This document shows positions 1 through 64,000 of a stretch of 64,000 nucleotides of DNA, one piece after another. Location: positions 16,171 to 80,170 of the forward strand of contig CAMXQE010000007.1 in the NCBI GenBank assembly GCA_947246015.1. Direction: 5' to 3'. Positions within the stretch are counted from its first letter, which is position 1; every line of letters begins with the position of its first letter. The position numbers were made by a program, and so were the translations under genes. The notes below the pieces were generated by a model. That model was given only the letters and a program-made list of their open reading frames with translations, did not search any database and was not told the DNA's origin. Source of the DNA: an uncultured Lachnospiraceae bacterium. GTDB lineage: Bacteria > Bacillota > Clostridia > Lachnospirales > Lachnospiraceae.

Positions 1-8
1 ACAGTGCG

Positions 9-467
9 GTGGATACGCCCATGGACGGACTGGAAGAGGAACGGCCCTTATTTTCCAAACTGATGGAAGTGGAAGAATACAGGGAACAGTATCATGCCTA
101 TCTGGGGGAAATTGCGGACGGGTATGTGGGCAGCGGGCAGTTTTCGGAAGTGTTGTCTAAAGTAGAAGCTGTGATTGCATCATATGTGGAAACGGATGCC
201 ACGGCATTTTACAGCTATCAGGAATTTGCAGAAGCAATAGACACATTGGAGATGTTCGTCCTGCTGCGGGCGGAAAGTGTAGGAAAACAGCTTAACGGGG
301 AGATTCCTTCTGTTTCGGAGGAGAGGAACCAGGACACGGTTTTGGTGGATGCGTCCGGCATCAGCCTGAGTACCATGGGTATGCAGGGAGGAGATGGCGC
401 CGGAGGTAAAGGAAGCAGGGACGGGAATATGTTCGGCAGAAAATTTAATCCTTCGCCACCGCATTAA
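9..467 (+). CDS. C-terminal part of a CotH-kinase-family protein (begins before the window)
   Basis: DTP...RPL...L...EY...YH.YL and YV..D.TAFY...EF...L..F..LR.ES resemble the C-terminus of Clostridial CotH-like proteins; Gly-rich tail. Confidence 0.6.
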   Translation: MDTPMDGLEEERPLFSKLMEVEEYREQYHAYLGEIADGYVGSGQFSEVLSKVEAVIASYVETDATAFYSYQEFAEAIDTLEMFVLLRAESVGKQLNGEIPSVSEERNQDTVLVDASGISLSTMGMQGGDGAGGKGSRDGNMFGRKFNPSPPH

Positions 468-481
468 AAGAATTTTTATGC

Positions 482-537
482 AAAAGCGGCTCCCATCCGT
501 ATGCAGGCGTTCAGGCTGCAGATGGGAGCTGTTTTTT
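482..537 (+). terminator. Rho-independent terminator
   Basis: AAAAGCGGCTCCCATC...GATGGGAGCTGTTTTTT stem plus T-tract right after the stop codon. Confidence 0.7.
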
Positions 538-581
538 CGGTGTATTAGAGCGTGGGGAAAGTAGCTGCTTCGCAGCACGTA

Positions 582-721
582 CCCCGTGCGGCGGGCAGCC
601 GGCCGGGTGTCTGCAACATTTGGCGGCTGCCGCGAAGAGTCAGATATCAGCACATCGAAAATGTTTCTGCGCCTTGCAGCGCTGCAAGTTTGATACTCCG
701 CTGCTTGCAGCGGGATATTTT
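582..721 (+). repeat. Palindromic intergenic repeat family, copy A (diverged)
   Basis: GTGTCTGCAACATTTGGCGGCTGCCGCG...CCGCTGCTTGCAGCGGG is shared with copies at 2479, 30498, 31722 and 36892. Confidence 0.75.
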
Positions 722-2456
722 ATTTGATTTGCAATACAAAAGCTTCATAAGGGCGGAGCATCATCTCCTGCCGGTCGTAAGTGTTTTCCATATTGGAAAT
801 CAGGCAGGGCATTCCGATAAATTCATCAGGGATGAGGAAAGGGACTTCCTGGTCGGAAAAGCTGCAGACTATGAGCAGTTTTTTCGATTCCGTTTTTACC
901 GATTCCGTTTTTTCTGATTCCATTTTTACTGATTTTGGACTGCCCGCCGGCTGCTCTTCCAATGTTCTGGTATAGACGAACAGTTCTTCGCTGTTTTCCA
1001 AAAGAGGCTCGTATTTTCCGTATACCATGACCGGATTCTGCTTTCTGAGAGCGATTAACTTTTTATAGTAATGGAACACGGAATCGGGATTTTTCGTCTC
1101 TGCTTCGGCATTGATTTCCCTGTAATTCGGATTGACGGAAATCCACGGGGTTCCTGTGGTGAATCCGGCGTGTTCCGTAGAATCCCACTGCATAGGAGTA
1201 CGGGCATTGTCGCGGCTTTTGGCAATGATGCAGGGCCAGAATACTTCATGAGAGACGGAACCGTCTGCACACCATTCCCTGTAAGCGTTGATGCTTTCGA
1301 TATCACGGAAATCGTCCGGGCTTTGGAACGGATAATTGGTCATGCCCAGTTCTTCGCCCTGATAGATATACGGAGTACCCTGCAGCATATGAAGGCAGGT
1401 TGCCAGCATCTTTGCGGAGGATTCCCGATATTCGGGACGGTCGTCACCGAAGCGGGAGACGGCGCGCGGCTGGTCATGATTATCCCAGAAAAGACTGTTC
1501 CATGCCGTGCCGTACAATTCAGTCTGCCAGCGGGACATAATCTTCTTTAATGTGGTAAGCGGCATTTTTTCGTCTGTCCATTTTCCATATTTTCCGCCTG
1601 TATCTACATGTTCAAACTGAAATACCATGTTCAGTTCGTGTGTGTTTTCCCCGGCATATTGTTTTGCGAGTTCTGTAGTTACGCCCGGAGTTTCGCCCAC
1701 CGTCATGATATCGTATTTGGACAGTACTCTTTCATTCATTTCCTGAAGATATTTATGGACATTGGGCCCGTTTACGCTGTAGGGGCCGTAATCGCCGTAC
1801 AAACCGTTTACTTTGCCGTCCGGCATTTCTTTTGTTTTTGAAATCATGCTGATGACGTCCATGCGGAATCCGTCAATCCCTTTGTCACACCACCATTTCA
1901 TCATGGCAAAGACTTCTTCGCGGACTTTCGGATTGTCCCAGTTCAGGTCCGGCTGCTTTTTGGAAAAAAGGTGCAGGTAGTACATACTGGTCTCCTTGTC
2001 ATACTGCCATGCGGAACCGCCGAAACAGGAACCCCAGTTATTGGGAGGTGTCTGTGCATCCGTTCCCTCACGCCAGATGTAATAGTCGCGGTATTCATTA
2101 TCCTTTGATTTTCTGCTCTCCATAAACCATTTATGCTCATCGGAGGTATGGTTGACTACGAGGTCCATGACGATACGGATATCCCTTTTATGCGCCTCTG
2201 ACAGCAATTGGTCGAAATCGTCCATCGTGCCGAAGTCGTCCATGATTGCCTGATAGTCGCTGATATCATATCCATTGTCGTCGTTGGGGGACTGGTAGAC
2301 AGGGGATAACCAGATGACATCAATGCCCAGGTATTTCAGATAATCCAGCCTGCCTGTGATTCCCTTTAAATCTCCGATACCGTCTCCGTTGCTGTCCATA
2401 AAGCTGCGGGGATAAATCTGATAAATAACGGCTTCTTTCCACCATGTTCTGTTCAT
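720..2456 (-). CDS. malL: GH13 oligo-1,6-glucosidase / alpha-glucosidase
   Basis: WWKEAVIYQIYPRSFMDSNGDGIGD, DLVVNHTSDEH, GFRMDVI (nucleophile), GET, NHDQPR. Confidence 0.92.
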   Translation of the reverse strand: MNRTWWKEAVIYQIYPRSFMDSNGDGIGDLKGITGRLDYLKYLGIDVIWLSPVYQSPNDDNGYDISDYQAIMDDFGTMDDFDQLLSEAHKRDIRIVMDLVVNHTSDEHKWFMESRKSKDNEYRDYYIWREGTDAQTPPNNWGSCFGGSAWQYDKETSMYYLHLFSKKQPDLNWDNPKVREEVFAMMKWWCDKGIDGFRMDVISMISKTKEMPDGKVNGLYGDYGPYSVNGPNVHKYLQEMNERVLSKYDIMTVGETPGVTTELAKQYAGENTHELNMVFQFEHVDTGGKYGKWTDEKMPLTTLKKIMSRWQTELYGTAWNSLFWDNHDQPRAVSRFGDDRPEYRESSAKMLATCLHMLQGTPYIYQGEELGMTNYPFQSPDDFRDIESINAYREWCADGSVSHEVFWPCIIAKSRDNARTPMQWDSTEHAGFTTGTPWISVNPNYREINAEAETKNPDSVFHYYKKLIALRKQNPVMVYGKYEPLLENSEELFVYTRTLEEQPAGSPKSVKMESEKTESVKTESKKLLIVCSFSDQEVPFLIPDEFIGMPCLISNMENTYDRQEMMLRPYEAFVLQIK

Positions 2457-2478
2457 AACGTTTTGTCCTTTCTTATTT

Positions 2479-2600
2479 TATTCCCGCGAGCAACGAGCCA
2501 AGTGTCTGCAACATTTGGCGACTGCCGCGAGGGTCAAATACCCCGCCCCTTGGGGCGTTTCAAATTTGATGCCCCGCTGCTTGCGGCGGGGTCTTTGACT
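2479..2600 (+). repeat. Palindromic intergenic repeat family, copy B
   Basis: TATTCCCGCGAGCAACGAGCCAAGTG...GTCAAATACCCCGCCCCTTGGGGCG...CCCCGCTGCTTGCGGCGGGGTCTTTGACT; near-identical to 31722-31847. Confidence 0.9.
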
Positions 2601-2694
2601 TTTTGTTTTATTGTCCTTTTTTGCGGATGGGCAGTACGGCAGACAGAATGCGGGCGTCTGATGTACTGCCGCAGTTGTTTATAGTGTGTCCGGC

Positions 2695-4371
2695 TTACAT
2701 TTCCAGTATCAGTACCTGATATCCGTGCAGCGTGATTTCGCTGTTTTTTTCGGCAGTATCAGGGTAATTGTTGAGCAGGATTTTTTGGTACGGCGCCGGG
2801 AGCGTAACCGTCTGCTCTTCTTTCTGGTAATTTCCGATTACAAGCAGAGTACTGTCGCCTTTTCTGTAGTATGCCATCAGGTTGTGCTGTTCTCTCCAGA
2901 CGGGTTCTAAAGAACCGTAGACTACGGTATCTTTATATTCCGGGTTTTTGCGCAGGGCAATCAGTTTTTTATAAAAGTTCCGTACAGAACCGGAATCTTC
3001 CTGCTGCGCGGCGGCGTTGATTTCCGTGTAATTGGGATTGACGTCAAGCCATGGTGTTCCTGTGGTAAACCCGGCATGTGGGGCATCGGACCACTGCATA
3101 GGCGTACGGGCATTGTCGCGGCTGTATCTGGCGGCAACCTTTAACGCTTCTTCCGGTGACAGTCCGGCATCGAGCGCAACCCGATACTCATCCAGCGTCG
3201 AAATATCATCTACCTGTTCGATGGATGTGAACGGAACATTTTCCATACCAAGCTCCTGTCCCTGATAGATGAATGGAAGCCCCCGCAGCATAAAGTTCAG
3301 CGCCGCCAGCATTTTCTTACTTTCGATGCAGCAGTCGCCCTCCGGGATGTAGCGGCTGACGCCGCGCGGTTCGTCATGGTTTTCAATGATATTGGACAGA
3401 AAACCGATATTGCCGGCTTTTTCCTGGGCGTCAAAGCAGCAGTTTTTATAATCGTCCGGCGTAATTGGTTTGGCATCGTACCATCCTTTTTCACTTTGGC
3501 CGAAGATTGTTTCATTGAAGTCGAACATGCTGGAAAAGTAGCCGTCATCACCGATGAAATCAGGGATTTCCTCCGGTTTTTCATTGAATACCTCTCCCAC
3601 GGAAAAAGCGTCGTATTTCTTAAAGGTGCGGTCGCGCATTTCACCTAAAAATTCACCGATGCCTTTTGCTTCCTTCAGCATTTTATGGATGCTGCACAGG
3701 CCGTCTTCCCTGTCCGGTTCATAGTCGCGCAGCGGAAGGGCTTTTTTGATATTGATGATGGCGTCGATACGGAAACCGCCCAGACCTTTCTCAAGCCACC
3801 AGTTGATATTTTTGTATACTTCTTCGCGCAGTTCGGGATTTTCCCAGTTCAAATCCGGCTGTTTTTTGTGGAATACGTGAAGATACTGTTTATTTGTGCC
3901 GGGCAGGTCTTCCCATACGGGGCCGCCGAAGTAGGAACGCCAGTTGGTCGGCAGTTTCTCTTCATCCTTGTCTCTTAAATAGAAAAAGTTTCCGTATTTG
4001 CCTTCCGGCTCCTCGCAGGCTTTCCGGAACCACTCGTGCTCGTCGGAGCAGTGATTTACCACGAGGTCCATCAGTATGTACATATTGCGTTTTTTTGCTT
4101 CTGCGATAAGCTGCTCCATGTCTTCCATTGTGCCGAAACGGGGGTCGATATTGTAATAATCTGAGATATCATATCCCTGATCTGCCAATGGGGAAGGATA
4201 GCAGGGTGAGAGCCAGATAATATCGACGCCTAAATCCTGCAGATAGTCGAGTTTGCTGATAATACCGGGAATGTCTCCGATGCCGTCCCCGTTGGAATCA
4301 TAGAAACTTTTCGGATAAATCTGGTATGCTACTTTATCATGCCACCATTTTTTCTTCATATGAATCACCAT
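2695..4371 (-). CDS. GH13 alpha-glucosidase (paralog; start may be 4359)
   Basis: WWHDKVAYQIYPKSFYDSNGDGIGD, GFRIDAI, NHDEPR, SRDNARTPMQW. Confidence 0.92.
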   Translation of the reverse strand: MVIHMKKKWWHDKVAYQIYPKSFYDSNGDGIGDIPGIISKLDYLQDLGVDIIWLSPCYPSPLADQGYDISDYYNIDPRFGTMEDMEQLIAEAKKRNMYILMDLVVNHCSDEHEWFRKACEEPEGKYGNFFYLRDKDEEKLPTNWRSYFGGPVWEDLPGTNKQYLHVFHKKQPDLNWENPELREEVYKNINWWLEKGLGGFRIDAIINIKKALPLRDYEPDREDGLCSIHKMLKEAKGIGEFLGEMRDRTFKKYDAFSVGEVFNEKPEEIPDFIGDDGYFSSMFDFNETIFGQSEKGWYDAKPITPDDYKNCCFDAQEKAGNIGFLSNIIENHDEPRGVSRYIPEGDCCIESKKMLAALNFMLRGLPFIYQGQELGMENVPFTSIEQVDDISTLDEYRVALDAGLSPEEALKVAARYSRDNARTPMQWSDAPHAGFTTGTPWLDVNPNYTEINAAAQQEDSGSVRNFYKKLIALRKNPEYKDTVVYGSLEPVWREQHNLMAYYRKGDSTLLVIGNYQKEEQTVTLPAPYQKILLNNYPDTAEKNSEITLHGYQVLILEM

Positions 4372-4438
4372 GCCCTTTCTATTTTATCATTTTATCATTC
4401 TGTCATTCGGAACCTGCGGGGCCGGGCCGCGGGCACAA

Positions 4439-4523
4439 GTCAACAACCCCGCAGAGCGAAAACACATCTTCGATGTGTTGGTATGTGACCCTCGCGGCAT
4501 TCGTCAAATAGCCAGAGATATTT
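4439..4523 (-). repeat. Palindromic intergenic repeat family, copy C
   Basis: Reverse complement matches parts of 30540-30659 (GACGAATGCCGCGAGGGTCACATACCAACACATCGAAGATGTG...GGGGTTGTTGACT). Confidence 0.85.
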
Positions 4524-4586
4524 ACACTTTATTATAATGACGGATATGGATTATGTCCTACGTTTATCTGATTAAAAAATACGAAA

Positions 4587-5504
4587 TTATGACTTTTCCT
4601 TACGGTACTGTAAAGGCGTGGTATTGGTATGCTTCCGGAATTCCCGGAGAAAATTTCCCAGGTTATTGTATCCGCATTCCAGACAGACTTCCATAACGGG
4701 AAGGTCTGTTTCTTCCAAAAGGCGGAGGGATTGTTTGATGCGGTATTCGCTGACGTACTCCATCGGGGAATGTCCGATTGCTTTCCTGAAAAAGCGGCAG
4801 AAGTACTGCTCATTCAGATTAATTAATGCTGCCAGGTCGGAAATATAAATCTTTTCCTTATAATTTTCCCGGATATAAGTCAGTACGGTTTTGATGTCCT
4901 CCACGCGTTTGTCGTAATTCTTTTCCGTAGGCGTAAACAGCTTGTGGCCGGAAAGTGCGGCAAGGATGCGCAGCAGAGAGGATTTGATGAGGAGCTGGTT
5001 CGTCAGGTCATCGGTCACGGCGCCGTCATCCTGAAGGGATTCCTCCGGAAAGACCTGTCCGAAGGAATGCATGATATCGGTAAAAGCGTCCCGGATGGCC
5101 GGAAATGCAGGATGCTCCGGAAAGATACAGCGGGGGAAGATAATCTGCCCTTTCTTTATCGGCTGGATTAACTGCATCTGTGCAGTGTCACAGGAGTCAA
5201 AACTTAAAATACCAGGGGAGAAAACAACCGCATCTTCGTAACAGCCGGCAGTTTCCATTATAATACTATGCAGTTCTCCGGGGTTGATGAAATACAGGCA
5301 TTCAGAATGAACCGGAAACTGCTCCATATTGATTTCCAGCCGGAAATCCCCGCCGGAGAAGTACAGGATTTCCACTTCGTCGTGCCAGTGATATTTGACG
5401 AGCGTGCCTTTTCCGGCAGAGCGGGTGCGGTAGATGGCGCAGGGAAAAGACTTTGTGCCGTGGGGACGGATTTCTTTTAATGTGTTTGGCTGCGGCTGCT
5501 GCAT
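4587..5504 (-). CDS. AraC-family transcriptional regulator with cupin sensor
   Basis: N-terminal HWHDEVEI cupin; C-terminal LAALINLNEQYFCRFFRK...CGYNNLGNFLREFRK double HTH. Confidence 0.93.
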   Translation of the reverse strand: MQQPQPNTLKEIRPHGTKSFPCAIYRTRSAGKGTLVKYHWHDEVEILYFSGGDFRLEINMEQFPVHSECLYFINPGELHSIIMETAGCYEDAVVFSPGILSFDSCDTAQMQLIQPIKKGQIIFPRCIFPEHPAFPAIRDAFTDIMHSFGQVFPEESLQDDGAVTDDLTNQLLIKSSLLRILAALSGHKLFTPTEKNYDKRVEDIKTVLTYIRENYKEKIYISDLAALINLNEQYFCRFFRKAIGHSPMEYVSEYRIKQSLRLLEETDLPVMEVCLECGYNNLGNFLREFRKHTNTTPLQYRKEKS

Positions 5505-5827
5505 GGCGGTTCTCCTTTACTTTTGCTGATACTGTGATTTTATTGTAACAGATTTGTGTATAAAAACAAGAGAAGAAATAGTAACTTATGCGCAAAAGCT
5601 ATTGAGTTTGCAGATAATTTATGGTATGATTTTTGTAAAATAAAAAGCAGCCAAAATTGTTCTGCAGATGAAGATGCTGGAAGGGACGGGGGCGGAACTG
5701 GAATAAAAACAGCTGCCGCGCCGTACAGTACCCAGAGTGAATTATGCCTGCGAAGCAGACAGAATTCACTCTGCGGATAAAGGTACTGGAAGGGACGGCG
5801 GCGGAACTGGAATAGGAGGAAAATCGT

Positions 5828-7885
5828 ATGGTGCAAAAGTATAAATTCGGAAAACCTTTTCCAACAGAGGCAGTGGTGGAGGAGGTTGCGCTTCAGGAAG
5901 GGGAACTGCCTTATCTGAGGGTAGAGCAGGGAGAGAAACTGTGCTTTTCCTATCATTTGGAGCAGGAAGATGAGGTATATGGATTAGGAGAGAATGTGAG
6001 AGGCATCAATAAACGGGGCTGGCTGTATCAGAGCTGCTGTATGGATGAACCGAACCATTTGGAAGACAGGCATTCTCTTTATGCGTCGCATAATTTTCTG
6101 GTTGTAAAAGGGACGAAGCTCTTTGGCGTATTTCTGGATGCACCCGGAATCGTGACTTTTGATATCGGCTATACCCATTTGGATGAAATGCGGATTGTAT
6201 TTGAGGAGCCGGATGTCATGGTTTATGTTTTGGAAGGGGACAGCATTCTTGAACTTGTAAAGGAATTCCGGACCCTGATTGGCAGGAGTTATATTCCGCC
6301 GAAGTGGGCTTTTGGCTATCAACAGAGCCGCTGGGGGTATAAGACGGAGGAAGACATTTATCATGTGGCTAAAATGCACAGGGACAATCATTTCCCGCTG
6401 GACAGTATTTATCTTGACATTGATTATATGGAACGGTATAAGGATTTTACGATTGACAGGGAGAGAATGCCTCACTTTGAGGAGATGGTGAAGAAACTGA
6501 AGGAAGACCATATACGTCTGGTGCCTATCATTGATGCAGGAGTGAAGGTAGAGCAGGGCTATCACGTTTATGAGGAAGGGATAGAAAAAGGGTATTTCTG
6601 TAAGGAACAGGACGGGAAAGAATTTGTGGCGGGCGTCTGGCCGGGGAAGGTGCATTTTCCGGATGTGCTGAATAAAGATGCGAGGGAATGGTTCGGGAAC
6701 CAGTATCAGTTCCTGCTGGAAAAAGGCGTGGAGGGATTCTGGAATGATATGAATGAACCTTCTATCTTTTTTGCACAGGACCGTCTGGACCGTACGATAG
6801 ACGAAATTGCGGCGTTCAAAGGAAAGAATCTGGGATTGGATACATTTGAGCGGTTTATGGGGCTGGTGGGCGGTCTTGCAAATAATACGGAAGACTTTAA
6901 GAAGTTTTACCATCAGACAGAAAACGGAACAATAAGTCATGATAAAGTACATAACCTTTTTGGATATAATATGACAAGGGCGGCGGGAGAAGCCTTTGAA
7001 CGTCTGTGTCCGGATAAAAGAATCCTTATGTTTTCCAGGTCCTCTTATGTGGGAATGCATCGCTATGGGGGAATCTGGATGGGAGATAACAAGTCATGGT
7101 GGCAGCATATGCTTCTGAATTTCAAGATGCAGCCTTCTTTAAATATGGTGGGAATTTTATATACCGGAGGCGATATCGGCGGATTTGGGGCGGATGCCAC
7201 GGAGGATTTGGTAATCCGCTGGACCCAGATGGCGCTTTTCGCTCCCCTCATGCGTAATCACAGCGCGCAGGGAACCAGGGAGCAGGAAGTTTACCGATTT
7301 GATAAACAGGGTATTTTGAGAGATACTTTAAATATCCGTTATGGATTACTGCCGTATTTATACAGTGAATTTATGAAAGCAGCCCTTAGAAACGAAATGT
7401 ACTTTAAGCCATTATCTTTTGTATATACGGATGATGGTTTTGCTTCTCAGGTGGAGGACCAGCTTCTGGCGGGAGACAGTGTTATGATAACACCGGTATT
7501 TGTGCAGAATGCCAGGGGGAGATACGTGTATCTTCCGGAGGAAATGGCTATGATCAGATTCCGGAGCCTGCAGGATTATGATACGAAAAGATATCCTTCG
7601 GGGCATCATTACATAGAGGCGGATTTAGGAGAGACGCTTCTTTTTGTCAGAAAAAATAAAATGCTGATTCTCTCGGAAGGAGGAGAATATACAGATGCGG
7701 TAAAAACGGATTATTTAAAAGTCCTCGCTTTCGTGGAAGACAAGGCTGAGTATGAGTGGTATGAGGATGACGGAATGGGGAAGGATTATGAAAATCCCCA
7801 AAATATAAGGAAGATTACAGTATCTGCTGACGGCGCCTGCGCATGTGAGGGAAGGCCGGTCCGGCTGGAGGTCGAAATGCTGTAG
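5828..7885 (+). CDS. GH31 alpha-glucosidase
   Basis: GYQQSRWGY, IYLDIDYM, GFWNDMNEP catalytic motif, WMGDN, GGDIGGF. Confidence 0.93.
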   Translation: MVQKYKFGKPFPTEAVVEEVALQEGELPYLRVEQGEKLCFSYHLEQEDEVYGLGENVRGINKRGWLYQSCCMDEPNHLEDRHSLYASHNFLVVKGTKLFGVFLDAPGIVTFDIGYTHLDEMRIVFEEPDVMVYVLEGDSILELVKEFRTLIGRSYIPPKWAFGYQQSRWGYKTEEDIYHVAKMHRDNHFPLDSIYLDIDYMERYKDFTIDRERMPHFEEMVKKLKEDHIRLVPIIDAGVKVEQGYHVYEEGIEKGYFCKEQDGKEFVAGVWPGKVHFPDVLNKDAREWFGNQYQFLLEKGVEGFWNDMNEPSIFFAQDRLDRTIDEIAAFKGKNLGLDTFERFMGLVGGLANNTEDFKKFYHQTENGTISHDKVHNLFGYNMTRAAGEAFERLCPDKRILMFSRSSYVGMHRYGGIWMGDNKSWWQHMLLNFKMQPSLNMVGILYTGGDIGGFGADATEDLVIRWTQMALFAPLMRNHSAQGTREQEVYRFDKQGILRDTLNIRYGLLPYLYSEFMKAALRNEMYFKPLSFVYTDDGFASQVEDQLLAGDSVMITPVFVQNARGRYVYLPEEMAMIRFRSLQDYDTKRYPSGHHYIEADLGETLLFVRKNKMLILSEGGEYTDAVKTDYLKVLAFVEDKAEYEWYEDDGMGKDYENPQNIRKITVSADGACACEGRPVRLEVEML

Positions 7886-7934
7886 GAAATACTTTAAAAA
7901 ATGCTTAAAAAAGCTGTAAAGAAGAGGGAATGCA

Positions 7935-8984
7935 ATGATTACAATCAAGGAAATCGCGGGAATCGCGGGAGTCAGCACTACGACCGTGTCAAATGTGATA
8001 CATGGCAAAACAAAAGAGGTATCTCCTGCGACGGTAGAAAGGATTCAGAGGGTATTGGAAAAATACCATTATACGCCCAATATCAGCGCAAGGAATCTGG
8101 CGAGCAACAAATCGGGAATCATCGGTGTAATCATGAAGCGTTACCGGGATATGGAAAATAATCGTTTTGTGGATCCGTTTGTCAGCGAACTGCTGGGCGG
8201 AATAGAAAGCAGCGCGAAGGAAAAAGGCTACTATGTCATGGTGTATACTGCCTGTGATATTCAGGAATTAAAAAAACTGATTATGTCCTGGAATATGGAC
8301 GGGATGGTCATGGTCGGGTTTGTCAGGGATGAAATTTATTCCATCCAGGAGGTATGCAGGCGTCCGATGGCAATCATAGATGTATATAATACCCTTCGTA
8401 TGGAAAACTGCATCAATATCGGGTTGGAAGACGGAGAAGGCATGTACCGTGTCGTGCAGTATATTATTTCGTGCGGCCATAAGAAAATCGGTTTCCTGTC
8501 AGACAATGATACCAATCTGGACCATGAGAGATATCTGGGTTATGAGAGGGCTATGAGGGAAAGCGGGATTTTTGTGAAGCCGGAGGACTTTATACACATT
8601 GTTCCTGCGGAGAAGAATCAGGTGGCTAATCTGGAGGAAATTTACAAGCGTTCTTTTGAGTTCACAGCTTTAGCCTGTGTTTCCGATTACTATGCGGCAT
8701 TGATTTTAAACGAACTTCAGGACAGGGGGAGGAAAGTGCCGGAGGATGTTTCGATTACCGGGTTTGACGATAACTATATGTCCCAGATTGTCCGTCCGGC
8801 TCTGACTACGGTTCGGCAGGATGCGGAAAAGAGGGGGCAGGCAGCAGTGGAATACTTATGCGCCATGATTGAGGAACCGGAGAAAAGGCAGTACCGGAGC
8901 CGGATATTTCCTGCGGAACTTGTAATACGGGACTCTGTCAGAAAAATTGAAAATATAACCCGCTACGACCCGCAGGAAGTATAA
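7935..8984 (+). CDS. LacI-family transcriptional regulator
   Basis: TIKEIAGIAGVSTTTVSNVI HTH; VPEDVSITGFDD...PALTTVRQ. Confidence 0.95.
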   Translation: MITIKEIAGIAGVSTTTVSNVIHGKTKEVSPATVERIQRVLEKYHYTPNISARNLASNKSGIIGVIMKRYRDMENNRFVDPFVSELLGGIESSAKEKGYYVMVYTACDIQELKKLIMSWNMDGMVMVGFVRDEIYSIQEVCRRPMAIIDVYNTLRMENCINIGLEDGEGMYRVVQYIISCGHKKIGFLSDNDTNLDHERYLGYERAMRESGIFVKPEDFIHIVPAEKNQVANLEEIYKRSFEFTALACVSDYYAALILNELQDRGRKVPEDVSITGFDDNYMSQIVRPALTTVRQDAEKRGQAAVEYLCAMIEEPEKRQYRSRIFPAELVIRDSVRKIENITRYDPQEV

Positions 8985-9736
8985 TGTCTGACCCCGCATT
9001 TCCACAAAGCAAAGCAGGGGAGAAGAAACAGGCACGCCGCCAAAGGCAGCAGTCCGTACCACCATTTCCCCCTGTCCAGCAGGCAGGTGAGCGGGTAATA
9101 TTGTATCAGGGCATAGGGAATGACGAACGTGCATATCTGCAATACCCGTTTGCCGTAGATGCAGACAGGATATTTCCCATATTCCCTTGCTCCGTCCGTA
9201 AAAATATTAAAGATTTCCAGCCTTTCCAGCGTAAAGAAACAAACGGAAGCAAAGAGCAGGAAAATACCGCTGAATACGGCGGTTCCGCCGATAAGCATGA
9301 AAATGACTGTCAGTACTTTCGGAAAAGTCCACGTAACATGGCTGACCGAAACGCCGTAGATAAACATGACAACGGCCTGCAGCATCCTGCCGATGCGGGT
9401 AAATTCCATACGGCTTCCCAGCACCTGAAGGATTTCATTGCGGGGACGTACCATAATGCGGTCAAATTCCCCTTTCCGAATCAGAACGGAAAAGAGGTCA
9501 AAGCCGCGGGCAACCGATTCCGCAAGGGAAAATTCCATCAAAGTAATGCCGAAGCAGAGCAGGATTTCCTGATAGGTGAAGCCCTGCACGGAGGAAAAAC
9601 GCTGGAACATAAAATAAACGCTCAGAAAAACGTTAAAAGAAATCAAAAACTGTCCGATGCAGGTCAGGACAAATGAAGTTTTATACTCCATTTTGCTCTT
9701 GAGCTGTATTAAAAAATATTTCCAATATAATCGCAT
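8963..9736 (-). CDS. ABC-2 family (DUF990-like) permease
   Basis: Multiple TM segments, GEFDRIMVRP motif; RBS GGAGG before ATG 9736. Confidence 0.85.
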   Translation of the reverse strand: MRLYWKYFLIQLKSKMEYKTSFVLTCIGQFLISFNVFLSVYFMFQRFSSVQGFTYQEILLCFGITLMEFSLAESVARGFDLFSVLIRKGEFDRIMVRPRNEILQVLGSRMEFTRIGRMLQAVVMFIYGVSVSHVTWTFPKVLTVIFMLIGGTAVFSGIFLLFASVCFFTLERLEIFNIFTDGAREYGKYPVCIYGKRVLQICTFVIPYALIQYYPLTCLLDRGKWWYGLLPLAACLFLLPCFALWKCGVRHYTSCGS

Positions 9737-9756
9737 AAAAAACCTCCATTTCCGCA

Positions 9757-10602
9757 TCAGCCGCCCTGCAAAGTAATTTTGCGCATCGCCAGTGCATTCA
9801 GGAATTTTCCGAGGGCAACCAGTATAATCAGCCAGAGAAACTGTACCAGGATGGCCCGTCCCATGGCTGCGCCGGATAAATCTCCGCTGTAAATACGCAG
9901 GGGGACATTCTGCATGGAGCCGAAAGGCAGCAGTTCAAAGAATCCCCTGAGCCGGTCAGGAAAAAAGGGCAGGGGGATGACCGCTCCGGAGAAAAACTCA
10001 ACCACGGACATAGCAACCATGCGGATTCCTTCCGGCGATAAGGTAAAAAAGGCACTCATATAAATAAGCATACAGAAAGCCACGGTAACGGCAAGCCCTG
10101 TTATGAGTGTCAGCAGGAACAGCAAAAAGGCCGGAACACTGGCCGGAGCCATCAGCCCGTAAGGTTTCGGAAGAAAGGCAGCCACAAGCAGGATAGGCAT
10201 ACACCGCAGTACCGCTTTGGAACAGCGGCCTGCCATACTGCGGGAAAACCACATGTTGTATATGTCAATGGGGCGGCATAATTCATAGGACACATTACCG
10301 TCTATGATACAGGTAAAGATTTCATTGTCCATCATCCATGCCATGAACAGGGCGAGGAATGCCTGCTGCATCCATACATAGGCGCTGGTGGCCTGAAAGG
10401 TCATGGGAAAACTGCCGTTATCCGGTGTCTGGTAAAAAGCCCGGAACATAAGGATTTCCATTGCTCCCCACACAAACTGGGTAGCAATGCCCGCAGCTGC
10501 CGCGGTACGGTATTGCAGTCCCATAGTGAAATGCAGCCGGAAAAAGGCGGTGTATTTGCGCAGGCTGGAAGGATGGAGTTTTGGGGATTTCGTCAGATGC
10601 AT
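9757..10602 (-). CDS. ABC-2 family (DUF990-like) permease
   Basis: TM helices, G.VSYELCRP and FSGAVIPLPFFP motifs; operon with ABC ATPase. Confidence 0.85.
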   Translation of the reverse strand: MHLTKSPKLHPSSLRKYTAFFRLHFTMGLQYRTAAAAGIATQFVWGAMEILMFRAFYQTPDNGSFPMTFQATSAYVWMQQAFLALFMAWMMDNEIFTCIIDGNVSYELCRPIDIYNMWFSRSMAGRCSKAVLRCMPILLVAAFLPKPYGLMAPASVPAFLLFLLTLITGLAVTVAFCMLIYMSAFFTLSPEGIRMVAMSVVEFFSGAVIPLPFFPDRLRGFFELLPFGSMQNVPLRIYSGDLSGAAMGRAILVQFLWLIILVALGKFLNALAMRKITLQGG

Positions 10603-10617
10603 GTGTGTTCCACCTCC

Positions 10618-11406
10618 TTAAATTCCATGGCTGCGGTAAAAAGCAGCCAGCGCTTCTTCGGTACTGTCATAATCCAGCCGGATATCGTCTATGGTGCCGT
10701 CCAGTAAAATCTGTCCTTTGCCGATAAGGATAATCCGGCTGGTCAGGGCCTCGATATCCTGCATGTCGTGGGTGGTCAGTATGACAGTGGTATTCTGCTC
10801 CTGATTCAGCTGCCGGATAAAATCCCTCACTGCCAGCTTAGAGACGGCATCCAGACCGATGGTGGGTTCGTCCAGAAATAGAATGCGGGGACTATGTAAA
10901 AGGGAGGCAGCGATTTCGCAGCGCATCCGCTGTCCCAGCGAAAGTTGTCTGGCAGGGGTTTTCAACAGTTCCGAAAGATGCAGCATGTCGGTGAGACGTT
11001 CCAGATTCTGCTGATAGGTGTGGGCATCAATCCGGTAGATTTCCTTTAACAGTTCATAGGAATCCATCACGGGTACATCCCACCACAGCTGTGTGCGCTG
11101 TCCGAAGACTACGCCGATGCCGCGGGTGTGTTCGATGCGGTTTTTCCAAGGGGTGATTCCGTTGATGAGACAGGTGCCGTCATCCGGCGTGAGAATCCCG
11201 CTCAGGATTTTGATAGTAGAACTTTTTCCGGCGCCGTTGGGACCGATATAGCCCACCATTTCCCCCTCCCCGATGGTGAACGATACGTCGTTGAGCGCGT
11301 GAATGTACTCATATTCCCGATGGAACAGAGCTTTCCATGCCGAAGAAAATCCGGCGTCACGTTTAGAGACCTTATAGGTCTTGCTTACATGTTCTAATGT
11401 GATCAT
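10618..11406 (-). CDS. ABC transporter ATP-binding protein
   Basis: Walker A GPNGAGKS, LSLGQR signature, LFLDEPT; RBS AGGAGG before ATG 11406. Confidence 0.95.
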   Translation of the reverse strand: MITLEHVSKTYKVSKRDAGFSSAWKALFHREYEYIHALNDVSFTIGEGEMVGYIGPNGAGKSSTIKILSGILTPDDGTCLINGITPWKNRIEHTRGIGVVFGQRTQLWWDVPVMDSYELLKEIYRIDAHTYQQNLERLTDMLHLSELLKTPARQLSLGQRMRCEIAASLLHSPRILFLDEPTIGLDAVSKLAVRDFIRQLNQEQNTTVILTTHDMQDIEALTSRIILIGKGQILLDGTIDDIRLDYDSTEEALAAFYRSHGI

Positions 11407-11526
11407 GTCTGCTTCCTCCTGGTAGTAATGTGTGTTACATCTTGCCAAGCCGGTCTGTTATCGTTGGATTTTGCCAAAGAATTACCATAGGTAAGTATGT
11501 TGTGCCAAAAAGGCGATAGGAGTTTC

Positions 11527-11555
11527 AGAATAGCATGGCGCGGATGGGTTGTCAA
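11527..11555 (-). promoter_or_regulatory. Sigma-A promoter of the ABC operon
   Basis: TTGACA-17bp-TATTCT with extended TG on the minus strand. Confidence 0.6.
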
Positions 11556-11609
11556 GAGGTGATTTCTTTTGTGAAGACCAGAGTACAGGAAACGTCGTTT
11601 GCAGGTGCA

Positions 11610-12983
11610 TTAAAAATAATGGTATTTTTTTCTTTTAGCGGCAAAGAAGCAGACAGTCAGTACGGCCGCCAGCAGTTCTGCGGCTACGATTGCCAGCCAT
11701 ACTCCGTCAATCCCCAGCACGAGGGGCAGGAAGAAAACGGCGGTAATCTGGAAAACGAGGCTCCGCAGGAAAGAAATAGCAGCGGAGACCACACCGTTGT
11801 TCAGCGCTGTAAAGAAAGCCGAGCCCCATATGTTAATCCCCATCAATAAGAAAGCGAGGGCATACAGACGGAAACCGCGGCTGGTAATGGCGGACAGTTC
11901 CGCATCGTAACCTGCAAATATTTTGACCAAAGGAAGGTTTAACAACTCTGCCAGCAGGGTGAGGAAAATTCCGCCGCCGCCCATCAGCGCCCAGCCTTTG
12001 CGGAACAGATTTTTCAGCTCTCCATCGTTTCCGGCGCCGTAGTGGTAACTGACAATGGGCGAACTGCCGATGGAATAGCCCAGATAAACTGCCATAAAAA
12101 TAAAATTCACATACATGATGATGCCGTAAGCTGCCACACCATTTTCTCCTGCAAGGTGCATTAACTGGAAGTTATACAGGATATTCACCACGGAGGCGGA
12201 GAGGTTGGAAACCATTTCCGAGGAACCGTTGACGCAGGTTTTTAACAGGACGCTTCCTGTAAATTTAGTTTTTGTCAGCCGCAGAAGGCTGTCATTCTTT
12301 TTGAAAAAATAAATAAGCGGAATCACACCGCCCACCATCTGTCCCATGGCGGTAGCCAGTGCAGCACCGGCGATTCCCCAATGGAAAACGGCAATAAAAA
12401 GAAAGTCGAGCACAATGTTGGTGCATCCGGCAAAGACGGATATTTTCAGACTTAATTCCGGTTTTTCCGCAGTCACGAAAAAGCTGTTAAATACATTTTG
12501 CAGGACAAAAGGCATGGTGGACAGGAACAGAATTCTTCCATACAGAATGCAGTTGTCCAGCAATTCCCCCTCTGCGCCGAGGGCAGCGGATATCTGCGGG
12601 GTAAAAACAAAGCCGAGGACAGACAGGAGGAGACTGAGCACAGCTGCCGTATAAACCAACAGAGAAAAATATTGGTTTGCCAAATCCTTTTTCCCCTGCC
12701 CAAGCATCATGGAAACGAGGGCGCTTCCTCCGGTGCCAATCATAAAACCGATGGTTCCCAGTGCCATGGCAACAGGCATAATCAGGTTGACTGCGGCAAA
12801 AGGGGTCTTGCCTACAAAGTTGGATACGAAAAAACCATCTACAATACTGTACAGGGAAGTAAACATCATCATCAGGACCGGCGAGAGGACAAAACGGAGA
12901 AGTCTCCCGTATGTAAAGTGGTCGGATAACTGAATGCGGTTTTCCGGCTGTTCTTTTTTTATGTTCTGATTCCGCAGGTTCAT
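11610..12983 (-). CDS. MATE efflux transporter
   Basis: 12-TM pattern; LYSIVDGFFVSNFVG, GIAGAALAT, GIDGVWLA. Confidence 0.93.
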   Translation of the reverse strand: MNLRNQNIKKEQPENRIQLSDHFTYGRLLRFVLSPVLMMMFTSLYSIVDGFFVSNFVGKTPFAAVNLIMPVAMALGTIGFMIGTGGSALVSMMLGQGKKDLANQYFSLLVYTAAVLSLLLSVLGFVFTPQISAALGAEGELLDNCILYGRILFLSTMPFVLQNVFNSFFVTAEKPELSLKISVFAGCTNIVLDFLFIAVFHWGIAGAALATAMGQMVGGVIPLIYFFKKNDSLLRLTKTKFTGSVLLKTCVNGSSEMVSNLSASVVNILYNFQLMHLAGENGVAAYGIIMYVNFIFMAVYLGYSIGSSPIVSYHYGAGNDGELKNLFRKGWALMGGGGIFLTLLAELLNLPLVKIFAGYDAELSAITSRGFRLYALAFLLMGINIWGSAFFTALNNGVVSAAISFLRSLVFQITAVFFLPLVLGIDGVWLAIVAAELLAAVLTVCFFAAKRKKYHYF

Positions 12984-13453
12984 GAGCCTTCGCCCTCCTT
13001 TTCACCATGATATGCTAAGAGTTCCCCTGTATTTTTACGGAGCAGTTCCGTATATTTTTTCGTCAGTTCAAGAAGCTGCCGGGTTTCTGCTGCTGACATT
13101 TCTGCGAAAACCCTGTTTTCCGCATCGATGACCGGAGCAATATACGCCTCCGCAAACCGCTGTCCGTCGGCTGTCAGCTGCAGATGCATATCCCGGCCCT
13201 TTCCCGGAACCAGAGTAAGAAAACCTTTTGTTTTCAGATTCTTGATTGAGGAATTGACAGTCTGTTTGCTGATATAGTAATGCTCTGCAATATCTTTTTG
13301 CAGACAGCCGTCGCCGAATTCCACAATACAGTATAAAATATAAAACGCACTGTCGGACAGACCGGCATGAAGCGCCAGCTTATGATAAATTCCGTCCATT
13401 TCCTTATACAGATAATTAAATTCCTTCAGTTCCCGTTCCGGTCTGATATGCAT
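12980..13453 (-). CDS. MarR-family regulator
   Basis: QKDIAEHYYISKQTVNSSIKNL..KG winged HTH; overlaps the MATE start. Confidence 0.9.
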   Translation of the reverse strand: MHIRPERELKEFNYLYKEMDGIYHKLALHAGLSDSAFYILYCIVEFGDGCLQKDIAEHYYISKQTVNSSIKNLKTKGFLTLVPGKGRDMHLQLTADGQRFAEAYIAPVIDAENRVFAEMSAAETRQLLELTKKYTELLRKNTGELLAYHGEKEGEGS

Positions 13454-13545
13454 AGATACTGCCTCCTGTCTGAAAAGCTGTTAATAAATCCCCTGCGTTT
13501 TTTATCACCTATTATATAGATGCGTATTGGTATTACTACCTTGCG

Positions 13546-13605
13546 AGTCCGATTTCGTAGTCATGGTGTAAGAGGTATTATAGTCCGGTTTCGGATTCGT
13601 GTCAA
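13546..13605 (-). promoter_or_regulatory. Consensus sigma-A promoter with likely MarR operators
   Basis: TTGACA-17bp-TATAAT on the minus strand (13605-13577); imperfect palindrome AGTCCGGTTTCGGATT in the spacer, repeated as AGTCCGATTTCGTAGT at 13546. Confidence 0.7.
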
Positions 13606-13881
13606 CCATTTTTTGAGAGAACCGGATATCGAAAGTAACAATTCAGCCCAGGACTTTGCACTGGCTGCAAAGTCCGTAACAGGGAAGCCTAAGGCTGAAC
13701 TGTTCAGAAAAAATATAATAAATCATCGGCCGGGGTTCTTTTCTGCAGCCTCTGGCTGCGCCGGAGTGCGGCCGTTTGGACGGCAGGAACCGGAAAACGG
13801 CTTCCGCGGCCTGCTTCATAAACTGCTTTCCATCCTGTTTTCCCTATGGTAAAATAAAAAAGGCAGAAAGAGGGGAAAGGA

Positions 13882-14583
13882 ATGGGAAAAAGTATGAAGT
13901 ACGGATATTTGTTGTTTGATTTGGACGGCACGCTGACAGACCCGAAGGAAGGGATTACCAGGTCGGTGCAGTATGCGTTAAGATTTTTTGGAATTGAGGA
14001 GCCTGATTTGGACAGGCTGACGCCTTTTATCGGACCGCCGCTAAAGGGGAGTTTCATGGAATTTTATGGTTTCAGTGAGGAACAGGCGGAACAGGCAGTG
14101 GAAAAGTACAGGGAGTGGTTTATTCCCAAAGGTATTTTTCAGAACATGGTTTATGACGGAATCCCGCAGATGTTAAAGATTCTCAGGGAAAGTGGGAAGG
14201 CGCTGGCGGTGGCTTCCAGCAAGCCGCAGGAGTTTGTGGAAAAGATTTTGGAACATTTTGCGATTCGTGAGTACTTTTCCGTTGTGGTGGGAAGCTGCAT
14301 GGACGGCACAAGAGTGGAAAAGGAGGAAGTGGTAGAAGAAGCGTTGCGGCAGTTGGGAGCCGGGATGGATAATGAAACCGGGGCAGCCATGCCGGGAGTT
14401 TTGCATACATCCGGGACGGTAATGATAGGGGACCGGAAGTTTGATATTGAGGGCGGTAAGAAGCACGGGCTGGTAACGGTAGGCGTATCATTCGGATATG
14501 CGGAAGCGGGGGAACTGGAAAGTGCGGGCGCAGATTATATTGTGGATACGGTAGGGGAGCTGGAGCGGGTTCTGATGCAGTGA
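13882..14583 (+). CDS. HAD-family hydrolase (phosphoglycolate phosphatase/5'-nucleotidase-like)
   Basis: FDLDGTLTD motif I, MIGDRKFDIEG motif IV. Confidence 0.9.
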   Translation: MGKSMKYGYLLFDLDGTLTDPKEGITRSVQYALRFFGIEEPDLDRLTPFIGPPLKGSFMEFYGFSEEQAEQAVEKYREWFIPKGIFQNMVYDGIPQMLKILRESGKALAVASSKPQEFVEKILEHFAIREYFSVVVGSCMDGTRVEKEEVVEEALRQLGAGMDNETGAAMPGVLHTSGTVMIGDRKFDIEGGKKHGLVTVGVSFGYAEAGELESAGADYIVDTVGELERVLMQ

Positions 14584-14596
14584 AGGAGGAGGCAGA

Positions 14597-15487
14597 ATGA
14601 AGAAGATTGGCGGTATATTACTGCCGTTTGCGGTGTATTTTGTGGTACATGACCTGGCCTCCATATTGCTGGTATTTTTAGCAGGAATGGGAAGGAGCCT
14701 GTTTGGGGACGGGTATTGGGAATTTGTGGAGACTCATTCTGCATCAGTGTATGGGATTCTGAACGGACTGTCTCTGTGCATTGGAATGGCGGCGGTCCTG
14801 CCGCTGGCAAAGGGAGAGCTGCATTGGAGGAGTCTGACGGCACATGCAGGGGCAGATGGAACGAATGGAGCGTGTAAAAGCGAAAGCACAGTTCCTTTCG
14901 GGGTGAGATATGTATTGCTTATAGTCTGGGCAGTGTCTCTGGCAGTCGGGATGAATTTTCTGCTGACGCTTACAGGGCTTACGGAACAGTCGGCAAATTA
15001 TACGGAAATTTCCGAAAGGCAGTACGGGGTTGCTTTCGGGCTGGGGCTTTTTCTGTATGGGGCGGTTTCTCCTGCAGCAGAGGAAATTGTTTTCCGGGGC
15101 GTGATTTACAACCGGATGCGGAAGTGTTTTCGGGCGGTGCCGTCTGTTTTGCTTTGCGGTATTTTATTCGGAGTGTACCATGGAAATCTGGTACAGGGAA
15201 TATACGGGTGTGTGCTGGGAGTCGTGATTACTCTGGTTTATGAGTGGTATGGGAGTCTGTGGGCTCCGGTATTGTTCCACGGGGCGGCGAATGTGAGTGT
15301 GTTTGCGCTAAGCTATGATGCGGAAGTGTTCCGCAGGGCGGCAACGCCTGTATATTGCGTCATATTGCTTGCAGTTTCGGTTTTGGCAGGTGTTTTCACC
15401 GGGCGCATATGTGTTAGGGACATTGGTTCGCAGGCGGGTCTTTTTCAGGACAGTCTGCAAAGAAAACGTGTGAAAAAAGAGAGGTAG
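14597..15487 (+). CDS. CPBP (CAAX/Abi) intramembrane metalloprotease
   Basis: EEIVFRG, FGVYH and HGAAN motifs within TM helices. Confidence 0.9.
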   Translation: MKKIGGILLPFAVYFVVHDLASILLVFLAGMGRSLFGDGYWEFVETHSASVYGILNGLSLCIGMAAVLPLAKGELHWRSLTAHAGADGTNGACKSESTVPFGVRYVLLIVWAVSLAVGMNFLLTLTGLTEQSANYTEISERQYGVAFGLGLFLYGAVSPAAEEIVFRGVIYNRMRKCFRAVPSVLLCGILFGVYHGNLVQGIYGCVLGVVITLVYEWYGSLWAPVLFHGAANVSVFALSYDAEVFRRAATPVYCVILLAVSVLAGVFTGRICVRDIGSQAGLFQDSLQRKRVKKER

Positions 15488-15490
15488 AAA

Positions 15491-16600
15491 ATGGGTAGGG
15501 AAGCAAAACAATGTAAACAGTGCGGGAGGGAAATCTATTTTGACGGAATCTGTGTTTCCTGCCGTGCAGAAAATGAGAGAAAGGAAATTCAGGATTTATC
15601 CACACAAGAGGTGGAAGAAAAGATAGAGTATATCTGTGCCAATATCAGGGAAATTGAGAATTGGAAAGAGACTTATGATTTGTGTAAGCTGCTGATTCGG
15701 TACAAGGATATCAATACATGTAAGATTGCCGAAGCAGCATGGAAAGAGAGGGTTCTGCGGTATCAGGATTTATACAAAGATGCACCGGAACAGATTGTGG
15801 ATGAGATGATTGCGGTGCTGATGGACGACAATACGGATTCCGGTACGGCGGGACGCCTGCTACTCTGTCTTGCGGCAGCAGGAGGAGAGAAGGTATTCCA
15901 GACATTCCTTACGCTGGAAAAGCAGCCGCGTAAGTGGCAGGAGAAGTTATATGTGAATCCGTCGGTCTATGCGACTTATGGCGGCTGGTCTTATGACGGG
16001 AATGGGACGTTCCGGCAGACAAATTTCGGAAAGTGTTATCCCATGGTGAAAGGGACGGCCGGGGAGAAAGAGAAAAGTCCTGTAAAAATCGGCAGGAAGA
16101 CGAAGGAAAACTGCCCTCACTGCGGCTGCCGGATTGTGAATCTCATGGAAATTGACGGACGCGACCCCCGCCTGGATTTTCTGGGGATTCCGGGAACGGT
16201 GAAGGCAAAGTGTTGTCCGAACTGTTTTCCCTATGAGGAAGGGGGATACTGCCGTTATGAAATAGACGGCGAGAGTGAAATCATCCCTTATGAGGCATGG
16301 GAATGTGAAAACTATCTGGGGGAGGACGGGATTGAAGAACTGGCAGGTAATACTTATGTGCTTGGAGATACTCCGGTTCCCCTGCGGTATGCCGCGGACT
16401 GGGAAGGCGGTTCTTCCGTAGGCGGCTTTGCATTCTGGATTCAGGATTGTGAAATTAAGATGTGTCCCGATTGCGGAAAGCCGATGATGTATCTGGCGCA
16501 GATACAGTGGGATACGGTGCTGGACAATATGGAGGGAAATGCGTACATCGAAATCTGCAGGGACTGTAGAATCATGGTTGTAATGCATCAGCAGACATGA
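15491..16600 (+). CDS. Cys-rich hypothetical protein with several CxxC pairs
   Basis: Long ORF with CKQC/CVSC, CPHC, CCPNC, CPDC, CRDC; C-terminus ends in QQT. Confidence 0.7.
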   Translation: MGREAKQCKQCGREIYFDGICVSCRAENERKEIQDLSTQEVEEKIEYICANIREIENWKETYDLCKLLIRYKDINTCKIAEAAWKERVLRYQDLYKDAPEQIVDEMIAVLMDDNTDSGTAGRLLLCLAAAGGEKVFQTFLTLEKQPRKWQEKLYVNPSVYATYGGWSYDGNGTFRQTNFGKCYPMVKGTAGEKEKSPVKIGRKTKENCPHCGCRIVNLMEIDGRDPRLDFLGIPGTVKAKCCPNCFPYEEGGYCRYEIDGESEIIPYEAWECENYLGEDGIEELAGNTYVLGDTPVPLRYAADWEGGSSVGGFAFWIQDCEIKMCPDCGKPMMYLAQIQWDTVLDNMEGNAYIEICRDCRIMVVMHQQT

Positions 16601-16633
16601 GCGGAAGAAAAGGGTGTTTGGAGCTGTACCGGT

Positions 16634-17845
16634 TTATGGTTCCTGCATACAGCGGATAAGGCGGAAGACCTGCTCCGATGCGGCGCGCAGGTTCCGTCTC
16701 GCCTGTTCCGGCTGCATGGCATCCGGTAAGGACTGTATGGTGCGGAGAACAGGGAAAAAGGCGTCGATACCGTGTGCGTTGCAGACCGTGGCATCTTCGG
16801 TCACGCATCCGGAAAAGGCAAGGACTTTTTTGCCGTGTTTCTTTGCCAGCTGCGTTGCGCCTATGGGGGCTTTTCCATAGATGGTCTGTCCGTCCAGCCG
16901 TCCTTCGCCGGTGATTACGATATCGGCAGTCCTGATATAATCTTCCAGTCTGGTTTCTTCCAAAACAATCTGTATTCCGGATTCCAGTACGGCATTTGTG
17001 TAGGAGAGGAAAGCGAATCCAAGGCCGCCTGCTGCTCCTGTCCCGGCCTGTCCGGCATCGGCGCGGGGATATTTATCCATCGTGAGTGCGGCATAGTGTG
17101 CAAGCCATGCATCCATCCGGGATATCATATCCGGGGTGGCTCCTTTTTGCGGACCGAATACGGCACTGCATCCCTGCGGGCCGCACAGAGGATTGGTGAC
17201 GTCACAGGCAATCCGGAAGGTGCATTCCCTGAGTTCAGGGATTACGGATGTATCTGTAATGGTTTCCAGTCTGCTTAATCCTTTGGCACCGGAGGGAATC
17301 TGTTTTCCGTTTTTATCCAGCAAGCCGTATCCGAAAGACTGAAGCATTCCCGCGCCGCCGTCGTTGGTGGCGCTGCCTCCGATTCCAACGATGAAGCGCC
17401 GGCAGCCTTTGGCAATGGCGTCTTTGATGATTTCTCCTACCCCGCGGGTGGTGGTGTGCAGGGGATTTTTGTCTTTGGCATCTATCAGGGTGATTCCTGC
17501 GGCGGCGGACATTTCCAGAACAGCGGTTTTACCGCTTTCTGAGGTTATGTTTTTCACATTTTTTTCCTTTGTATGTTCCTGTGCTTCTGCTTTCATTTTC
17601 CCGTTCAGGATTCCGTAGGAACATTTTACGGGAGTCCCTAAGGGACCTGTGACCTGTATGGGTTCCAGGGTTCCGTTCATGCCGGATGTCAGAGCTTCCA
17701 CGGTGCCCTCGCCTCCGTCGGCAAGCGGACGGACGCAGACTTCCGCTTGGGGCATTGCTTTTTTTATACCTTCTTTTACAGCCTCTCCTGCTTCTAAAGA
17801 GGACAGGCTTCCTTTGAAAGAATCCATGGCTATGACAATTTTCAT
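16634..17845 (-). CDS. garK: Glycerate kinase
   Basis: MKIVIAMDSFKGSL, PLADGGEGT, GIGGSATNDGGAG, ITGEGRLDGQT. Confidence 0.93.
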   Translation of the reverse strand: MKIVIAMDSFKGSLSSLEAGEAVKEGIKKAMPQAEVCVRPLADGGEGTVEALTSGMNGTLEPIQVTGPLGTPVKCSYGILNGKMKAEAQEHTKEKNVKNITSESGKTAVLEMSAAAGITLIDAKDKNPLHTTTRGVGEIIKDAIAKGCRRFIVGIGGSATNDGGAGMLQSFGYGLLDKNGKQIPSGAKGLSRLETITDTSVIPELRECTFRIACDVTNPLCGPQGCSAVFGPQKGATPDMISRMDAWLAHYAALTMDKYPRADAGQAGTGAAGGLGFAFLSYTNAVLESGIQIVLEETRLEDYIRTADIVITGEGRLDGQTIYGKAPIGATQLAKKHGKKVLAFSGCVTEDATVCNAHGIDAFFPVLRTIQSLPDAMQPEQARRNLRAASEQVFRLIRCMQEP

Positions 17846-17948
17846 TTTATTTTTCCTTTCGGCAGTTATCAGATAAGGATATTATACGCCTGTCTGCTGA
17901 AGCCGGCGGTGAAAAGCAGCTGGAATCAGCCTGTATGGGAAAAAGCCG

Positions 17949-18548
17949 TTACTGTTTTTTATCCGCCCTGTCTTTTCCCCTGAATTCTTTTTCCACATGG
18001 CAGTGTTCCTGTATGGCGGTAAGAGTAGTTTCCTCAAAATCCAGTTCTATGATATACGGCATCCAGTCAATGATGCGCAGGAAATCTTTGCATCCAAACT
18101 GTGGGTGATAAAAATTCAGAATGGTGCTGAGCGCTGTCCCATGGGTTCCGATGACAATGTTTTTGTCTTTGTTTCCGGCTAGAATTTCCGTAAGGGCGGC
18201 GATATTTCTTTCCTGTACCATGCGGAGGGACTCACCGTTTTCTTCATGGTAATTGTGGTCATTCCACCGCTTTTCAAACATACCGCAGACATTGCCGTTT
18301 TCACCTTTTGCCCGTTCCCGCAGTCTCTCGTCCGTAAGGATTTCTTTTCCATAATAAGATGCGGTATCCGCGATGGTATCCATGCTCCGTTTATACGGAC
18401 TGCAGTAAAAGATATCGATGGATTTGTCTTTTAGCGTATCCAGTACGATTCCGGAGTCGGCTTTTTCTTCTGCGGTCAGAGGTCTGGTGCGGTCGTCGCA
18501 CCAGTCATGTTCAGGCTGGGCATGACGCACGAAGTATACTTTTGTCAT
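17949..18548 (-). CDS. Histidine phosphatase family protein
   Basis: VYFVRHA, SPYKRS, LRER, THG motifs. Confidence 0.88.
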   Translation of the reverse strand: MTKVYFVRHAQPEHDWCDDRTRPLTAEEKADSGIVLDTLKDKSIDIFYCSPYKRSMDTIADTASYYGKEILTDERLRERAKGENGNVCGMFEKRWNDHNYHEENGESLRMVQERNIAALTEILAGNKDKNIVIGTHGTALSTILNFYHPQFGCKDFLRIIDWMPYIIELDFEETTLTAIQEHCHVEKEFRGKDRADKKQ

Positions 18549-18572
18549 GGTGTAGTCTCCTTTCGGTCTATA

Positions 18573-18836
18573 TTATGACAGATATTTTTTAGAGGCTTCC
18601 GGGCTTAGATGATACTGTTCCTGGATGTTGGCCAGAATGGTCTGTGTAGGAACCCCTAAATTTTTTAATATGGAAACCGTTCCTTCGATACCTTCTCTTT
18701 TTATCGTTTTTGCTTCATATTCTATATTTCCGCCCGGTGTGACCATCCGGATTTTCATTTTATCCGGTGCAGAGGCATTAGAACGCAGAAAAAGTACAGC
18801 AGAATGCGGTAGTGTTACAGTAAGAATATTGTCCAT
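18573..18836 (-). pseudogene. Internally deleted remnant of an Rpn/PD-(D/E)XK-transposase-like gene
   Basis: LTVTLPHSAVLFLRS..PDKMKIRMVTPGG joined directly to an EGIEG...IQEQYHLSPEASKKYL-type C-terminus; no catalytic N-terminus. Confidence 0.5.
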
Positions 18837-19069
18837 TAAATCGTTCTCCTTTTTTATATTCTACCATATCCCATAGGATTACTCAATTGGAAACATATTT
18901 TTTGGAGTGGGAAGACAATGCTGTTTTCATTAACTTTCAGGGCAGCTTAGTCCCCGAAAACGGCAGCATACCGCCTCACATCTTGCGCAATAAAAAATGT
19001 CTGATAAAATAAGGGAAAGTCAGAGCGTGTTTGAAAATTCATTCCCGCTCAGAAAAGGAGGTACGCAGT

Positions 19070-19531
19070 TTGCGGATTCAGGTGGAGATTCAGGAGGATA
19101 TTCCGGAAACGGTCATTACGATAAAATGCAGGGAGAAAAGTGCCTATATTGATAAATTAGTAGCGGCATTAAAGGTAACAGACAGGCAGATTGCGGTAGC
19201 ATATGGCGGAAATGTGACGGTGCTGGATTTGGAACAGGTCTTGTATATTGAGGCGGTGGATGGCAAGTGTTTTGTTTATACGGTGGAACATGCTTACGAA
19301 TCAGAACAGCGGCTGTATGAGCTGGAACGCCAGTTAGGGCAGTACATGTTTCTGCGTATTGGCAAGTCAGTGATTGTAAACCTGAAAAATATAAAATCCA
19401 TCCAAACATATGTGGACAGGAGGCTTCTGCTCACGATGAGCAATGGAGAGCAGCTCATTGTGTCCAGGCAGTATGCGGAGGATATGAAGGAAATCCTTGG
19501 AGTAAAAGGGAAAATGTTCCGGAGGAAGTAA
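19070..19531 (+). CDS. LytTR-domain DNA-binding protein
   Basis: VLYIEAVD, RLYELE, FLRIGKSVIVNL, VSRQY; RBS AAGGAGG before TTG 19070. Confidence 0.9.
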   Translation: MRIQVEIQEDIPETVITIKCREKSAYIDKLVAALKVTDRQIAVAYGGNVTVLDLEQVLYIEAVDGKCFVYTVEHAYESEQRLYELERQLGQYMFLRIGKSVIVNLKNIKSIQTYVDRRLLLTMSNGEQLIVSRQYAEDMKEILGVKGKMFRRK

Positions 19532-19551
19532 AAAGGAGAAAGGGTAGAAGA

Positions 19552-19717
19552 ATGGAAAAGAGGAGGAGGAAAAGAAGGAATAGAAAAAGAATAAAAAAAG
19601 AATAGAAAACGAAAGGATGAAAAAAGAATAGATGAAAAAAGAATAGATGGAAAAAGATTAGATGGATATAAGATTAGATAGATATAAGAATAGATAGAAA
19701 AGAAAGGATGGAAAAGG
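19552..19717 (+). repeat. Purine-rich degenerate ~15-bp tandem repeat
   Basis: AAAAAGAATAGATG(A/G)-like units repeated about 6 times with drift. Confidence 0.6.
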
Positions 19718-20218
19718 ATGGAAGATAGAAAACATTTTACCGTTTATTTCGGGCAGGTTTTTACTATTTTCGGTATTACACTGCTGGTGATTGCTGTGAT
19801 TTGCAGTGTGGTCGGGGAGGAAGCGCAGGAGTATTCTACTATGTTTGCCATGGGGAGCAGGGCGGTTCCGCTGGATACGGTCTTTCAGTATCTGCTGTCG
19901 TCTGCCTGTATTGTTTTCTTACGATTTATATTTTTTTCGGACATATGGCTGAAAAAGACGGGCGTGGCAAAAAGAACCGTCAGCATGTGCGCCTCGGTCA
20001 TAATTCTGATTGGTGTGTTTGCCTGGCTCTTTGGGTGGTTTCCGGTGGATGATTTAAAATGCTGGATAAGTTTTCTGGTCAGTTTTGGAATCTGCTTTGC
20101 AGTCAGCGCAGTTGGCTCGGTCTGGAAGGAACGGGCGGAAAATCAGCGGCTTGCGTGCGGATTAGAGAATTTAAAGGAGGAATATTGTGGAGAAGCAGAT
20201 TTTAATAAAAGCAGATAA
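19718..20218 (+). CDS. DUF3021-like membrane protein
   Basis: 4 TM helices with GWFP motif, downstream of LytTR as is typical. Confidence 0.7.
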   Translation: MEDRKHFTVYFGQVFTIFGITLLVIAVICSVVGEEAQEYSTMFAMGSRAVPLDTVFQYLLSSACIVFLRFIFFSDIWLKKTGVAKRTVSMCASVIILIGVFAWLFGWFPVDDLKCWISFLVSFGICFAVSAVGSVWKERAENQRLACGLENLKEEYCGEADFNKSR

Positions 20219-21053
20219 CCTGACACATTCCTACGGGGGAAAAGAAGTACTGGACCATATTACCTTTCAGGTAGAGAAAGGCAGGGTGATAGGGCTTCTG
20301 GGACCGTCGGGCGCAGGCAAAACTACGCTGGTCAATATTATGACCCGTCAGATAAAACCAACCGGAGGAACAGTGAAAACGGCAGGAGAGGAACGGGGCG
20401 GAAAGAATGTACCTGTCACTGGAATTATGATGGACAGCTTCGGGTTGTATGAAAGACTGTCAGTCTGGGACAATATGAAAATATTTGCAAAGATATACGG
20501 TGTTTCCGGGGAGCGGATAGAGGAACTGCTGGAAAAAGCAGAACTGGTGCAGGCAGGGAAGACACTGGTAAGCAGACTGTCCAAGGGAATGCGGAACCGG
20601 GTTAATTTCTGCCGCGCCCTTTTGAAGAAAGCGGATATTTTATATCTGGATGAGCCGACCTCCGGTCTGGACCCGGCGACTACGGAGAAAATCCACGAGC
20701 TGATTCTGAAGGAGAAGAATGCCGGAACCACGGTCTTTCTGACCACTCATAACATGCACGAGGCAGAACTGCTTTGCGATGATATCCTTCTGCTGAATGA
20801 GGGAAAGATTGTGGAGCACGGAAGCCCGAAAGAAATATGCAGGAAGTATAATTCTGTCAACAGCATAGAGGTGGTGTTGAAAAACGGGGAAACCCATATA
20901 ATCCCCAATGCGGGAGAAAGTGCGGCAGTTTTGGCAAAATGGATGGATGCGGAGGAAATCTTAAGTATGCATTCTTCCGAACCGGATTTGGAAAAGGTGT
21001 TTATGCTTCTCACAGGGAGAAAGCTAAACGGAAATGAGGCGGATTATGAATAA
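20187..21053 (+). CDS. ABC transporter ATP-binding protein
   Basis: GPSGAGKT, LSKGMR, LYLDEPTSGLDP. Confidence 0.94.
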   Translation: MEKQILIKADNLTHSYGGKEVLDHITFQVEKGRVIGLLGPSGAGKTTLVNIMTRQIKPTGGTVKTAGEERGGKNVPVTGIMMDSFGLYERLSVWDNMKIFAKIYGVSGERIEELLEKAELVQAGKTLVSRLSKGMRNRVNFCRALLKKADILYLDEPTSGLDPATTEKIHELILKEKNAGTTVFLTTHNMHEAELLCDDILLLNEGKIVEHGSPKEICRKYNSVNSIEVVLKNGETHIIPNAGESAAVLAKWMDAEEILSMHSSEPDLEKVFMLLTGRKLNGNEADYE

Positions 21054-21744
21054 TATAAGAATCATGATATGGAAGCAGTTGAAAGACACGTTAAAAAATA
21101 AAACCATCTTCATACAGTTTGTGATGTTTCCCGTTCTGGGTATTTTTATGACAAAAGCAGTAGACATCGAGGGGATGCCGCCGCATTTTTTTGTAAATAT
21201 GTTTGCTGCCATGTATGTGGGAATGGCGCCGCTGACGAGTATGGCTGCCATTATTTCGGAAGAAAAAGAAAAAAATACACTGCGGGTTCTGCTGATGGCA
21301 AAAGTGACACCATGGCAGTATCTGCTTGGCATTGGATGCTATGTGTTTTTCTTCTGTATGCTGGGGGCGGCAGTATTTTGCAGTCTGTTGGGAGAAGGGA
21401 CAGCATTTTATGACAGGTGCGAGTTCTTGCTGGTGATGGCTGCCGGAATCACAGCATCCCTTATGGCAGGGGCAGCCATAGGCGCAGGAAGCCGGAACCA
21501 GATGGCAGCCACTTCCGTTACCGTTCCGGTCATGATGGTGTTCTCTTTTTTACCGATGCTGTCGATGTTCAATGAGACGATTGCAAAAGTGGCGAAGTAT
21601 ACTTATACGGAACAAATCCGGAGAATGATAAGCGCTTTAGGGGAAGGACAGGGAGAGAATGGGAATCCCTGGGTGATTGGGCTGAATATGCTTGTGTTTG
21701 GGGGATTGTTTTGGGGGTTGTACAGGAGGCAGGGGCTTGCGTAG
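21034..21744 (+). CDS. ABC-2 type permease
   Basis: EEKEKNTLRVL motif, 6 TM. Confidence 0.88.
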   Translation: MRRIMNNIRIMIWKQLKDTLKNKTIFIQFVMFPVLGIFMTKAVDIEGMPPHFFVNMFAAMYVGMAPLTSMAAIISEEKEKNTLRVLLMAKVTPWQYLLGIGCYVFFFCMLGAAVFCSLLGEGTAFYDRCEFLLVMAAGITASLMAGAAIGAGSRNQMAATSVTVPVMMVFSFLPMLSMFNETIAKVAKYTYTEQIRRMISALGEGQGENGNPWVIGLNMLVFGGLFWGLYRRQGLA

Positions 21745-21918
21745 TATGCCCGTCTTTCCTTTTGTATACTTGCAGACGGGCATTTGTGCGGGCATTAAAA
21801 AAGGATTTCAGCAAAATAATTTTGGCAGGCTGCAGAATTCTGTGCCCTTCTGCTTGTATCAATGGAAACGAAACAGTATAATAATAGAAAACAAATCCAT
21901 TCTTAAAGGAGGGGTTCC

Positions 21919-23478
21919 ATGGCGATATGTTTGAATACGGAATCTGCATATAAACTTTTTGCCATGATGGTTCATGACGAATATTTTGTTGACAAATCCG
22001 GTATGATTGAACTGATTAATGCAAGAATCAATACCATGAACAGATATATCTGTATTACGAAACCGCGCCGTTTTGGGAAAACTTCGGCGCTTAATATGCT
22101 AGGGGCATATTACGGCAGCGTATGTGATGCGGCAGCATTGTTTGACGGGCTGGATATTAGCAGGAGTGAAACTTATAAGACTCATTTAAATAAGTATAAT
22201 GTAATTCATTTGTGCCTGAATCGATTGTCTGACTTTGGCAGCACATATGAGGATTATATTGGTTTGATTAGAAATTCAATAAGCTGTGACATAAAAGAAG
22301 CGTATCCTGAACTCAAAAATAAAGAGTATGGCGGTATTGCTGATATGCTGACTGCTACAGGTGACCAGTTTATTTTTATCATAGATGAGTGGGATTATAT
22401 TTTCAGTCATGAACTGTATTCGGAACATCAGGGAGATTTTTTGGAATTTCTGAGGAATCTGCTGAAAGACCAGTCTTATGTGGCGCTTGCCTATATGACA
22501 GGTGTTTTGCCGATTAAAAAGTACAGCACCGGTTCCGCACTGAATATGTTCAAGGAATATACAATGCTGAGGGATCCGTTTTTTGAGGAATATTTTGGAT
22601 TTACGGAAAGCGAGGTCAGAATTCTTTGTAAAAAGCAGGCAGCACTGACCATGGAAGAAATTAATGACTGGTATAATGGTTACCAGACAAGGAGCGGAGC
22701 GCGGCTGTATAATCCAAGATCTGTGGTATGTGCGCTTGAGGATGCAGTATGTCAGAGTTACTGGACCAGAACGGGAAAAGCGGACGAAGTATTGTTTTTC
22801 CTGAAATACAACATCGGTGAAGTGAGGGATGATGTTGTCAGAATGGTAAACAATACGCCTGTTATCCTTGAAATAAAAAAGGAATATTCGGCGGGACAAG
22901 AGAGTCCTGCCAATAGAAAAGATATTTATTCCGCGATGGTTATATACGGTTTGCTGTCTTATCATGACGGGGAACTTAGAATACCGAATAAAGAACTTAT
23001 GATGGAATTTGAGGAAGCGCTGGAGGACGATGAATTCGGCTATGTGGCAGAGCTTGTACGGAACTCAGATAAAGTATTAAATGCTACGTTAGAGAAAAAT
23101 GGGGATGCTGTTGCTTCATATCTTCACAACATCCATAACAGTGAATTACCAATCCTGAAATATAATGATGAAAACAGTTTATCCTGTGTGGTGACACTTG
23201 CCTATTTGTCTGCGCGGAATAAATACAGGATAGAGCGGGAAGAAAAAAGCGGTAAAGGTTTTGCGGATTTCATCCTTCATCCGAGGTGGAAAAATATGCC
23301 GGGGATTGTGCTTGAACTGAAGGCGGACGGTACGCCGGAATCGGCAATTGCCCAGATAAAAGACAAAGAATACTACGAGAAGCTGAGAAAGGAAAACGTG
23401 AAAAATATCCTTTTGGTGGGACTCAGTTATGATATCGGAAAGAAAGAGCATCAGTGTATCATTGAGGAAATGCTTTGA
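21919..23478 (+). CDS. AAA-ATPase-like protein with C-terminal PD-(D/E)XK nuclease domain
   Basis: YFVDKS, KPRRFGKT Walker A, IIDEWD Walker B, GKGFADF...VLELK nuclease motif. Confidence 0.88.
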   Translation: MAICLNTESAYKLFAMMVHDEYFVDKSGMIELINARINTMNRYICITKPRRFGKTSALNMLGAYYGSVCDAAALFDGLDISRSETYKTHLNKYNVIHLCLNRLSDFGSTYEDYIGLIRNSISCDIKEAYPELKNKEYGGIADMLTATGDQFIFIIDEWDYIFSHELYSEHQGDFLEFLRNLLKDQSYVALAYMTGVLPIKKYSTGSALNMFKEYTMLRDPFFEEYFGFTESEVRILCKKQAALTMEEINDWYNGYQTRSGARLYNPRSVVCALEDAVCQSYWTRTGKADEVLFFLKYNIGEVRDDVVRMVNNTPVILEIKKEYSAGQESPANRKDIYSAMVIYGLLSYHDGELRIPNKELMMEFEEALEDDEFGYVAELVRNSDKVLNATLEKNGDAVASYLHNIHNSELPILKYNDENSLSCVVTLAYLSARNKYRIEREEKSGKGFADFILHPRWKNMPGIVLELKADGTPESAIAQIKDKEYYEKLRKENVKNILLVGLSYDIGKKEHQCIIEEML

Positions 23479-23599
23479 AGTGTGTTTTTTTAGAGAAAAA
23501 GCATGGTTTGAGCGATTCTATGAGGATTTATAATGCAATGGCTTCGTATGAAAAAAATGAAAAATAACTGACTATTTAAGAAAAAAATATAAATCGTCA

Positions 23600-23711
23600 A
23601 ACTATCTGACAATTCAAAGAAAAAAGTTGTTTACAAGTTGAGGGAATTGGTGTATAGTGGTTTCTATCAAGTCGCAACGGAGCGCAGAAATGGCTCAGTG
23701 CGGCTTTTTTT
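23600..23711 (+). promoter_or_regulatory. gltB promoter with CodY-like box and leader attenuator
   Basis: AACTATCTGACAATT (3 mismatches to the CodY consensus); TTTACA-17-TATAGT with extended TG; terminator AAGTCGCA/TGCGGCTT-T-tract overlapping hexaloop hairpins. Confidence 0.6.
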
Positions 23712-23999
23712 CGTCCAATAAGACGATTCACGATGCGTATTGGGATTTAGTGCCTTTGGATAAAAGGCTGGGAGAATCCTTAGAAAAAGACAGAAAAAAT
23801 GAGTAGAAATGCAGACGGAAAGAAATAACTGAAAAAGTAAAAAAGAAACAGGTGAAAACAAAAAACAACAGGGGCTGTAAGAGTGAAAGATTTTTCAAAT
23901 CTTTCACTCAGCAAGTTTGTGTCTGCGCTGCATCCACAAACTTGGTATGCGCAAAAGGCAGCGCAGAAATGAGGTTAAACGCGAAAGGAGAGGAAAGAG

Positions 24000-26900
24000 A
24001 TGTTTGATGCAAAGAGGACAGTACCGAAAGCACCGCTTTATCAGGAAGGATTTGAACATGATAACTGCGGTATCGGCGCCTGTGTAAATATTAAGGGAAA
24101 AAAGAGCCATGAAACAGTGGAGAATGCACTGAAAATCGTGGAGAATCTGGAACACAGGGCAGGAAAGGATGCGGAAGGAAAGACCGGAGACGGTGTAGGG
24201 ATTCTGACGCAGGTTCCCCATAAGTTTCTGGTGAAAGTGACAAAACCACTTGGAATTGATTTGGGAGCGGAAAGGGAATACGGTGTAGGTATGTTTTTCT
24301 TTCCGCAGGATGAAATGAAAAGAAACCAGGCGATGAAGATGTTTGAAATTATCGTGGCAAAAGAGGGACTGGAGTTCCTTGGCTGGAGGAAGGTAGATAT
24401 CGTTCCTTCGGTGCTGGGGCATAAGGCAGTGGAATGTATGCCGCATATCATGCAGGGCTATGTGAAGAAGCCTGCCCATGTGGAAAAGGGGCTGGCATTC
24501 GACCGGATGCTATATATCGTGCGGCGGGTGTTCGAGCAGTCCGGCGACAATACATATGTAGTTTCCCTTTCCAGCCGGACGATTGTATATAAGGGAATGT
24601 TTCTGGTAGGGCAGCTTCGTACCTTTTTTATGGATTTGCAGGATAAGGATTATGAGTCGGCGATTGCGATTGTGCATTCCCGTTTTTCCACCAATACCAA
24701 TCCCAGTTGGGAGCGGGCGCATCCGAACCGCTTTATCGTACACAACGGGGAAATCAATACCATCCGCGGCAATGCGGATAAGATGCTTGCCCGTGAGGAG
24801 AATATGGAATCCGAGCATTTGCACGGACAGCTTCATAAGGTGCTTCCGGTGGTCAATGCCTCCGGGTCCGACTCGGCGATGTTAGACAATACGCTGGAGT
24901 TTCTTGTTATGAGCGGGATGGATCTGCCGCTGGCGGTTATGATTACCATTCCGGAGCCGTGGGCAAATAATAAAACCATGAACCAGCATAAGAAGGATTT
25001 TTATCAGTATTATGCTACAATGATGGAGCCCTGGGACGGACCTGCCTCCATTCTTTTTTCTGACGGGGATATTATGGGAGCGGTACTTGACCGGAACGGT
25101 CTGCGTCCTTCCCGCTACATGATTACTGCCGACGACCAGCTCATTCTGTCCTCCGAAGTGGGCGTGCTGGATATTGACCCTGCGAAAATCGTAGTGAAAG
25201 AAAGGCTGCGCCCGGGCAAGATGCTGTTGGTGGATACTGTAAGGGGAGAAGTGATTGACGATGAGGAGTTAAAGGAGAAATATGCCTGCGCCCAGCCTTA
25301 CGGCGAGTGGCTGGACAGCAATCTGGTGTCTTTAAAGGATTTGAAGATTCCCAATGAAAGGGTGCCGGAATTTTCCTATGAGGAAAGACAACGGATGCAG
25401 AAAGCCTTCGGCTATTCTTACGAGGAATTGAAAACCAGCATTCTTCCGATGGCAAAGAACGGCGGTGAAGCAATAGCGGCAATGGGTGTGGATACGCCGC
25501 TTCCCGTTCTAAGTAAAACTTATCACCCGCTGTTCCATTATTTTAAGCAGCTTTTTGCACAGGTGACGAATCCGCCTATTGATGCGATACGGGAAGAAGT
25601 GGTGACTTCCACGACGATTTATATTGGTACGGAGGGGAATATATTAGAGGAAACTCCGAAAAACTGCAATATTTTAAAAGTCAACAATCCGATTCTCACC
25701 AACACGGATATTATGAAAATCAAAAACATGAAAGCGGACGGGTTCAAAGTAGGGGTAGTGCCCATTACTTACTATAAGAATACCAGTTTGGAGCGTGCCA
25801 TTGAAAGACTGTTCGTGGAAGTGGACAGAGTATACCGGGAGGGTGTCAACATCCTGATTATTTCCGACCGGGGTGTGGATGAAAATCATGTGGCAATCCC
25901 GTCACTGTTAGCGGTTTCTGCACTGAACAGGCATTTGGTACAGACGAAAAAGAGAACCAGCGTGGCATTGATTTTAGAATCCGGCGAGCCGAGAGAAGTG
26001 CATCACTTTGCCACCCTGCTGGGGTACGGCGCCTGTGCCATCAACCCTTATCTGGCGCAGGAGTCCATACGGGAGCTGATTGATAACCGGATGCTGGACA
26101 AAGACTACTATGCGGCAGTGGATGATTATAACAACGCGATTCTGCACGGTATCGTGAAAATTGCTTCCAAAATGGGGATTTCCACGATTCAGTCCTATCA
26201 GGGCTCGCAGATTTTTGAAGCTATCGGCATCGATTATGATGTGGTGAACAAATATTTTACCAATACGGTCTGCCGTGTGGGAGGAATTACCATAGAGGAT
26301 ATTGAGAAACAGACGGATGCCCTGCATTCCAAGGCATTTGACCCGTTGGGGCTGGAATCCGACCTGACACTGGACAGTCCGGGACACCATAAGATGAGAA
26401 GCGGCGCGGATGAACACTTGTACAATCCGGCGACTATTCATCTGCTGCAGGAATCCACCAGGCGCGGCGACTATGGGCTGTTTAAACAGTATACCGCATT
26501 GGTCAATGATGAAACTTCCGTTAAGAATCTGCGGGGGCTGATGGACTTTAACTATCCGAAGAAAAGCATTCCTATCGGGGATGTAGAGAGCGTGGATTCC
26601 ATCGTTACCAGATTCAAAACCGGCGCCATGTCTTACGGTTCCATTTCCAAGGAAGCCCATGAGACGATGGCAATTGCGATGAATAAGCTCCACGGCAAGT
26701 CCAATTCCGGTGAAGGCGGTGAGGATTTAGACAGATTGACCGTAGGAGTCGATGGGATAAACCGCTGTTCTGCAATTAAGCAGGTGGCAAGCGGAAGGTT
26801 TGGCGTGACCAGCCGTTACCTTGTCAGCGCCAAAGAGATTCAGATTAAGATGGCGCAGGGGGCAAAACCCGGCGAAGGCGGGCACCTGCCCGGCGGCAAG

Positions 26901-28547
26901 GTCTATCCCTGGATTGCCAAAACAAGGCACTCCACACCCGGCGTAGGGCTGATTTCCCCTCCGCCCCATCACGATATTTATTCCATCGAGGACTTGGCAG
27001 AACTGATATATGATTTGAAAAATTCTAACAAGGATGCGAGGATTTCCGTGAAGCTGGTGTCCGAGGCAGGTGTCGGAACCGTTGCGGCAGGTGTGGCAAA
27101 GGCGGGGGCACAGGTCATTCTGGTGTCCGGTTATGACGGCGGAACCGGTGCGGCGCCGCGAAATTCCATTCATAATGCAGGGCTTCCCTGGGAACTTGGG
27201 CTGGCAGAAACCCATCAGACGCTGATTATGAACGGGCTGCGTAGTAAGGTGCGCATTGAGACGGACGGAAAACTGATGAGCGGACGGGATGTGGCGATTG
27301 CAGCGATTCTCGGTGCAGAGGAGTTCGGCTTTGCTACCGCTCCCCTTGTTACCATGGGGTGTGTCATGATGCGGGTATGTAATCTGGATACCTGTCCGGT
27401 GGGCGTGGCGACGCAGAATCCCAAGCTGCGTAAGAATTTCAAAGGCAAACCGGAATATGTGATGAACTTCATGAAATTCATAGCGGAAGAACTGCGGGAA
27501 TATATGGCAAAACTGGGTGTACGCACGGTGGATGAACTGGTAGGGCGTACCGATTTGCTGAAAATAAAAGAGACGCTGACAGAACATCAGAAAAAGATAG
27601 ATTTGACCCGGATTCTTTCCAACCCTTATGAGGGAAGCAGGGAAAGAGTAACCTTTGACCAGAAAAAAGTCTATGACTTCCATTTGGAGAAGACACTGGA
27701 TGAAAAAGTATTGTTAAAACAGCTTTCCGGTGCGATGGACAAAGGGGTGAAACGGAGCATTGAAGTGGATGTGAAGAATACGGACCGTGCATTTGGTACG
27801 ATTCTCGGTTCGGAGATTACGAAGCGGCTGGGCGATGATGTGGCGGAAGATACTTACCGTGTCCTTTGTAAAGGAGCAGGCGGACAGAGTTTCGGCGCGT
27901 TTATCCCGAAGGGGCTGACACTGGAGCTGGTGGGCGAAAGCAATGACTATTTTGGTAAAGGCTTATCCGGCGGGAAGCTGATTGTATATCCTCCGGCGGG
28001 CAGCAGGTTCAAACCGGAAGAAAATATCATTATCGGCAATGTGGCTCTCTATGGCGCTACCAGCGGCAAGGCATTTATCAACGGTGTGGCAGGCGAACGT
28101 TTCTGCGTGCGCAACTCCGGCGCCCATGCAGTGGTGGAAGGAGTGGGCGATCATGGCTGCGAATACATGACCGGAGGGCGTGTGGTTGTCTTAGGGCCTA
28201 CGGGAAAAAATTTTGCGGCAGGCATGAGCGGCGGTATCGCTTATGTGCTGGACGAAAACAGAGATTTGTATATCCGCCTGAACAAAGAAATGGTTTCTTC
28301 CCATGAGCTGACCAATAAGTATGATGTACTGGAATTAAAGGAAATGATTAAAGAACATGTGGCGCTGACCAATTCGGTCAAAGGGAAGGAAATTCTCGAT
28401 AATTTCAAGGATTACCTGCCGAAATTTAAGAAAATCATTCCTTACGATTATGAAAGGATGCTGACCGCCATCGTACAGATGGAGGAAAAGGGACTGAGTG
28501 CGGAGCAGGCACAGATTGAGGCATTTTATGCAAATAAGGTGAAGTAA
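24000..28547 (+). CDS. gltB: Glutamate synthase large subunit
   Basis: HDNCGIG N-terminal Cys, HSRFSTNT, IKMAQGAKPGEGGHLP, CVMMRVCNLDTCPVG. Confidence 0.98.
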   Translation: MFDAKRTVPKAPLYQEGFEHDNCGIGACVNIKGKKSHETVENALKIVENLEHRAGKDAEGKTGDGVGILTQVPHKFLVKVTKPLGIDLGAEREYGVGMFFFPQDEMKRNQAMKMFEIIVAKEGLEFLGWRKVDIVPSVLGHKAVECMPHIMQGYVKKPAHVEKGLAFDRMLYIVRRVFEQSGDNTYVVSLSSRTIVYKGMFLVGQLRTFFMDLQDKDYESAIAIVHSRFSTNTNPSWERAHPNRFIVHNGEINTIRGNADKMLAREENMESEHLHGQLHKVLPVVNASGSDSAMLDNTLEFLVMSGMDLPLAVMITIPEPWANNKTMNQHKKDFYQYYATMMEPWDGPASILFSDGDIMGAVLDRNGLRPSRYMITADDQLILSSEVGVLDIDPAKIVVKERLRPGKMLLVDTVRGEVIDDEELKEKYACAQPYGEWLDSNLVSLKDLKIPNERVPEFSYEERQRMQKAFGYSYEELKTSILPMAKNGGEAIAAMGVDTPLPVLSKTYHPLFHYFKQLFAQVTNPPIDAIREEVVTSTTIYIGTEGNILEETPKNCNILKVNNPILTNTDIMKIKNMKADGFKVGVVPITYYKNTSLERAIERLFVEVDRVYREGVNILIISDRGVDENHVAIPSLLAVSALNRHLVQTKKRTSVALILESGEPREVHHFATLLGYGACAINPYLAQESIRELIDNRMLDKDYYAAVDDYNNAILHGIVKIASKMGISTIQSYQGSQIFEAIGIDYDVVNKYFTNTVCRVGGITIEDIEKQTDALHSKAFDPLGLESDLTLDSPGHHKMRSGADEHLYNPATIHLLQESTRRGDYGLFKQYTALVNDETSVKNLRGLMDFNYPKKSIPIGDVESVDSIVTRFKTGAMSYGSISKEAHETMAIAMNKLHGKSNSGEGGEDLDRLTVGVDGINRCSAIKQVASGRFGVTSRYLVSAKEIQIKMAQGAKPGEGGHLPGGKVYPWIAKTRHSTPGVGLISPPPHHDIYSIEDLAELIYDLKNSNKDARISVKLVSEAGVGTVAAGVAKAGAQVILVSGYDGGTGAAPRNSIHNAGLPWELGLAETHQTLIMNGLRSKVRIETDGKLMSGRDVAIAAILGAEEFGFATAPLVTMGCVMMRVCNLDTCPVGVATQNPKLRKNFKGKPEYVMNFMKFIAEELREYMAKLGVRTVDELVGRTDLLKIKETLTEHQKKIDLTRILSNPYEGSRERVTFDQKKVYDFHLEKTLDEKVLLKQLSGAMDKGVKRSIEVDVKNTDRAFGTILGSEITKRLGDDVAEDTYRVLCKGAGGQSFGAFIPKGLTLELVGESNDYFGKGLSGGKLIVYPPAGSRFKPEENIIIGNVALYGATSGKAFINGVAGERFCVRNSGAHAVVEGVGDHGCEYMTGGRVVVLGPTGKNFAAGMSGGIAYVLDENRDLYIRLNKEMVSSHELTNKYDVLELKEMIKEHVALTNSVKGKEILDNFKDYLPKFKKIIPYDYERMLTAIVQMEEKGLSAEQAQIEAFYANKVK

Positions 28548-28598
28548 GATGTGAATAGCGGCGTGCATCGCGGCAGCGGGAAAGGAGTGTAAGGTAAG

Positions 28599-30092
28599 AT
28601 GGGAAAACCCACGGGATTTATGGATTATAGGAGGGAAGTTTCCGAGGCGGCGGAGCCAAAGGAAAGGATAAAGAATTTTAATGAGTTTCACGAGCATCTT
28701 CCGCAGGAGAAGCAGCAGCTTCAGGGAGCAAGGTGCATGGAGTGCGGGGTGCCGTTTTGTCAGGCTGGCATGAATATCTGCGGGATGACTTCGGGGTGTC
28801 CGCTGCATAATCTTGTGCCGGAATGGAATGATCTGGTATATACGGGCAACTGGAAGCAGGCATATAACCGTCTGAAAAAGACGAACAGTTTTCCGGAGTT
28901 TACGTCAAGGGTCTGTCCAGCGCTGTGCGAGGCGGCATGTACCTGCGGGTTAAACGGGGAGCCGGTGGCTACGAAGGAAAATGAGTATGCGATTATTGAA
29001 AATGCGTATGCGAAAGGATATGCGGCGGCAAAGCCGCCTAAGGTGCGCACGGGAAAACGGGTTGCGGTAGTAGGAAGCGGACCGGCGGGCCTGGCGGTGG
29101 CGGACCAGTTGAATAAACGCGGGCATTCGGTGACGGTGTATGAGCGTTCCGACCGGATCGGCGGTCTGCTGATGTACGGAATACCGAATATGAAGCTGGA
29201 AAAGAAGATTGTGGAGCGCAAGGTGAAGATTATGGAGGAGGAAGGCGTGACCTTCATCACGGGAACGGATGTGGGGAAGGATGTGAAAGCGGAAACTTTG
29301 CGGAAAGAGTACCACAAGGTAGTGCTTGCCTGCGGGTCTTCCAATCCCAGGGACATTCAGGCAGCGGGCAGGGATGCGAAAGGAATTTATTTTGCCGTGG
29401 ATTTTCTGAAAGCAAATACAAAAAGCCTGCTGGATTCTCATTTTGAAGACGGGAAGTATATTAATACCAGGGATAAGAATGTGGTGATTATCGGCGGAGG
29501 CGATACCGGCAATGACTGTGTGGGGACAGCGATACGTCATGGCTGTAAGTCCGTGACTCAGATTGAAATGATGCCGAAAGCGCCGGATACAAGGGCGGAG
29601 GACAATCCGTGGCCGGAGTGGCCCAAAGTGTGTAAGACGGATTACGGTCAGGAAGAAGCCATTGCATTATTCGGGCATGATCCGCGGATTTACGAATCTA
29701 CGGTAAAGGAGTTTGTCAAGGATAAAAACGGCAGCTTAAAGGCAGTGAAAATCGTGAAGCTCCAGTGGGAGAGGGATGAGAAGACCGGACGTATGAATAT
29801 GAAGGAAGTCGCGGGAAGCGAACAGACGCTTCCGGCGGAAATCGTCCTGATAGCGGCGGGATTTTTAGGAAGCCAGAAGTATGTGACGGATGCCTTTCAG
29901 GTGGAATTGAATGAACGGACGAATGTGAAGACGGCTCCGGGTGCTTATGAAACCAATGTGAAAAATGTGTTTGTCGCCGGTGATATGCACAGGGGGCAGT
30001 CCCTGGTGGTATGGGCAATCCGTGAGGGCAGGGAAGCGGCAAGGGCTGTGGATGAGAGTCTGATGGGGTATAGTAATCTGATGGTTCAGTAG
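28599..30092 (+). CDS. gltD: Glutamate synthase small subunit
   Basis: ARCMECGVPFC...GCP, GSGPAGL, GGGDTGNDC, AGDMHRGQSLVVWAI. Confidence 0.98.
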   Translation: MGKPTGFMDYRREVSEAAEPKERIKNFNEFHEHLPQEKQQLQGARCMECGVPFCQAGMNICGMTSGCPLHNLVPEWNDLVYTGNWKQAYNRLKKTNSFPEFTSRVCPALCEAACTCGLNGEPVATKENEYAIIENAYAKGYAAAKPPKVRTGKRVAVVGSGPAGLAVADQLNKRGHSVTVYERSDRIGGLLMYGIPNMKLEKKIVERKVKIMEEEGVTFITGTDVGKDVKAETLRKEYHKVVLACGSSNPRDIQAAGRDAKGIYFAVDFLKANTKSLLDSHFEDGKYINTRDKNVVIIGGGDTGNDCVGTAIRHGCKSVTQIEMMPKAPDTRAEDNPWPEWPKVCKTDYGQEEAIALFGHDPRIYESTVKEFVKDKNGSLKAVKIVKLQWERDEKTGRMNMKEVAGSEQTLPAEIVLIAAGFLGSQKYVTDAFQVELNERTNVKTAPGAYETNVKNVFVAGDMHRGQSLVVWAIREGREAARAVDESLMGYSNLMVQ

Positions 30093-30274
30093 GGAGGCTG
30101 CTGCCGACCGAAGTGGAACGTAGACCTTGGAGTGGGCAGATTCCGGTAACAGTTCGGTCGAAAACTGAACTGTTACTTTTTCAGGTGAATAAGGAAATCC
30201 ATATTGACAAATGCTCCATGTAGAATAAAAGAATAGTAAGTGGGAAATCCCACTGCAAATATGGAGGTGATGGC

Positions 30275-30513
30275 ATGGAAGCAATAAGAGACTATACGGT
30301 TCATATTGATAATAAGAAAAGAGTTACATTGAGGGGGCGTTGTATCAATACTATCATGTAAAAGAATATCAAAACGGATGTATTATTCTGGAGCCAAGAG
30401 AGTTGACAGTTCCGGATACCATTTCAGGCAAAACGCTGGAAGACATGGATCGTGCAATCGCAAATTTTAAATTGGACAGGGTTTCAGAACCTGTTGATAC
30501 CCGCGAGCAGTGA
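30275..30513 (+). pseudogene. Frameshifted small AbrB/antitoxin-like gene, 3' end replaced by a repeat
   Basis: MEAIRDYTVHIDNKKRVTLRG, then in another frame ALYQYYHVKEYQNGCIILEPREL...; the shift lies at a G5 tract; RBS GGAGG; palindrome AGTGGGAAATCCCACT upstream. Confidence 0.6.
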
Positions 30514-30659
30514 GGAAAATAGCCATGCTTAAGAGATATAAACATCTCTGGATATTTGACGAATGCCGCGAGGGTCACATACCAACACATCGAAGATGTG
30601 TTTGCGCTCTGTAGCGTTGCAATCTTGATGCCCCGTTGCTTGCAGCGGGGTTGTTGACT
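30498..30659 (+). repeat. Palindromic intergenic repeat family, copy D
   Basis: CCCGCGAGCAG...GCCGCGAGGGTCA...GCCCCGTTGCTTGCAGCGGGGTTGTTGACT. Confidence 0.85.
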
Positions 30660-30834
30660 CTACTGTGTTTTGATGAATAATGAAATTATTATTAAAGATC
30701 AGGAAAGCGTTGTTTTTCTCATATTCATTTGTTATACTTTAACTGTAATAGCATAAAAAATGAAATGCTGAAATAGTATAAATTTATGTAGAACGAAATA
30801 TTTTGATATGTAAATTTTGAAAGGACGTGTTTTT

Positions 30835-31065
30835 ATGGCATATGATATATTGCTTAAAGAAGCAAAAGACCTTCCTGAAGATATGATAGAGCAGGCGATT
30901 GAATTTATAAGGTTTTTAAAATATTCATCGGAAAAGAAACAGAAAGAGCATTTTTCAGACCATGGACTTACATTTCACAGGTCGGTAAATCCGTTAGCAA
31001 ATGATTTTATTGCTATTGCGGATGATTTTGATGAAACACCAGAATGCTTTAAGGAGTATCTATAA
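30835..31065 (+). CDS. DUF2281-type antitoxin
   Basis: LP......EFIRFL N-terminus and IADDFDETPECFKEY C-terminus; stop overlaps the PIN gene start. Confidence 0.8.
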   Translation: MAYDILLKEAKDLPEDMIEQAIEFIRFLKYSSEKKQKEHFSDHGLTFHRSVNPLANDFIAIADDFDETPECFKEYL

Positions 31066-31445
31066 TGTATCTTTTGGACACTAATGCTTTATTATTCTTT
31101 TTATATGATAATGAAAAACTTTCAAAAAAGGCATCGGAAATTATTTACCATAGTGATGAAAAAATCAGTGTAAGTATTGTTTCCATGTGGGAAATTGCAA
31201 TTAAGTCAAGTATCGGAAAATTAGAAATTAAAAGTTCTATTTCTAAGATTGTGGAGACATGTGAGAAAGAGCACTTAGAAATTCTTTCTATAAAACCAGT
31301 TCATCTTGATGGAATTAGAAAACTTCCTCTTATTCATGGAGACCCGTTTGACAGATTGATTATTTCACAAGCCCTCATGGAAAATTTCATAATTATTACA
31401 AAGGATGGGATAATATCACAATATGATGTCAAGGTGCTATGGTAA
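31065..31445 (+). CDS. vapC: PIN-domain VapC toxin
   Basis: YLLDTNALL, SMWEIAIK, HGDPFDRLIISQA, ITKD. Confidence 0.92.
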   Translation: MYLLDTNALLFFLYDNEKLSKKASEIIYHSDEKISVSIVSMWEIAIKSSIGKLEIKSSISKIVETCEKEHLEILSIKPVHLDGIRKLPLIHGDPFDRLIISQALMENFIIITKDGIISQYDVKVLW

Positions 31446-31636
31446 GAGGATTTTCAGTTTGTTATTTATATTCTAATCTCACAGGACGTCCAAGGATTGA
31501 TTTTAAGGATTGCTGACTGAGAAAAGATATAAAATTCTTGAATTATATTAACAATTAAGAAAGTTTCTGATATAATCAGATAAAATAAAGAATTGAGAAA
31601 TAATTCAGTTTGACTGTGTGAGAGTCATAGTGCTTT

Positions 31637-31683
31637 AGAGAAGCAAGAGTTTACTTAGCAGGGTAAGTTTGCTTCTCTTTTTT
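31637..31683 (+). terminator. Rho-independent terminator
   Basis: AGAGAAGCAA...TTGCTTCTCT plus T-tract. Confidence 0.65.
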
Positions 31684-31721
31684 GTTGTTTGAAAATCATA
31701 AATAGGAAAGGAAGTGATATT

Positions 31722-31847
31722 TATTCCCGCGAGCAACGAGCCAAGTGACTGCTTGCAGGCATTTGGCGACTGCCGCGAGGGTCAAATACCCCGCCCCTTG
31801 GGGCGTTTCAAATTTGATGCCCGCTGCTTGCGGCGGGGTCTTTGACT
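31722..31847 (+). repeat. Palindromic intergenic repeat family, copy E
   Basis: Near-identical to 2479-2600. Confidence 0.9.
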
Positions 31848-31925
31848 ACAAACGAAAGAAAAACAAGAATGGTAAAGGATAGCAACCTGTGTATTTGTAA
31901 ATGAATAATACGGAAAAATGTCATT

Positions 31926-32816
31926 CTAAGGATTCCCACGAAGCAGGGAAGTAAATAACTCTGCCGCCTTAGAGAGCGGATGTTCCCCGGAGAGTACGAG
32001 GCAGATGCGGCGGGGCGGCAGTGGTTCCTGTAGGGAAAGCCGGAAAATCCGCCCTTCTTCCAATTTTTGACTAGCAAAGTCAAACGGTACAAATCCGATA
32101 CCGAGATTATTTTCCGCCATGGGGGTAATTAAATCTACGGTTTCCAGTTCGATATCCGGAGCGAGAACCGCCCCGTGGGAAAGGAAGAACTGTTCCAGAA
32201 ACTGTCTGGTGACGGACGCCGGTTCCATACAAATCAGCGGATAGGTACATAATTCCTGCAGCGACAGGGGATGGGAACAGAGGCCGGCATATTTGGGACC
32301 GCCAATCAGGATATCCTGAAATTCGGTGAGCGGGAAAACCTGATAATCATTCAGCATCCCGGAAGCCGTGACGATGATGGCGAAGTCAATGAGTCCGGTA
32401 TCCAGCGCTTTTAAAGTGGCAGGGGTATTGTTGTTGGAGATTTTCAGTTTGATATCGGGATAATTTTCTTTAAACTGCTTTAAATGGGGCAGGAGATAAT
32501 GGTGTAGCGTGGTTCCGGTGGCGCCGATGCGGATTGTTCCGTCGGTGAGCCGGAGGGCGGCGCTCAATTCGCTTTCGGCCTCCCATATATGTTTACAGGC
32601 AACCGAAACGTGGCGGTAGAGAAGTTCCCCTTCGGGAGTCAGTATAACGCCTTTTTTGGAACGCAGGAACAGCGTACAGTTCAGTTCCTGTTCCATATTG
32701 CGGATACACTGGCTGACGGTTGGCTGGGAAAGATAGAGGGTACGGGCGGCGGAGGTAATATTACCCTGTTTGGCAACGTGGTAGAAAACTTTGTAGGAAT
32801 CAAAACTAACGGACAT
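31926..32816 (-). CDS. LysR-family regulator
   Basis: FYHVAKQGNITSAARTLYLSQPTVS..IRNME HTH; RBS AAAGGAG before ATG 32816. Confidence 0.95.
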   Translation of the reverse strand: MSVSFDSYKVFYHVAKQGNITSAARTLYLSQPTVSQCIRNMEQELNCTLFLRSKKGVILTPEGELLYRHVSVACKHIWEAESELSAALRLTDGTIRIGATGTTLHHYLLPHLKQFKENYPDIKLKISNNNTPATLKALDTGLIDFAIIVTASGMLNDYQVFPLTEFQDILIGGPKYAGLCSHPLSLQELCTYPLICMEPASVTRQFLEQFFLSHGAVLAPDIELETVDLITPMAENNLGIGFVPFDFASQKLEEGRIFRLSLQEPLPPRRICLVLSGEHPLSKAAELFTSLLRGNP

Positions 32817-32889
32817 GATATTCTCCTTTGTGTGTATGAAATCCTTTTCCATCTGGATGAAGCACTATGCGGCATACGTTTTATATAAA

Positions 32890-32906
32890 CATAGATATCA
32901 TCTATG
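32890..32906. promoter_or_regulatory. LysR-type binding palindrome (T-N11-A) between divergent genes
   Basis: CATAGATATCATCTATG. Confidence 0.55.
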
Positions 32907-33027
32907 GATAAATATATAAATATTAATTTTATTTATGCTTTAAAAAGTAGTATAATACCTAAGGTGTGAAAAGTAAAGATAGATAAAGATAGATAAGGAA
33001 AGCAGAGAAAAGGAGCAGGATGAGAAA

Positions 33028-34365
33028 ATGATAAAGGATTTAACAGAAGGTTCTCCGAAAAAGGTATTATGGCAGTTTACCATTCCCATGTTTGTCAGCG
33101 TGATTTTCCAGCAGCTTTATAATATTGCGGACAGTATCATAGCGGGACAGTTTGCCGGAGAAGACGCACTGGCTGCAGTGGGCGCTTCTTATCCGATTAC
33201 CATGATATTCATGGCGATAGCCGTTGGGAGCAATATCGGATGTTCGGTAGTGATTTCCAATCTGTTCGGGGCGAAAAGATATAAGGAAATGAAAACAGCG
33301 GTGTATACCACGCTGCTTACCGCCTTTGGCCTGTCGCTGGTATTGACGGCGGCAGGACTGTTGGGAACGAAAGCATTGATGGTGATGATACGCACGCCGG
33401 AAAATATTTTCGCAGACGGGGCACTTTATCTCGGCATCTATATCGGAGGTTTTACGTTTTTATTTTTATATAATGTAGCGACCGGTATTTTTTCGGCATT
33501 GGGGGATTCCAAAACGCCTCTCTATTTCCTGATTGTGTCCTCTCTTGGCAATATTCTGTTGGATTATATTTTTGTTGCCCGTTTCCATTGGGGCGTGGCA
33601 GGTGTGGCATGGGCGACCTTTGTTGCACAGGGGATTGCCTGCATTCTGGCATTGCTTACCATGAAAAAGAGGCTGGGTTTGATACAGACGGAAGGGAAAA
33701 CCGTTCTTTTTTCATGGGGAATGCTCAGGAGAATCAGCCAGATAGCTATTCCCTCCATTTTGCAGCAAAGTTTTGTGTCGGTGGGAAATATTTTCATTCA
33801 GGGTTTGGTAAACAGTTACGGTTCTTCCGTCATTGCCGGATATTCGGCGGCGGTGAAGCTGAATACATTCGCTATTACCAGTTTTACTACCCTGGGCAAC
33901 GGGATTTCCAATTTTACGGCACAGAATCTGGGGGCCGGAAAGGGAAAACGGATTAAAGAAGGGTTCCGTGCGGGTCTTCAGCTGACGATGATGATAGTGG
34001 TAGTCTTTTTTGCCGCGTTTTTCCTGTTCAGTCAGGGCATGATACGGCTGTTTATGGGGGAGGAAAGTACGATGGCGCTGTCTACAGGGGTGGTTTTCCT
34101 GAAAATCGTATCGCCGTTTTATTTCGTGATTTCCGTGAAACTGCTGGCGGACGGCGTGCTGCGCGGTGCGGGGGCAATGAAACAGTTCATGGCATCGACT
34201 TTTACGGATTTGGTACTGCGCGTAGTGCTGGCATTTGTGCTGTCCGGATGGTTTGCATCCACCGGAATATGGCTGTCATGGCCTGTGGGATGGAGTGTGG
34301 CGGCAGTCCTGTCCGTGGTATTTTATAAAAAACTGAAGCTGGATGCGGGACAGGACGGCATGTAA
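33028..34365 (+). CDS. MATE efflux transporter
   Basis: FQQLYNIADSIIAG, ALGDSKTPL, GVAGVAWAT, AQNLGAG. Confidence 0.94.
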   Translation: MIKDLTEGSPKKVLWQFTIPMFVSVIFQQLYNIADSIIAGQFAGEDALAAVGASYPITMIFMAIAVGSNIGCSVVISNLFGAKRYKEMKTAVYTTLLTAFGLSLVLTAAGLLGTKALMVMIRTPENIFADGALYLGIYIGGFTFLFLYNVATGIFSALGDSKTPLYFLIVSSLGNILLDYIFVARFHWGVAGVAWATFVAQGIACILALLTMKKRLGLIQTEGKTVLFSWGMLRRISQIAIPSILQQSFVSVGNIFIQGLVNSYGSSVIAGYSAAVKLNTFAITSFTTLGNGISNFTAQNLGAGKGKRIKEGFRAGLQLTMMIVVVFFAAFFLFSQGMIRLFMGEESTMALSTGVVFLKIVSPFYFVISVKLLADGVLRGAGAMKQFMASTFTDLVLRVVLAFVLSGWFASTGIWLSWPVGWSVAAVLSVVFYKKLKLDAGQDGM

Positions 34366-34400
34366 ATGGAATGATGGTATTTAAGCGGATTATCAGGTGG

Positions 34401-34491
34401 AATCAAATATCCCGTACAGACAGCGGTGTATTTGACCCTTGCGGCAGTCGCCAAATGTTGCAGTTGCTTAGCCCGCTGTCCGCTGGAATAA
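34401..34491 (-). repeat. Palindromic intergenic repeat family, copy F
   Basis: Reverse complement reads TTATTCC...TGCAACATTTGGCGACTGCCGCAAGGGTCAAATAC...ATTTGATT, like 36892-36983. Confidence 0.8.
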
Positions 34492-34757
34492 AGAGGAGGG
34501 CGTATCAGTCTGGATGCGTCCTCTCTTTTTACTTTCTTTATGAACAGGGCATCCAAAGGAAGTATGTCAGCAGAGCTGACGGATGCCCCGCGCGGCGAGC
34601 AGGGAGAAGAGCTTCCCTGTCTGACTGCACACGCCGATGCAGGGGAAACGCTTTTCCCTGCCCGATTCTGAGATTCAGCTTTTTTTCTAAAAAAATGTCA
34701 TGCAGATGAGGAAGGATATTGGCTGTATGACCGAAATCTGAAAAATTTTGTTTTTTC

Positions 34758-34787
34758 TGCAATTTTTTCCCTCTTATATTTGTCTAA
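34758..34787 (+). promoter_or_regulatory. ECF-type (probably autoregulatory) promoter
   Basis: TGCAAT...GTCTAA upstream of the ECF sigma gene. Confidence 0.45.
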
Positions 34788-34884
34788 TAGATGTAAGATA
34801 ACAAAAGAATGAATCGGTTATCGCACACCGGCGCCGGTGTAAAGAGATGTCAGATGATTTTAACTGCGAAAGGAGATAAGACAG

Positions 34885-35400
34885 GTGGAGCTTCTGGTAA
34901 AAAGGGCTAAGAGAGGTGATGCCGAAGCCTTCATAGAGCTGATGGAACAGAACAAGCAGAGTATGTATAAAGTAGCCAAAGGTTTCTTAAGTGATGAGGA
35001 AGATGTAGCGGATGCAATGTCAGAGACGGTTCTGACATGTTATGAGAAAATGCGCTCTCTTAGACAGGATGCCTATTTTAAGACATGGATGATACGGATT
35101 CTGATGAATCATTGTAAGGATATTCTGCGGAAACGGAAGAGGAGTATTTCCGTGGAAACGATGCCCGAATTGGAAGACCGGACGGCAGATGACGACGGGC
35201 AGGTGTTTCAGGAGTTGATTGAACCGTTAAAGGCGCAGGACCGCAGTATTTTTACCTTATATTATGTCTATGGCATGAAGGTAAAGGAAATTGCGGCCTA
35301 TATGGAAATGAAAGAAAATACGGTGGCATCCCGGTTAAAACGCGGGCGGGAAATGCTGCGGGACGAAATGACAGGCAGTCGGGAAACAGGAGGGCGCTGA
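34885..35400 (+). CDS. ECF RNA polymerase sigma factor
   Basis: GDAEAF, DVADAMSET, FKTWMIRILMN, MKVKEIA...TVASRLKRGR. Confidence 0.93.
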   Translation: MELLVKRAKRGDAEAFIELMEQNKQSMYKVAKGFLSDEEDVADAMSETVLTCYEKMRSLRQDAYFKTWMIRILMNHCKDILRKRKRSISVETMPELEDRTADDDGQVFQELIEPLKAQDRSIFTLYYVYGMKVKEIAAYMEMKENTVASRLKRGREMLRDEMTGSRETGGR

Positions 35401-36815
35401 TGGATAGAAAAGTGGAAGAGAGGCTTCCGGAGATTGTGGAAGAGCGGTTACAGGAAGCATATGACGCAATTCGGAACGGGGAGGTAAAGCAGATGGGTAA
35501 GACGGAGCGGAAACAGAAGAGAGGTTACAGGAGATGGATGAGCGTGGCGGCGGCTTTGGCGCTGATTGTGGCAGTGCCGTCGGCGGTGTTTGCGGCGGCA
35601 GTATATTTCCAGAAGAATACACAACAGGAAGCAGACCGGCTGACGTATGAATTTGAGCTGAATTATGAGCTGGTGCCCGGAGAATATCAGGTGACGCCGG
35701 AATATATACCGGACGGCATGGCGGAGCAGGGCGACGGTAAGTATTGCGGGGAGGAGGATGTATGGATTACCGTGATGCCGATTTATACGATGGCAGAGCT
35801 GGAAAAGGCGAACGGACAGATTGTGGTGGAAGATATCGGGCAGGTGGAGCATACGGTTCTGAGCGGTATGACGGCGGATGTAATCACCTTTCGGGAAACG
35901 GAAAAATACCGGCGCAATACCTGCATTTTCCTGTTTAATGAAAGAGACGGATATGTGCTCCATATCGTTGCCGGATATAAATTGGAAAAAGAGGAACTTC
36001 TGAAGTTTGCCGACAGTTTAAACGTCATCAGAACCGGAGACGGAAGTTATGAGACAGTGGATGAGAAAACGGTCAGGGAGCAGGAGAAAGCGGAGGCTGC
36101 GGGTCTGGAGGCAGAAGCGGCCGGAAACTGGGATGAACTGATGCGGCTGGGGATTCCGGAGGATAAAATATACGCCGTGGGTGAGGAGTTATACACATAT
36201 GCAGGTGCCTTCGGATATAAGGTCACAGGCTATGAATTCCTGGACAGTCTGGAAGGGTTTGCGGAGAAAGACTTTTTTGACTATACCAGATTTGACGGGT
36301 GGCTCAATGCGGACAAAACGCTCCGCCCCTATATGCGGCAGCATTATGATAAGACGGGAGCGCTTCTTGCAGAAGAAGAGGCAGAACAGTTGATTCTCCG
36401 TGTGGATATAGACGTACACTGCTATGACGACCAGTGGGAAGGGCTGCCCCTGGATGAAGCGGCGCTGGATTTTGAGCTGAATTATGTAAAGGAAACAGGG
36501 GATGGCGTGTATACGTGGGAGGAAGAATATTATGACGCTGTTCCGTCAGAAGAATACAGCCTGCAGATGGACAACAGCGCAGTCTATATCAATGTAGCGG
36601 CCCATACGCAGGGGGAGGACCGCAAGGACTTTTTCTACCGTGATATAGAAAAAGGAGAGAGCATCAGCTATACACTGCTCTTTATCGTGGACAGAGACCG
36701 CAAAGAGGATTTCTTCTTAAGTCCCTGCGGGGTCAATAGCAGTATATGGCAGAGCGAATATATGACGGCGGAAGAAATCAGGGATGAGATGGAGGGGTAT
36801 ATCCGGCTGGAGTAA
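35400..36815 (+). CDS. Membrane-anchored anti-sigma factor-like protein
   Basis: Short cytoplasmic N-terminus, one TM (VAAALALIVAVPSAVFAAAVY), large acidic extracellular domain; coupled to the ECF gene. Confidence 0.75.
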   Translation: MDRKVEERLPEIVEERLQEAYDAIRNGEVKQMGKTERKQKRGYRRWMSVAAALALIVAVPSAVFAAAVYFQKNTQQEADRLTYEFELNYELVPGEYQVTPEYIPDGMAEQGDGKYCGEEDVWITVMPIYTMAELEKANGQIVVEDIGQVEHTVLSGMTADVITFRETEKYRRNTCIFLFNERDGYVLHIVAGYKLEKEELLKFADSLNVIRTGDGSYETVDEKTVREQEKAEAAGLEAEAAGNWDELMRLGIPEDKIYAVGEELYTYAGAFGYKVTGYEFLDSLEGFAEKDFFDYTRFDGWLNADKTLRPYMRQHYDKTGALLAEEEAEQLILRVDIDVHCYDDQWEGLPLDEAALDFELNYVKETGDGVYTWEEEYYDAVPSEEYSLQMDNSAVYINVAAHTQGEDRKDFFYRDIEKGESISYTLLFIVDRDRKEDFFLSPCGVNSSIWQSEYMTAEEIRDEMEGYIRLE

Positions 36816-36891
36816 GAAGGAAAATGAAAAGAAAAAGAATATCCCGTGGAAGAGCAGGTACTGAAAAGCACCGGATTCCACAGGATATTTT

Positions 36892-36983
36892 TATTCCCGC
36901 GAGCAACGAGCCAAGTGTCTGCAACATTTGGCGACTGCCGCGAGGGTCAAATACCCCGTTGCTCTGCAGCGGGGTATTTGATT
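36892..36983 (+). repeat. Palindromic intergenic repeat family, copy G (short form)
   Basis: TATTCCCGCGAGCAACGAGCC...GTCAAATACCCCGTTGCTCTGCAGCGGGGTATTTGATT. Confidence 0.9.
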
Positions 36984-36994
36984 TTGGAAAAAAC

Positions 36995-37052
36995 GGCAAC
37001 TGCGTTGAAAAAAAGAACTATATGAAAAGTAGGAAGAGCTCAGAGAAAGGAG
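36995..37052 (+). promoter_or_regulatory. Conserved promoter-like motif, copy 1 (upstream of nrdG)
   Basis: GGCAACTG-N12-GAACTATAT-N3-AAGTAGGA.GAGC-N5-GAAAGGAG; 43/58 ungapped identity with 40343-40400. Confidence 0.7.
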
Positions 37053-37099
37053 GTGCACTTATCAGGGAAGAGAATGTAGTCTGATAACGGAAAGGAGGG

Positions 37100-37582
37100 T
37101 TGGGCATGAATCATACAATAGAATGTGCGGGCTGGCTGGAGAACAGTTGTGATGACGGACCGGGAATGAGAAGCGTCCTGTTTTTACAGGGGTGCAGTAA
37201 GAATTGTAGCGGATGTCATAATTCGGGAATTAAGGAACATGGAAAAGGAACAGAGATGGAAATTGATGCATTAATCAATTTTATTGAGTCAAAATGCTGC
37301 AACGGAAAGATTACAATTTCAGGAGGTGAGCCGTTAGAGCAGATGGACAGCCTGGCTGTACTGCTGGAGAAGCTGAAGGTCAAAGGATATAATATCTGCG
37401 TATATACAGGATGGGAATTGGAAAAAGTGCCGGAAAAGATTTTAAAACTGGTGGATTATATAAAAACAGGCAGTTTTATCATTAATTTGAGGAACTCTTA
37501 TATGCAATATGCCGGTTCGTCAAATCAACATATGTTTGCTGTTAATAATGGTAAGATCAAAGAGATGAGCTTACTTGCATAG
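37100..37582 (+). CDS. nrdG: Anaerobic RNR activating radical-SAM enzyme (ATG alternative at 37106)
   Basis: DGPGMRSVLFLQGCSKNCSGCHN (CxxxCxxC), ISGGEP, YTGW, GSSNQ. Confidence 0.9.
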   Translation: MGMNHTIECAGWLENSCDDGPGMRSVLFLQGCSKNCSGCHNSGIKEHGKGTEMEIDALINFIESKCCNGKITISGGEPLEQMDSLAVLLEKLKVKGYNICVYTGWELEKVPEKILKLVDYIKTGSFIINLRNSYMQYAGSSNQHMFAVNNGKIKEMSLLA

Positions 37583-37593
37583 CATGGAAAGGA

Positions 37594-39276
37594 ATGGTAA
37601 TGATTATGAGTATGGACAGAGCAACAGACCTGGCAAATAGAAAAAGGAATACAGCGGGTGTGGTTTCAGAAGACGGTCAGAGATATAGAAAAAAGTATAT
37701 ATTGAATCATATAGTGCCTGAAAAAAATGCAGAAAAGCATAATAGCCGGATGTGTCATATCCATGATTTGGAATGTTACGATATTACATATAACTGTATA
37801 GGGATATCTGTAAAGGATTTGGTTGGGAACAAGAGCAGAAGCTTCCGTAATATGCTCCGGGCTTTGTACAGAGCTATTGTGGAACTGGCAAATATCCAGT
37901 CAGGAGGAATTGGTTTCATAAATTTTGATTCTGATATTGCGTTATATATCGGAAATGAGAGTGATGCAGAAATTGTGGAAGCTCTTCATGAGTTGTTTCT
38001 GGATCTTAATACAAGTACAAGAAAAGGCTGTGAGAATCCATATGTAACGCTGAACTTCGGGCTGGATACAAGTGTTAACGGACGCAGGGCCGGCTTTTTA
38101 TTACTTGATGCATACGAAAAGGGGGATGAAAGGGGGAATCCGTTTATATTTCCCAACCTGGTATTTAAGATGAAGAGTGGGACTAATTTGGAAAGAAATA
38201 CAGCAAACTATGATTTGTATTGCAGGGCATTAAGTGTGACGGCAAAAAGAATGGTGCCGACCTACTTTAACTGTGACAGTATCAGCAATGCAGAATATAT
38301 TGCGGAAACAATCGGGATTATGGGATGCAGGACAAGAGTGGCTTCCAACGTAAATGGGAAAGAGGGGGTGCTGAACAGGGGAAATGTTGCATGTGTGACC
38401 CTGAATTTGGTTCAGATGGCATATCAGGCAAGAGGCGATATGGATGTTTTCTATTCTATATTAGATGAAAATCTGGAAGATGCAAAAGAAGTACTGTTGC
38501 ATAGGCTCAGCATTTTATGTGAGCGGGGGTTGTTTGGGGAATATTATGATAAAAGATATTATCAGGGAGCAGAAAAAAAGGACGTATATGAAATGTTGAA
38601 AAATGGGACGCTTGCTATCGGTTTTATTGGTCTTTGGGATGCCATAGGAACATTAATGGGATGTGAAATAGATTCTGCGGATATTATGAATCAGCATTTC
38701 GATACTGCCTATGGAGTCATCAGTCATATGAGGGATTATACGGATAAGGCAGCAAAGAAGGAACATTTGAATATATCGCTGCTTGCGACAGCGGCGGAAG
38801 GTGTCACAGGGAATTTCGCTCAGTATGACAGCTTAAATCTTGGGAAAGATTTTACAGCATGTAAAAAAGGGTTTTATACAAATTCCTTCCATGTTCCTGT
38901 TAATCTGCATATCAATTACAAAGATAAAATTCAGTTGGAGGGAAAATTTCACAGATTGTGCAATGGCGGCTCCATTACTTATGTTGAGTTAAAAGAGATG
39001 CCCGGAAACAATGTGGAGGCTGTCAGGGAAGTCGTGGAATATGCGTATCATAATGATTGTAATTATATTGGCATTAATTTCCCGATGGATAACTGTATGG
39101 AATGCGGCTGTACAGGAAGGATTATTGGTCAGTGCCCATGCTGTAAATCTGATAAAATCAGAAGATTGAGGAGGGTATCAGGATATCTTTCAGAAGAAAA
39201 CAGCTTTACGCCAGGAAAGAGAAAAGAACTGGGTGAGAGAACTTGCCATATGACAGTGAACTTTACAGGGGAATAA
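37594..39276 (+). CDS. nrdD: Class III (anaerobic) ribonucleoside-triphosphate reductase without ATP-cone
   Basis: HIHDL, YNC, QSGG, FPNLVF, MGCRT, YTNSFH, CMECG..CPCC zinc site, RVSGY glycyl-radical loop. Confidence 0.88.
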   Translation: MVMIMSMDRATDLANRKRNTAGVVSEDGQRYRKKYILNHIVPEKNAEKHNSRMCHIHDLECYDITYNCIGISVKDLVGNKSRSFRNMLRALYRAIVELANIQSGGIGFINFDSDIALYIGNESDAEIVEALHELFLDLNTSTRKGCENPYVTLNFGLDTSVNGRRAGFLLLDAYEKGDERGNPFIFPNLVFKMKSGTNLERNTANYDLYCRALSVTAKRMVPTYFNCDSISNAEYIAETIGIMGCRTRVASNVNGKEGVLNRGNVACVTLNLVQMAYQARGDMDVFYSILDENLEDAKEVLLHRLSILCERGLFGEYYDKRYYQGAEKKDVYEMLKNGTLAIGFIGLWDAIGTLMGCEIDSADIMNQHFDTAYGVISHMRDYTDKAAKKEHLNISLLATAAEGVTGNFAQYDSLNLGKDFTACKKGFYTNSFHVPVNLHINYKDKIQLEGKFHRLCNGGSITYVELKEMPGNNVEAVREVVEYAYHNDCNYIGINFPMDNCMECGCTGRIIGQCPCCKSDKIRRLRRVSGYLSEENSFTPGKRKELGERTCHMTVNFTGE

Positions 39277-39301
39277 GCAGGAGGAAAGGAGGATGATTCA
39301 G

Positions 39302-39417
39302 ATTACTGCTCACGGATTATGCCGCTTCGTTAAGTGTCACAGTACTTTGATGCTTTGCGGGGTGACGCCGTAAGCAGTAATTTATGGAATCTATGGAATC
39401 TATGGAATCTATGGAAC
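39302..39417. repeat. 80-bp hairpin element followed by a 9-bp tandem repeat
   Basis: ATTACTGCTCACGG...CCGTAAGCAGTAAT (13/14 inverted match), then (TATGGAATC)x3 plus a partial copy. Confidence 0.65.
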
Positions 39418-39430
39418 ATGGAAATTTTTG

Positions 39431-39594
39431 TTGAAAAGATTGTATGGATTTGATATAATAAAACTCATAAATATGAACAAATTGTTAACAAGACATTTTT
39501 GGGGTGAAAAAAGGTAATTGTCAGAATATTCTGTGAATTACACGTAAAAATGGGTCTTGGAACGCACTGTTTATGGGGCTTTTCAAGCCGTACC
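39431..39594 (+). promoter_or_regulatory. CRISPR leader 1 with sigma-A promoter
   Basis: TTGAAA-17-TATAAT with extended TG (39431-39459); AT-rich; highly similar to leader 2. Confidence 0.85.
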
Positions 39595-39930
39595 GTAGAA
39601 ATGAAGGAAGCCCGTATGAGGGCATTGAAACAAGACTCCTTCCAGTTAATAGGAGCTACTTCTGTTGGGTAGAAATGAAGGAAGCCCGTATGAGGGCATT
39701 GAAACACTCCTAGCGTCAACGATAACCGACTTATCACTGGTCGGTAGAAATGAAGGAAGCCCGTATGAGGGCATTGAAACACAGTAACATTATGCTGTAC
39801 CACAACAGGTTCTTCATTGGTAGAAATGAAGGAAGCCCATATGAGGGCATTGAAACAGTGTAAATCTTCCAGTTGTACCCGAATAATTCGGGAGTAGAAA
39901 TGAAGGAAGCCCGCCAAAGGGCATTAGTTA
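39595..39930 (+). CRISPR. CRISPR array 1: 5 repeats (37 bp), 4 spacers (37, 38, 39, 37 nt)
   Basis: GTAGAAATGAAGGAAGCCCGTATGAGGGCATTGAAAC at 39595, 39669, 39744, 39820 (1 SNP) and a degenerate copy at 39894; GCCC/GGGC stem and ATTGAAAC 3' handle. Confidence 0.97.
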
Positions 39931-40342
39931 TAAATTACAAAATTCTTAGGAATAGGATTTTATTTGTCTTGCATGGTTTGTCTGTTATATGCCTGGTTAC
40001 ATTTGAATCAAAACAAGTTGGTGAGGATATATCTTCCTGAACCGTTTCTGTGTCTGTTTGAGCGGCTTTGTTATGATAAGGCATATATGTCTGCTGTAAT
40101 ATCAAAGAGAACAGATAGGCTATTTATTCCATGATGGTTCGCATTGAGAACGATATGCCGGTGCAGACTAAAAATCCGGAAAGTATTTTCCACCGATAAA
40201 TATTCTGTTTTTATTTTAGGCTCTTTATGGCTGCTGCCATGAGGGGCTTTTTGCGTTGGCTTTATCTGAGCATAGTCACAGGAAAACAGTGTATGGAAAG
40301 ATGTTTTGCTAAAAAATTTTTTTAAAATTTTTTTAGATAATT

Positions 40343-40400
40343 GGCAACTGACGAAAAAAAAGGAACTGTATAGTAAGTAGGAGGAGCGAATGGAAAGGAG
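40343..40400 (+). promoter_or_regulatory. Conserved promoter-like motif, copy 2
   Basis: GGCAACTG-N12-GAACTGTAT-N3-AAGTAGGA.GAGC-N5-GAAAGGAG. Confidence 0.7.
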
Positions 40401-40467
40401 CGCACCTGATGAGAGGAAACGGTAAAAATGGATGAAAAACAAAATGAAAGTCAGGAGGCAGTTATTT

Positions 40468-41283
40468 ATGGAAAATAAAAAAAATTATGGAACAGATGTT
40501 GCAGCGGCAAGAAAAATATATGAAACAAAGGTTGGATTGGAAGCGTTTGAAAGGGCCGGAAATAATCCGCAGTTAAAAGGCATTGTACATGAAGTATTGT
40601 ATAAAGATGCGCAGACGGTTAATCCGGTTAATTTATTCAATGGTACAAAAGGAGTATTGTCGAAATCGACAACCGCAGTAAGAGATGATGTATTGCTGAT
40701 GAATGGAGGAAAGGTACTTGGAAGAAGCCAGTTAAAAGATACCGCCGGTTCCATTTCCAAGACGGTAAAACAGGCTGCCGATGGAAAATATGCCGGAACC
40801 AGGCTGATGGGGACAAATGAAACGGTTCAGGCATATGAGAAAGCAGTGGAAAAATTGTCTGCGAAAGGAATATCTGTTTCGCAGAAAATGACTTCTACCG
40901 GTATTTCATCAGCAGATACAAGCAGAATCGCTGTAGAAACGATAGGAGGAAAGCTGGCGGCTAAATCGCTGGCAAAGGTGGCGGGAAGTTCCGGTGTGGC
41001 AGGCGGTGTGATTTCCGGAGGAATAGAGACTGTCTGTGCAGGGATGGATTTACTTGAGGGGAATATTGATGGCGGAGAATTTGCCGGCAGAGTGGCAAAA
41101 GAAACGATTGGAGGAGGAATTTCGGCAGCAGGGGGAAGCGTGGCGGCAACGGCAGTGTCTGCGTGTACGGCATCTGTTTTGGCAGCAACAGCGGCTCCGG
41201 TTTGGGTTCCGGCGGCAGTCGGTATCGGTGCGGCCGTTGTAGTAGGTTCTCTTATAAAAGATATTTGGGATGCAGTCTTTTGA
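40468..41283 (+). CDS. Hypothetical protein with Gly/Ala-rich hydrophobic C-terminus (ORF open from 40432)
   Basis: RBS AGGAGG before ATG 40468; E..D..QLK pattern in the N-half; GxxxG glycine-zipper helices and terminal TM APVWVPAAVGIGAAVVVGSLI. Confidence 0.75.
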   Translation: MENKKNYGTDVAAARKIYETKVGLEAFERAGNNPQLKGIVHEVLYKDAQTVNPVNLFNGTKGVLSKSTTAVRDDVLLMNGGKVLGRSQLKDTAGSISKTVKQAADGKYAGTRLMGTNETVQAYEKAVEKLSAKGISVSQKMTSTGISSADTSRIAVETIGGKLAAKSLAKVAGSSGVAGGVISGGIETVCAGMDLLEGNIDGGEFAGRVAKETIGGGISAAGGSVAATAVSACTASVLAATAAPVWVPAAVGIGAAVVVGSLIKDIWDAVF

Positions 41284-41395
41284 AAGACAGAATATGCAAT
41301 ATCGTATTGGGGGATTTGTGGTATAATATGGGAAAAAGAGGATAATTCAACATTATGATTGTTACCAAGCAGGAAAGCATGGAGAAAGGAAAATT

Positions 41396-43309
41396 GTGGA
41401 CACACAGGATAAAAATTATCTGTTATTTGTTCCCAGCCGTTTGACAGCCAATCCGAAATCAATTTGCTATAAAGTGGAAGGGAGGGAAACAGAATATGCC
41501 GGGATGCAGACGAATGAAGCTGTTACCAAATATCTGGTAGATTATTTGTATGAAAAAGGCGGGAAGCTGGATAAGATTATCATGTTGTGTACGGAAGAAG
41601 TGCAATATGAGGGGCTTCCTGTGATAGAAGGGCGTACTACGCTGGAATATTATAAGGATGCCATATGCGGATTTCTTGCCGGGGATGAAAAATACAGTGA
41701 GGACTATTCTGATACAGAGGCATTGTTTGAAATAGTGCCATATTCAGCTTCAGATTATGATGTAAGCGAGATTAAGAAGCCTTTGGATGAAGTGCTTAAG
41801 ATTACAGAGAACAAAGAAAAGGCTTTTAGTGAACATCTGTATGTGGATTTTACCGGAGGACCGAGAAGCGCTGCTTTGACACTGATATTCACCTGCAGGA
41901 TGCTTCAGCTAAATGAAGTTGCAGTGGAAAAGATTCTATACAGCAACATTCATACAGAAGGGCAGAAACTGGCCGGAAAGATAGAGGAATGCACAAAGGT
42001 CTATAATGTTTTTGCCATTTTGGAGGCAAAGGAAGCGCTTGTGCATGGAGACAGAAGTAAAATGCTGGAGTATGCAGAGAAATCGGGCGATGAAGATATG
42101 AAAAAAACTTTTCAGGAGTATGATGAAATCTCTGCGAAAAGGGAAATGGCAAACCAGACCAATCAATTGGCAGATGTAATTCTGGAATCGCAGGGGGTTA
42201 TTGCCTCAGCGGATAAGATTGCCAATTTGGAGAATCATCTGGCAGCAGAGCTGTTTTCAAAAGGAATCGAGAATCAGGTAAAAGACAGCAGGAATATCGT
42301 TGAAAACCCCAGATATCATAAGCTGACGTATATCGAAGAACATTTGAAAAAAAAGAGATATGATAAAGTAATCAGTTTTTTTCGTGAAAATATCATGGAA
42401 AGTCTGATTGAGTTTCAAATCATAAAAGGGGGATGGAACAGGGAACTGAATAAAAAGGTGGTGGTAAATGAACTGATGGGAGTTTACTGCTATTATGAGA
42501 CACCTGAAAGCAGTAAATCCGATAAAAAAAACAAGGATGCAAAAAGGACTTTTATGGATGCGGTACGGGATTATATAAAATTGCTTAATGAATATCCGGA
42601 CAGAGACCCATATGATGTTTTGAAGGAAAGGAACCAGTGGTTCTATGATATACGCGAACATATGGACTGGACATCTGAACGGGGGTTTACGCATAATGGC
42701 AAAAGCAGGCGCATTTGCAATGAGAAGCTGTTTCCTTATCTGGAAGCCGAAAACGGAACAGGTATGAAAGCAGGCGAACTGATAGAGAAGTATCAGAAAA
42801 TGGAGCAGGTTTATACAGGCTATGGATTTCCGTTCGCATGTACATATGGCAATACGTGGTTTTTTGACGCATATGAGGATTTATACAAAAAGAATATGAA
42901 CTGCGGTGCAAGAAGTCTGCAGAAATATTTTCAGCACACTGCAGACGGCAGGATGCAAAAAGCGCTTGCATGTTTTCCAAAGGAAAGATTTACGTATGAA
43001 ACACTGATTCAGGCGCTGCAAAAGGAACAGTATCAGAAAATGCTATATGTTCTTTTCCCGTTTGAGTTAAATAAAAGAAGCATTTGTTCCGATGTGATGA
43101 CAGAAGAAAAATGGGAAGAATTTATTTATGATTTTGTACGCTCATTTTATAATGTGAAACAGGTAAGGAACGGACTTGCCCATGGAGGCAGTCTGAAGGG
43201 GGATGATGTGGAGAGAGCCGTCAGGACGGTAGAAAGGGTACTCTGTCAGATAAGGGAAATGGAAAATGAAAAGCCTGCTGCAGGTATAAAAACAAAGGGG
43301 AGGAGGTGA
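41396..43309 (+). CDS. CARF-HEPN ancillary ribonuclease (Csx1/Csm6-like, TM1812-type CARF)
   Basis: CARF motif YVDFTGGPRS; C-terminal HEPN RNGLAH (RxxxxH); extended -10 TGGTATAAT upstream. Confidence 0.82.
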   Translation: MDTQDKNYLLFVPSRLTANPKSICYKVEGRETEYAGMQTNEAVTKYLVDYLYEKGGKLDKIIMLCTEEVQYEGLPVIEGRTTLEYYKDAICGFLAGDEKYSEDYSDTEALFEIVPYSASDYDVSEIKKPLDEVLKITENKEKAFSEHLYVDFTGGPRSAALTLIFTCRMLQLNEVAVEKILYSNIHTEGQKLAGKIEECTKVYNVFAILEAKEALVHGDRSKMLEYAEKSGDEDMKKTFQEYDEISAKREMANQTNQLADVILESQGVIASADKIANLENHLAAELFSKGIENQVKDSRNIVENPRYHKLTYIEEHLKKKRYDKVISFFRENIMESLIEFQIIKGGWNRELNKKVVVNELMGVYCYYETPESSKSDKKNKDAKRTFMDAVRDYIKLLNEYPDRDPYDVLKERNQWFYDIREHMDWTSERGFTHNGKSRRICNEKLFPYLEAENGTGMKAGELIEKYQKMEQVYTGYGFPFACTYGNTWFFDAYEDLYKKNMNCGARSLQKYFQHTADGRMQKALACFPKERFTYETLIQALQKEQYQKMLYVLFPFELNKRSICSDVMTEEKWEEFIYDFVRSFYNVKQVRNGLAHGGSLKGDDVERAVRTVERVLCQIREMENEKPAAGIKTKGRR

Positions 43310-43315
43310 AGCCGG

Positions 43316-43675
43316 ATAAAAAAATATTTTATAAATTTTACAAATCATCCATCTGTCAAATGGGAAGAAAAGCAGAGAATGGCAGCATTGGAATACGGAG
43401 AGATTATTGATGTTCCTTTTCCAACGGTAGACCCGCAGGGAGATGAGGGTTATATTGAAGGATTGGCAGAACGTTATCTGCGGCGGATTTTACAGCTTCA
43501 TCCGTATGTGGTTTTATGTCAGGGAGAATTTTGTCTGGCATACCGGATAATAACAAAACTGCATGAAAGCGGGATTATGGTTTTGGCGGCATGCAGTGAG
43601 CGCGTTGTGAAAGAGGCCGGACAGAAAAAAGAGGTAATGTTTGCATTTTCGCAGTTCCGCAGATACTGCAGGTGA
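43316..43675 (+). CDS. Small CRISPR-associated CARF-fold protein, ring-nuclease-like (Csx20/Csx15-type)
   Basis: FINFTNHPS..W...Q..AA..YGEIIDVPFP.VDP...QGEF...SER...F..FRRY; the conserved N-terminus lies upstream of the first ATG (43379). Confidence 0.65.
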   Translation: MKKYFINFTNHPSVKWEEKQRMAALEYGEIIDVPFPTVDPQGDEGYIEGLAERYLRRILQLHPYVVLCQGEFCLAYRIITKLHESGIMVLAACSERVVKEAGQKKEVMFAFSQFRRYCR

Positions 43676-43719
43676 ATGTTGGAAAAGGAAGAAGAAGCCT
43701 TAAAACGGAGGGATAAAAC

Positions 43720-44655
43720 TTGGAGGCGGATATGCAGAGATTAGGACAGGCATTGCGGATTCGGTATGTGAAGCTGCATTTTAAGGTACAATTTTGGAAA
43801 GCATCCAGACTTCCGGTGAACAAAGTGTCAGCAATCCGGGGTGGAATCGGAGAAATGCTGCTGCGGGCCAATTGTATCCGGGACCGGAATTGTGTAAGCT
43901 GTGATTTTGAGCAGGAATGTATTGTAAGAAGAACGATGTATTCCAAATTTGACAAAAAGCCGGCTTTTGTGACTACTGGTGACAGTGCCGGATATGTGCT
44001 GGAATGTGAAAACTATGAAGAATTTTTTGATGCCGGGGATATCCTGGAATTTCAACTTATTTTGTTTGGCAAGACGATTGTATATTTCAGCCAGTTTCTG
44101 CAGGCTGTTTATCAGCTTGGCAGTGCGGGCATTGGGAAGGAACATGCCATGTATCATTTGGTATCGGTTCGAAATACCACAGGAAAGGAAATTTTGGACG
44201 GAGAACATATTCTGATGGAACGTTATGAGATACAGACAATAGAAGATTATGTCAGATACCGTCTGCAGCAGAATGTCCGGTGGGAGAACCGGATTCGTTT
44301 TAAGACTCCCGTGACCCTGAAATATCAGGGGAAAATGCAGGAGACCCTGAATTTGGAGGCGGTTGCTGCAGCAGTATTCCGCAGGCTTTATATTCTGGAC
44401 TGTTTTGAGGGACTGGATTGCGGGGAGTTATGCTGGCAGGGAGAATATCCGGAGGTTTTGAAAGAAGAATCTAAAAGAGTATCGGTTTGCCGGTATTCCG
44501 GCACGCAGAATCAGAAAATGGCGTTGCAGGGTATAAAGGGAGATATGCAGCTGTCAGGGCTTCCGCAGGAGCTGCTGCAGGTTCTGCTGGCAGGTGAAAT
44601 TATGCATATAGGAAAGAATACAAGTTTTGGATTCGGAAGATACCATGTATGGTAA
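43720..44655 (+). CDS. cas6: Cas6 crRNA-processing endoribonuclease
   Basis: C-terminal G-loop HIGKNTSFGFGRY; RF.TP motif; N-terminal C..C..C..C zinc site. Confidence 0.92.
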   Translation: MEADMQRLGQALRIRYVKLHFKVQFWKASRLPVNKVSAIRGGIGEMLLRANCIRDRNCVSCDFEQECIVRRTMYSKFDKKPAFVTTGDSAGYVLECENYEEFFDAGDILEFQLILFGKTIVYFSQFLQAVYQLGSAGIGKEHAMYHLVSVRNTTGKEILDGEHILMERYEIQTIEDYVRYRLQQNVRWENRIRFKTPVTLKYQGKMQETLNLEAVAAAVFRRLYILDCFEGLDCGELCWQGEYPEVLKEESKRVSVCRYSGTQNQKMALQGIKGDMQLSGLPQELLQVLLAGEIMHIGKNTSFGFGRYHVW

Positions 44656-44679
44656 GGCAGGGAAAACGAGGGTGCGGAA

Positions 44680-46254
44680 ATGGAAGGAGGAAATATTTTG
44701 AAAGACGAGAGAGTTCTGGCGATGTATGATGTGAGGGGAAAGCAGGAGTATATTTACCGGAGCAGGAAGATTCAGGAGATTATAGGAGCGTCCTGTATAA
44801 TCAGGGATGTATTTGAGGATTATCTGTATCCGGCTGCCCGGCAGGTTCGGAATAAAGAAAAGGATATGGGGGATAAAGAGGCAGTATACCGGTACGGACC
44901 GAAAACGGCAGAGGCTTTTTCCACGGAAGCCTTTGAACAGCGTATGCAGGAAGGATGTTATATAGGGGAGGTGGTTTATGACGGTGGTGGGAACTTTCTG
45001 ATTTTGTACAGGGACAGGGAGACATGTATCAGGGTGAACCGGCTTTTTACAAAGAGCCTGATGGAACATACCGGTACACTGAAGGTATTATGCACGATTT
45101 TGGAACATCCTGATTTTATGCGGTACCAGGAGGATAATCGTAGATTATATGAGCAGCATCGGAGGAATGAAGCGACAGAGAGTGTGATTCATCCGGTGAA
45201 CAATCTGCCGGTGGTTCAGGTTGACCCTCGTACTTCGAGACCCTTATCAGTAAAACGCATAACTGCAGGAGCTGGCGGGGACGGCAGGAAAAAGATGTCT
45301 TTGGAATGCGCTGCAAAGTACGATAAATATCGGGAGGAGGAGAGGCGCGGAGAGGCAGCGGAGGAAAAGATTTTAGACAGGATTGTGGAAAAGAGGGGGG
45401 AAGAAAGCCTGTTGGCCGTGATATATATAGACGGCAATAACATGGGGGCGCAGGTACAGAAGTGTCTGGAAGGAAAGGAAAGTTATGAAGAATGCGTCAC
45501 GGAGCTTAGAAGATTCTCAGGTGAAATCCAAAAAAACTATGTGGATGACCGGATGGAGGCCATCAATGCCATGCTGGACGGGAAATATAAAGATGAGAGA
45601 GATGAGGACGGGAAGAGCAGGCCTGGTAAAAAGCGGCGGACGATTGTAGCGGCAGGGGATGAAATGGCAATCATCTGCAATGCCCGGGATGCTTTGGATG
45701 TAGTGAAGGCATATTTCAGAGACTTTCCGGAGAAATGCAGTTCCTGTGTGGGAATTGCAGTCTTTCACAGTCATGCACCTTATGCGGACGCATACCGGCT
45801 GGCCGAAGAATGTTGTGAATCCGGGAAAGCATGGATGAAGAAAAAGGGTTTAAACCATGCGTGTCTGTTAGATTTTCATTATTGCCAGGGCGGAATCGGA
45901 ATTTCGTTGGAAGGGATTCGGAAGAAAGAACTGCCTGAGAAAGAATGCAGCAGGCCATGGATGATGCTTTCCCACTCAAAGGACAGGGAGGAAGGATTCT
46001 GCTATTCTTTGGAACTGGCAGAGGAGATGGCAGCTCTCCTGCGGCGTCTAGGCCGGAGTAATGTGAAATCACTTTTAAGTGCAGCATTAAACAGCCCGGC
46101 AGATTTGGAAATGGAGTTGGAAAGGATTAATGCACATAGAACGGAACCTGAGGATTTTACATTAGGCGGGAAGCTGGATGAGGAGCGGAAAAGAAAGTTG
46201 ATTTACGATATCGTTCTGGTTTATGATTTATGGTTTCGGGAAGAGGAGGTGTAA
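44680..46254 (+). CDS. cas10: Cas10 (type III-D, no HD domain)
   Basis: DVRGKQEYIY, YDGGGN (Palm1), YIDGNNMG and AAGDE (Palm2), AP...AYRLAEECCESGK. Confidence 0.9.
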   Translation: MEGGNILKDERVLAMYDVRGKQEYIYRSRKIQEIIGASCIIRDVFEDYLYPAARQVRNKEKDMGDKEAVYRYGPKTAEAFSTEAFEQRMQEGCYIGEVVYDGGGNFLILYRDRETCIRVNRLFTKSLMEHTGTLKVLCTILEHPDFMRYQEDNRRLYEQHRRNEATESVIHPVNNLPVVQVDPRTSRPLSVKRITAGAGGDGRKKMSLECAAKYDKYREEERRGEAAEEKILDRIVEKRGEESLLAVIYIDGNNMGAQVQKCLEGKESYEECVTELRRFSGEIQKNYVDDRMEAINAMLDGKYKDERDEDGKSRPGKKRRTIVAAGDEMAIICNARDALDVVKAYFRDFPEKCSSCVGIAVFHSHAPYADAYRLAEECCESGKAWMKKKGLNHACLLDFHYCQGGIGISLEGIRKKELPEKECSRPWMMLSHSKDREEGFCYSLELAEEMAALLRRLGRSNVKSLLSAALNSPADLEMELERINAHRTEPEDFTLGGKLDEERKRKLIYDIVLVYDLWFREEEV

Positions 46255-46255
46255 A

Positions 46256-48520
46256 ATGGGAATTTTATATGGTAGGTTAAAAATTGAACTTATGTCAGAC
46301 CTTTGCGCAGGGTCCGGTTATTCTTACGCAGGAGTAATTGATTCTGATGTATCTTATGATGAGTACGGACTTCCTTATATACCGGCCCGCCGCCTGAAAG
46401 GCTGTATGAGGGAAGCAGCGGAACTGGTTTGTCCTGATATGACGGAAAAGCTGTTCGGTAAGCCGGGAGATGATGGGACAAAAGGGATAGTTCTGTGGAA
46501 TGCCTATATAGAAGAGTACGATTCGGTGACGGAAGAACTTGGGAAACTGCATCATGAAGCGTACAGGGAGGCGGCTTACCTGTCACAGCAGAATATACTG
46601 AAGCTGTATACAGGTATCAGGGCGCAGACAAAATTGTGTCCGGAGACGGGAACTGCACAGCAGAATACTCTGAGATATACCAGGGTAGTGGGACAATATA
46701 ATCCGTTGAAAGAGAAGGTTCCTCTTTGCTTTTATGCAAAGCTGGAAATTCCTGATATTTATAAAGAAGTATTGGAACGGATTGTTAAAGCGGTAAGAAA
46801 TATCGGAATGAACCGGAACCGGGGATTAGGAAGTGTGCGCTGTAGTCTGAGTAATTTAAGAATAGCAGAAGAACCGGAACTGAGGACGGGTAAAAGGACA
46901 GAAGGGGAAGAAAGAGTCTGTCTTACTTATGTTCTTTGCAACAGGGAACCTTTGTTGATGAGCAGTGATAATGTAGAAGTTTCGGATTCTTATATCAGTG
47001 GAAAGAGTGTCCTCGGAAAACTGGCGGGAGCTTATCTTCGCGGGGAAGGGAGAAGTGCGGAAGGAGAGGAATTCAGGCAATTGTTTTTGGACGGAAATAC
47101 TCTTTTTACCAATGCATATCCGACCATTCTGCCCGAAAAGGGCAGGGAATTGGCAGCACAGTGGCCGGATTATGCTCCGGCGCCGCTTTATCTGAACCGG
47201 TTGAAAAAAACAGGCGTTTTGGTAAATCTGCTTGGAGAAAATAAGGAGATTCCACAGGGCAGAAGAGACATATATGATACAGGAGGAGGAAATCTGCCGA
47301 AAAAACTGAAAACACACTATGTTTATGAGAGCAGCCCTAATATGTATGATGTGATAGAGCCGCAGCGGGAGATTCTTTACCATAACAGTAAACGGGAACT
47401 TTTGTATTCACTGGAGGCAGTAAAAGAAGGACAGTATTTTAAAGGGCAGATTTATACCAGCCGGAAATATGCAAATCTGCTTAGGGGGCTGTTAGAACAT
47501 ACGCATCTTTCTTTTGGAAAGTCCAAGACAGCCCAGTATGGGATTTGTGAGCTGGCAGCCGGGATAACGGCGGAGACTGTCGAAGAAGAGACAATCTGTG
47601 CAGAAGAGGGCGAACGGATAGCAGTTGTTATGGATAGCGATGCGGTATTCATACATGGAGCTGACGGATATACCATAAAATTTGAGGAGATAAAAGAGCT
47701 GGTCGGAGGGCAGCTGGGGATTCCCTATGATAAAGAAGCAGATGAAAACAGTATGCTTCAGACAAAGGAAATAACGGGCTATAATACGAAATGGAATCTG
47801 CGAAGACCCGGAATGCCTGCGGTGAAGGCAGGCAGTGTACTGGTATATACCATACCGGCCGGACAAAGCTGGCAGAAGAACATATGGCCGGGGCGGACAT
47901 TTGTAGGAGAGAGGAATCTGGAGGGATATGGGCAGGTACGGATTGTAAAGTGCCGTGATATGTCTTATGCTGCGGAAAGCACGAGAGCGGAAAGAACGGG
48001 AGCAGAGCAGGATAAGCAGGCGGAGTGTCTGCATTTTCATAGCTGCATGTCCTTTCTTCTGCAGATTTTGACAGAACAGCTTTTGGAGCGTTTGGTTTTT
48101 CTATATACAGGGAGAGGAACAGAACTGAATCTGACGGCATCTACGGTAGGAAGGCTGAGTCTGATGCTTCAGGAAAGCCTGAATGAGTACAGAGGTGATG
48201 CAGAGAAAGCTTTTAAAGATTTTTGCAGCCGGGTGGAATCTATAAAAAGGAAGAAAGAGAAGGAAGAAGCATTCCGCTTGCTGTATTCCGTTTTGCTGAA
48301 GGAGAGAGGGGAAGAAAAGAGGGAGGCGGAAGGAGAGTACAGGCTGGATATTCAGAAAATGACTGAAGATAAAGGCGATTGGAAGCTGAAAGAAATAGGG
48401 AGTCTCTTAAAATTGTATTCTACTGAGGAGGAATACAGAGAAAGGCTGACAGATATATGGGGTGTGTACATGGAGAATATACTTACCTTTCATAAATATC
48501 TGAAAAAACATGAAGGCTGA
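46256..48520 (+). CDS. RAMP fusion Cas7-Cas5(Csx10)-Cas11-like
   Basis: G-loops IGMNRNRGLG, FGKSKTAQYG and VGERNLEGYG; PYIPARRLKG; helical C-terminal ~170 aa. Confidence 0.82.
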   Translation: MGILYGRLKIELMSDLCAGSGYSYAGVIDSDVSYDEYGLPYIPARRLKGCMREAAELVCPDMTEKLFGKPGDDGTKGIVLWNAYIEEYDSVTEELGKLHHEAYREAAYLSQQNILKLYTGIRAQTKLCPETGTAQQNTLRYTRVVGQYNPLKEKVPLCFYAKLEIPDIYKEVLERIVKAVRNIGMNRNRGLGSVRCSLSNLRIAEEPELRTGKRTEGEERVCLTYVLCNREPLLMSSDNVEVSDSYISGKSVLGKLAGAYLRGEGRSAEGEEFRQLFLDGNTLFTNAYPTILPEKGRELAAQWPDYAPAPLYLNRLKKTGVLVNLLGENKEIPQGRRDIYDTGGGNLPKKLKTHYVYESSPNMYDVIEPQREILYHNSKRELLYSLEAVKEGQYFKGQIYTSRKYANLLRGLLEHTHLSFGKSKTAQYGICELAAGITAETVEEETICAEEGERIAVVMDSDAVFIHGADGYTIKFEEIKELVGGQLGIPYDKEADENSMLQTKEITGYNTKWNLRRPGMPAVKAGSVLVYTIPAGQSWQKNIWPGRTFVGERNLEGYGQVRIVKCRDMSYAAESTRAERTGAEQDKQAECLHFHSCMSFLLQILTEQLLERLVFLYTGRGTELNLTASTVGRLSLMLQESLNEYRGDAEKAFKDFCSRVESIKRKKEKEEAFRLLYSVLLKERGEEKREAEGEYRLDIQKMTEDKGDWKLKEIGSLLKLYSTEEEYRERLTDIWGVYMENILTFHKYLKKHEG

Positions 48521-48584
48521 CAGGGTATTTTAGAAACATCCGCCGGAACCGTGCGGAAAGGAAGAATGGAAACAGGAGAGATAT

Positions 48585-49871
48585 ATGCGGAATAATACAG
48601 GGAAAAAAATATATTATCGGATAGTTTTTCAGACTGCATCTGCCCTGTCGGCAGGCAGTGGGGAAAACCGGTATTCAGACAGTGATTTCATAAGGAATTC
48701 AGTGGGAGAGCCTTTCATTCCGGGCAGCTCACTGGCAGGTATTTACCGTTCTTTTTTTACTGAGAATGATGCTGAGTATTACTTCGGGGCAGACAAAAAG
48801 GAAGAAAGAAAACAGGAAGAAGATGGGCCGGGGAGCAGGGTACTGGTGTATGATGCAAAGCTGCAGGATACAGAAGGAGGGATTCCTTACCGAAGGGTTA
48901 TCAGAGACTGTGTGGCACTGGATGAATGGAAAACAGGAAAGGATGGGCATAAGTTTGACTTTGAGACGGTTGAGCCGGGAGCTTGTTTTGTAACCTATTT
49001 AGAACAGAACTGCGGGCCGGGGGACAGAGATATTGGGAAAGAGCTGGCTGAGATTTGGAGAGAGCGCAGGATTTACATTGGCCGTAAGACGATGCGGGGT
49101 CTTGGAAGCATTGGAAAGGCTATGATTTACCGGCGGAGCTTTGATTTGACGGAGCAGTCGGAGCTGGATGCATGGCTTGACTTTGATATGTATCAGGAGA
49201 AGGACTGGACAGATGCAGAGTTTGAGGCAGAGGACAGACAGGAAACAGGACGGGGCAGGATGATTTCCATAGAGTTTAATCTAAAGCAGAAGGGAGGAAT
49301 TTCAATCCGCCGTTATACGACAAAGGTGACGACCGGAGTGATTCAGCCGGATGCAGAGCAGCTTACCTGTATTACCGGAAAGGATGGACAGGAAGTGCCG
49401 TATATTCCGGGGAGTTCCTGGGCAGGTGCGTTCCGCCATCATATGGAACGGTTAATTCCGGGATGTACGCGGGGATGTTTTGGGGATTGTGAAAAGCGTT
49501 CTGCCATTCGGTTTGGCGAAAGCTTTATCAGCGGGGCGTCCGCGAAGGTACTGACCAGAAATGCGGTGGACCGTTTTACCGGAGGAGTGATTGAGACGGC
49601 ATTATTTACTGAGAAAATGTGGTATGGAGGAACGACAGTGCTGCGCATAGAGCTTCCCGCAGAAGTGGATATGGAAGTATGGCAGGCACTGGCAGCTTCT
49701 TTGGCGGATTTGCATGCGGGGCTTCTTTCCGTAGGCGGTCTGACGGCTGTGGGAAGAGGTATTTTTGAAGGAGAGACTCTGTTTATTGACCATGAACCGG
49801 TTCTTCCGGGAGATGGGATGTATGAACGGATTTTAAAAAAGCTGGAGGAGATGCGTGTATGGAAAAAATAG
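48585..49871 (+). CDS. Tandem Cas7-Cas7 (Csm3-like) fusion
   Basis: Two RAMP units: PFIPGSSLAG/IGRKTMRGLG and PYIPGSSWAG/VGGLTAVGRG. Confidence 0.88.
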   Translation: MRNNTGKKIYYRIVFQTASALSAGSGENRYSDSDFIRNSVGEPFIPGSSLAGIYRSFFTENDAEYYFGADKKEERKQEEDGPGSRVLVYDAKLQDTEGGIPYRRVIRDCVALDEWKTGKDGHKFDFETVEPGACFVTYLEQNCGPGDRDIGKELAEIWRERRIYIGRKTMRGLGSIGKAMIYRRSFDLTEQSELDAWLDFDMYQEKDWTDAEFEAEDRQETGRGRMISIEFNLKQKGGISIRRYTTKVTTGVIQPDAEQLTCITGKDGQEVPYIPGSSWAGAFRHHMERLIPGCTRGCFGDCEKRSAIRFGESFISGASAKVLTRNAVDRFTGGVIETALFTEKMWYGGTTVLRIELPAEVDMEVWQALAASLADLHAGLLSVGGLTAVGRGIFEGETLFIDHEPVLPGDGMYERILKKLEEMRVWKK

Positions 49872-50389
49872 AGACAATGGAACAATTCTGGCAATGTGCA
49901 GATACGATGGCAGAAGGTTTCCTCTTTGCCATGTTTACAGATGAAATTGTGTGGGAGAGCTGGCCGTTAACTTCCGAAAAACGGGAAAATTTCCGGAAAA
50001 AGGAGGGGAAGCTTTTGGATGTGCGAATCTTTAATAAGGAAAAAGAGGTGCGCATGTTCCGCGGGGATATCGGAAGAAAGCTTCAGGGCAGAAGTATCGA
50101 TGACGGGAAGGATATACTGAAGCAGCAGGAGTATTTTGACGAGGAACAGTATCTGGATATTGACGATAAGCGTTCGGAAGAGGTATTTGCCAGAGAGAAA
50201 AAGGTAGTTGCCACCGGAGGCGGCTGTTATTCCCTGCCATTGCCGGGGTTCGTGGATGCAAAGGTAAGGCTCCGCAATTATCTTGGCTATTACGAAGAAA
50301 CAGGCCAGGTATATGTAAGGGACTGGCGGCTTATGGGGTTATTTCAGGAAAGGCCCGGGCAGGTGCAGAGCCAGAGGAGGAGAAAATGA
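49859..50389 (+). CDS. csx19: Csx19
   Basis: LLDVRIFN..KE, RNYLGYY..G..YV.DWRL.G; position between cas7 genes is typical of III-D. Confidence 0.8.
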   Translation: MEKIETMEQFWQCADTMAEGFLFAMFTDEIVWESWPLTSEKRENFRKKEGKLLDVRIFNKEKEVRMFRGDIGRKLQGRSIDDGKDILKQQEYFDEEQYLDIDDKRSEEVFAREKKVVATGGGCYSLPLPGFVDAKVRLRNYLGYYEETGQVYVRDWRLMGLFQERPGQVQSQRRRK

Positions 50390-52323
50390 AGGTAAATTAT
50401 AAAAGGAAGAAAGATGTAAAATTTGTCAATCCATATACATTTGTACCGGTTTCAAAAAAGGAACCTGTAAAGAGAAGTACGCTTGAACCGGCAGAATCCG
50501 GCAAGCTGCATACAGGAGTTCTCCGGTGCAGGCTTTATGTCCGGACGCCGCTTGGAATACCTGATGCGGAGCGGGAAAAAACGGATGGGAGCGGACATAA
50601 GAAATATCCCTTTTTTTCCTATGAGGAGAATGGAAAACCGGTTCCGGTAATTCCGGGAAGCTCTTTAAGGGGAAGCATTCGTTCTGTATTTGAAACAGCT
50701 GCGGATTCCTGCTTTTCGACACTACGGGAGAATACAGGGTTATCCAGGCGTGTGGACAACCGAAAGGCTTATAAGCCTGGAATCCTTAAATGGGAGAAGG
50801 AAGGCTGGCATCTTTATCAGGCGGAACGTTATCTGTTGGCAGTGAAACCGGAAGAGGATGACCGGAAGAGGAGCTATACAGAATATAGAGAACTGCCTGC
50901 GGATGCATATGTCCATATGATTCGGAGAGAAGATGGACGGAGAGCTGCCATGAACAGGGAGAGAGAAGAACTGCGGTTCGGAGATTTGGTGGAATTCCAG
51001 CCTTACACACAGGGGAACGGTGTTTATAAGAAAAACGGTTTTCAGGTTTGGAAAGGCGTTGCCAGAAGCGTGAGAAAGAAACAGGAGGGAACAGGGCATC
51101 CGGCAGGCAGGGAGTATGGGCTGGTCTATATAGGAGAGACTTTTGCGAAAAAAAAGCATGGGGAAAGTATCTTTGTGATGGGGAAGGAAGTAAAGGAATT
51201 GACGGCGGGACAGGTGAAAAAGGCATATGAGGGCTTGCTTGAGAGCCTGGAGATATACCGGAATCCTGCTGTAAACCGCAGTGAGGGACACAGTGGATAT
51301 AAGGATTTTGAACATGCGAAAAAGGAGAGAGGAATCCCGGTCTGGTATTCTGCGGAAGAAAAGAAGCTTTCACTGGCCTCAATAGGAAGGACTTTTTATA
51401 ACACCAGTCTGAATGAGCTGGCAGGAGAAAGAAAACCCTGCATAAACAGGAAAAAGCTTTGTGAAGCCTGTACTCTTTTTGGTATGGCAGGAGAAGAAAG
51501 TCTGGGAAGCAGGATTCGGATTACGGATGCAAAGGCTCAGGAAGGGTATCAGTTAAGATGGGAGACATTAAAAATACTGGGACAGCCCCGTTATTCTTAT
51601 CTGCCCTTTTATGCCAAATCTGCTTCGGGCATTCCGAATTCTTATGATGACCCAATGGTTGAGATAGCGGGAAGAAAATTTTACTGGCATAACATGGAAG
51701 CGGCAAAGGACAGCAGGATTTATGCGGCTGGGGAGAAAAATCAAATGAATAATACGCTGGAGCTTGTGATGCCGGGGGCGGAATTTTCTTTCGAAGTCTA
51801 TTATGACGGTATTACGCAGGAACAGCTTCAGAAGCTTATGTGGTGTATTCATTTCGGAGAAAATAAAAAGGATGGGAATCTGTGCGGCAGGCTTGGTCAT
51901 GGGAAGCCGCTCGGGCTTGGAAGCGTCAAAATGGTGATAGAAGAAAAGGAAGAGAGAATTTTTGAGGAAGGAGTTTACAGATGGGAACGGGAAGTATCGC
52001 TTGGGGAAGGGGCAGAGCCTGAATTAAAAAATAAGAAGGAATTAAAGCGGGTGATGGATTTCCGCGGGCCGGGTGGAAAAATACCGATTCAATATCCATA
52101 TATCTGTGATGAATATGGAAAGGAGCTTTCGGAGTCCGGTAAGAATGAGAATGCAAGGCATGTGTGGTATTTGAAGAACAAAGAGTCCAAAAGGGAAAAA
52201 GATGACCCTTCAGAGCTTTTGCCTGATATTATGGCAAAAAATCAGACACTGCATCCTTATCAGAAGATGCAGGGGAACAGTCAATACAATAATTATGGCA
52301 ACAATGGATTAAAAAGGAGATAG
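50386..52323 (+). CDS. Cas7 with large insertion (TIGR03986-like RAMP)
   Basis: FVNPYTFVP, IPGSSLRGSIRSVFE, LCEACTLFG, GRKFYWH, LGHGKPLGLGS. Confidence 0.9.
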   Translation: MKVNYKRKKDVKFVNPYTFVPVSKKEPVKRSTLEPAESGKLHTGVLRCRLYVRTPLGIPDAEREKTDGSGHKKYPFFSYEENGKPVPVIPGSSLRGSIRSVFETAADSCFSTLRENTGLSRRVDNRKAYKPGILKWEKEGWHLYQAERYLLAVKPEEDDRKRSYTEYRELPADAYVHMIRREDGRRAAMNREREELRFGDLVEFQPYTQGNGVYKKNGFQVWKGVARSVRKKQEGTGHPAGREYGLVYIGETFAKKKHGESIFVMGKEVKELTAGQVKKAYEGLLESLEIYRNPAVNRSEGHSGYKDFEHAKKERGIPVWYSAEEKKLSLASIGRTFYNTSLNELAGERKPCINRKKLCEACTLFGMAGEESLGSRIRITDAKAQEGYQLRWETLKILGQPRYSYLPFYAKSASGIPNSYDDPMVEIAGRKFYWHNMEAAKDSRIYAAGEKNQMNNTLELVMPGAEFSFEVYYDGITQEQLQKLMWCIHFGENKKDGNLCGRLGHGKPLGLGSVKMVIEEKEERIFEEGVYRWEREVSLGEGAEPELKNKKELKRVMDFRGPGGKIPIQYPYICDEYGKELSESGKNENARHVWYLKNKESKREKDDPSELLPDIMAKNQTLHPYQKMQGNSQYNNYGNNGLKRR

Positions 52324-52326
52324 TTT

Positions 52327-52932
52327 ATGAAAAAGATGTATATTACGAATGTTTCTCTTCAGGGAAAGGGTGAACTGCTGAAGTTTCTGTATGAACCGAA
52401 CGGTTTTGAAATGAAAAATAACCGGGAGACCAGTTTCCCAATCATACCGGTGATTGCATCCCGGCAGGAGAAAGGGGATGAGATTAAGGTGCTGGCGATT
52501 CGGTCCAATCATGCGGACACGCCGGATAACTATGCAGTATTTCTGCAGGAACTGAGTACACTCGGAATTTCGGAAGAACAGGTAAAAGAGATAAATATAG
52601 CGGAAAACCAAAGCAGTTCAGAGAGCCTGAAGTTGTTGATGACAGTGCTGGAAGAAATTCCGGAGAAATCTTTGGTCTATGGGGACATTACTTACGGAAC
52701 AAAGCCTATGGCGGCAATTTTGCTGTATGCAATGAGTTTTGCGGAGAAAATGAGAAATTGTGAGGTGGACGGAATCTATTATGGGGAAATCCGGAGAGAG
52801 GATAAAAAAGTAACGGGAGCATTGCTCTATGATTTAACAGTGCTAAAACTGTTAGGCGATTTAATTGATGAGATGAAGGATATGGGAATCCGTGGAATGA
52901 GGGAAGTGATTCATGGATTGATAGGGGAGTAA
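52327..52932 (+). CDS. Stand-alone CARF protein (TM1812 family)
   Basis: VYGDITYGTKP CARF motif, FPIIPVI, IYYG, LYDLT; no effector domain. Confidence 0.8.
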   Translation: MKKMYITNVSLQGKGELLKFLYEPNGFEMKNNRETSFPIIPVIASRQEKGDEIKVLAIRSNHADTPDNYAVFLQELSTLGISEEQVKEINIAENQSSSESLKLLMTVLEEIPEKSLVYGDITYGTKPMAAILLYAMSFAEKMRNCEVDGIYYGEIRREDKKVTGALLYDLTVLKLLGDLIDEMKDMGIRGMREVIHGLIGE

Positions 52933-52947
52933 GACGGAGGATAAGCG

Positions 52948-54141
52948 ATGGATGAAACATACAATTTGGAAAGAAAGCAACTTGCTGAGGAATTTGAGGC
53001 TGCGCACGGTGTTTTCCTGGAAGAACTGAGACATATGCCGACAAATAACAAAGAAGAGAGACGGAAATTTTTTGACAGGTATGACCGAAAAGAGAACTTT
53101 GATATTGAGTTAATGGAAGTGTACCGTCATGGAGCTTATTATAAGATAAAAGCGCGTTTGGAGAAATCTTCGGAAAGTTTTCATGCAGATTCGAATATGG
53201 CTGTTCTGGGGAGAAAGGAAATAGATACGCTTGTGTTTGTGGAGGCCAGAAATGAGGCAATAGAAACTTATGTGGGAGTGAATAAAAAGGGAGACGTTTA
53301 TGGGTTTGTCGCATGCGTAGGGACGCTGTATAAGCAGAGGGCCGGTAAGGCGTCAGGAGAAAATAAATTGCAAAGCAAGGGGATATCAGACCAGGGGATA
53401 CCAAAACGGAATTTGTCGAGAGATTTCAGGCTGATAAAGATGGCTAAAAGAATATTGGAAAAAAGTTTCTACAGGATTTCTAAGGAAGAGGCGTTGGAAC
53501 GGGCTATCAAAGAGGTTTCATGCAACTATACAAAGAAGGAGATGGAGCTGGTGCGGGCACTGTTTTTTCCGGAGAAAATGGTGATTTCCATGGATGTGCC
53601 GCTGGGAACAGAGGATGGGAATACAGGCGATACTTTGGGAACACGACAGGCAGATAAGGAAGATTATTTTGAGTCAGTACTTGACAGGGAATCGGGGAGT
53701 TCTTTGTTAGTGGCTTTTTGCCAAAAGATTGAAGAAAGATGGGAAATTATTACATCTGCCAAGGGTCTGAATGAGCAGGAGTTTTTTAGGGCATTTTTTA
53801 CACAGGGGATTTTAAAAGAACTGAAGCTGGATAAAAGTGAGGAACCATGGAAGCCGTATATAGAAGAGCCTGCGGGAGACGAAGAATTTTATCAGTTACT
53901 GAAACCAAGGGGGGATTTTCTATATGACAAAATGTTTTATAAGAAATATTTGTGGGAGGCTTTCGTAAAAGAACCTGGAGATTTTTATAGTGTTTACGCA
54001 TGGCTTCTGCGAAAGGATTTTGAGTTTACGGACAAGGTGTTAGCTGATGTGATGGATAAGGACAAAACGGTTATTTCAAAGAAAAAGAAAGATTATTTGA
54101 AATGGATGAAGGCGATTTATGATTATTACCGAAATAGTTAG
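52948..54141 (+). CDS. Hypothetical protein resembling a sigma-70-family (group 3-like) sigma factor
   Basis: Region 2-like EAIETY..KKG..YGFVACVGTLYKQR..GIPKR; region 3.2-like VISMDVPLGTEDG.TGDTLG; region 4.2 HTH-like FTDKVLADVMDKDKTVISKKKKDYLK. Confidence 0.6.
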   Translation: MDETYNLERKQLAEEFEAAHGVFLEELRHMPTNNKEERRKFFDRYDRKENFDIELMEVYRHGAYYKIKARLEKSSESFHADSNMAVLGRKEIDTLVFVEARNEAIETYVGVNKKGDVYGFVACVGTLYKQRAGKASGENKLQSKGISDQGIPKRNLSRDFRLIKMAKRILEKSFYRISKEEALERAIKEVSCNYTKKEMELVRALFFPEKMVISMDVPLGTEDGNTGDTLGTRQADKEDYFESVLDRESGSSLLVAFCQKIEERWEIITSAKGLNEQEFFRAFFTQGILKELKLDKSEEPWKPYIEEPAGDEEFYQLLKPRGDFLYDKMFYKKYLWEAFVKEPGDFYSVYAWLLRKDFEFTDKVLADVMDKDKTVISKKKKDYLKWMKAIYDYYRNS

Positions 54142-54161
54142 TTTCAGAAAAGTTTATGCAA

Positions 54162-54192
54162 TCAGAACCATCCGTTGGACGGGTGGTTCTGA
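54162..54192 (+). terminator. Stem-loop after the cas operon
   Basis: TCAGAACCATCCGT-TGG-ACGGGTGGTTCTGA; no strong T-tract. Confidence 0.5.
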
Positions 54193-54272
54193 AGATGAAA
54201 AAGAGATGAAAAATTATAGTCGGGACGGAGTGGGAATTCATGTGTTTGATATGTTTATGTGGTAAATTAATA

Positions 54273-54436
54273 TTGAAAAGATTATGGTGATTTGATATAA
54301 TAACATTTGTAAATATGAACAAATTGTTAACAAGGCAATTTTGTGGTAAAAAAAGGTAATTGTCAGAATATTCTGTGAATTACACGTAAAAATGGGTTCG
54401 GGAATGCCCTGTTTATCAGGCTTTTCAGACCATACC
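54273..54436 (+). promoter_or_regulatory. CRISPR leader 2 with sigma-A promoter
   Basis: TTGAAA-17-TATAAT with extended TG (54273-54301); paralog of leader 1. Confidence 0.85.
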
Positions 54437-54690
54437 GTAGAAATGAGATAAGCCCGTATGAGGGCATTGAAACCTATTTCCCCTCGCACATTTTGAGCTT
54501 TGATTATGGTAGAAATGAGATAAGCCCGTATGAGGGCATTGAAACAGGTCGTTTACCGGGTATCTCCAGCTTCTTACGCTGTAGAAATGAGATAAGCCCG
54601 TATGAGGGCATTGAAACACTACTCCCTTTACTGTATTGGGATAACCTGGATGTGTAAAAATGAGATAAGCCCGTATGAGGGCATTGAAAA
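54437..54690 (+). CRISPR. CRISPR array 2: 4 repeats (37 bp), 3 spacers (35, 35, 36 nt)
   Basis: GTAGAAATGAGATAAGCCCGTATGAGGGCATTGAAAC at 54437, 54509, 54581 and a 2-SNP terminal copy at 54654. Confidence 0.97.
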
Positions 54691-54836
54691 TACCAAAGCT
54701 TTTAGATAGTAGGATTGAATTTCTATAATTCTTTTTTAGTTCTATAATTTAGATTGGATTATAAGTCGCAGAAGAAATATGCTTTTCCTGACATGGTTGT
54801 TTGACTGCATAGGTGTCATGCATATAAGAGATTTTT

Positions 54837-55358
54837 ATGATAACAATATACGTGAAAGACATAAATCACATTTCACAAAAGTTATATGATGATGTTATTG
54901 CTATGGTGAATATTCGTAAGTTAACATGTACATGCGGTAATTGTAGGTGTTTTATCCAGCATGGCAGTTACAATCGGACAGTGAAAACTTCTAATGGAGC
55001 GGTTCGGCTTCGTATTAATCGTGTGAAATGCACTATCTGTGGGTGTACTCATGCCCTTCTTCTTTCATCAATTATTCCTTATTCCCAAATATCTTTAAAA
55101 GATCAGATGGATATTATAAATTGTTATGAAAATCAGTCTGGTTATGATAGAATTTTTGAGTCTGTCTTTTCCATAGATGAGAGTAATGTACATTCTGTCA
55201 TTCTGCGTTATTGCAGATATTGGAAACCGCATATTCTATCGCATGGCATTTCTGTATTTTCAATTGAATTACTCTTAAAATATTGTTTCTCTATTTTTCA
55301 AAAACAGTTTATACAGATTAAGAGTACATCAAACAGACTTTTCATGTTTCCCACATAA
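54837..55358 (+). CDS. DUF6431-like zinc-ribbon/HTH protein (transposase-associated), low GC
   Basis: CTCG...HGSYNRTV...RVKCTICGCTHALL..IIPYSQ. Confidence 0.65.
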   Translation: MITIYVKDINHISQKLYDDVIAMVNIRKLTCTCGNCRCFIQHGSYNRTVKTSNGAVRLRINRVKCTICGCTHALLLSSIIPYSQISLKDQMDIINCYENQSGYDRIFESVFSIDESNVHSVILRYCRYWKPHILSHGISVFSIELLLKYCFSIFQKQFIQIKSTSNRLFMFPT

Positions 55359-55451
55359 CAATACTGGATATCGGGTTTCGCTCTCTATATACTGGATTCT
55401 GTAAACTTAAATTATGTAACTTGTGAATGCAAAATATGGAGGAAAGTATCT

Positions 55452-55600
55452 GATGAACGAAAAGGAGATAAAAGCCGGTGCAGATGAACTGAGTGTAATG
55501 ACTGAAAAGTGGATGCGGTTAGAAAGAAAGACACTAAAGCAAAGGGAAGCAGCAGAACAATTCTATGAAAAGAAATTATTAAAACTCATTGAGAATGATT
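55452..55600 (+). pseudogene. Truncated N-terminus of a probable CRISPR-associated CARF protein (TIGR02710-like)
   Basis: RBS GGAGG; TEKWMRLERKT.KQRE.AEQFYEKKL..LIE.D recalls the N-terminus of Lachnospiraceae TIGR02710-family proteins, then similarity ends. Confidence 0.45.
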
Positions 55601-55714
55601 CTTTGCAAGGGTTGTTGTATGGCTGCTTTTCAGAATCCCTTGCCTATTGCAGCAGGTAGGGGATTTTCACGCCGTTTCCGTTGCAGCAGTACAGCGGTTT
55701 TTCGAAAATTTCTA

Positions 55715-55860
55715 TTGAAAAAATGAGAAAATGGCCTATAATATGCTTAACAGGACAGCCGGAAGGTGAGTACCAGTCACCCGACCCGGCGAAAAAACTT
55801 TAAGACTTTAAGAAATAGCCGTCAGTCTTGCCAAAGAACAGGACGGCTATTTCTTATTTT
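55715..55860 (+). ncRNA. Putative small RNA resembling a type I antitoxin RNA, with its own promoter and terminator
   Basis: TTGAAA-16-TATAAT; GC-rich stem GCCGG...CCGGC; 15-bp stem TAAGAAATAGCCGTC/GACGGCTATTTCTTA. Confidence 0.5.
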
Positions 55861-55878
55861 TCAAATTCAGAATTGCGA

Positions 55879-57840
55879 TTATTCGCTTATGACTAAAACA
55901 TTATCCCCTAATACCCTGTAATTAGAAACCGGATTGCCCGTGCAGATAACGGCCTGCAGTCCTCCCGATCCGGAAAGGGGAGTTAAATCCGTCACGAAGT
56001 TATCCGAGAGGTCGATATATTCCAATGCGGGCAGATTTTCTGCAAAATGGATATCCGTCAGCTCATTATCTGCTATGCTCAAAACGCTGAGAGAAGGGAA
56101 ATGGGCGAGGAAATCCGTATGTTCATTTAAGACCACATCATCCCAATACACGGAATAGAAACCGTCGCTTCCGTAAACTTCAGCATTTTCATAGAGCAGA
56201 AGCCCGTCCATATACAATTCTTCCAAAGACGGATTATCCTTTAACCGGTCAAAAGCAATTTCACATTCCATGCCGCTGATATCCAGACTGCGCAGGGTAG
56301 GGATGGAAAAAATAGCGGAGATATCGTCATAGGTCGTTACCCCTTGCAGGGAAAGCGTTTTTAATGCCGGGAAATGGGTAATAAAATCCAAGGACTGTCC
56401 TCTTCCGATGTTCGTGCTCAGGGAAAGTTCCTCCATGTTTGTCAGGTTTGCCAGGGATGTGCTTTCCTTCAGTTCACAGCCTGTCAGGTGAAGGGAAACC
56501 AGTTCCGTCATTCCGGACAGGAAAGAGCAGTCCTGAAACTGTGAAAGCCCCAGTTTTTTCAGCTGTGTCATACCGCTGAGGTCGGGCTGCGGGCAGTTAT
56601 AGGGAAGTTCTATGTACAGTTCCTTTAAGCCGGTAAGGCTTTCCAGGGCCGTCATGTTTTTCAGGTTATCACAGTCTTCCAGCATCAGTGTTTCCAACTG
56701 TGTCCGTTCCTCTAAACCGTCCAGCGTCAATAATGCGGCATCTGCTATCCGCAGGCTTTTCAGACTTTTCATGCCGGAGAGGAAATCCAGTGACTTCAGG
56801 TTTTCCGAATCGATATCCAGCTCTTCCAGCGAATCCATGACACGGAAGACGGAGAAATCGTTTATGCCGTCACAGCTTTCGAGAGTCAGGGATTTCAAGG
56901 AGGGCAGACTTACAATCTTGCTAAAATCCGTAAGGCTGTATCCGTCAATGTACAGAGACTCCAGGTTCGGGAACTGCTCCAGCCCGTCCAGACTCTCCAC
57001 GCCGGAATTCAGCCGGATTTCTTTTAGCTGTGAGGTATCCGTCAGAAGCTCTGCCATCTCAGCGGGAGAAGATGCATAGCAGCCGATACTGTTCAGGGAG
57101 AGTCCTGCCAGACTGTTTTTTCCTATGGAAAGCGATGTATTCAGCTTTTTTAGTCCGGTAAAGCGGTTCAGACATTCCTTCCCGGTCGGTATATCCCTGG
57201 AAAATGACAGCCATGTCAGCTCTGCATCTTCATCTTCAAAGGGATTGGAAAAACTGTATCCGACGAGAAAATAGTCCCAATCGTAATCCGTTTCAATCCA
57301 TTGGATTTTGGCAAGTTCACCGTCCGTAATTTCATCGGACGGTTTGCCGAACACGGCTTCCGCCATTGCGCCGATGGCGCCTGTGAGGGACGTTTCCGTT
57401 TCTGCATCGGAAGAACCGAGCATGGCGTCTATCTCTGCGGTGATGTCCCGTGCGGTTTCGGATTCGGTTTCTTTTATATTCTCCCTAATACTTTCCCTGA
57501 TACTGTCTTCAGCTGTCAGCTTTGATGCGGGGGACTGGTTGTGCTCCATCTGCCATCGGCTATAGATGCCTTTGGCATTGAGGGCAAGTATGAGGACAAC
57601 ACCGATGATTCCAAGGGCAAGCCCCCTCTTCCATCCGTAAGGTTCCCAGCCGGTCTGCTTTTGTACCGGTGGTTTCTGGGGAACCTCATAATGAATCCGT
57701 CCGGTCAGGGTGGCCTCTTCGTGCTCCCATTCCAATGCAAAGGAAGTATTGCAGTATTCGCATACGGCAAAGTTCTTATTCTCCTTGTCAATTTTTAAAT
57801 CACCGCCGCAGGCGGGGCATTTTAATTCCGTGATTTTCAT
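55879..57840 (-). CDS. Leucine-rich-repeat membrane protein with N-terminal zinc ribbon
   Basis: CPACGG...CEYC, one TM, many LxxLxxLxL repeats; RBS AAGGAG before ATG 57840. Confidence 0.85.
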   Translation of the reverse strand: MKITELKCPACGGDLKIDKENKNFAVCEYCNTSFALEWEHEEATLTGRIHYEVPQKPPVQKQTGWEPYGWKRGLALGIIGVVLILALNAKGIYSRWQMEHNQSPASKLTAEDSIRESIRENIKETESETARDITAEIDAMLGSSDAETETSLTGAIGAMAEAVFGKPSDEITDGELAKIQWIETDYDWDYFLVGYSFSNPFEDEDAELTWLSFSRDIPTGKECLNRFTGLKKLNTSLSIGKNSLAGLSLNSIGCYASSPAEMAELLTDTSQLKEIRLNSGVESLDGLEQFPNLESLYIDGYSLTDFSKIVSLPSLKSLTLESCDGINDFSVFRVMDSLEELDIDSENLKSLDFLSGMKSLKSLRIADAALLTLDGLEERTQLETLMLEDCDNLKNMTALESLTGLKELYIELPYNCPQPDLSGMTQLKKLGLSQFQDCSFLSGMTELVSLHLTGCELKESTSLANLTNMEELSLSTNIGRGQSLDFITHFPALKTLSLQGVTTYDDISAIFSIPTLRSLDISGMECEIAFDRLKDNPSLEELYMDGLLLYENAEVYGSDGFYSVYWDDVVLNEHTDFLAHFPSLSVLSIADNELTDIHFAENLPALEYIDLSDNFVTDLTPLSGSGGLQAVICTGNPVSNYRVLGDNVLVISE

Positions 57841-57982
57841 TTTGCAGTCAGACTCCTTTTTTATCTGCGGGCTGCAGATATTTTCAATGCGATACATACG
57901 ATACCAATATTCTACCCTTTGACAGAGAATTTGTACAGAGGTTTTCCAAAGACGTTTGGTAAAGGACAAAGGGCTTGTCCTC

Positions 57983-58174
57983 CAATGTCATTAACTTAAG
58001 CGTCACAACGCCCCGGCGAAGCATAAGTCCCATTCAGACACGCTTTCGCTCGACGTCAAACGCAGCGGTACTAAGGCGCTAAAAAACAGCGCCTAAGAAC
58101 CGGCGTTTTCCCACGGTCTGAATTGGAATCTTATGTTTCACCAAAGCATTGTGACGCTTAAGTTAATGACATTG
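57983..58174. mobile_element. MITE (non-autonomous, IS4-like) with 26-bp TIRs and 10-bp TSD
   Basis: TIR CAATGTCATTAACTTAAGCGTCACAA and its perfect reverse complement; GCTTGTCCTC duplicated at 57973-57982 and 58175-58184. Confidence 0.9.
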
Positions 58175-58286
58175 GCTTGTCCTCCCGTCCTCTTTCGCAC
58201 CCCTGTGCATAAAAAAGCCCGTCCGCAAAAAAAGTGGACAGGATTTTTTCTTTTGCCGTCGTGCGGCAAGTTGTGATTTTATATTT

Positions 58287-59294
58287 TTATTTGTTTTTCT
58301 TCTTCCATTTAGAGATTGTTAAATAAAGCAAGAACCAAACAATGCAATGCGCCATAAGGATAAGTATATCCTTTGTAATCATTTGTTCAGTGCCGCTTGC
58401 TAAAATCATAATTCCTTCAAAAGCTGCATTAGACGGAATAAGATTGCAGAATATCAAAGCCAAACCGTCTGCTCCCAGCAAATAGGATAGCAATGGTACG
58501 GCGATAAATACTATCAGCACTACTTTGATATAAACAACTCCGACCATAAGGTTTTCCGCAAATTCCCCTATAAACAATCCGGTTAATGCGGCTGTAAATG
58601 ACGAAAGAATAATCAGTATCAACATAAAAAACGCACTTTGGATGGATAACCGGAAACATATACAGACTGTGAAGATGGCAGACAAACCTCCGCAGACAAA
58701 GCCAACAAAAATTTTTTGAATGATATACTGGCTATGTGTCATTGGCAATATTTGATTTACCAGTGCAATGCCGCTTTCCTTTTCTTCTATGATGTTCACT
58801 GCGTTAAAGGTACATCCCATAAACATGGCAACAATCAGCGTTGCGGCAATAAATATATTTTGAAAACTATCCATTGGATCGGGACGCTCTAAAATCGTAA
58901 CCATTATTTCTTCTGCGTTTTCACAATCCCTGTATAATGCCGGAAGTGTATCTGCCGTTTGACACCACAAATCCATTTCATCGCCGGACAGCATCGTTTT
59001 AATACCGTTGCTGTCAGCTTCTACGCCTATATAGTTTGTAGAGGGATCATTGACGGCAGCAATCAAATCCTCCTGCGTTTTATATTCGGTTACAGAGCCA
59101 TATCCTTCTAACCATGAGATAGCCCCGGCAGGCAAATTATCTTGTACTATACCAAAGTGAAATTCACTTAGAGTGGAAAAATCAATAGTTCCGACAAAAT
59201 TTAAGATAAAAGCAACTATCAGCGGTAAAAGAAAAGACATGATACAAAATTTGTCTTTCCGAACACTTTTTAGCTGGTAAATTAATCCTCCCAT
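58287..59294 (-). CDS. ABC-2 type permease
   Basis: EEKESG motif, TM helices, extracellular loop. Confidence 0.85.
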   Translation of the reverse strand: MGGLIYQLKSVRKDKFCIMSFLLPLIVAFILNFVGTIDFSTLSEFHFGIVQDNLPAGAISWLEGYGSVTEYKTQEDLIAAVNDPSTNYIGVEADSNGIKTMLSGDEMDLWCQTADTLPALYRDCENAEEIMVTILERPDPMDSFQNIFIAATLIVAMFMGCTFNAVNIIEEKESGIALVNQILPMTHSQYIIQKIFVGFVCGGLSAIFTVCICFRLSIQSAFFMLILIILSSFTAALTGLFIGEFAENLMVGVVYIKVVLIVFIAVPLLSYLLGADGLALIFCNLIPSNAAFEGIMILASGTEQMITKDILILMAHCIVWFLLYLTISKWKKKNK

Positions 59295-59296
59295 TG

Positions 59297-60292
59297 TCAG
59301 CCCTCCTTTCCCATTTCTTTACGGAATGCAATTTGAATGATTATAAATAGGGCGGCAATTCCACAAGCAGAGCAAATGTAATAAACAGGGTCAGTTATAG
59401 GTGTTCCAAAATAAGCATTTTTCAATCCCATATAAATTTGATAAAACGGATGCCAACCTATCCATGCCATTTTTATAGAAGTATTCGCTGTCAAAAATAC
59501 GGGTGTAGCTGCAAAAATGGCAATTACCAAATAAGCAAGTGAAAATTGTTTGAAATCATTTAACACCATCGTACAACCAAAACCTGCCAATGCCATAATA
59601 AGGGACAAAATTGCTGTCTGCACTAATACAGCGGGTAAAATATGGATTGTATCAGCAATCCCTATATTGAATACAGTCATCAATGCAGCAAATATTAAGT
59701 CTGATAATAAAAAAATAATAATCTTCGATAAGATAAACAGGCTTTTTTTCAAGGGAAGGACAGCATGAATGCGAATAACTCCCATTTGCTTTTCTTTGAA
59801 CAGAACAGAAGCAATCCCTAAAAATCCAACGGCAACAATCTCAATAAATAGCAGTTCGCAAGTTATTTCTTTCCGCTGTTTTAATTCGGGTGTATTTTTC
59901 CCTACTGTTTTAGCTGTATATCCGTTATCCGGGTACAAGAGTGAGCGTGCATAGTCAGCCCGGTGCCTGTCAACCTTTTCACTCCCATAATAAAGAATAA
60001 TATTGGGCGTACCGGAACTGGCATCTATCCCTACGCCGGTTGTATCTGTAGCAAGAGCCTGCTCTAATTCTTCCAATGATGTTACAGGATAAATCAAGTC
60101 AGACACTTGCGTCTGTGTACCTTGTGGATCATACAAATATACATGGTACAATTCGGCGTTCATAAATTTTATATAACCGAAGTTAATAAATAGTGTGTAA
60201 AGGAGAAAAGAGCCAAAGGCAAGCAGAAAAAATTTTCCGGCTATCATCATTTGACAGTCTTTTTTGAATAGGGAGCAAAAGTTTTTCCACAT
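59297..60292 (-). CDS. ABC-2 type permease
   Basis: KEKQMG motif, TM helices. Confidence 0.85.
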   Translation of the reverse strand: MWKNFCSLFKKDCQMMIAGKFFLLAFGSFLLYTLFINFGYIKFMNAELYHVYLYDPQGTQTQVSDLIYPVTSLEELEQALATDTTGVGIDASSGTPNIILYYGSEKVDRHRADYARSLLYPDNGYTAKTVGKNTPELKQRKEITCELLFIEIVAVGFLGIASVLFKEKQMGVIRIHAVLPLKKSLFILSKIIIFLLSDLIFAALMTVFNIGIADTIHILPAVLVQTAILSLIMALAGFGCTMVLNDFKQFSLAYLVIAIFAATPVFLTANTSIKMAWIGWHPFYQIYMGLKNAYFGTPITDPVYYICSACGIAALFIIIQIAFRKEMGKEG

Positions 60293-61140
60293 CAGGACAG
60301 CCCCCTTCCCGTATATTGGATAAACATATCCTCTAAAGTCGGTTCTTCCGAATGGACACTGATAATTTCATCATGCGGAAAAGGAATACCAGCTTCTAAT
60401 TCCGGTGTTTCGATTGTTTTTTCTCCCCTCTTACCTTGATACAAGTAACAGATTGTAACACGCTGATTGCTGTTTTTTTCTTTCAGTTTTTTCGGTGTGT
60501 CCAATGCTGCAATGTTCCCGTTTGAAATAAATGCGACTCTGTCACATAACAAGTCGGCATCCAGCATATTGTGTGTGGTTAAAAATACTGTAGTACCTTT
60601 CCCTCGTTCTTCCTCTATGATCTTGCGGAACAAAACCGCGCCGGACGGGTCAAGTCCGCTGGTTGGTTCGTCCAAAAATAACAGTTTAGGATTGCTTATA
60701 AGCGCTCTTGCCATACTTACACGCTGCCGCATACCTTTTGAGTAAGAAGAAACTGGTTTCCTAAGAAAGTCACGCTTAAATTCCAATGCTTCCAGCAATT
60801 CTTCAATATCCCGTAATTGCCCTGCGGGATAAAATGAGGAAAAATATTTGAGGTTATCAATAGCACTCAGGTTTGCATAGAGATAGGGAAATTCAAATAA
60901 AACACCTATCTTCTGAAAAAAATCCTGTGTATGCGCTGTAGCAATATCCCTTCCAAATAGTGATACTTTGCCGCCGTGTCCTTTCAAAATCCCTGTAAGG
61001 ATTTTTTGCGTTGTGGATTTGCCGGAACCATTGGGCCCCAAAAATCCAAAAATTTCGCCGTCCCCTACTGTAAAATCTAAGCCGTGCAATGCCTGCTTAT
61101 CTTTACCATAAGAGAAAGTCAGATTTTTGACTTCAATCAT
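60292..61140 (-). CDS. ABC transporter ATP-binding protein
   Basis: GPNGSGKS, YSKGMRQR, LFLDEPTSGLDP. Confidence 0.95.
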   Translation of the reverse strand: MIEVKNLTFSYGKDKQALHGLDFTVGDGEIFGFLGPNGSGKSTTQKILTGILKGHGGKVSLFGRDIATAHTQDFFQKIGVLFEFPYLYANLSAIDNLKYFSSFYPAGQLRDIEELLEALEFKRDFLRKPVSSYSKGMRQRVSMARALISNPKLLFLDEPTSGLDPSGAVLFRKIIEEERGKGTTVFLTTHNMLDADLLCDRVAFISNGNIAALDTPKKLKEKNSNQRVTICYLYQGKRGEKTIETPELEAGIPFPHDEIISVHSEEPTLEDMFIQYTGRGLS

Positions 61141-61292
61141 TCATCATCCCCCCATTTCCCATGCCTGCTGTTTTTCTTTTCCTGTTGACGTTTGCTCCAC
61201 CATTTCATAAACTTGATTTTGAAGGGGATAGCGATTATTACCGCTACCACAATCAACAGCCACCAATACCATTCCAAATCTAAAAATGTCAT
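61137..61292 (-). CDS. 51-aa single-TM protein heading the ABC operon (absent from the ORF track)
   Basis: RBS AAAGGAGG; MTFLDLEWYWWLLIVVAVIIAIPFKIKFMKWW...GDDE*; stop overlaps the ATPase ATG (ATGA). Confidence 0.75.
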   Translation of the reverse strand: MTFLDLEWYWWLLIVVAVIIAIPFKIKFMKWWSKRQQEKKNSRHGKWGDDE

Positions 61293-61353
61293 AAATAGTC
61301 CTCCTTTGTTTTGGGTTTCCTGCCCTTTAGTGATATGACTTTAAGAAAATGAG

Positions 61354-61392
61354 GTGAAGTTGGTGTGAGGTAGATGTGAAGTTGATGTGAAA
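61354..61392. promoter_or_regulatory. Four direct repeats at 11-bp period; probable OmpR-family binding site
   Basis: GTGAAG/GTGAGG/GTGAAG/GTGAAA at 61354, 61365, 61376, 61387. Confidence 0.7.
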
Positions 61393-61451
61393 TAAAAATG
61401 GTACTGCTTCCAATTATAGAAAGCAGAACCATAAAAAGTGAGAATAACGTC

Positions 61452-62528
61452 TTATTTAACTGTAGGAATGGAAAAGTAAAATTGAACACCGTCTGTAAGA
61501 TTTTTAACACCATAGTTCAATTCTTGCATAGATAGAACTTGTGCAACAATCGCAAGTCCCAGCCCGGAACCTCTGTATGCCGAACGATTATCACGGTAAA
61601 ATTTCTCCCATATCTTCTCCAGATTTTCTTGTGGGATAAGGCAGCCTTGATTATATACGGAAAAATACAATTCCCCCCTTTTATCTATAAGGCATAATTT
61701 CAAGATACCTCCCGGTTGTATGTTTTTTTTTGCATTAATAATGAGATTGTTTAAGACTTGCTCCATTCGCAGTCTGTCTGTATGGACAAAAACTTTATAG
61801 TCGGGAAGCTCATATTGCAATTCAAAATTAACGTCCGGCGTATCAATCAGTAACCGTCCGGCAACTGTTTCTAAAAGTTCAACAAAGTCAAAGCGTTCGG
61901 GGGAAAGCTGAACAGCCCCGGTTTCTAATGCAGACAAATCTAACAGAGTAGTAATCAGATTATTCATTCGTTCTGTTTCCGATATGATTATTTCTGCATA
62001 TCTTTGTTTTTTTATTTCATCTTCTTCGTCCTGATACCCTTCCGCGTAAGCTCTTATGATTCCTAAAGGGGTTTTCATTTCATGGGATAAACTATCTACT
62101 AATTCTTTACGCTCTGCTAACAATATGCGTTCCTGCCCGACATCTTTTTCAAGCTGGTTATTTGCCTCCTCTAACTTTATAAGAGCTTTTTGTAAATTTT
62201 CAGCCATAATATTAAGATTTTTAGAAAGTCGTCCAAATTCATCATTCGTCATAACATCACAGGTCGAAGAAAAATCTAAATCAGCCATTCTTTTTGCTGC
62301 TTGTTCTAATTTAGCAATAGGTTTGGAAATAAAGCAGCTCATTAATAAATCAACAGCAAAAATCAGCAGCACCACAAAAACAGTCCAAATAGAAAGTGAA
62401 ATGTTTGGTGAAAATGGTAGTTTGGTCGAAAGTATATATGAAATAATAAGAACAGCACCTATAACTTTAGATGTTAAAAGTATTTTTTTCCGTATGGGAT
62501 GAACGCTCAAAGTATCATTATTTTTCAT
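61452..62528 (-). CDS. HAMP-domain sensor histidine kinase
   Basis: LSHEMKTPL H-box, QVLNNLIINA N-box, GSGLGLAIV G-box. Confidence 0.95.
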   Translation of the reverse strand: MKNNDTLSVHPIRKKILLTSKVIGAVLIISYILSTKLPFSPNISLSIWTVFVVLLIFAVDLLMSCFISKPIAKLEQAAKRMADLDFSSTCDVMTNDEFGRLSKNLNIMAENLQKALIKLEEANNQLEKDVGQERILLAERKELVDSLSHEMKTPLGIIRAYAEGYQDEEDEIKKQRYAEIIISETERMNNLITTLLDLSALETGAVQLSPERFDFVELLETVAGRLLIDTPDVNFELQYELPDYKVFVHTDRLRMEQVLNNLIINAKKNIQPGGILKLCLIDKRGELYFSVYNQGCLIPQENLEKIWEKFYRDNRSAYRGSGLGLAIVAQVLSMQELNYGVKNLTDGVQFYFSIPTVK

Positions 62529-63193
62529 ACTGTCACCTCTAATTTATAGCCGGAGCGGATAAGCGTTACAATATGCTTCCCTTCACTTCCCAACTTTTGC
62601 CGCAATGTTTTGATATGGGTATCTACAGTACGGGTAGTTCCCTCAAAATCATATCCCCAGATTCTGTTTAGCAACTGTTCGCGGGTAAAAATCTGTCCGG
62701 GGTTCATCATAAAAAAATAAAGCAGTTCGTATTCTTTGTGAGTAAGGTTAATTTCCTGCCCGTCTAAAAACACTTTATGTGAGGACGGCATAACGGAAAT
62801 TTTTCCTATACTCAATGTTTCTAATGGTTCAGCGGAAGAACGGCGGAGAAGCGCATTAACTTTAGCCAATAAGACCTTCGGACTGAAAGGCTTTGTCGTG
62901 TAATCGTCAGCACCATATTCATACCCCTTTAATTTGTCGCTTTCTTCGCCTTTTGCTGTCAGCATGATAATAGGCATATTACTCATTTCCCGTGCCATTT
63001 TACAAACAGTAAACCCGTCCATGTGGGGCATCATAATATCCAATATCATTAAGTCCATTGGATTGTTTTTCAATATCATTAAAGCATCTATCCCGTCGTC
63101 AGCAGTAAAACAGGTATGTCCGCCTTTTTTTATATACTCGACAATAATATCCTGCATATTTTTTTCATCTTCTACAATTAAAATGTTTGCCAT
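62525..63193 (-). CDS. OmpR/PhoB-family response regulator
   Basis: ILIVEDE, LDIMMP, MLTAK, KPFS, RTVDTHIKTLRQKL. Confidence 0.96.
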   Translation of the reverse strand: MANILIVEDEKNMQDIIVEYIKKGGHTCFTADDGIDALMILKNNPMDLMILDIMMPHMDGFTVCKMAREMSNMPIIMLTAKGEESDKLKGYEYGADDYTTKPFSPKVLLAKVNALLRRSSAEPLETLSIGKISVMPSSHKVFLDGQEINLTHKEYELLYFFMMNPGQIFTREQLLNRIWGYDFEGTTRTVDTHIKTLRQKLGSEGKHIVTLIRSGYKLEVTV

Positions 63194-63406
63194 GAAATGA
63201 TTCCTTTCAATTAAATTTGCGCCGTTTGTCTGTCGGCTTCTCTGCGTCCTTTGGTATCACCCTTTCCCTAATCTGTGTCAGTCTAATTATATGCGTCCAG
63301 CTGAATGGCTTCAAGTGATATTCACAAATGACAGGAATTATTTTGACTAATTAGCAGAAATGTGCAGGCATATTAAAAAAGAAAGGTAAACAGTAAAGTG
63401 TAACAA

Positions 63407-63520
63407 CGCCGCGTAAACGCGATGGGGAACGCCTATAAAGAAGATATAGAAGAAATCAAAGGGGGTGCTTGCGGAAATATGGCGGTTACAAAGATTAAGC
63501 CTATTAAAAGCACTCTAAGG
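63407..63520 (+). pseudogene. Remnant of mobC 3' end and relaxase 5' end
   Basis: RVNAMGNAYKEDIEEIKG/VLAEIWRLQRLSLLKAL* (frameshift at G5) overlapping ATG 63479 MAVTKIKPIKSTL. Confidence 0.65.
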
Positions 63521-63676
63521 CGGAAACGAAACATGGGCTTCCGTGATGGCGGTTTGAAAATATTGTAATTACGCTGTAAGGGTGATAAACTGATGGGGGA
63601 TAGCGTTGGAAAAACGGGAAGATGCGGATGACTGTTCCAAAGGGGACAATCATTGGGATTTGGAGGATAAACGGAA

Positions 63677-64000
63677 ATGTTAAAAACAGTAAAGGGAGAT
63701 ATTACGAAAATTACAGATGTGCAGGCCATTGTCAATGCAGCGAATACAAGTCTGCTTGGAGGCGGCGGTGTTGACGGTGCGATACACAGGGCGGCAGGAC
63801 CGAAGCTCCTGGAGGAGTGCCGGACGCTGCATGGGTGCAAAACAGGGGAAGCAAAACTGACAAAAGGCTACAATCTGCCTTGCGGTTATGTGATTCATAC
63901 CGTCGGACCCGTATGGCGCGGGGGAACGGGCGGAGAGCCGGAGAAACTCGCGTCCTGCTATTTTAATTCACTGAAAGTCGCTAAGGAGAACGGAATCCGT
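63677..64000 (+). CDS. Macrodomain protein (O-acetyl-ADP-ribose deacetylase-like), runs off the window
   Basis: [41 protein letters not shown]; RBS GGAGG. Confidence 0.9.

What the first reader, a model, noticed from the sequence alone, without database searches (positions are those of the whole stretch)
36995..54690. Candidate new system: type III-D CRISPR wired to a CARF + sigma-like factor with its own local regulon (nrdGD and a membrane protein)
Seen: the cas operon ends with a CARF-only gene and then a sigma-70-like gene. The two non-cas units in the island (nrdG-nrdD and the Gly-rich membrane gene) each carry the same 58-bp upstream motif, whereas the cas operon and both arrays have ordinary sigma-A-type promoters. 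Established: Cas10 makes cyclic oligoadenylates that CARF domains sense, and sigma release downstream of type III CRISPR is known for CalpL-CalpT-CalpS and type III-E Csx29-Csx30-CASP-sigma, both protease-based. Inference: no protease is evident here, so cOA-bound CARF may directly release or activate the sigma factor, which would then transcribe an RNR and a membrane effector.
Basis: partly seen in the sequence, partly recalled or inferred. Interest (0 to 1): 0.93.

Follow-up and report, generated by a model that had tools for sequence, protein, structure and literature searches.

The report
CRISPR-linked CARF sensor with private sigma factor
A type III-D CRISPR island carries a small alarm-molecule sensor (CARF) always paired with a very divergent sigma factor, and a private promoter found only twice in the genome sits in front of an extra anaerobic ribonucleotide reductase and a membrane protein, which suggests, without proving it, a protease-free route from CRISPR signalling to gene expression.

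Summary
Window 41396-54141 is a type III-D operon: CARF-HEPN, Csx20, Cas6, Cas10d, Cas7-Cas5, Cas7, Csx19, Cas7. It ends in a stand-alone CARF (52327-52932) and a 397-aa protein (52948-54141).

The 397-aa protein has no Pfam hit. It is a divergent sigma-70 relative by profile-profile comparison (E 4e-7, regions 1.2 to 3.2), PDB profile search, structure alignment and language-model neighbours.

CARF and the sigma-like gene are adjacent in 10 of 10 loci examined, at different places within type III-D operons and once with no cas gene within 10 kb.

The 58-bp motif (43/58 identical) reads as a promoter: GCAACT, 17 nt, TATATr. A matrix built only from four sites in other islands scores the two window sites at 38-41 bits; the next best site in the 3.9-Mb genome scores 20.

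The motif recurs in four related islands, upstream of nrdGD, the membrane gene, or a csx20-cas6-CARF-sigma operon. It is missing upstream of homologous membrane and nrdGD genes outside such islands.

Three steps remain inference: that cOA-bound CARF controls the sigma, that this sigma reads the motif, and what the reductase and membrane protein do.

Earlier notes of this scan describe similar CARF-sigma pairs on other DNA. I found no paper describing the module.

The parts
36995..37052 (+). Promoter-like motif, copy 1, upstream of nrdG. It reads -35-like GCAACT (36996-37001), a 17-nt A-rich spacer, -10-like TATATG (37019-37024), then a conserved AAGTAGGA...GAAAGGAG leader. A terminator-like hairpin lies just upstream at 36960-36976.
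37100..37582 (+). nrdG, the activase of the anaerobic ribonucleotide reductase (radical SAM). The likely start is ATG 37106, after a GGAAAGGAGGG ribosome-binding site.
   Evidence: (Fer4_12 2e-24, Radical_SAM)
37594..39276 (+). nrdD, a short class III ribonucleotide reductase (560 aa, no ATP cone). The RVSGY glycyl-radical motif and the CxxC...CxxC zinc site are present. It is one of three NrdD homologs in the genome.
39422..39930 (+). Leader with a sigma-A-type promoter (TTGAAA-17-TATAAT, 39431-39459), then CRISPR array 1: five 37-nt repeats from 39595, the last degenerate.
40343..40400 (+). Promoter-like motif, copy 2, upstream of the membrane gene. A terminator-like hairpin precedes it at 40218-40249.
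40468..41283 (+). Gly/Ala-rich membrane protein, 271 aa, of a widespread uncharacterised Bacillota family; some members carry Pfam MamC. It is 90%, 81% and 71% identical in related islands.
41396..43309 (+). CARF-HEPN RNase of the Csm6/Csx1 type, with an R-x4-H motif at residue 591. It is the first gene of the cas operon, behind an extended -10 promoter (TGgTATAAT, 41319-41327).
43379..43675 (+). Csx20 homolog. The family has been shown to hold cA4 ring nucleases.
   Evidence: PADLOC Csx20 1e-27; PMC12409355
43720..44655 (+). Cas6
44680..46254 (+). Cas10d without an HD domain. The conserved IDGNNMG and AGDE motifs stand in place of GGDD.
46223..52323 (+). Type III-D backbone: Cas7-Cas5 (Csx10) fusion 46223-48520, Cas7 48585-49871, Csx19 49859-50389, large Cas7 (TIGR03986) 50386-52323.
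52327..52932 (+). Stand-alone CARF, 201 aa, with no effector domain. The D-I-T-x-G-T-K-P motif is invariant in six homologs.
52948..54141 (+). Divergent sigma-70-family protein, 397 aa. Regions 1.2 to 3.2 are recognisable. The C-terminal helix-turn-helix domain carries an insert. The gene starts 15 nt after the CARF stop.
54264..54690 (+). Leader (87% identical to the leader of array 1), then CRISPR array 2: four repeats from 54437.

Best explanation
This is a mobile type III-D CRISPR-Cas island. Besides the usual cOA branch (Cas10d, then a CARF-HEPN RNase, reset by the Csx20 ring nuclease) it carries a two-gene transcription switch: a stand-alone CARF sensor and a divergent sigma-70-family factor.

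The most likely working is as follows. Target RNA activates Cas10d, which makes cOA, probably cA4. cOA binds the CARF dimer, and the dimer changes its hold on the sigma-like protein, either releasing or activating it, without any proteolysis. The sigma-like protein with core RNA polymerase then starts transcription at a private promoter (GCAACT, 17 nt, TATATr). In this genome that promoter exists only in front of nrdG-nrdD and the membrane-protein gene.

Shown here: the gene identities, the conserved CARF-sigma pairing, and the exclusiveness and conservation of the motif. Inferred: CARF-sigma contact, the direction of control, that this sigma reads this promoter, and the roles of the cargo. 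For the cargo I suggest a membrane-damaging or dormancy effector, and a feedback-insensitive reductase that changes dNTP supply.
For: Sigma identity. No Pfam, PADLOC or PHROG hit. hhalign of the family profile against the genome's own SigA and four other sigma-70 proteins gives Prob 92.8%, E 4e-7 over 191 columns, from 'YLKEIG..PLL' (region 1.2) to the 'SL..P..ED...LGD' linker (region 3.2). A profile search of PDB sequences lists SigA first (E 1.3e-3). The AF2 model (pLDDT 88.7) has S. aureus SigB as best VIA-align match (Z 5.5, 230 residues, model 17-393). Sigma-S, sigma-32, SigI6, ECF sigma-2 domains and a sigma-H sigma-4 domain follow. Foldseek's top rows are sigma chains, but at E about 0.5. 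The Atlas neighbours are 'Sigma-70 family' clusters at 0.96-0.97.

Pairing. A CARF2-type gene stands directly upstream of the sigma-like gene in 10 of 10 loci (window, L032, L001/L046, L006, L038, L053, L040, G007, G250, G022), with gaps of -4 to 22 nt. The pair sits at the end of the operon, between csx20 and cas10, after cas6, before cas6, or with no cas gene within 10 kb. The CARF signature D-x-T-x-G-x-K is invariant.

Motif. 43 of 58 positions match. Only two sites exist in the genome. Terminator-like hairpins precede both. It is conserved upstream of nrdG and of the membrane gene in L032, upstream of nrdG in L053, upstream of the membrane gene in L038, and upstream of csx20-cas6-CARF-sigma in L006. 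It is absent upstream of membrane-gene homologs in three non-CRISPR contexts and upstream of a short nrdGD in a fourth.

The ECF sigma next door is not conserved with the island. No other DNA-binding regulator is encoded in the island.
Against: No experiment or expression data exist, and no RNA run could be listed.

The islands that share the motif are related by descent: sigma-like identity is 43-76%, and CARF, Cas10 and the cargo genes are closer. Co-inheritance therefore explains part of the co-occurrence.

One related island (L001/L046, sigma 42%) and the distant loci (L040, G007, G250, G022) show no recognisable copy.

Region 4, which should read the -35 element, is supported only weakly (22 columns, E 0.009). 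The tryptophans of region 2.3/2.4 that help sigma-A melt the -10 element are replaced.

The -10-like TATATr could serve sigma-A together with an activator.

A stand-alone CARF could equally be a ring nuclease or a cOA sponge.

A simultaneously active CARF-HEPN RNase would work against a transcriptional output.
Confidence: 0.45

Rival explanations
1. The sigma-like protein drives the island's private promoters, but not under direct cOA control. The CARF-only protein would be a ring nuclease or cOA buffer, like Crn1, that happens to be co-transcribed. The sigma would serve only to express island cargo independently of host sigma factors.
For: Stand-alone CARF proteins of this size include ring nucleases such as Crn1 (PMC12409355). 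In L006 the motif precedes the operon that contains CARF and sigma, so the module may autoregulate without a signal.
Against: The island already has a Csx20 ring nuclease. CARF and the sigma-like gene stay adjacent and often overlap wherever the pair moves, including a locus with no cas gene within 10 kb. A general ring nuclease would not be expected to do this.
Confidence: 0.2
2. The motif is a promoter plus operator read by host factors, that is sigma-A with an activator or repressor, and is simply inherited with the nrdGD-membrane cargo. The CARF-sigma pair would act on other targets, or on none in cis.
For: The -10-like TATATr is close to the sigma-A consensus. The motif-bearing islands share ancestry. 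No motif was found in L046, L040 or the three family genomes that carry the pair.
Against: There is no TTGACA-like -35 and no TG extension at the right spacing. The motif is absent upstream of the same cargo genes outside CARF-sigma islands. It is placed before three different gene sets in different islands. Only two sites exist in a 3.9-Mb genome, which is unlike a host regulator's regulon.
Confidence: 0.2
3. The sigma-like protein is an effector and not a promoter-specific sigma. Released by cOA-bound CARF, it would occupy core RNA polymerase and shut down host and phage transcription, a form of abortive infection or dormancy.
For: The -10-melting residues are diverged and the sigma-4 domain is unusual. 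The protein evolves faster than its neighbours: 46% identity against 76-77% for CARF and Cas10 in L053, as expected for a protein in conflict with phage.
Against: This reading does not explain the conserved private promoter. The two readings are not exclusive.
Confidence: 0.1
4. The neighbouring ECF sigma (34885-35400), with its DUF4367 anti-sigma-like partner (35400-36815), reads the motif.
For: It lies directly upstream of nrdG. The motif contains GGAAC/AGAAC, which resembles an ECF -35 element.
Against: In L032 and L053 the flanks differ (gltB/gltD; a PDC-M09B gene and DUF697) and no ECF pair is present, yet the motif is.
Confidence: 0.03

Closest known systems
CalpL-CalpT-CalpS (type III-B; Rouillon et al. 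2023, as cited in PMC11229360)
   Same: A type III second messenger is converted into a transcriptional response through a dedicated sigma factor encoded in the CRISPR locus.
   Different: Calp uses a SAVED-Lon protease that cleaves an anti-sigma factor and so frees an ECF-like sigma. Here no protease, SAVED domain or separate anti-sigma was found. The sensor is a 201-aa CARF alone. The sigma has region 3 and is about 400 aa. A candidate target promoter and its cargo can be named.
Type III-E Cas7-11 / Csx29 (Craspase) / Csx30 / CASP-sigma (RpoE-like)
   Same: A sigma factor is the downstream output of a type III-derived system. Published phylogenies place III-E as a descendant of III-D (PMC12669027).
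   Different: Activation there is by RNA-triggered proteolysis of Csx30, with no cOA and no Cas10. Here Cas10d is present, with CARF proteins and a ring nuclease.
Csa3 and other CARF-wHTH transcription factors
   Same: A CARF domain would couple cOA to transcription without proteolysis.
   Different: Csa3 is a single CARF-wHTH protein that binds DNA itself. Here the CARF has no DNA-binding domain, and the partner is a separate sigma-like protein that would work through RNA polymerase.
DdvS-DdvA of Myxococcus xanthus (PMC11506125)
   Same: A dedicated sigma factor controls a defence island that contains a type III system.
   Different: That ECF sigma is held by a transmembrane anti-sigma and acts upstream of CRISPR and CBASS expression. 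It is not downstream of cOA.

Membership tests
Type III-D CRISPR-Cas | Cas10d-type large subunit, Csx10 (Cas5), Csx19 and several or fused Cas7 proteins | tested here: met
   PADLOC Cas10d 8e-84, Cas5_IIId 2e-101, Cas7_IIId 1e-82 and 4.5e-115; NCBIfam Csx19 6e-17 (above cut-off) and TIGR03986 2.5e-69 (above cut-off).
Type III-D CRISPR-Cas | Cyclase-competent Cas10 palm motif (GGDD or equivalent) | tested here: inconclusive
   AGDE/AGDD is invariant in seven homologs, together with IDGNNMG. The product cannot be told from sequence. A III-D2 Cas10 with a catalytic D-E pair makes SAM-AMP (PMC13294483). Here the CARF-HEPN, CARF and Csx20 genes argue for cA4.
Sigma-70 family | Regions 2 and 3 (core binding, -10 recognition, sigma-3 domain, 3.2 linker) | tested here: met
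   hhalign Prob 92.8%, E 4e-7, 191 columns from region 1.2 to 3.2. The PDB profile search lists SigA first. No Pfam model reaches E <= 0.1 in P0001 or any of the 65 homologs scanned.
Sigma-70 family | Region 4 helix-turn-helix that reads the -35 element | tested here: inconclusive
   A 22-column match at region 4.2, E 0.009, low probability. VIA-align matches model residues 258-397 to the sigma-H sigma-4 domain at Z 4.3, rmsd 2.7 over 67 residues.
Sigma-70 family | Binds core RNA polymerase and directs promoter-specific initiation | not testable with these tools
   Needs biochemistry.
CARF superfamily (CARF2, stand-alone) | Rossmann-like CARF domain with the conserved D-x-[ST]-x-x-x-[RK] ligand-site motif (motif recalled from my own knowledge of the CARF literature) | tested here: met
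   PADLOC CARF2--CARF 5e-57 over residues 1-189; Pfam CARF_Card1 4e-4, below cut-off. D120-I-T-Y-G-T-K126 is invariant in six homologs.
CalpL-CalpT-CalpS | SAVED-Lon protease and a cleavable anti-sigma factor | tested here: not met
   No Lon, SAVED or other protease domain in any island ORF by Pfam, NCBIfam or PADLOC.
Csa3-type CARF transcription factor | CARF fused to a winged helix-turn-helix domain | tested here: not met
   The CARF protein is 201 aa and the CARF model covers residues 1-189.
Class III ribonucleotide reductase NrdD/NrdG | NRDD core, C-terminal glycyl-radical motif, zinc cysteines, radical-SAM activase | tested here: met
   Pfam NRDD 9e-119 over the whole model. RRVSGY, CMEC and CPCC are present. 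NrdG hits Fer4_12 and Radical_SAM. There is no N-terminal ATP cone (560 aa, against open frames of 834 and 728 aa for the two other copies).
Csx20 ring nuclease | Sequence membership of the Csx20 family | tested here: met
   PADLOC Csx20 1e-27. NCBIfam CAS_Csx20 scores only 27 bits, below its cut-off of 70. Activity was not tested.

The most novel reading that the evidence does not exclude
A protease-free signalling route. The cOA-loaded stand-alone CARF dimer acts directly as a ligand-switched anti-sigma or co-sigma for a private sigma-70-like factor. That factor then transcribes a tiny island-encoded regulon, consisting of an ATP-cone-less anaerobic ribonucleotide reductase and a glycine-zipper membrane protein, as inducible immune outputs of a type III-D system.
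Probability: 0.35. Interest if true: 0.85.

Novelty: new variant of a known kind. Interest (0 to 1): 0.72.

Why it matters
Type III CRISPR signalling is known to reach transcription through proteases (Calp, Craspase) or through CARF-wHTH factors. A CARF that directly gates a sigma factor would be a third and simpler design.

This case is unusually testable, because the candidate promoter and its two target units are already in hand. In the known sigma routes (CalpS, CASP-sigma) the genes that the sigma switches on are, as far as I know, not well defined.

It would also give a first functional context to a widespread uncharacterised membrane-protein family. And it would explain why short nrdDG pairs sit in defence islands.

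As a compact ligand-sensor, sigma and promoter set, it could be useful as an orthogonal expression switch.

Tried and rejected
- Complex prediction of two CARF chains plus the sigma-like protein: no verdict. The score was 0.38 against 0.25 for one control. This is neither support nor evidence against binding.
- Sequencing runs: none was listed, and no RNA holder was listed, so no expression or start-site data could be obtained.
- Rfam at E <= 1 over 36000-56000: no match, so the conserved leader belongs to no known riboswitch or RNA family.
- Sigma-54 reading of TGGCAAC: rejected by eye. Copy 2 and the relatives lack the -12 GC element at the right spacing.
- NrdR-box reading: rejected by eye. 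There is only a partial half-site, no second box, and the same motif precedes a membrane gene.
- Small leader ORF after the conserved GGAAAGGAG: not conserved between copies or islands.
- Exact-pattern scans of genome contigs and metagenome contigs: only one true extra instance, L077, which is the L053 type. All other matches were chance A-rich matches or lay inside genes.
- Family-wide pattern scan of 400 genomes: matches at the level of the reversed-pattern control.
- Foldseek against PDB: no match at E <= 0.001, although the top rows are sigma chains.
- PDB sequence searches with the CARF profile and with the CARF-HEPN protein: nothing useful.
- PHROGs for the sigma-like, CARF and membrane proteins: no hits.
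- ORFs 36824-37084, 39465-39917 (-) and 40071-40442 (-): they overlap a repeat element, the array or intergenic DNA, and were treated as not real.

Full report
**1. What is there**

On the + strand the window holds, in order:
- an ECF sigma (34885-35400) and a DUF4367 anti-sigma-like gene (35400-36815)
- motif copy 1 (36995-37052)
- nrdG (37100/37106-37582) and nrdD (37594-39276)
- a CRISPR leader and array 1 (39422-39930)
- motif copy 2 (40343-40400)
- a Gly/Ala-rich membrane-protein gene (40468-41283)
- one long cas operon: CARF-HEPN (41396-43309), Csx20 (43379-43675), Cas6, Cas10d, a Cas7-Cas5/Csx10 fusion, Cas7, Csx19 and a large Cas7 (to 52323)
- a stand-alone CARF (52327-52932) and a 397-aa protein (52948-54141)
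- a second leader and array 2 (54264-54690)

The subtype call III-D rests on Cas10d, Csx10, Csx19 and TIGR03986 hits, two of them above NCBIfam cut-offs. Cas10d has no HD domain. It keeps IDGNNMG and an invariant AGDE/AGDD in place of GGDD. The CARF-HEPN RNase, the CARF-only protein and Csx20 make cA4 the likeliest messenger, since the Csx20 family degrades cA4 (PMC12409355). This is inference.

**2. The sigma-like gene**

Pfam, NCBIfam-style scans, PADLOC and PHROGs give nothing for the 397-aa protein. None of 66 homologs hits a sigma Pfam model.

Four other lines agree that it is a sigma-70 relative:
- A profile of 66 homologs aligned by hhalign to SigA and four other sigma-70 proteins of the same genome gives Prob 92.8%, E 4e-7 over 191 columns. 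The alignment runs from the region 1.2 signature, through 2.2-2.4 and the sigma-3 domain, to the 'SLD.P..ED...LGD' 3.2 linker.
- The same profile searched against PDB sequences lists SigA chains first (E 1.3e-3, 0.011, 0.029).
- With the deep alignment AlphaFold2 gives pLDDT 88.7. An all-against-representatives structural alignment puts S. aureus SigB first (Z 5.5, 230 residues aligned collinearly over model residues 17-393). Sigma-S, sigma-32, SigI6, ECF sigma-2 domains and a sigma-H sigma-4 domain follow. These Z-scores are modest for a helical protein and would not suffice alone.
- The nearest ESM-Atlas clusters are named 'Sigma-70 family RNA polymerase sigma factor' (0.96-0.97).

The weak point is the C-terminal domain. 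Only a 22-column helix-turn-helix match falls at the place of region 4.2. An insert conserved across the family (LKLD...KPY.EEPAGDE.FY) sits before it.

The family is small: 86 representatives at 50% identity among 1.8 billion proteins. It was found in 3 of 400 other genomes of the same family and in none of 398 scored genomes sampled across the class.

**3. The CARF-sigma pair**

I examined ten loci with a homolog, at 25-76% identity. In each, a CARF2-type gene of 200-211 aa stands immediately upstream. The pair as a unit takes different positions:
- last in the operon (window, L032, L001)
- between csx20 and cas10 (L038, L053)
- after cas6 and ahead of a second CARF-HEPN (L006)
- ahead of cas6-cas10d (G022)
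- after CARF-HEPN (G007)
- in a locus with no cas gene within 10 kb (L040)

This is the pattern expected of two proteins that work together. The CARF ligand-site motif D-I-T-x-G-T-K is invariant.

The sigma-like protein diverges faster than everything around it. In L053, for example, it is 46% identical, against 76% for CARF and 77% for Cas10.

A direct complex prediction gave no verdict and counts neither way.

**4. The motif**

The two window copies share 43 of 58 positions; the shuffled maximum is 34. Read as a promoter, each has GCAACT, a 17-nt spacer containing an A-tract, and TATATG (TGTATA in copy 2). A conserved start region follows (AAGTAGGA...AGC...GGAAAGGAG). Each copy lies 68-110 nt before its start codon and just after a terminator-like hairpin. 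Neither copy has a TTGACA-like -35 or a TG extension at the right spacing. The arrays and the cas operon, by contrast, have plain sigma-A-type elements.

Related islands carry the same element:
- L032 upstream of nrdG and again upstream of the membrane gene, with a weaker third copy
- L053 upstream of nrdG, where the membrane gene follows nrdD after 47 nt and so shares the unit
- L038 upstream of the membrane gene, with ACAACA in place of GCAACT and the same 17-nt spacing
- L006 upstream of a csx20-cas6-CARF-sigma operon

A weight matrix made only from the four L032, L053 and L038 sites scores the two window sites at 40.6 and 38.2 bits. Every other position of the 3.93-Mb genome, on both strands, scores 19.7 or less. 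The candidate regulon in this genome is therefore exactly these two units.

Controls point the same way. Homologs of the membrane gene in three non-CRISPR contexts lack the motif: Novisyntrophococcus fermenticellae at 82% identity, Caminicella sporogenes at 64%, and a metagenome scaffold. So does a short nrdGD pair next to a kinase gene.

The neighbouring ECF sigma is not part of the conserved island, because L032 and L053 have other flanks yet keep the motif. The same-genus genome G386 lacks the whole region between matE and about 58.5 kb.

**5. Limits**

- The motif-bearing islands are relatives, so shared descent accounts for some of the co-occurrence.
- One related island (L001/L046) and the distant loci show no recognisable copy. 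Either their promoters have diverged with their sigma, or the link is not general.
- Nothing shows that this sigma binds core polymerase or reads this promoter.
- Nothing shows that CARF touches the sigma, or in which direction cOA would act.
- The roles of the cargo are open. The NrdD is a third, short, ATP-cone-less copy with intact radical and zinc motifs. The membrane protein belongs to a large, well-conserved family of unknown function, often found among recombinases and defence-like genes.

**6. Comparison and novelty**

The closest known systems are CalpL-CalpT-CalpS and the type III-E Craspase-Csx30-CASP-sigma route, both protease-driven. Csa3-type CARF-wHTH factors are protease-free but bind DNA themselves. 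The island fails the defining features of all three: it has no SAVED-Lon, no CHAT or TPR protease, no separate anti-sigma, and no wHTH on the CARF.

I found no description of a CARF plus sigma-70-like module, or of nrdDG linked to type III loci, in the papers searched. That library is incomplete.

Earlier notes of this same scan report similar CARF-sigma pairs with private promoters on other genomes. They are unchecked AI notes, not independent evidence. They do fit the picture of a portable sensor-sigma switch, as does L040 here.

I class this as a new variant of a known kind, namely type III signalling to a dedicated sigma factor.

**7. Verdict**

I put about 0.85 on the sigma-70 relationship, 0.8 on a functional CARF-sigma pair, 0.75 on the motif being a promoter, and about 0.5 on this sigma reading it. 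The whole chain from cOA through CARF and the sigma to nrdGD and the membrane gene I put at 0.35-0.45.

Noticed in passing
window 36885-36987 (and, inverted, about 34400-34493): An interspersed repeat of about 100 nt with an internal hairpin lies directly upstream of motif copy 1. The same-genus genome G386 holds at least 15 copies on many contigs at 73-97% identity. It looks like a REP- or MITE-like element, or a terminator cassette.
   Followed up: partly
window 34885-36815: An ECF sigma and a DUF4367 anti-sigma-like gene lie next to the island. They are absent from the related islands and from G386, so they are probably separate cargo of the same variable region (about 34.4-58.3 kb).
   Followed up: partly
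L054:9505-16749: A short nrdG-nrdD pair (70% identical to the window's NrdD) is followed directly by a 1428-aa protein kinase-TPR gene and a thymidylate-kinase-like gene. A nucleotidyltransferase/HEPN pair and a group II intron lie nearby. This is a second case of ATP-cone-less nrdDG in a defence-like setting.
   Followed up: no
L040:6342-19150: A CARF-sigma pair with no cas gene within 10 kb. It is flanked by a 940-aa CAP-domain protein and followed by unknown genes of 53, 480, 602 and 998 aa, then VWA and PP2C genes. The 998-aa protein has a weak PD-T4-6 hit. The pair may control a different cassette here.
   Followed up: partly
window 54837-55358, and L003:11998-16582: A DUF6431 gene follows array 2. 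In the closest relative the same gene is followed by Csm6, Cas1, Cas2, a reverse transcriptase and AEP-TOTE. That adaptation module is missing from this island. The genome's only Cas1 hit is on another contig (C43).
   Followed up: partly
window 55879-57969 (-), L049:1-2944, L003:19267-20148: Leucine-rich-repeat and LRR-kinase genes recur next to the island and next to a membrane-gene homolog in another genome.
   Followed up: no
window 39381-39416: Four tandem copies of ATGGAATCT lie just upstream of the leader of array 1.
   Followed up: no
L053:351-1790: The gene upstream of nrdG in this related island matches the PADLOC candidate defence family PDC-M09B (E 8.5e-211).
   Followed up: no

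Follow-up and report, generated by a model that had tools for sequence, protein, structure and literature searches.

Sigma factors are already known as outputs of type III CRISPR systems. In the CalpL-CalpT-CalpS system, a type III CRISPR SAVED-Lon protease is combined with an anti-sigma factor and with a sigma factor of ECF-like type (PMC11229360, PMC12751052). Similarly, a sigma factor is the end point of type III signalling in type III-E Craspase (the Csx29 protease, Csx30 and the RpoE-like CASP-sigma) and in the type III-B SAVED-CHAT/PCaspase/PC-sigma cascade, where it is released by proteolysis (bioRxiv 10.1101/2023.06.23.546230). In Myxococcus xanthus, the ECF sigma DdvS and its transmembrane anti-sigma DdvA control four promoters, P1-P4, from which two CBASS systems and one of type III-B are expressed (PMC11506125). 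A more direct route is that of Csa3 of archaeal CRISPR loci, a CARF domain fused to a winged HTH which, as cited in PMC11229360, acts as a cA4-responsive transcription factor. In this literature the genes switched on by CalpS, CASP-sigma and PC-sigma are largely unnamed, and we found no description of a CARF-sigma pair with a private promoter.

Here we describe a CRISPR locus with such a candidate promoter, which is short, private to the locus and conserved over differing cargo. It lies in a 64-kb window (the whole stretch of DNA analysed) from an uncultured Lachnospiraceae bacterium. Like CalpL-CalpT-CalpS, the locus would pass a type III signal to transcription through a locus-encoded sigma held by a partner. 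It encodes, however, neither a protease nor a recognisable anti-sigma domain: the sensor would be a CARF-only protein predicted to contact the sigma directly, and this sigma, where CalpS is ECF-like, appears to keep region 3 and the sigma finger. Candidate target promoters can also be named here, whereas none is named for CalpS (PMC11229360, PMC12751052). The lack of a protease equally separates the locus from the Craspase and PCaspase systems, with which it would share a sigma as the end point of signalling. With DdvS/DdvA it would have in common a dedicated sigma, several cognate promoters within one defence island and autoregulation. DdvS, however, is an ECF sigma of the canonical type; its control comes from the envelope through regulated proteolysis, and it is placed upstream of CRISPR activity. 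The present sigma pairs with a cytoplasmic CARF protein, which is why we propose that it acts downstream of Cas10 signalling, and its promoter would also drive a ribonucleotide reductase operon. As with Csa3 in the account cited above, a CARF domain would link cyclic oligoadenylate to the transcription of CRISPR-linked genes; but Csa3, by that account, binds DNA through its own HTH, whereas the CARF protein here is without a DNA-binding domain and would act via a separate sigma-like protein.

By its gene content, that is Cas10, Csx19 and the characteristic RAMP set together with two CRISPR arrays, the locus classes as type III-D CRISPR-Cas (Table 1). Two models exceed their curated cut-offs, Csx19 with 61.8 bits (cut-off 35) and the TIGR03986 RAMP with 235 bits (cut-off 161), while Csx10 and Csx7 are sub-threshold. 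The palm2 domain of Cas10 is detected; in the alignment its palm motif reads AGDE in place of GGDD, in view of which the Cas10 signal may be a cyclic oligoadenylate or another nucleotide. The nrdD gene of the locus is an accessory third copy, two longer nrdD genes lying elsewhere in the genome. In one related locus (L028) it shows synteny with the CRISPR locus, and in another (L034) it is embedded within the locus.

Table 1. Features of the type III-D locus, with positions in the 64-kb window
Feature	Position	Strand	Details
Site A, promoter part	36995..37030	+	-35 GCAAC 36996-37000, A-tract 37008-37014, -10 CTATAT 37018-37023, predicted start A 37031; blocks invariant in the 8-site cross-locus alignment
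Predicted nrdG leader	37031..37106	+	hairpin arms 37034-37040 / 37054-37060, loop GAAAGGAG; true nrdG Shine-Dalgarno ~37091-37099
nrdG-like radical-SAM activase	37100..37582	+	likely ATG 37107; Pfam Fer4_12 2e-24, Radical_SAM
Short class III ribonucleotide reductase NrdD, 560 aa	37594..39276	+	Pfam NRDD 9e-119
CRISPR array 1 and leader	39431..39925	+	5 repeats 39597-39925; near-consensus sigma-A leader promoter
Site B, promoter part	40343..40378	+	-35 GCAAC 40344-40348, -10 CTGTAT 40366-40371, predicted start A 40379
Predicted effector/cas operon leader	40379..40468	+	hairpin arms 40382-40388 / 40401-40407, loop GGAAAGGAG
Glycine-zipper membrane protein, P0001 family, ~271 aa	40469..41283	+	start probably ATG 40469; homologs begin at query residue 12-13
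Csx1/Csm6-like protein	41396..43309	+	C-terminal HEPN RxxxxH motif (RNGLAH); Pfam HEPN_Swt1 7e-5, below cut-off
Type III-D core	43379..52323	+	Csx20/MJ1673-like, Cas6, HD-less Cas10, Csx10-like and Csx7-like RAMPs, Csx19, TIGR03986 RAMP
CARF-only protein, 201 aa	52327..52932	+	sub-threshold CARF_Card1, Csa3_N and TM1812 matches; proposed sensor and sigma partner
Divergent sigma-70-family protein P0002, 397 aa	52948..54141	+	weak profile, structure, Atlas-feature and HTH evidence; proposed reader of sites A and B
CRISPR array 2 and leader	54265..54690	+	4 repeats 54437-54690; same sigma-A-type leader promoter

Two 58-bp stretches of this locus, 36995-37052 (site A) and 40343-40400 (site B), are identical at 43 of 58 positions in an ungapped alignment. 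An initial sequence-only reading had picked out this likeness, which we reproduced, and had seen no further copy by eye. None turned up in the assembled genome (3.93 Mb, 83.75% complete), by core pattern or by weight matrix. There are exactly two occurrences of the core, GGCAACTG-N12-GAACTRTAT, in the window, compared with an expectation of 0.27 when up to 3 mismatches are allowed, and the whole assembly likewise has exactly two. When each 58-mer was compared without gaps to both strands of the genome, its best non-self match was the other site, with a runner-up at 36/58. A weight matrix trained only on ten sites of other loci, the window sites being left out, gives 41.4 bits to site A and 40.2 bits to site B; the next-best score in the genome is 20.5 bits, against a maximum of 20.7 in the reversed-genome control. 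Both sites are intergenic and have the same orientation as the next gene. At the scale of the family, across 300 genera, a pattern scan at 1 mismatch gave 7 matches versus about 27 in its reversed control. A DNA search of the genus with the region of site A recovered a dispersed 44-bp hairpin repeat that lies upstream of the motif; the motif itself was absent from these matches.

Private as it is within the genome, the motif recurs in eight type III-D loci related to this one, each with 1-3 copies that always point toward the downstream genes. All matches are on the coding strand, several of them in tandem, and the distance to the start codon is mostly 60-130 bp (about 430 bp in L040 18542). 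The genes behind it differ: the motif precedes nrdG and a P0001 homolog in L028, nrdG and a 279-aa gene in L034, a P0001 homolog in L035 and other operons in L040, L041, L042 and L044. As cargo, nrdGD occurs in the window, L028 and L034; L040 carries an ABC transporter and a citrate-type transporter, and L042 ClpP, a VirD4-like ATPase and an S26 signal peptidase. This recurrence of one bipartite element, with the same spacing and orientation before operons in eight related loci, supports the earlier suggestion that an alternative-sigma -35/-10 promoter is common to the two unrelated operons of the window.

The motif also travels with a gene pair. A CARF protein (about 200 aa) and a sigma-70-like protein (about 400 aa) are encoded together in 7 of the 8 motif loci, the contig of L028 ending before that region, and in L040 the pair itself belongs to an operon headed by the motif. 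The protein encoded at 52948 (P0002), already put forward as a candidate reader, therefore has a homolog in every motif locus that is complete enough to judge; canonical sigma genes were found in none of the related loci. Since the motif-bearing loci are fairly close relatives (their Cas10 proteins are 66-91% identical), part of the motif conservation and of the sigma co-occurrence could reflect common descent. Three more distant CARF-sigma loci (L049, L051 and G308, the last a diverged locus of the same genus) have no match to the matrix, which fits a diverged specificity. The controls without a visible sigma gene, L045 and L046, are truncated contigs, and scanning metagenomes with the sigma alignment yielded a single short locus that offers no usable intergenic DNA.

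On balance, we lean towards reading each 58-bp copy as a private promoter and transcript start, through which the locus sigma, paired with its CARF sensor, would drive two operons. Motif positions 2-6 (GCAAC) would form the -35 element and positions 24-30 (CTATAT / TATAT[AG]) the -10. Information content is highest at these two blocks; between them lie 17 bp or, in four of the 19 sites across loci, 18 bp. In the 8-site alignment CAAC, the A-tract, T-TA, A-TAG and GGA-G are invariant, and the flanks and the remaining spacer are variable; a conserved A-tract within the spacer is atypical for pure sigma recognition. The transcript would begin with the A in a conserved pyrimidine-AG, some 7 nt past the -10 block. 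This anatomy revises the initial reading, in which the whole 58-bp motif was called promoter-like. The -35 and -10 blocks stand, but only the CTATAT/TATAT[AG] part of GAACTRTAT is conserved as a -10, as GAAC varies among loci, and AAGTAGGARGAGC and GAAAGGAG would instead belong to the predicted start site (Y|AG) and the 5' leader. Compared by eye with the consensus sequences of sigma-54, SigH, SigK/E/F/G, SigB, SigD and SigI, and with Spo0A and CodY boxes, the sites gave no candidate that fits throughout.

The last third of the 58 bp (about 22 nt) would thus be transcribed, as a leader whose short stem-loop exposes the Shine-Dalgarno-like GAAAGGAG. The GCAC that had been noticed after both copies is indeed there and makes up the 3' arm of this small hairpin. 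Among eight leaders, pairing holds for 89.6% of cells versus 77.7% in shuffles, and compensatory changes are seen in 5 of 6 hairpin pairs. We take this 5' hairpin with its Shine-Dalgarno-like loop to be a 5' mRNA stabiliser of the Firmicutes type, such as the STAB-SD of cryIIIA (GAAAGGAGG) and the stem-loop of the aprE leader. As in those stabilisers, the predicted transcript has the Shine-Dalgarno-like GAAAGGAG(G) and the stem-loop in its first ~30 nt, well upstream of the true ribosome-binding site; unlike them, the element is confined to the closest subset of loci, and its stabilising role is putative. A leader peptide after the Shine-Dalgarno-like block was also considered and dropped: the small ORFs are unconserved, with ATA in L028 where site B has ATG, and site A lacks such a codon.

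What might read the promoter? Four weak but concordant lines suggest that P0002 is sigma-like. Two profiles of its family were used, of 61 and 12 sequences. The larger one aligns with residues 191-332 of C. difficile SigA over 160 positions (E=1.3e-3), covering regions 2.2-3.2 with the SLxxPxGEE..LGD sigma-finger motif, and has Thermus SigA next (0.02-0.05). The smaller one gave no sigma match in the PDB, and no Pfam or NCBIfam sigma model matches P0002. The structural matches of P0002 are mostly sigma factors, all at low Z: the best match of the whole model is S. aureus SigB (Z 5.7, 230 residues, rmsd 25.8, with the domains differently arranged), and sigma-2 matches at model residues 17-147 and sigma-4 matches at 249-397 have Z 4.0-4.5. 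For the isolated C-terminal domain the top match is sigma-H region 4 (Z 4.2, rmsd 2.8, 63 aligned), and many sigma-4 domains are listed. All of these Z values are ones that the tool rates as common. Foldseek found nothing at E <=1e-3 for the whole model or the C-terminal domain, with all whole-model E-values at least 0.3. Finally, Atlas features assign 0.97 to 'Sigma-70 family' clusters, and P0002 carries a 4.2-like HTH.

The proposed sensor gives 20.8 bits with CARF_Card1 (cut-off 24.6), E=0.056 with Csa3_N and 39 bits with TIGR02221 (TM1812; cut-off 76), and its DITxGTKPM motif is invariant in 10 homologs. Its gene always lies directly 5' of the sigma-like gene in the related loci, with a gap of 16 bp in the window. 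In complex modelling, a CARF dimer with P0002 scored 0.61 versus 0.00 for the best control; the three runs concur on at least 40% of contacts, with a partner pLDDT of at least 66. Of 80 solved complexes 58 reach the score mark used, as do 2 of 110 mismatched pairs; this calibration holds only roughly here, with custom alignments and two copies of one chain. In these models the CARF-only protein is predicted to bind the N-terminal region of the sigma.

The same DNA could be read differently. Housekeeping sigma-A might recognise the promoter, aided or blocked by a host- or locus-encoded regulator at GCAAC and/or the A-tract, with P0002 having another role. In its favour, the -10 block is rich in A/T and resembles TATA, several sites allow a TATAGT or TATGAT hexamer to be read two bases downstream, the spacer A-tract would suit bent or protein-contacted DNA, and the scores behind the sigma assignment of P0002 are weak. 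Against this, a TTGACA-like -35 is absent at every allowed spacing, most sites lack the -7 T, and the true sigma-A promoters of the locus, at the CRISPR leaders, look wholly different (TTGAAA-17-TATAAT). Judged by its letters, the motif is not sigma-A-like. Nor does it show the dyad symmetry typical of operators, and the HTH of P0002 is the only DNA-binding domain among the small conserved proteins of the locus. We consider sigma-A an unlikely reader. A nearer neighbour is the ECF sigma (34885-35400) which, with a DUF4367 anti-sigma-like partner (35400-36815), sits directly upstream of site A and could act in the manner of DdvS/DdvA, the precedent for a CRISPR island in which an ECF sigma has several promoters of its own (PMC11506125). 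GCAAC resembles an ECF-type AAC -35, and GCAAT-N17-GTCTAA upstream of the ECF gene has a similar -35 and spacing. We agree with the initial reading, however, that this putative promoter differs from the motif at its -10, and the matrix finds no autoregulatory copy in 34700-34885. Seven species of the genus that lack the membrane and sigma-like genes have orthologs of the ECF sigma (71-82% identity), and the motif pattern is at background in those seven genomes (12 versus 9 in the control). In addition, no ECF or canonical sigma gene lies near any of the eight other motif loci. (Aligned by hhalign with the single ECF sequence, the sigma family gave a probability of 0.2.) The adjacent ECF sigma is a host-lineage gene and is disfavoured as reader; that it reads the motif seems to us highly improbable.

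It is also conceivable that what the sites share is mostly an element of the RNA, be it a cis-regulatory leader or a hairpin bound by a protein, or simply duplicated leader DNA, with transcription starting further upstream. The covariation in the hairpin formed by the 3' third of the motif and GCAC would suit this, as would the Shine-Dalgarno-like loop, conserved among the closest loci. But the most conserved blocks (GCAAC, the A-tract and CTATAT) lie outside the hairpin, unpaired, and terminator-like hairpins are found immediately 5' of both sites (36960-36976 for site A, 40218-40249 for site B). Moreover, L041, L042 and L044 retain the promoter blocks without the hairpin, Rfam 15 has 0 families at gathering score in the window, and the folding z-scores of the whole leaders are ordinary at both sites. 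We give this explanation the least credence of the three.

Returning to a private promoter read by the locus sigma, we propose that the island's own P0002 reads sites A and B. The sigma would then regulate its own synthesis, because its gene closes the operon headed by site B. Through the CARF-only protein, the activity of the sigma would be tied to the Cas10 signal with no protease involved. As for the direction of this control, we infer that detection of target RNA would increase transcription of the accessory nrdG-nrdD operon and of the operon for the membrane protein, Csx1, cas, CARF and sigma, while the CRISPR arrays would stay on ordinary sigma-A promoters. The complete scheme is decidedly tentative: in a protease-free type III-D arm, a Cas10 product (cyclic oligoadenylate or another nucleotide) might bind the CARF-only protein and so directly gate a private, region-3-containing sigma, whose GCAAC-N17-CTATAT regulon would comprise its own cas operon, the glycine-zipper protein, the Csx1 RNase and the accessory class III ribonucleotide reductase.

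We know of no earlier functional link between a CRISPR system and ribonucleotide reductase. If the scheme is true, this would be the first, and a route from sensor to sigma without a protease is suggested. As the candidate promoter is short, private and conserved across loci, the regulon may be read straight from the DNA. Even if the promoter reading alone holds, the locus would be a clean case of a transcription code that belongs to one defence island; and if the whole arm operates as proposed, infection would trigger a transcriptional remodelling of the nucleotide pool as immunity.

Two 58-bp stretches of the window, site A ahead of nrdG and site B ahead of a glycine-zipper membrane gene, share 43 of their 58 bases in a gapless alignment, which bears out a repeat first picked up in a sequence-only reading of this DNA. 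That reading's remark that no other copy is visible also holds. The core GGCAACTG-N12-GAACTRTAT occurs exactly twice in the window (0.27 expected at up to 3 mismatches) and exactly twice in the entire assembly, G000 (3.93 Mb, 96 contigs, 83.75% complete). When each 58-mer was slid along both strands of G000, its top non-self match was the other site, with 43 identities, and the runner-up had only 36. A weight matrix trained on ten sites from other loci, with both window sites left out, gave 41.4 bits to site A and 40.2 bits to site B; the best remaining genome position scored 20.5, at the level of the control (20.7, reversed or complemented genome). The motif is thus not common genome-wide and, because only sites A and B exceed the control level, it is confined to the CRISPR locus in the assembled genome. 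On these comparisons it is a real, locus-private element, which we read as a predicted promoter followed by a leader.

Features around the two motif copies (window coordinates)
Feature	Coordinates	Identified by	Remarks
MatE	33028-34365	Pfam/NCBIfam	
ECF sigma	34885-35400	Pfam/NCBIfam	
DUF4367 anti-sigma-like protein	35400-36815	Pfam/NCBIfam	
Terminator-like hairpin	36940-36985		between anti-sigma-like gene and nrdG; site A next
Site A	36995-37052		
nrdG + nrdD	37100-39276	Pfam/NCBIfam	NrdD 37594-39276
CRISPR array 1 with leader	39431-39925		leader 39431-39596
Terminator-like hairpin	40218-40249		site B next
Site B	40343-40400		followed by co-directional gene run, 13.7 kb
Glycine-zipper membrane protein	40469-41283		true start probably 40469
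Csx1-like HEPN protein, Csx20/MJ1673-like protein, Cas6, HD-less Cas10			after membrane gene; Cas10 44680-46254
Csx10- and Csx7-like RAMPs, Csx19, TIGR03986 RAMP			further along run
201-aa CARF-only protein	52327-52932		end of run
397-aa sigma-like protein	52948-54141		last gene of run; no family hit
CRISPR array 2	54437-54690		after sigma-like gene; leader 54265-54436

In the gene map, drawn from Pfam and NCBIfam searches, Csx19 and the TIGR03986 RAMP score above curated cut-offs, and the locus is therefore of type III-D. The leaders of its two arrays are nearly identical and both contain a near-consensus sigma-A promoter, TTGAAA-17-TATAAT, to which the motif bears no resemblance. With sigma-A promoters at the arrays and the motif at the cas and effector genes, the two appear to follow different transcription codes. 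The CRISPR-locus NrdD is the shortest of three encoded in the genome (560 aa, against open frames of 834 and 728 aa), and since the two longer genes lie elsewhere (C17:67140-68837 and C23:2766-4541 of G000), this copy is accessory. Cas10 lacks an HD domain, and its palm motif is AGDE in 4 of 4 aligned homologs; as this replaces the usual GGDD, its product may not be standard cyclic oligoadenylate. A dispersed repeat forms the hairpin ahead of site A: about 35 copies occur in this genome and dozens more across many species of the genus, often as tandem pairs, and it looks like a REP-like intergenic element. Array 2 is followed downstream (54837-57969) by a DUF6431 gene and by a minus-strand gene for a 696-aa leucine-rich-repeat protein; no relation of these genes to the CRISPR locus was seen.

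The membrane protein was not found in 27 other species of the genus; close homologs occur on metagenomic contigs. These contigs and loci from a Cas10 alignment search, type III-D and from Lachnospiraceae MAGs, served for comparison. In L028, whose Cas10 is 91% identical, nrdG-nrdD adjoin the membrane gene directly with no ECF pair between them, and the motif stands upstream of both nrdG and the membrane gene. The CRISPR-linked nrdD thus accompanies the type III-D locus in L028, and in L034 nrdG-nrdD sit within it, with one copy of the motif upstream of nrdG and two upstream of a 279-aa gene. L035 and L040-L044 carry other cargo instead of nrd genes, and every one of these related loci has the motif: it precedes the membrane gene in L035; in L040 two tandem copies lie ahead of an ABC-transporter operon and one ahead of the CARF-sigma pair itself; three copies occur in L041; in L042 the motif is found before a 305-aa gene, before ClpP and a VirD4-like gene, and before an S26 peptidase-Cas6-Cas10 run; in L044 it stands immediately ahead of Cas10. 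The motif-led cargo includes a CitMHS-type transporter beside the ABC transporter (L040, 3489-7524) and a ClpP-like protease, a VirD4/TraG-like ATPase and an S26 signal peptidase ahead of Cas6-Cas10 (L042, 5487-9017). All motif hits in related loci are on the coding strand. In an eight-site alignment CAAC, the A-tract, T-TA, A-TAG and GGA-G are invariant, and the flanks and remaining spacer vary. Since the motif-bearing loci are relatives (identity between Cas10 proteins 66-91%), common ancestry inflates this conservation as well as the co-occurrence with the sigma gene.

The membrane family itself (~271 aa; for example L032 8001-8810 and L038 8001-8867) is widespread in Clostridia, some members carrying PF26373, and is also found away from CRISPR, beside DUF3825 genes and a STAND-like kinase, without the motif.

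Across 19 sites the consensus reads n-GCAAC-(T/A), 17 bp with an A5-7 tract, CTATAT, about 6 nt, and a pyrimidine followed by AG; the spacer between GCAAC and CTATAT is 18 bp in 4 of the 19 and 17 bp otherwise. Taking TATAT[AG] as -12 to -7 would put the predicted +1 at a conserved A, 37031 at site A and 40379 at site B. This anatomy differs from the one first proposed: the GAAC block is not kept between loci, the downstream blocks fall in the predicted start region and leader instead of the promoter, and the GCAC after both copies, which is indeed present, becomes the 3' arm of a leader stem. This stem, of 6-7 bp and with the Shine-Dalgarno-like GAAAGGAG in its loop, would be formed in the closest loci by the first 30 nt of the predicted transcript. 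Over eight leaders the share of paired cells is 89.6%, a value that none of 500 shuffles reaches (77.7 +/- 3.3%), and five of the six pairs show compensatory changes; sliding the 3' partners by 1-3 columns leaves only 23-50% pairing. Folding energies of the whole leaders at sites A and B are ordinary. In Firmicutes, stem-loops at the 5' end that carry a Shine-Dalgarno-like sequence are known to stabilise mRNA. L041, L042 and L044 lack the hairpin, which would therefore be an accessory of the promoter, not its core.

What could read such a promoter? The last gene of the run encodes a 397-aa protein, with 86 cluster representatives in a library of 1.8 billion proteins, that neither Pfam nor NCBIfam recognises. 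A 61-sequence profile searched against the PDB put sigma factors on top, the best being C. difficile SigA (E=1.3e-3), in an alignment that spans regions 2.2 to 3.2, including the finger motif S-L-x-x-P-x-G-E-E...L-G-D. With the AlphaFold model (pLDDT 88.6), Foldseek returned sigma factors throughout its top rows, but at E 0.3 or worse; an exhaustive structural aligner ranked S. aureus SigB first (Z 5.7), with sigma-2 matches at residues 17-147 and sigma-4 matches at 249-397. The C-terminus resembles a 4.2 HTH; folded alone, this domain listed sigma-4 domains first, but at Z <=4.2, and Foldseek found nothing significant with it. Its neighbours by language-model features are clusters named 'Sigma-70 family RNA polymerase sigma factor' (0.97, 181 shared features). 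These lines are individually weak but agree, and we consider it quite likely that the protein belongs to the sigma-70 family.

A CARF-like gene of roughly 202 aa always lies upstream of the sigma-like gene, in the type III-D loci, in the diverged locus of the genus relative G308 and in L049. Its homologs are 52-80% identical, also where the accompanying sigma-like protein shares no more than 30-34% identity with that of the window (L049, L051). When two CARF chains were modelled together with the sigma-like protein, the complex scored 0.61 (runs 0.61, 0.74, 0.57; best of three controls 0.00). Of 80 solved complexes 58 attain this mark, as do 2 of 110 mismatched pairs; the calibration is only rough here because the alignments were self-made and one chain was present twice. 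The runs shared at least 40% of contacts, partner pLDDT was at least 66, and the predicted interface sets the CARF C-terminal helix 169-199 against sigma residues 49-98. The modelling lends support to a putative binding of the CARF-only protein to the sigma-like protein.

The distant CARF-sigma loci L049, L051 and G308 gave no match to the motif matrix, and L045 and L046, both truncated, show no visible sigma gene. In L049 (9380-19150) no cas genes were called in the 10-kb flanks of the pair, whose sigma is 34% identical; after it come unknown proteins of 480, 602 and 998 aa, a VWA protein and a PP2C phosphatase, which may make up another defence module controlled in the same manner. In G308, whose diverged CARF-sigma locus is of type III-D (L058, G308:C14, 1941-2417 and 16130-16330), a ~70-bp element, …AAAAATCCCATC.CCATAG…GTACTGAACAGTTAC, is present in two copies close to a tRNA-like region and in a third ahead of Cas6, and may be either a dispersed repeat or that sigma's own promoter region.

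The ECF sigma next to site A, with its anti-sigma-like partner, could instead read the motif, in an arrangement like DdvS/DdvA, an ECF pair linked to a type III system; of the published cases, this pair comes nearest to several private promoters within one CRISPR island (PMC11506125). Yet ECF orthologs, 71-82% identical, occur in seven species of the genus that have no membrane gene and, by profile search, no sigma-like gene, and in those genomes the motif pattern is at background (12 matches against 9 in the control). The ECF operon has no motif copy upstream of it, and tblastn with all 23 host sigma genes found no ECF or canonical sigma at the other motif-bearing loci. ECF orthologs without the motif, an ECF operon without it and motif-bearing loci without an ECF together make a DdvS/DdvA-like arrangement unlikely. 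The probable reader of the predicted promoter is the sigma factor that the island itself encodes.

Other sigma-linked type III arrangements have been published, namely CalpL/T/S, Craspase with CASP-sigma, and SAVED-CHAT/PCaspase/PC-sigma. No paper found in our literature search describes a sigma factor in direct partnership with a CARF-only protein, and none ties a ribonucleotide reductase to a CRISPR regulon. What this window newly offers is the nrdGD operon as a candidate member of the regulon and, for the predicted promoter of this clade, a cross-locus consensus.

What the first reader, a model, noticed from the sequence alone, without database searches (positions are those of the whole stretch)
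37100..39276. ATP-cone-less class III ribonucleotide reductase attached to a CRISPR island
NrdD is only 560 aa, starts almost directly at the HIHDL region and lacks the N-terminal ATP-cone that normally shuts RNR off at high dATP. The catalytic YNC and MGCR cysteines, zinc site and RVSGY radical glycine are intact. The order is nrdG-nrdD, the DNA is more AT-rich than gltBD, and it abuts the array 1 leader. Inference: this is an accessory RNR that, when induced, could skew NTP/dNTP pools as an antiviral or dormancy effector, or restore dNTPs during infection.
Basis: partly seen in the sequence, partly recalled or inferred. Interest (0 to 1): 0.7.

Follow-up and report, generated by a model that had tools for sequence, protein, structure and literature searches.

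The report
Extra unregulated ribonucleotide reductase in CRISPR island
This gut-type anaerobe carries a third, feedback-insensitive enzyme for making DNA building blocks, and relatives of that gene pair sit again and again inside type III CRISPR and other anti-phage loci, which suggests that control of nucleotide pools is part of the immune response.

Summary
nrdG (37106-37582) and a 560-aa nrdD (37594-39276) encode a complete class III ribonucleotide reductase. All catalytic residues are present and there is no ATP-cone. Lacking the cone is not new in itself: about 20% of class III enzymes, T4's among them, lack it.

The context is the interesting part.
- The genome has two other ATP-cone nrdD genes and NrdR, so this copy is an extra.
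- All 10 other genomes found with a short NrdD also have a long one.
- The short form was found in none of about 27 genus mates and none of 400 sampled genera of the family.
- It forms its own clade, whose sister group holds a gut-phage nrdG-nrdD-tmk cassette.
- About 19 partly related loci at 51-92% identity were examined. Eight lie in or beside type III CRISPR-Cas or a CARF plus sigma-like gene pair, five beside Ser/Thr-kinase STAND genes, and five beside Cas13a, dynamin/Zorya-like, helicase, PIN-Hsp70 or ICE/restriction genes.
- Here nrdGD is the left end of an 18.9-kb island that the closest genus mate examined lacks at this site.
- Its promoter-like motif occurs only twice in the assembly, both times in this island.

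I read it as an immune-linked, feedback-insensitive RNR, probably induced by infection. The effect on nucleotide pools is untested. I found no paper describing this link. Other first-stage notes of this scan on this same window gave the promoter-motif and CARF/sigma-like leads.

The parts
36948..36985 (+). Hairpin followed by a T-run: intrinsic terminator that ends the upstream ECF-sigma/anti-sigma unit and marks the left border of the island.
   Evidence: Sequence read; terminator scan. In the closest genus mate examined, G021, the anti-sigma gene is followed within about 320 bp by the C-terminal end of the LRR gene, with no island between them.
36982..37052 (+). Promoter-like and leader motif upstream of nrdG (GGCAACT..AAAAAAAGAACTATAT..AAGTAGGAAGAGC..GAAAGGAG).
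   Evidence: 70% identical over 71 nt to 40330-40400. Conserved at both positions in the 92%-related locus L015 (alignment A2). The composite motif occurs only at these two sites in the 3.93-Mb assembly.
37106..37582 (+). nrdG: radical-SAM activase of the reductase, 158 aa.
   Evidence: Pfam Fer4_12 at E 2e-24; best NCBIfam match is TIGR02491 NrdG, but below its cut-off. C-x3-C-x2-C motif present. A homologue lies immediately upstream of nrdD in all 18 compared loci.
37594..39276 (+). nrdD: class III, formate-type ribonucleoside-triphosphate reductase, 560 aa, no ATP-cone.
   Evidence: Member of the cone-less clade (SH-aLRT 100).
39379..39416 (.). Tandem AATCTATGG x4 between nrdD and the array leader; function unknown.
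39431..39932 (+). Leader (sigma-A-type promoter-like site at 39431-39459) and CRISPR array 1 (five repeats, 39588-39932).
   Evidence: No terminator-like site was found between nrdD and the array.
40330..40400 (+). Second copy of the island-private promoter-like motif, upstream of the 283-aa gene.
40432..41283 (+). 283-aa gene with no family match; shares the motif with nrdG, so it is probably co-regulated with it.
   Evidence: No Pfam, NCBIfam or PADLOC match. 90% identical homologue in L015.
41396..52323 (+). Type III-D cas operon: CARF-HEPN (41396-43309), Csx20 (43379-43675), Cas6 (43720-44655), Cas10 (44680-46254), Csx10 (46223-48520), Csx7 (48585-49871), Csx19 (49859-50389), TIGR03986 RAMP (50386-52323).
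   Evidence: NCBIfam and PADLOC matches.
52327..52932 (+). Small CARF-only protein, 201 aa.
   Evidence: PADLOC CARF2--CARF at E 5e-57. Homologues lie next to short nrdGD in Treponema loci L027, L029 and L030 and in L045.
52948..54141 (+). 397-aa sigma-70-like partner of the CARF protein; candidate regulator of the motif-bearing units.
   Evidence: No Pfam or PDB sequence match. Homologous to the ~325-aa CARF partners beside nrdGD in Treponema (hhalign probability 95.5%, E 1.4e-8). Carries a motif like sigma region 3.2 (VISMDVPLGTEDGNTGDTLG). Structural matches to sigma regions 2 and 4 are weak.
54437..54618 (+). CRISPR array 2, with the same repeat family as array 1.
54837..55358 (+). Transposase fragment (ISH6-like) at the right end of the island.

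Best explanation
nrdG and nrdD encode a working, formate-dependent class III ribonucleotide reductase that has no ATP-cone, so dATP cannot switch it off. It is not the cell's housekeeping enzyme.

It belongs to a rare, horizontally spread cone-less clade that always occurs as an extra copy. Its cassette (nrdG-nrdD, often followed by a thymidylate-kinase-like gene) has a phage counterpart. The cassette sits repeatedly inside or beside type III CRISPR-Cas loci, small CARF plus sigma-like gene pairs, and other anti-phage gene clusters.

In this window it is the left end of an 18.9-kb island of nrdGD plus type III-D CRISPR-Cas. It has its own transcription unit behind a motif private to the island, shared only with the neighbouring 283-aa gene. 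It lacks the NrdR boxes seen at the housekeeping copy.

Most likely mechanism, with its steps marked:
1. Target-RNA binding makes Cas10 produce cyclic oligoadenylate (established for type III systems; not tested here).
2. The CARF protein and its sigma-like partner turn on the two motif-bearing units (inferred).
3. The induced reductase converts NTPs to dNTPs without overall feedback control, and so changes nucleotide pools during infection (inferred).

Whether the change starves transcription and forces dormancy, unbalances dNTPs, or feeds repair and recovery cannot be decided from sequence.
For: **Enzyme (shown).**
- Full NRDD domain above the curated cut-off.
- The catalytic Cys/Asn residues, the Met-Gly-Cys loop, the zinc cysteines and RVSGY are invariant across 27 clade members at 49-92% identity.
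- The activase with its cluster motif lies directly upstream.

**Extra copy (shown).**
- Three nrdD genes in G000, two of them with ATP-cones, plus NrdR.
- 10 of 10 other carrier genomes also have a long NrdD.

**Rare and mobile (shown).**
- Not found in 24 genus mates with the NrdD query, nor in 400 sampled genera of the family.
- The clade spans Lachnospiraceae and Treponema.
- GC is 39-40% against 45.4% for the genome.
- The island is missing at the same site in G021.

**Linkage (shown).**
- Type III genes or CARF pairs lie within 10 kb in W/L015, L040, L043/L028, L045, L033, L027, L029 and L030.
- In G000, G041 and G046 the genome's only RAMP locus is the one beside short nrdD. In G042 it is one of two.
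- The CARF plus partner pair is directly adjacent to nrdGD in L029 and L030, where no RAMP gene was found in the assembly.
- The type III loci differ in kind: L027 has a III-A-like Cas10a.
- A different NrdD lineage lies between cas1 and the array of a CARF-pair type III locus in Lachnoanaerobaculum.

**Separate regulation (shown in part).**
- The private motif is present twice, and is conserved at both positions in L015.
- A terminator lies upstream of it.
- Tandem NrdR-box-like palindromes occur at the C17 copy and none at the island copy.
Against: - No expression, activity or phage data were obtained.
- Eleven of about 19 loci have no type III genes. One is an ICE. One has only an ABC transporter and an HTH regulator nearby.
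- The nrdG-nrdD-tmk cassette is shared with a phage, so co-location in variable, element-rich regions could partly be hitch-hiking.
- The compared loci are related, so they are not fully independent observations.
- Making more dNTPs would on the face of it help a DNA phage.
- The sigma-like identity of the CARF partner rests on a short motif and on weak structural matches (Foldseek E >= 0.17; VIA Z <= 5.7). The link from this protein to the motif is not demonstrated.
- One related III-D locus with the CARF/sigma-like pair (L055) shows no nrdD in the 10 kb that could be read downstream.
Confidence: 0.5

Rival explanations
1. Hitch-hiking cargo. The cone-less nrdG-nrdD(-tmk) cassette is an auxiliary nucleotide-supply module of phage or mobile-element origin. 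It lands in the same variable hot spots as defence systems and serves the element, or has no role, with no part in immunity.
For: - The sister subclade holds phage NatCom_17901, which has the same gene order nrdG-nrdD-tmk.
- The island Tmk-like proteins are 38-41% identical to that phage's thymidylate kinase.
- One homologue lies in an ICE with TraG, a topoisomerase and a restriction enzyme.
- Transposases or group II introns lie nearby in several loci.
- GC content is atypical for the genome.
Against: - No IMG/VR viral contig carries the clade's signature peptides, and the best known phage match is only 36% identical.
- The cassette lies between cas genes, arrays and adaptation genes, not merely near them (L015, L040, L045).
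- It keeps company with the small CARF plus partner pair even where no RAMP genes were found (L029, L030).
- Here it shares a private promoter-like motif with another island gene.
- The catalytic residues are under strict conservation.
Confidence: 0.27
2. Conditional housekeeping back-up. It is an ordinary third RNR used under some growth condition, for example when dATP is high or the regulated enzymes are shut off. Its place next to CRISPR has no meaning.
For: - Many bacteria keep several RNRs.
- The enzyme looks fully canonical.
- No class I or class II RNR was found in the assembly, which is 83.75% complete.
Against: - It was not found in the genus mates or in 400 sampled genera of the family. 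That does not fit a physiological need of the lineage.
- Its context recurs in unrelated hosts.
- It has no NrdR boxes.
Confidence: 0.1
3. New chemistry. The glycyl-radical enzyme, together with the neighbouring nucleotide kinase, makes a modified or chain-terminating nucleotide. This would resemble prokaryotic viperins, which are often paired with nucleotide kinases.
For: - Tmk-like or AAA_18 kinases accompany it in L019, L022, L024, L027, L034, L040 and L048, and an NT5C-like nucleotidase in L040.
- The context is defence-type loci.
- NrdG gives weak PADLOC matches to pVip models (E about 1e-3), as any radical-SAM protein might.
Against: - Every residue needed for ordinary ribonucleotide reduction, including the formate-type Asn and the Met-Gly-Cys loop, is invariant in the clade.
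- The phage counterpart is a plain dNTP-supply cassette.
Confidence: 0.07
4. Guarded decoy. The extra reductase is bait for phage proteins that target host nucleotide synthesis. The neighbouring STAND kinase or CARF module senses tampering with it.
For: In L019 and L024 the nrdD stop overlaps the start of a 1415-1428-aa Pkinase-STAND-TPR gene. Its kinase domain resembles the PD-T4-6 defence kinases.
Against: Strict conservation of the catalytic residues would not be needed for a decoy. No interaction was tested.
Confidence: 0.04

Closest known systems
Bacteriophage T4 NrdD/NrdG (class III RNR without ATP-cone; PDB 1H78 family)
   Same: - No ATP-cone, and of similar size (605 aa).
- Shares the formate-type active site, the zinc ribbon and the glycyl radical.
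- Aligns from residue 33 to the C-terminus.
- T4 NrdD is stated to lack the cone in PMC11226230.
   Different: - Only about 28% identical.
- T4-like NrdDs fall among the long NrdDs in the trees, not in this clade.
- Gene order in the T4-like phage Aeh1 is nrdD-nrdG; here it is nrdG-nrdD.
- T4's copy is a phage gene; this one sits in a chromosomal CRISPR island.
Prevotella copri NrdD (PDB 8P23), ATP-cone-regulated, formate-dependent class III RNR
   Same: It is the best solved match (E 1.8e-53). It has the same thiyl-loop MGCRTRV and the same Asn in place of a third Cys (PMC11226230).
   Different: It has an N-terminal ATP-cone through which dATP inhibits it. The window's protein lacks that roughly 105-residue part.
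nrdG-nrdD-thymidylate kinase cassette of gut phage NatCom_17901 (PV036423.1)
   Same: - Cone-less NrdD of 564 aa with the same gene order.
- Falls in the sister subclade.
- Its kinase is 38-41% identical to the Tmk-like genes beside island nrdGD copies.
   Different: - Only 36% identical to the window's NrdD.
- It lies in a phage genome with no cas or CARF genes nearby.
- This window's island has no Tmk-like gene.
Type III CRISPR signalling outputs that act through transcription or nucleotide pools (CalpL-CalpT-CalpS protease/anti-sigma/sigma; Cad1 CARF-deaminase converting ATP to ITP). Named from my own knowledge of the literature, not read here.
   Same: The locus has Cas10 and several CARF proteins. 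A sigma-like gene is paired with a CARF sensor. The proposed output is an enzyme acting on NTPs.
   Different: - NrdD has no CARF or SAVED domain, so control would be transcriptional.
- No protease or anti-sigma gene was seen.
- The chemistry is reduction of ribose, not deamination.
- None of this was tested.
dNTP-depleting defences (bacterial dCTP deaminase and dGTPase systems; SAMHD1). Named from my own knowledge.
   Same: Immunity that acts on the deoxynucleotide pool.
   Different: Those systems destroy dNTPs. This enzyme makes them.

Membership tests
Class III (anaerobic) ribonucleotide reductase, NrdD | Full NRDD catalytic barrel, scoring above the curated thresholds | tested here: met
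   PF13597 at 398 bits (cut-off 26.2), covering profile positions 3-562. TIGR02487 at 361.4 bits (cut-off 326.35)..
Class III (anaerobic) ribonucleotide reductase, NrdD | C-terminal glycyl-radical motif (RVxGY) | tested here: met
   R527-V528-S529-G530-Y531, invariant in 27 clade members.
Class III (anaerobic) ribonucleotide reductase, NrdD | Thiyl-radical Cys on the finger loop, and a second Cys on the first barrel strand | tested here: met
   C245 aligns with P. copri C416 and with the Cys of T4's thiyl-loop MGCR motif. N67-C68 aligns with the T4 N-C pair on the first strand. T4 residue numbers are from memory.
Class III (anaerobic) ribonucleotide reductase, NrdD | Four-cysteine zinc site before the glycyl-radical loop | tested here: met
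   C501, C504, C514 and C517 are invariant.
Class III (anaerobic) ribonucleotide reductase, NrdD | Dedicated radical-SAM activase NrdG | tested here: met
   The adjacent 158-aa gene matches Fer4_12, has TIGR02491 as its best NCBIfam match (below cut-off), and carries C-x3-C-x2-C.
Class III (anaerobic) ribonucleotide reductase, NrdD | Reduces NTPs to dNTPs | not testable with these tools
   Needs an anaerobic enzyme assay.
Formate-dependent subtype (NrdD1) | Asn rather than a third Cys on the sixth strand, and Met two residues before the thiyl Cys | tested here: met
   N264 aligns with P. copri N435. M243-G244-C245 is present. The criterion is taken from PMC11226230.
ATP-cone-regulated RNR (overall activity site) | N-terminal ATP-cone domain (PF03477) | tested here: not met
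   No PF03477 match in NrdD, NrdG or the upstream ORF. The genome's three ATP-cones are in the C17 NrdD, the C23 NrdD and the NrdR candidate on C27.
NrdR regulon | Tandem NrdR boxes upstream of the operon | tested here: not met
   No site with <=4 mismatches in the 290 nt upstream of nrdG. The C17 copy has two box-like palindromes 32 bp apart. The consensus was recalled from memory, so this is a soft test.
Type III CRISPR-Cas accessory (CRISPR-linked) gene | Recurrent location within or next to type III loci, in diverse hosts and arrangements | tested here: met
   8 of about 19 examined loci. Arrangements differ, and both III-D-like and III-A-like Cas10 types occur. Hosts are Lachnospiraceae and Treponema.
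Type III CRISPR-Cas accessory (CRISPR-linked) gene | Sensor domain for the second messenger (CARF or SAVED) in the protein, or demonstrated control by one | tested here: inconclusive
   NrdD and NrdG have no CARF domain. A CARF plus sigma-like pair is linked to them, and a private promoter-like motif exists. Control by the pair is not shown.
Known anti-phage defence system (PADLOC catalogue, 2023) | Match to a catalogued defence protein model | tested here: not met
   NrdD has no PADLOC match. NrdG has only marginal pVip matches at E about 1e-3.

The most novel reading that the evidence does not exclude
A cone-less class III ribonucleotide reductase is a dedicated output of type III CRISPR signalling. 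Cyclic oligoadenylate is sensed by a small CARF protein, which frees or activates a divergent sigma-like partner. That partner transcribes nrdGD, and here also a 283-aa gene. The feedback-insensitive reductase then drains NTPs into dNTPs, or floods the cell with dATP that shuts down ATP-cone-regulated reductases. The result is a halt to growth or to phage replication. The same cassette would serve as an effector for Ser/Thr-kinase STAND sensors.
Probability: 0.3. Interest if true: 0.85.

Novelty: new variant of a known kind. Interest (0 to 1): 0.72.

Why it matters
Known nucleotide-based defences destroy dNTPs, NAD or ATP, or make chain terminators. An immune locus that brings its own unregulated dNTP-producing radical enzyme would be a new way of using nucleotide pools in the conflict with phages. 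It would also add a transcriptional, metabolic output to type III CRISPR signalling.

The association is directly testable:
- in vitro dATP insensitivity of the enzyme;
- a reporter on the private promoter with the CARF/sigma-like pair and cyclic oligoadenylates;
- nucleotide-pool measurements and phage plating with and without nrdGD under anaerobic conditions.

It also gives a reason why some anaerobes keep three class III reductases. Short NrdD genes in metagenomes should not be read automatically as housekeeping or as phage markers.

Tried and rejected
- **Viral contigs.** The single protein and the clade alignment gave no relatives in IMG/VR. The scans use a few short peptide patterns, so this shows only that close clade members were not seen there.
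- **Context of subclade B.** The context of representative P0132 could not be read: the contig is 2 kb and no DNA was returned.
- **Sigma-like partner from the other side.** The metagenome scan with its alignment gave four loci. Only L055 was long enough. It shows no nrdD in the 10 kb downstream, and the part upstream of csx20 could not be fetched. This direction stays open.
- **Sigma-like partner, sequence searches.**
  - No Pfam or PDB sequence match.
  - Profile comparison with the window's own ECF sigma gave nothing.
  - Profile comparison with single partner sequences from L059 and L045 gave low probabilities.
- **Sigma-like partner, structure.** The AF2 model is poor (mean pLDDT 59.9). 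Foldseek found no match at E <= 0.001, and VIA-align gave Z <= 5.7.
- **Promoter motif in distant loci.** No common promoter motif was found across distant loci. Treponema-type loci share TGTCAAT-N14-16-ACTTC upstream of nrdG. This may only reflect their relatedness.
- **Literature.** Searches combining NrdD or anaerobic RNR with CARF, cyclic oligoadenylate, defence island, CRISPRicity or thymidylate kinase found nothing relevant. The library lacks most subscription journals.
- **Not attempted.** The allosteric specificity site was not examined, because I could not recall its residues reliably. No complex prediction was run.
Full report
**1. What is there**

ORF listing and family scans show nrdG (TTG 37100 as listed; more likely ATG 37106, ending at 37582) and nrdD (37594-39276, 560 aa) on the + strand.
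- NrdD matches the Pfam NRDD model over its whole length (residues 14-552 against profile positions 3-562, E 9e-119). It passes the TIGR02487 cut-off.
- It has no ATP-cone.
- The best solved relatives are P. copri NrdD (8P23, E 1.8e-53) and T4 NrdD (1H78, E 1.5e-45).
- The alignments place N67-C68 on the first strand and M243-G244-C245 on the thiyl loop. N264 sits where thioredoxin-type enzymes have a third Cys. There are four zinc cysteines, and Gly530 lies in RVSGY.
- By the criterion given in PMC11226230, this is a formate-dependent enzyme.
- NrdG has the C-x3-C-x2-C cluster motif.
- GC is 39-40%, against 49-52% for gltBD and 45.4% for the genome.
- A five-repeat CRISPR array follows at 39588-39932. 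Its leader promoter lies about 155 nt after the nrdD stop.
- Downstream is a type III-D locus: CARF-HEPN, Csx20, Cas6, Cas10, Csx10, Csx7, Csx19, a TIGR03986 RAMP, a CARF-only gene, a 397-aa gene, and array 2.

**2. The missing cone is not what is unusual**

PMC11226230 states that about 80% of class III RNRs carry an ATP-cone, and that the T4 and T. maritima enzymes lack it. A cone-less NrdD is therefore a known kind.

**3. It is an extra copy**

The assembly (83.75% complete) holds three nrdD genes.
- C17: 832 aa, with an ATP-cone, the NRDD domain and a glutaredoxin-like tail. It lies beside NUDIX and pyrF-like genes.
- C23: 728 aa, with an ATP-cone. It is followed by its own nrdG and a dUTPase/dCTP-deaminase-like gene.
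- The island copy described here.

No class I or class II large subunit was found. A third ATP-cone, in a 162-aa frame on C27, is the NrdR candidate. The C17 copy has two NrdR-box-like palindromes 32 bp apart. The island copy has none, using a consensus recalled from memory. All ten other genomes in which a short NrdD was found also carry at least one long, high-scoring NrdD.

**4. It is rare, patchy and forms its own clade**
- No close homologue was found in 24 genus mates, nor in 400 sampled genera of the same family. Both are samples searched with this query, not proof of absence.
- The big protein collection holds a large set of 540-580-aa relatives. Named hosts are Lachnospiraceae (strain MA2020, Butyribacter, Lachnoanaerobaculum, Acetatifactor, Butyrivibrio), Eubacterium and Treponema.
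- Trees by FastTree (123 rows) and by an IQ-TREE quick search (67 rows) put all short NrdDs in one clade (support 99 and 100).
- Within it, a core clade (99) holds the window's protein and all loci examined for context. The exception is L048 (P0116), which falls just outside the core but still inside the short clade.
- A sister subclade holds the gut phage NatCom_17901.
- The genome's own C17 and C23 copies fall among the long NrdDs. C23 groups with a T4-like phage enzyme.
- The catalytic residues listed above are invariant in 27 clade members at 49-92% identity. Ordinary reductase chemistry is therefore under selection.

**5. Where the clade lives**

I looked at contigs chosen by length only and at species genomes. 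Neighbours were compared by BLAST clustering and family scans. Counting near-identical loci once gives about 19 loci.

| Context | Loci |
|---|---|
| Type III CRISPR-Cas or CARF pairs (8) | W/L015 (III-D); L045 (III-D: cas10..RAMP, nrdG, nrdD, CARF-HEPN); L040 (RAMPs, Csx1, NT5C-like, kinase, nrdG, nrdD, LRAT, Csx20-like, cas1, cas2); L043/L028 (Butyribacter); L033 (T. saccharophilum); L027 (III-A-like Cas10a); L029 and L030 (CARF plus partner directly adjacent) |
| Pkinase-STAND-TPR genes of about 1,400 aa (5) | L019, L024, L032, L034, L048. In L019 and L024 the gene overlaps the nrdD stop. A Tmk-like gene is present in L019, L024, L034 and L048. |
| Other defence-type or mobile contexts (5) | L022 (Cas13a in strain MA2020); L036 (three dynamin-like genes and a ZorA-like gene); L038 (McrB-like and helicase-STAND genes); L025 (PIN-Hsp70 genes and an IS66 transposase); L044 (an ICE with a LlaJI-type restriction enzyme) |
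| Nothing suggestive (1) | L031/L035 |

Further points on the type III link:
- In G000, T. saccharophilum and one Treponema MAG, the only RAMP locus of the genome is the one beside short nrdD. In Butyribacter it is one of two.
- The long NrdDs of the same genomes are not near these loci, with one exception described next.
- In Lachnoanaerobaculum, a different NrdD lineage lies between cas1 and a 19-repeat array of a type III locus. It is 727 aa, 54% identical to the C23 type, and has no detectable ATP-cone. That locus starts with a CARF gene, an unknown 432-aa gene and cas10. This is a second, independent tie between type III loci and class III reductases.

**6. The CARF plus partner pair**
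- The window's last two cas-operon genes are a 201-aa CARF protein and a 397-aa protein with no family match.
- The Treponema loci have a 208-213-aa CARF protein (PADLOC CARF2--CARF, E about 1e-70), followed at once by a protein of about 325 aa.
- A profile comparison shows that the 397-aa family and the 325-aa proteins are homologous (probability 95.5%, E 1.4e-8, 261 columns).
- The pair touches nrdGD in L029 (upstream) and in L030 (downstream). It lies 3 kb away in L027.
- L045 also has a CARF gene followed by a 310-aa gene.
- Several partners carry a motif like sigma-70 region 3.2. Examples are VISMDVPLGTEDGNTGDTLG in the window's protein and AISLDTPIDEDGELVLGDTIADEP in L045. The comparison with region 3.2 rests on my own knowledge.
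- Structure-based support is weak but points the same way. About 40 of the 50 best Foldseek rows are sigma chains, at E 0.17-1.6. VIA-align matches the N-terminal part to sigma region 2 and the last 50 residues to sigma region 4 or LuxR-type helix-turn-helix domains, at Z <= 5.7.

I treat 'sigma-like' as likely, not shown.

**7. Regulation in this window**
- A hairpin terminator (36948-36985) ends the upstream unit.
- A 71-nt stretch at 36982-37052 then recurs at 40330-40400, in front of the 283-aa gene (70% identity).
- Both copies are conserved in the 92%-related locus L015.
- The composite motif occurs nowhere else in the assembly.
- This lead came from earlier notes of the scan. I confirmed the repeat, its conservation and its privacy to the island. 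I did not show which protein reads it.
- No terminator-like site lies between nrdD and array 1, so read-through into the array is possible.

**8. The island**
- In genus mate G021 (gltD 96% identical), the anti-sigma gene is followed within about 320 bp by the C-terminal end of the LRR gene (residues 626-696). In the window these two genes are 18.9 kb apart.
- The island therefore spans about 36986-55878. It consists of nrdGD, both arrays, the cas genes, the CARF/sigma-like pair and a transposase fragment.
- In L015 the same island follows gltD directly, and its first array lies upstream of nrdG. There nrdGD is inside the CRISPR locus.
- Between the two organisms the flanking genes are 96-98% identical. 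The island genes are only 76-92% identical.

**9. Phage counterpart**

Phage NatCom_17901 carries nrdG, a 564-aa nrdD and a thymidylate kinase, in that order. Its kinase is 38-41% identical to the Tmk-like genes next to island nrdGD copies. The cassette as a whole therefore has a phage relative. That keeps the hitch-hiking reading alive. Against it, no IMG/VR contig carried the clade's signature peptides, and known phages reach only 36% identity.

**10. Reading**

Shown:
- a canonical, cone-less, formate-type reductase with its activase;
- it is an extra copy, and it is rare and mobile;
- it is repeatedly embedded in type III/CARF and other defence-type loci;
- it is a separate unit behind an island-private motif, with no NrdR boxes.

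Inferred:
- induction through the CARF/sigma-like pair;
- feedback-free conversion of NTPs to dNTPs during infection;
- an effect on the phage or on host dormancy.

I put 0.5 on the immune-linked reading and 0.27 on hitch-hiking cargo. The rest is split between a conditional back-up enzyme, new chemistry and a decoy. I found no paper describing this association, within the limits of the library searched.

Noticed in passing
L059:13481-17341 (Lachnoanaerobaculum sp. OBRC5-5, G043:C1): A different NrdD lineage sits between cas1 and a 19-repeat CRISPR array of a type III-D-like locus. It is 727 aa, 54% identical to G000's C23 paralogue, has no Pfam ATP-cone match, and its thiyl loop reads PMCCR. 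The locus starts with a CARF gene, a 432-aa gene and cas10. No nrdG is adjacent. The same genome also has the short nrdGD beside a Pkinase-STAND gene.
   Followed up: partly
L019:11668-15954 and L024:11670-15917: A 1415-1428-aa Pkinase/NB-ARC-like/TPR gene starts on or inside the nrdD stop codon, which suggests translational coupling. It is followed by a Tmk-like kinase. Its kinase domain resembles the PD-T4-6 defence kinases.
   Followed up: partly
L001:1168-3666 (-) = G000 contig C17: The housekeeping-type NrdD (832 aa) carries a C-terminal glutaredoxin-like domain. Two NrdR-box-like palindromes, 32 bp apart, lie upstream of it.
   Followed up: partly
L003:513-3678 (-) = G000 contig C23: The second ATP-cone NrdD groups with T4-like phage NrdDs in the trees. 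Its own nrdG and a dUTPase/dCTP-deaminase-like gene follow it.
   Followed up: no
window 39379-39416: Four tandem copies of AATCTATGG lie between the nrdD stop and the array 1 promoter. No terminator-like site was found between nrdD and the array, so nrdGD transcripts may run into the array.
   Followed up: no
L015:8757-9076: In the 92%-related locus the first CRISPR array lies upstream of nrdG, between gltD and nrdG, rather than downstream of nrdD. The repeat also differs in several positions.
   Followed up: partly
window 24000-54141 compared with L015 and P0272: The island genes are much more diverged than the flanking genes between the two organisms. gltB is 98% and gltD 96% identical, against NrdD 92%, Cas10 87%, CARF-HEPN 82% and the sigma-like gene 76%.
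   Followed up: no
L019, L024 and L034, about 60-90 nt upstream of nrdG: The kinase-type loci share a TTACAAAyT-like element upstream of nrdG (CTATTACAAACTGG, CAATTACAAATTGG, CTCTTACAAACTCT). Treponema-type loci share TGTCAAT-N14-16-ACTTC instead.
   Followed up: no
window 36824-37084: The 86-aa ORF overlaps the terminator hairpin and the promoter-like motif and has no family match. It is probably not a gene.
   Followed up: partly
L040:6706-9451: In one type III locus, nrdGD is preceded by an NT5C-like deoxyribonucleotidase, an unknown 423-aa gene and a Tmk-like/AAA_18 kinase. This is a fuller deoxynucleotide module inside a CRISPR locus.
   Followed up: no
L025:10076-19640: Here nrdGD is followed by a PIN-Hsp70 fusion and two further Hsp70-like genes, interleaved with unknown genes. 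L048 also has an Hsp70-like gene nearby.
   Followed up: no
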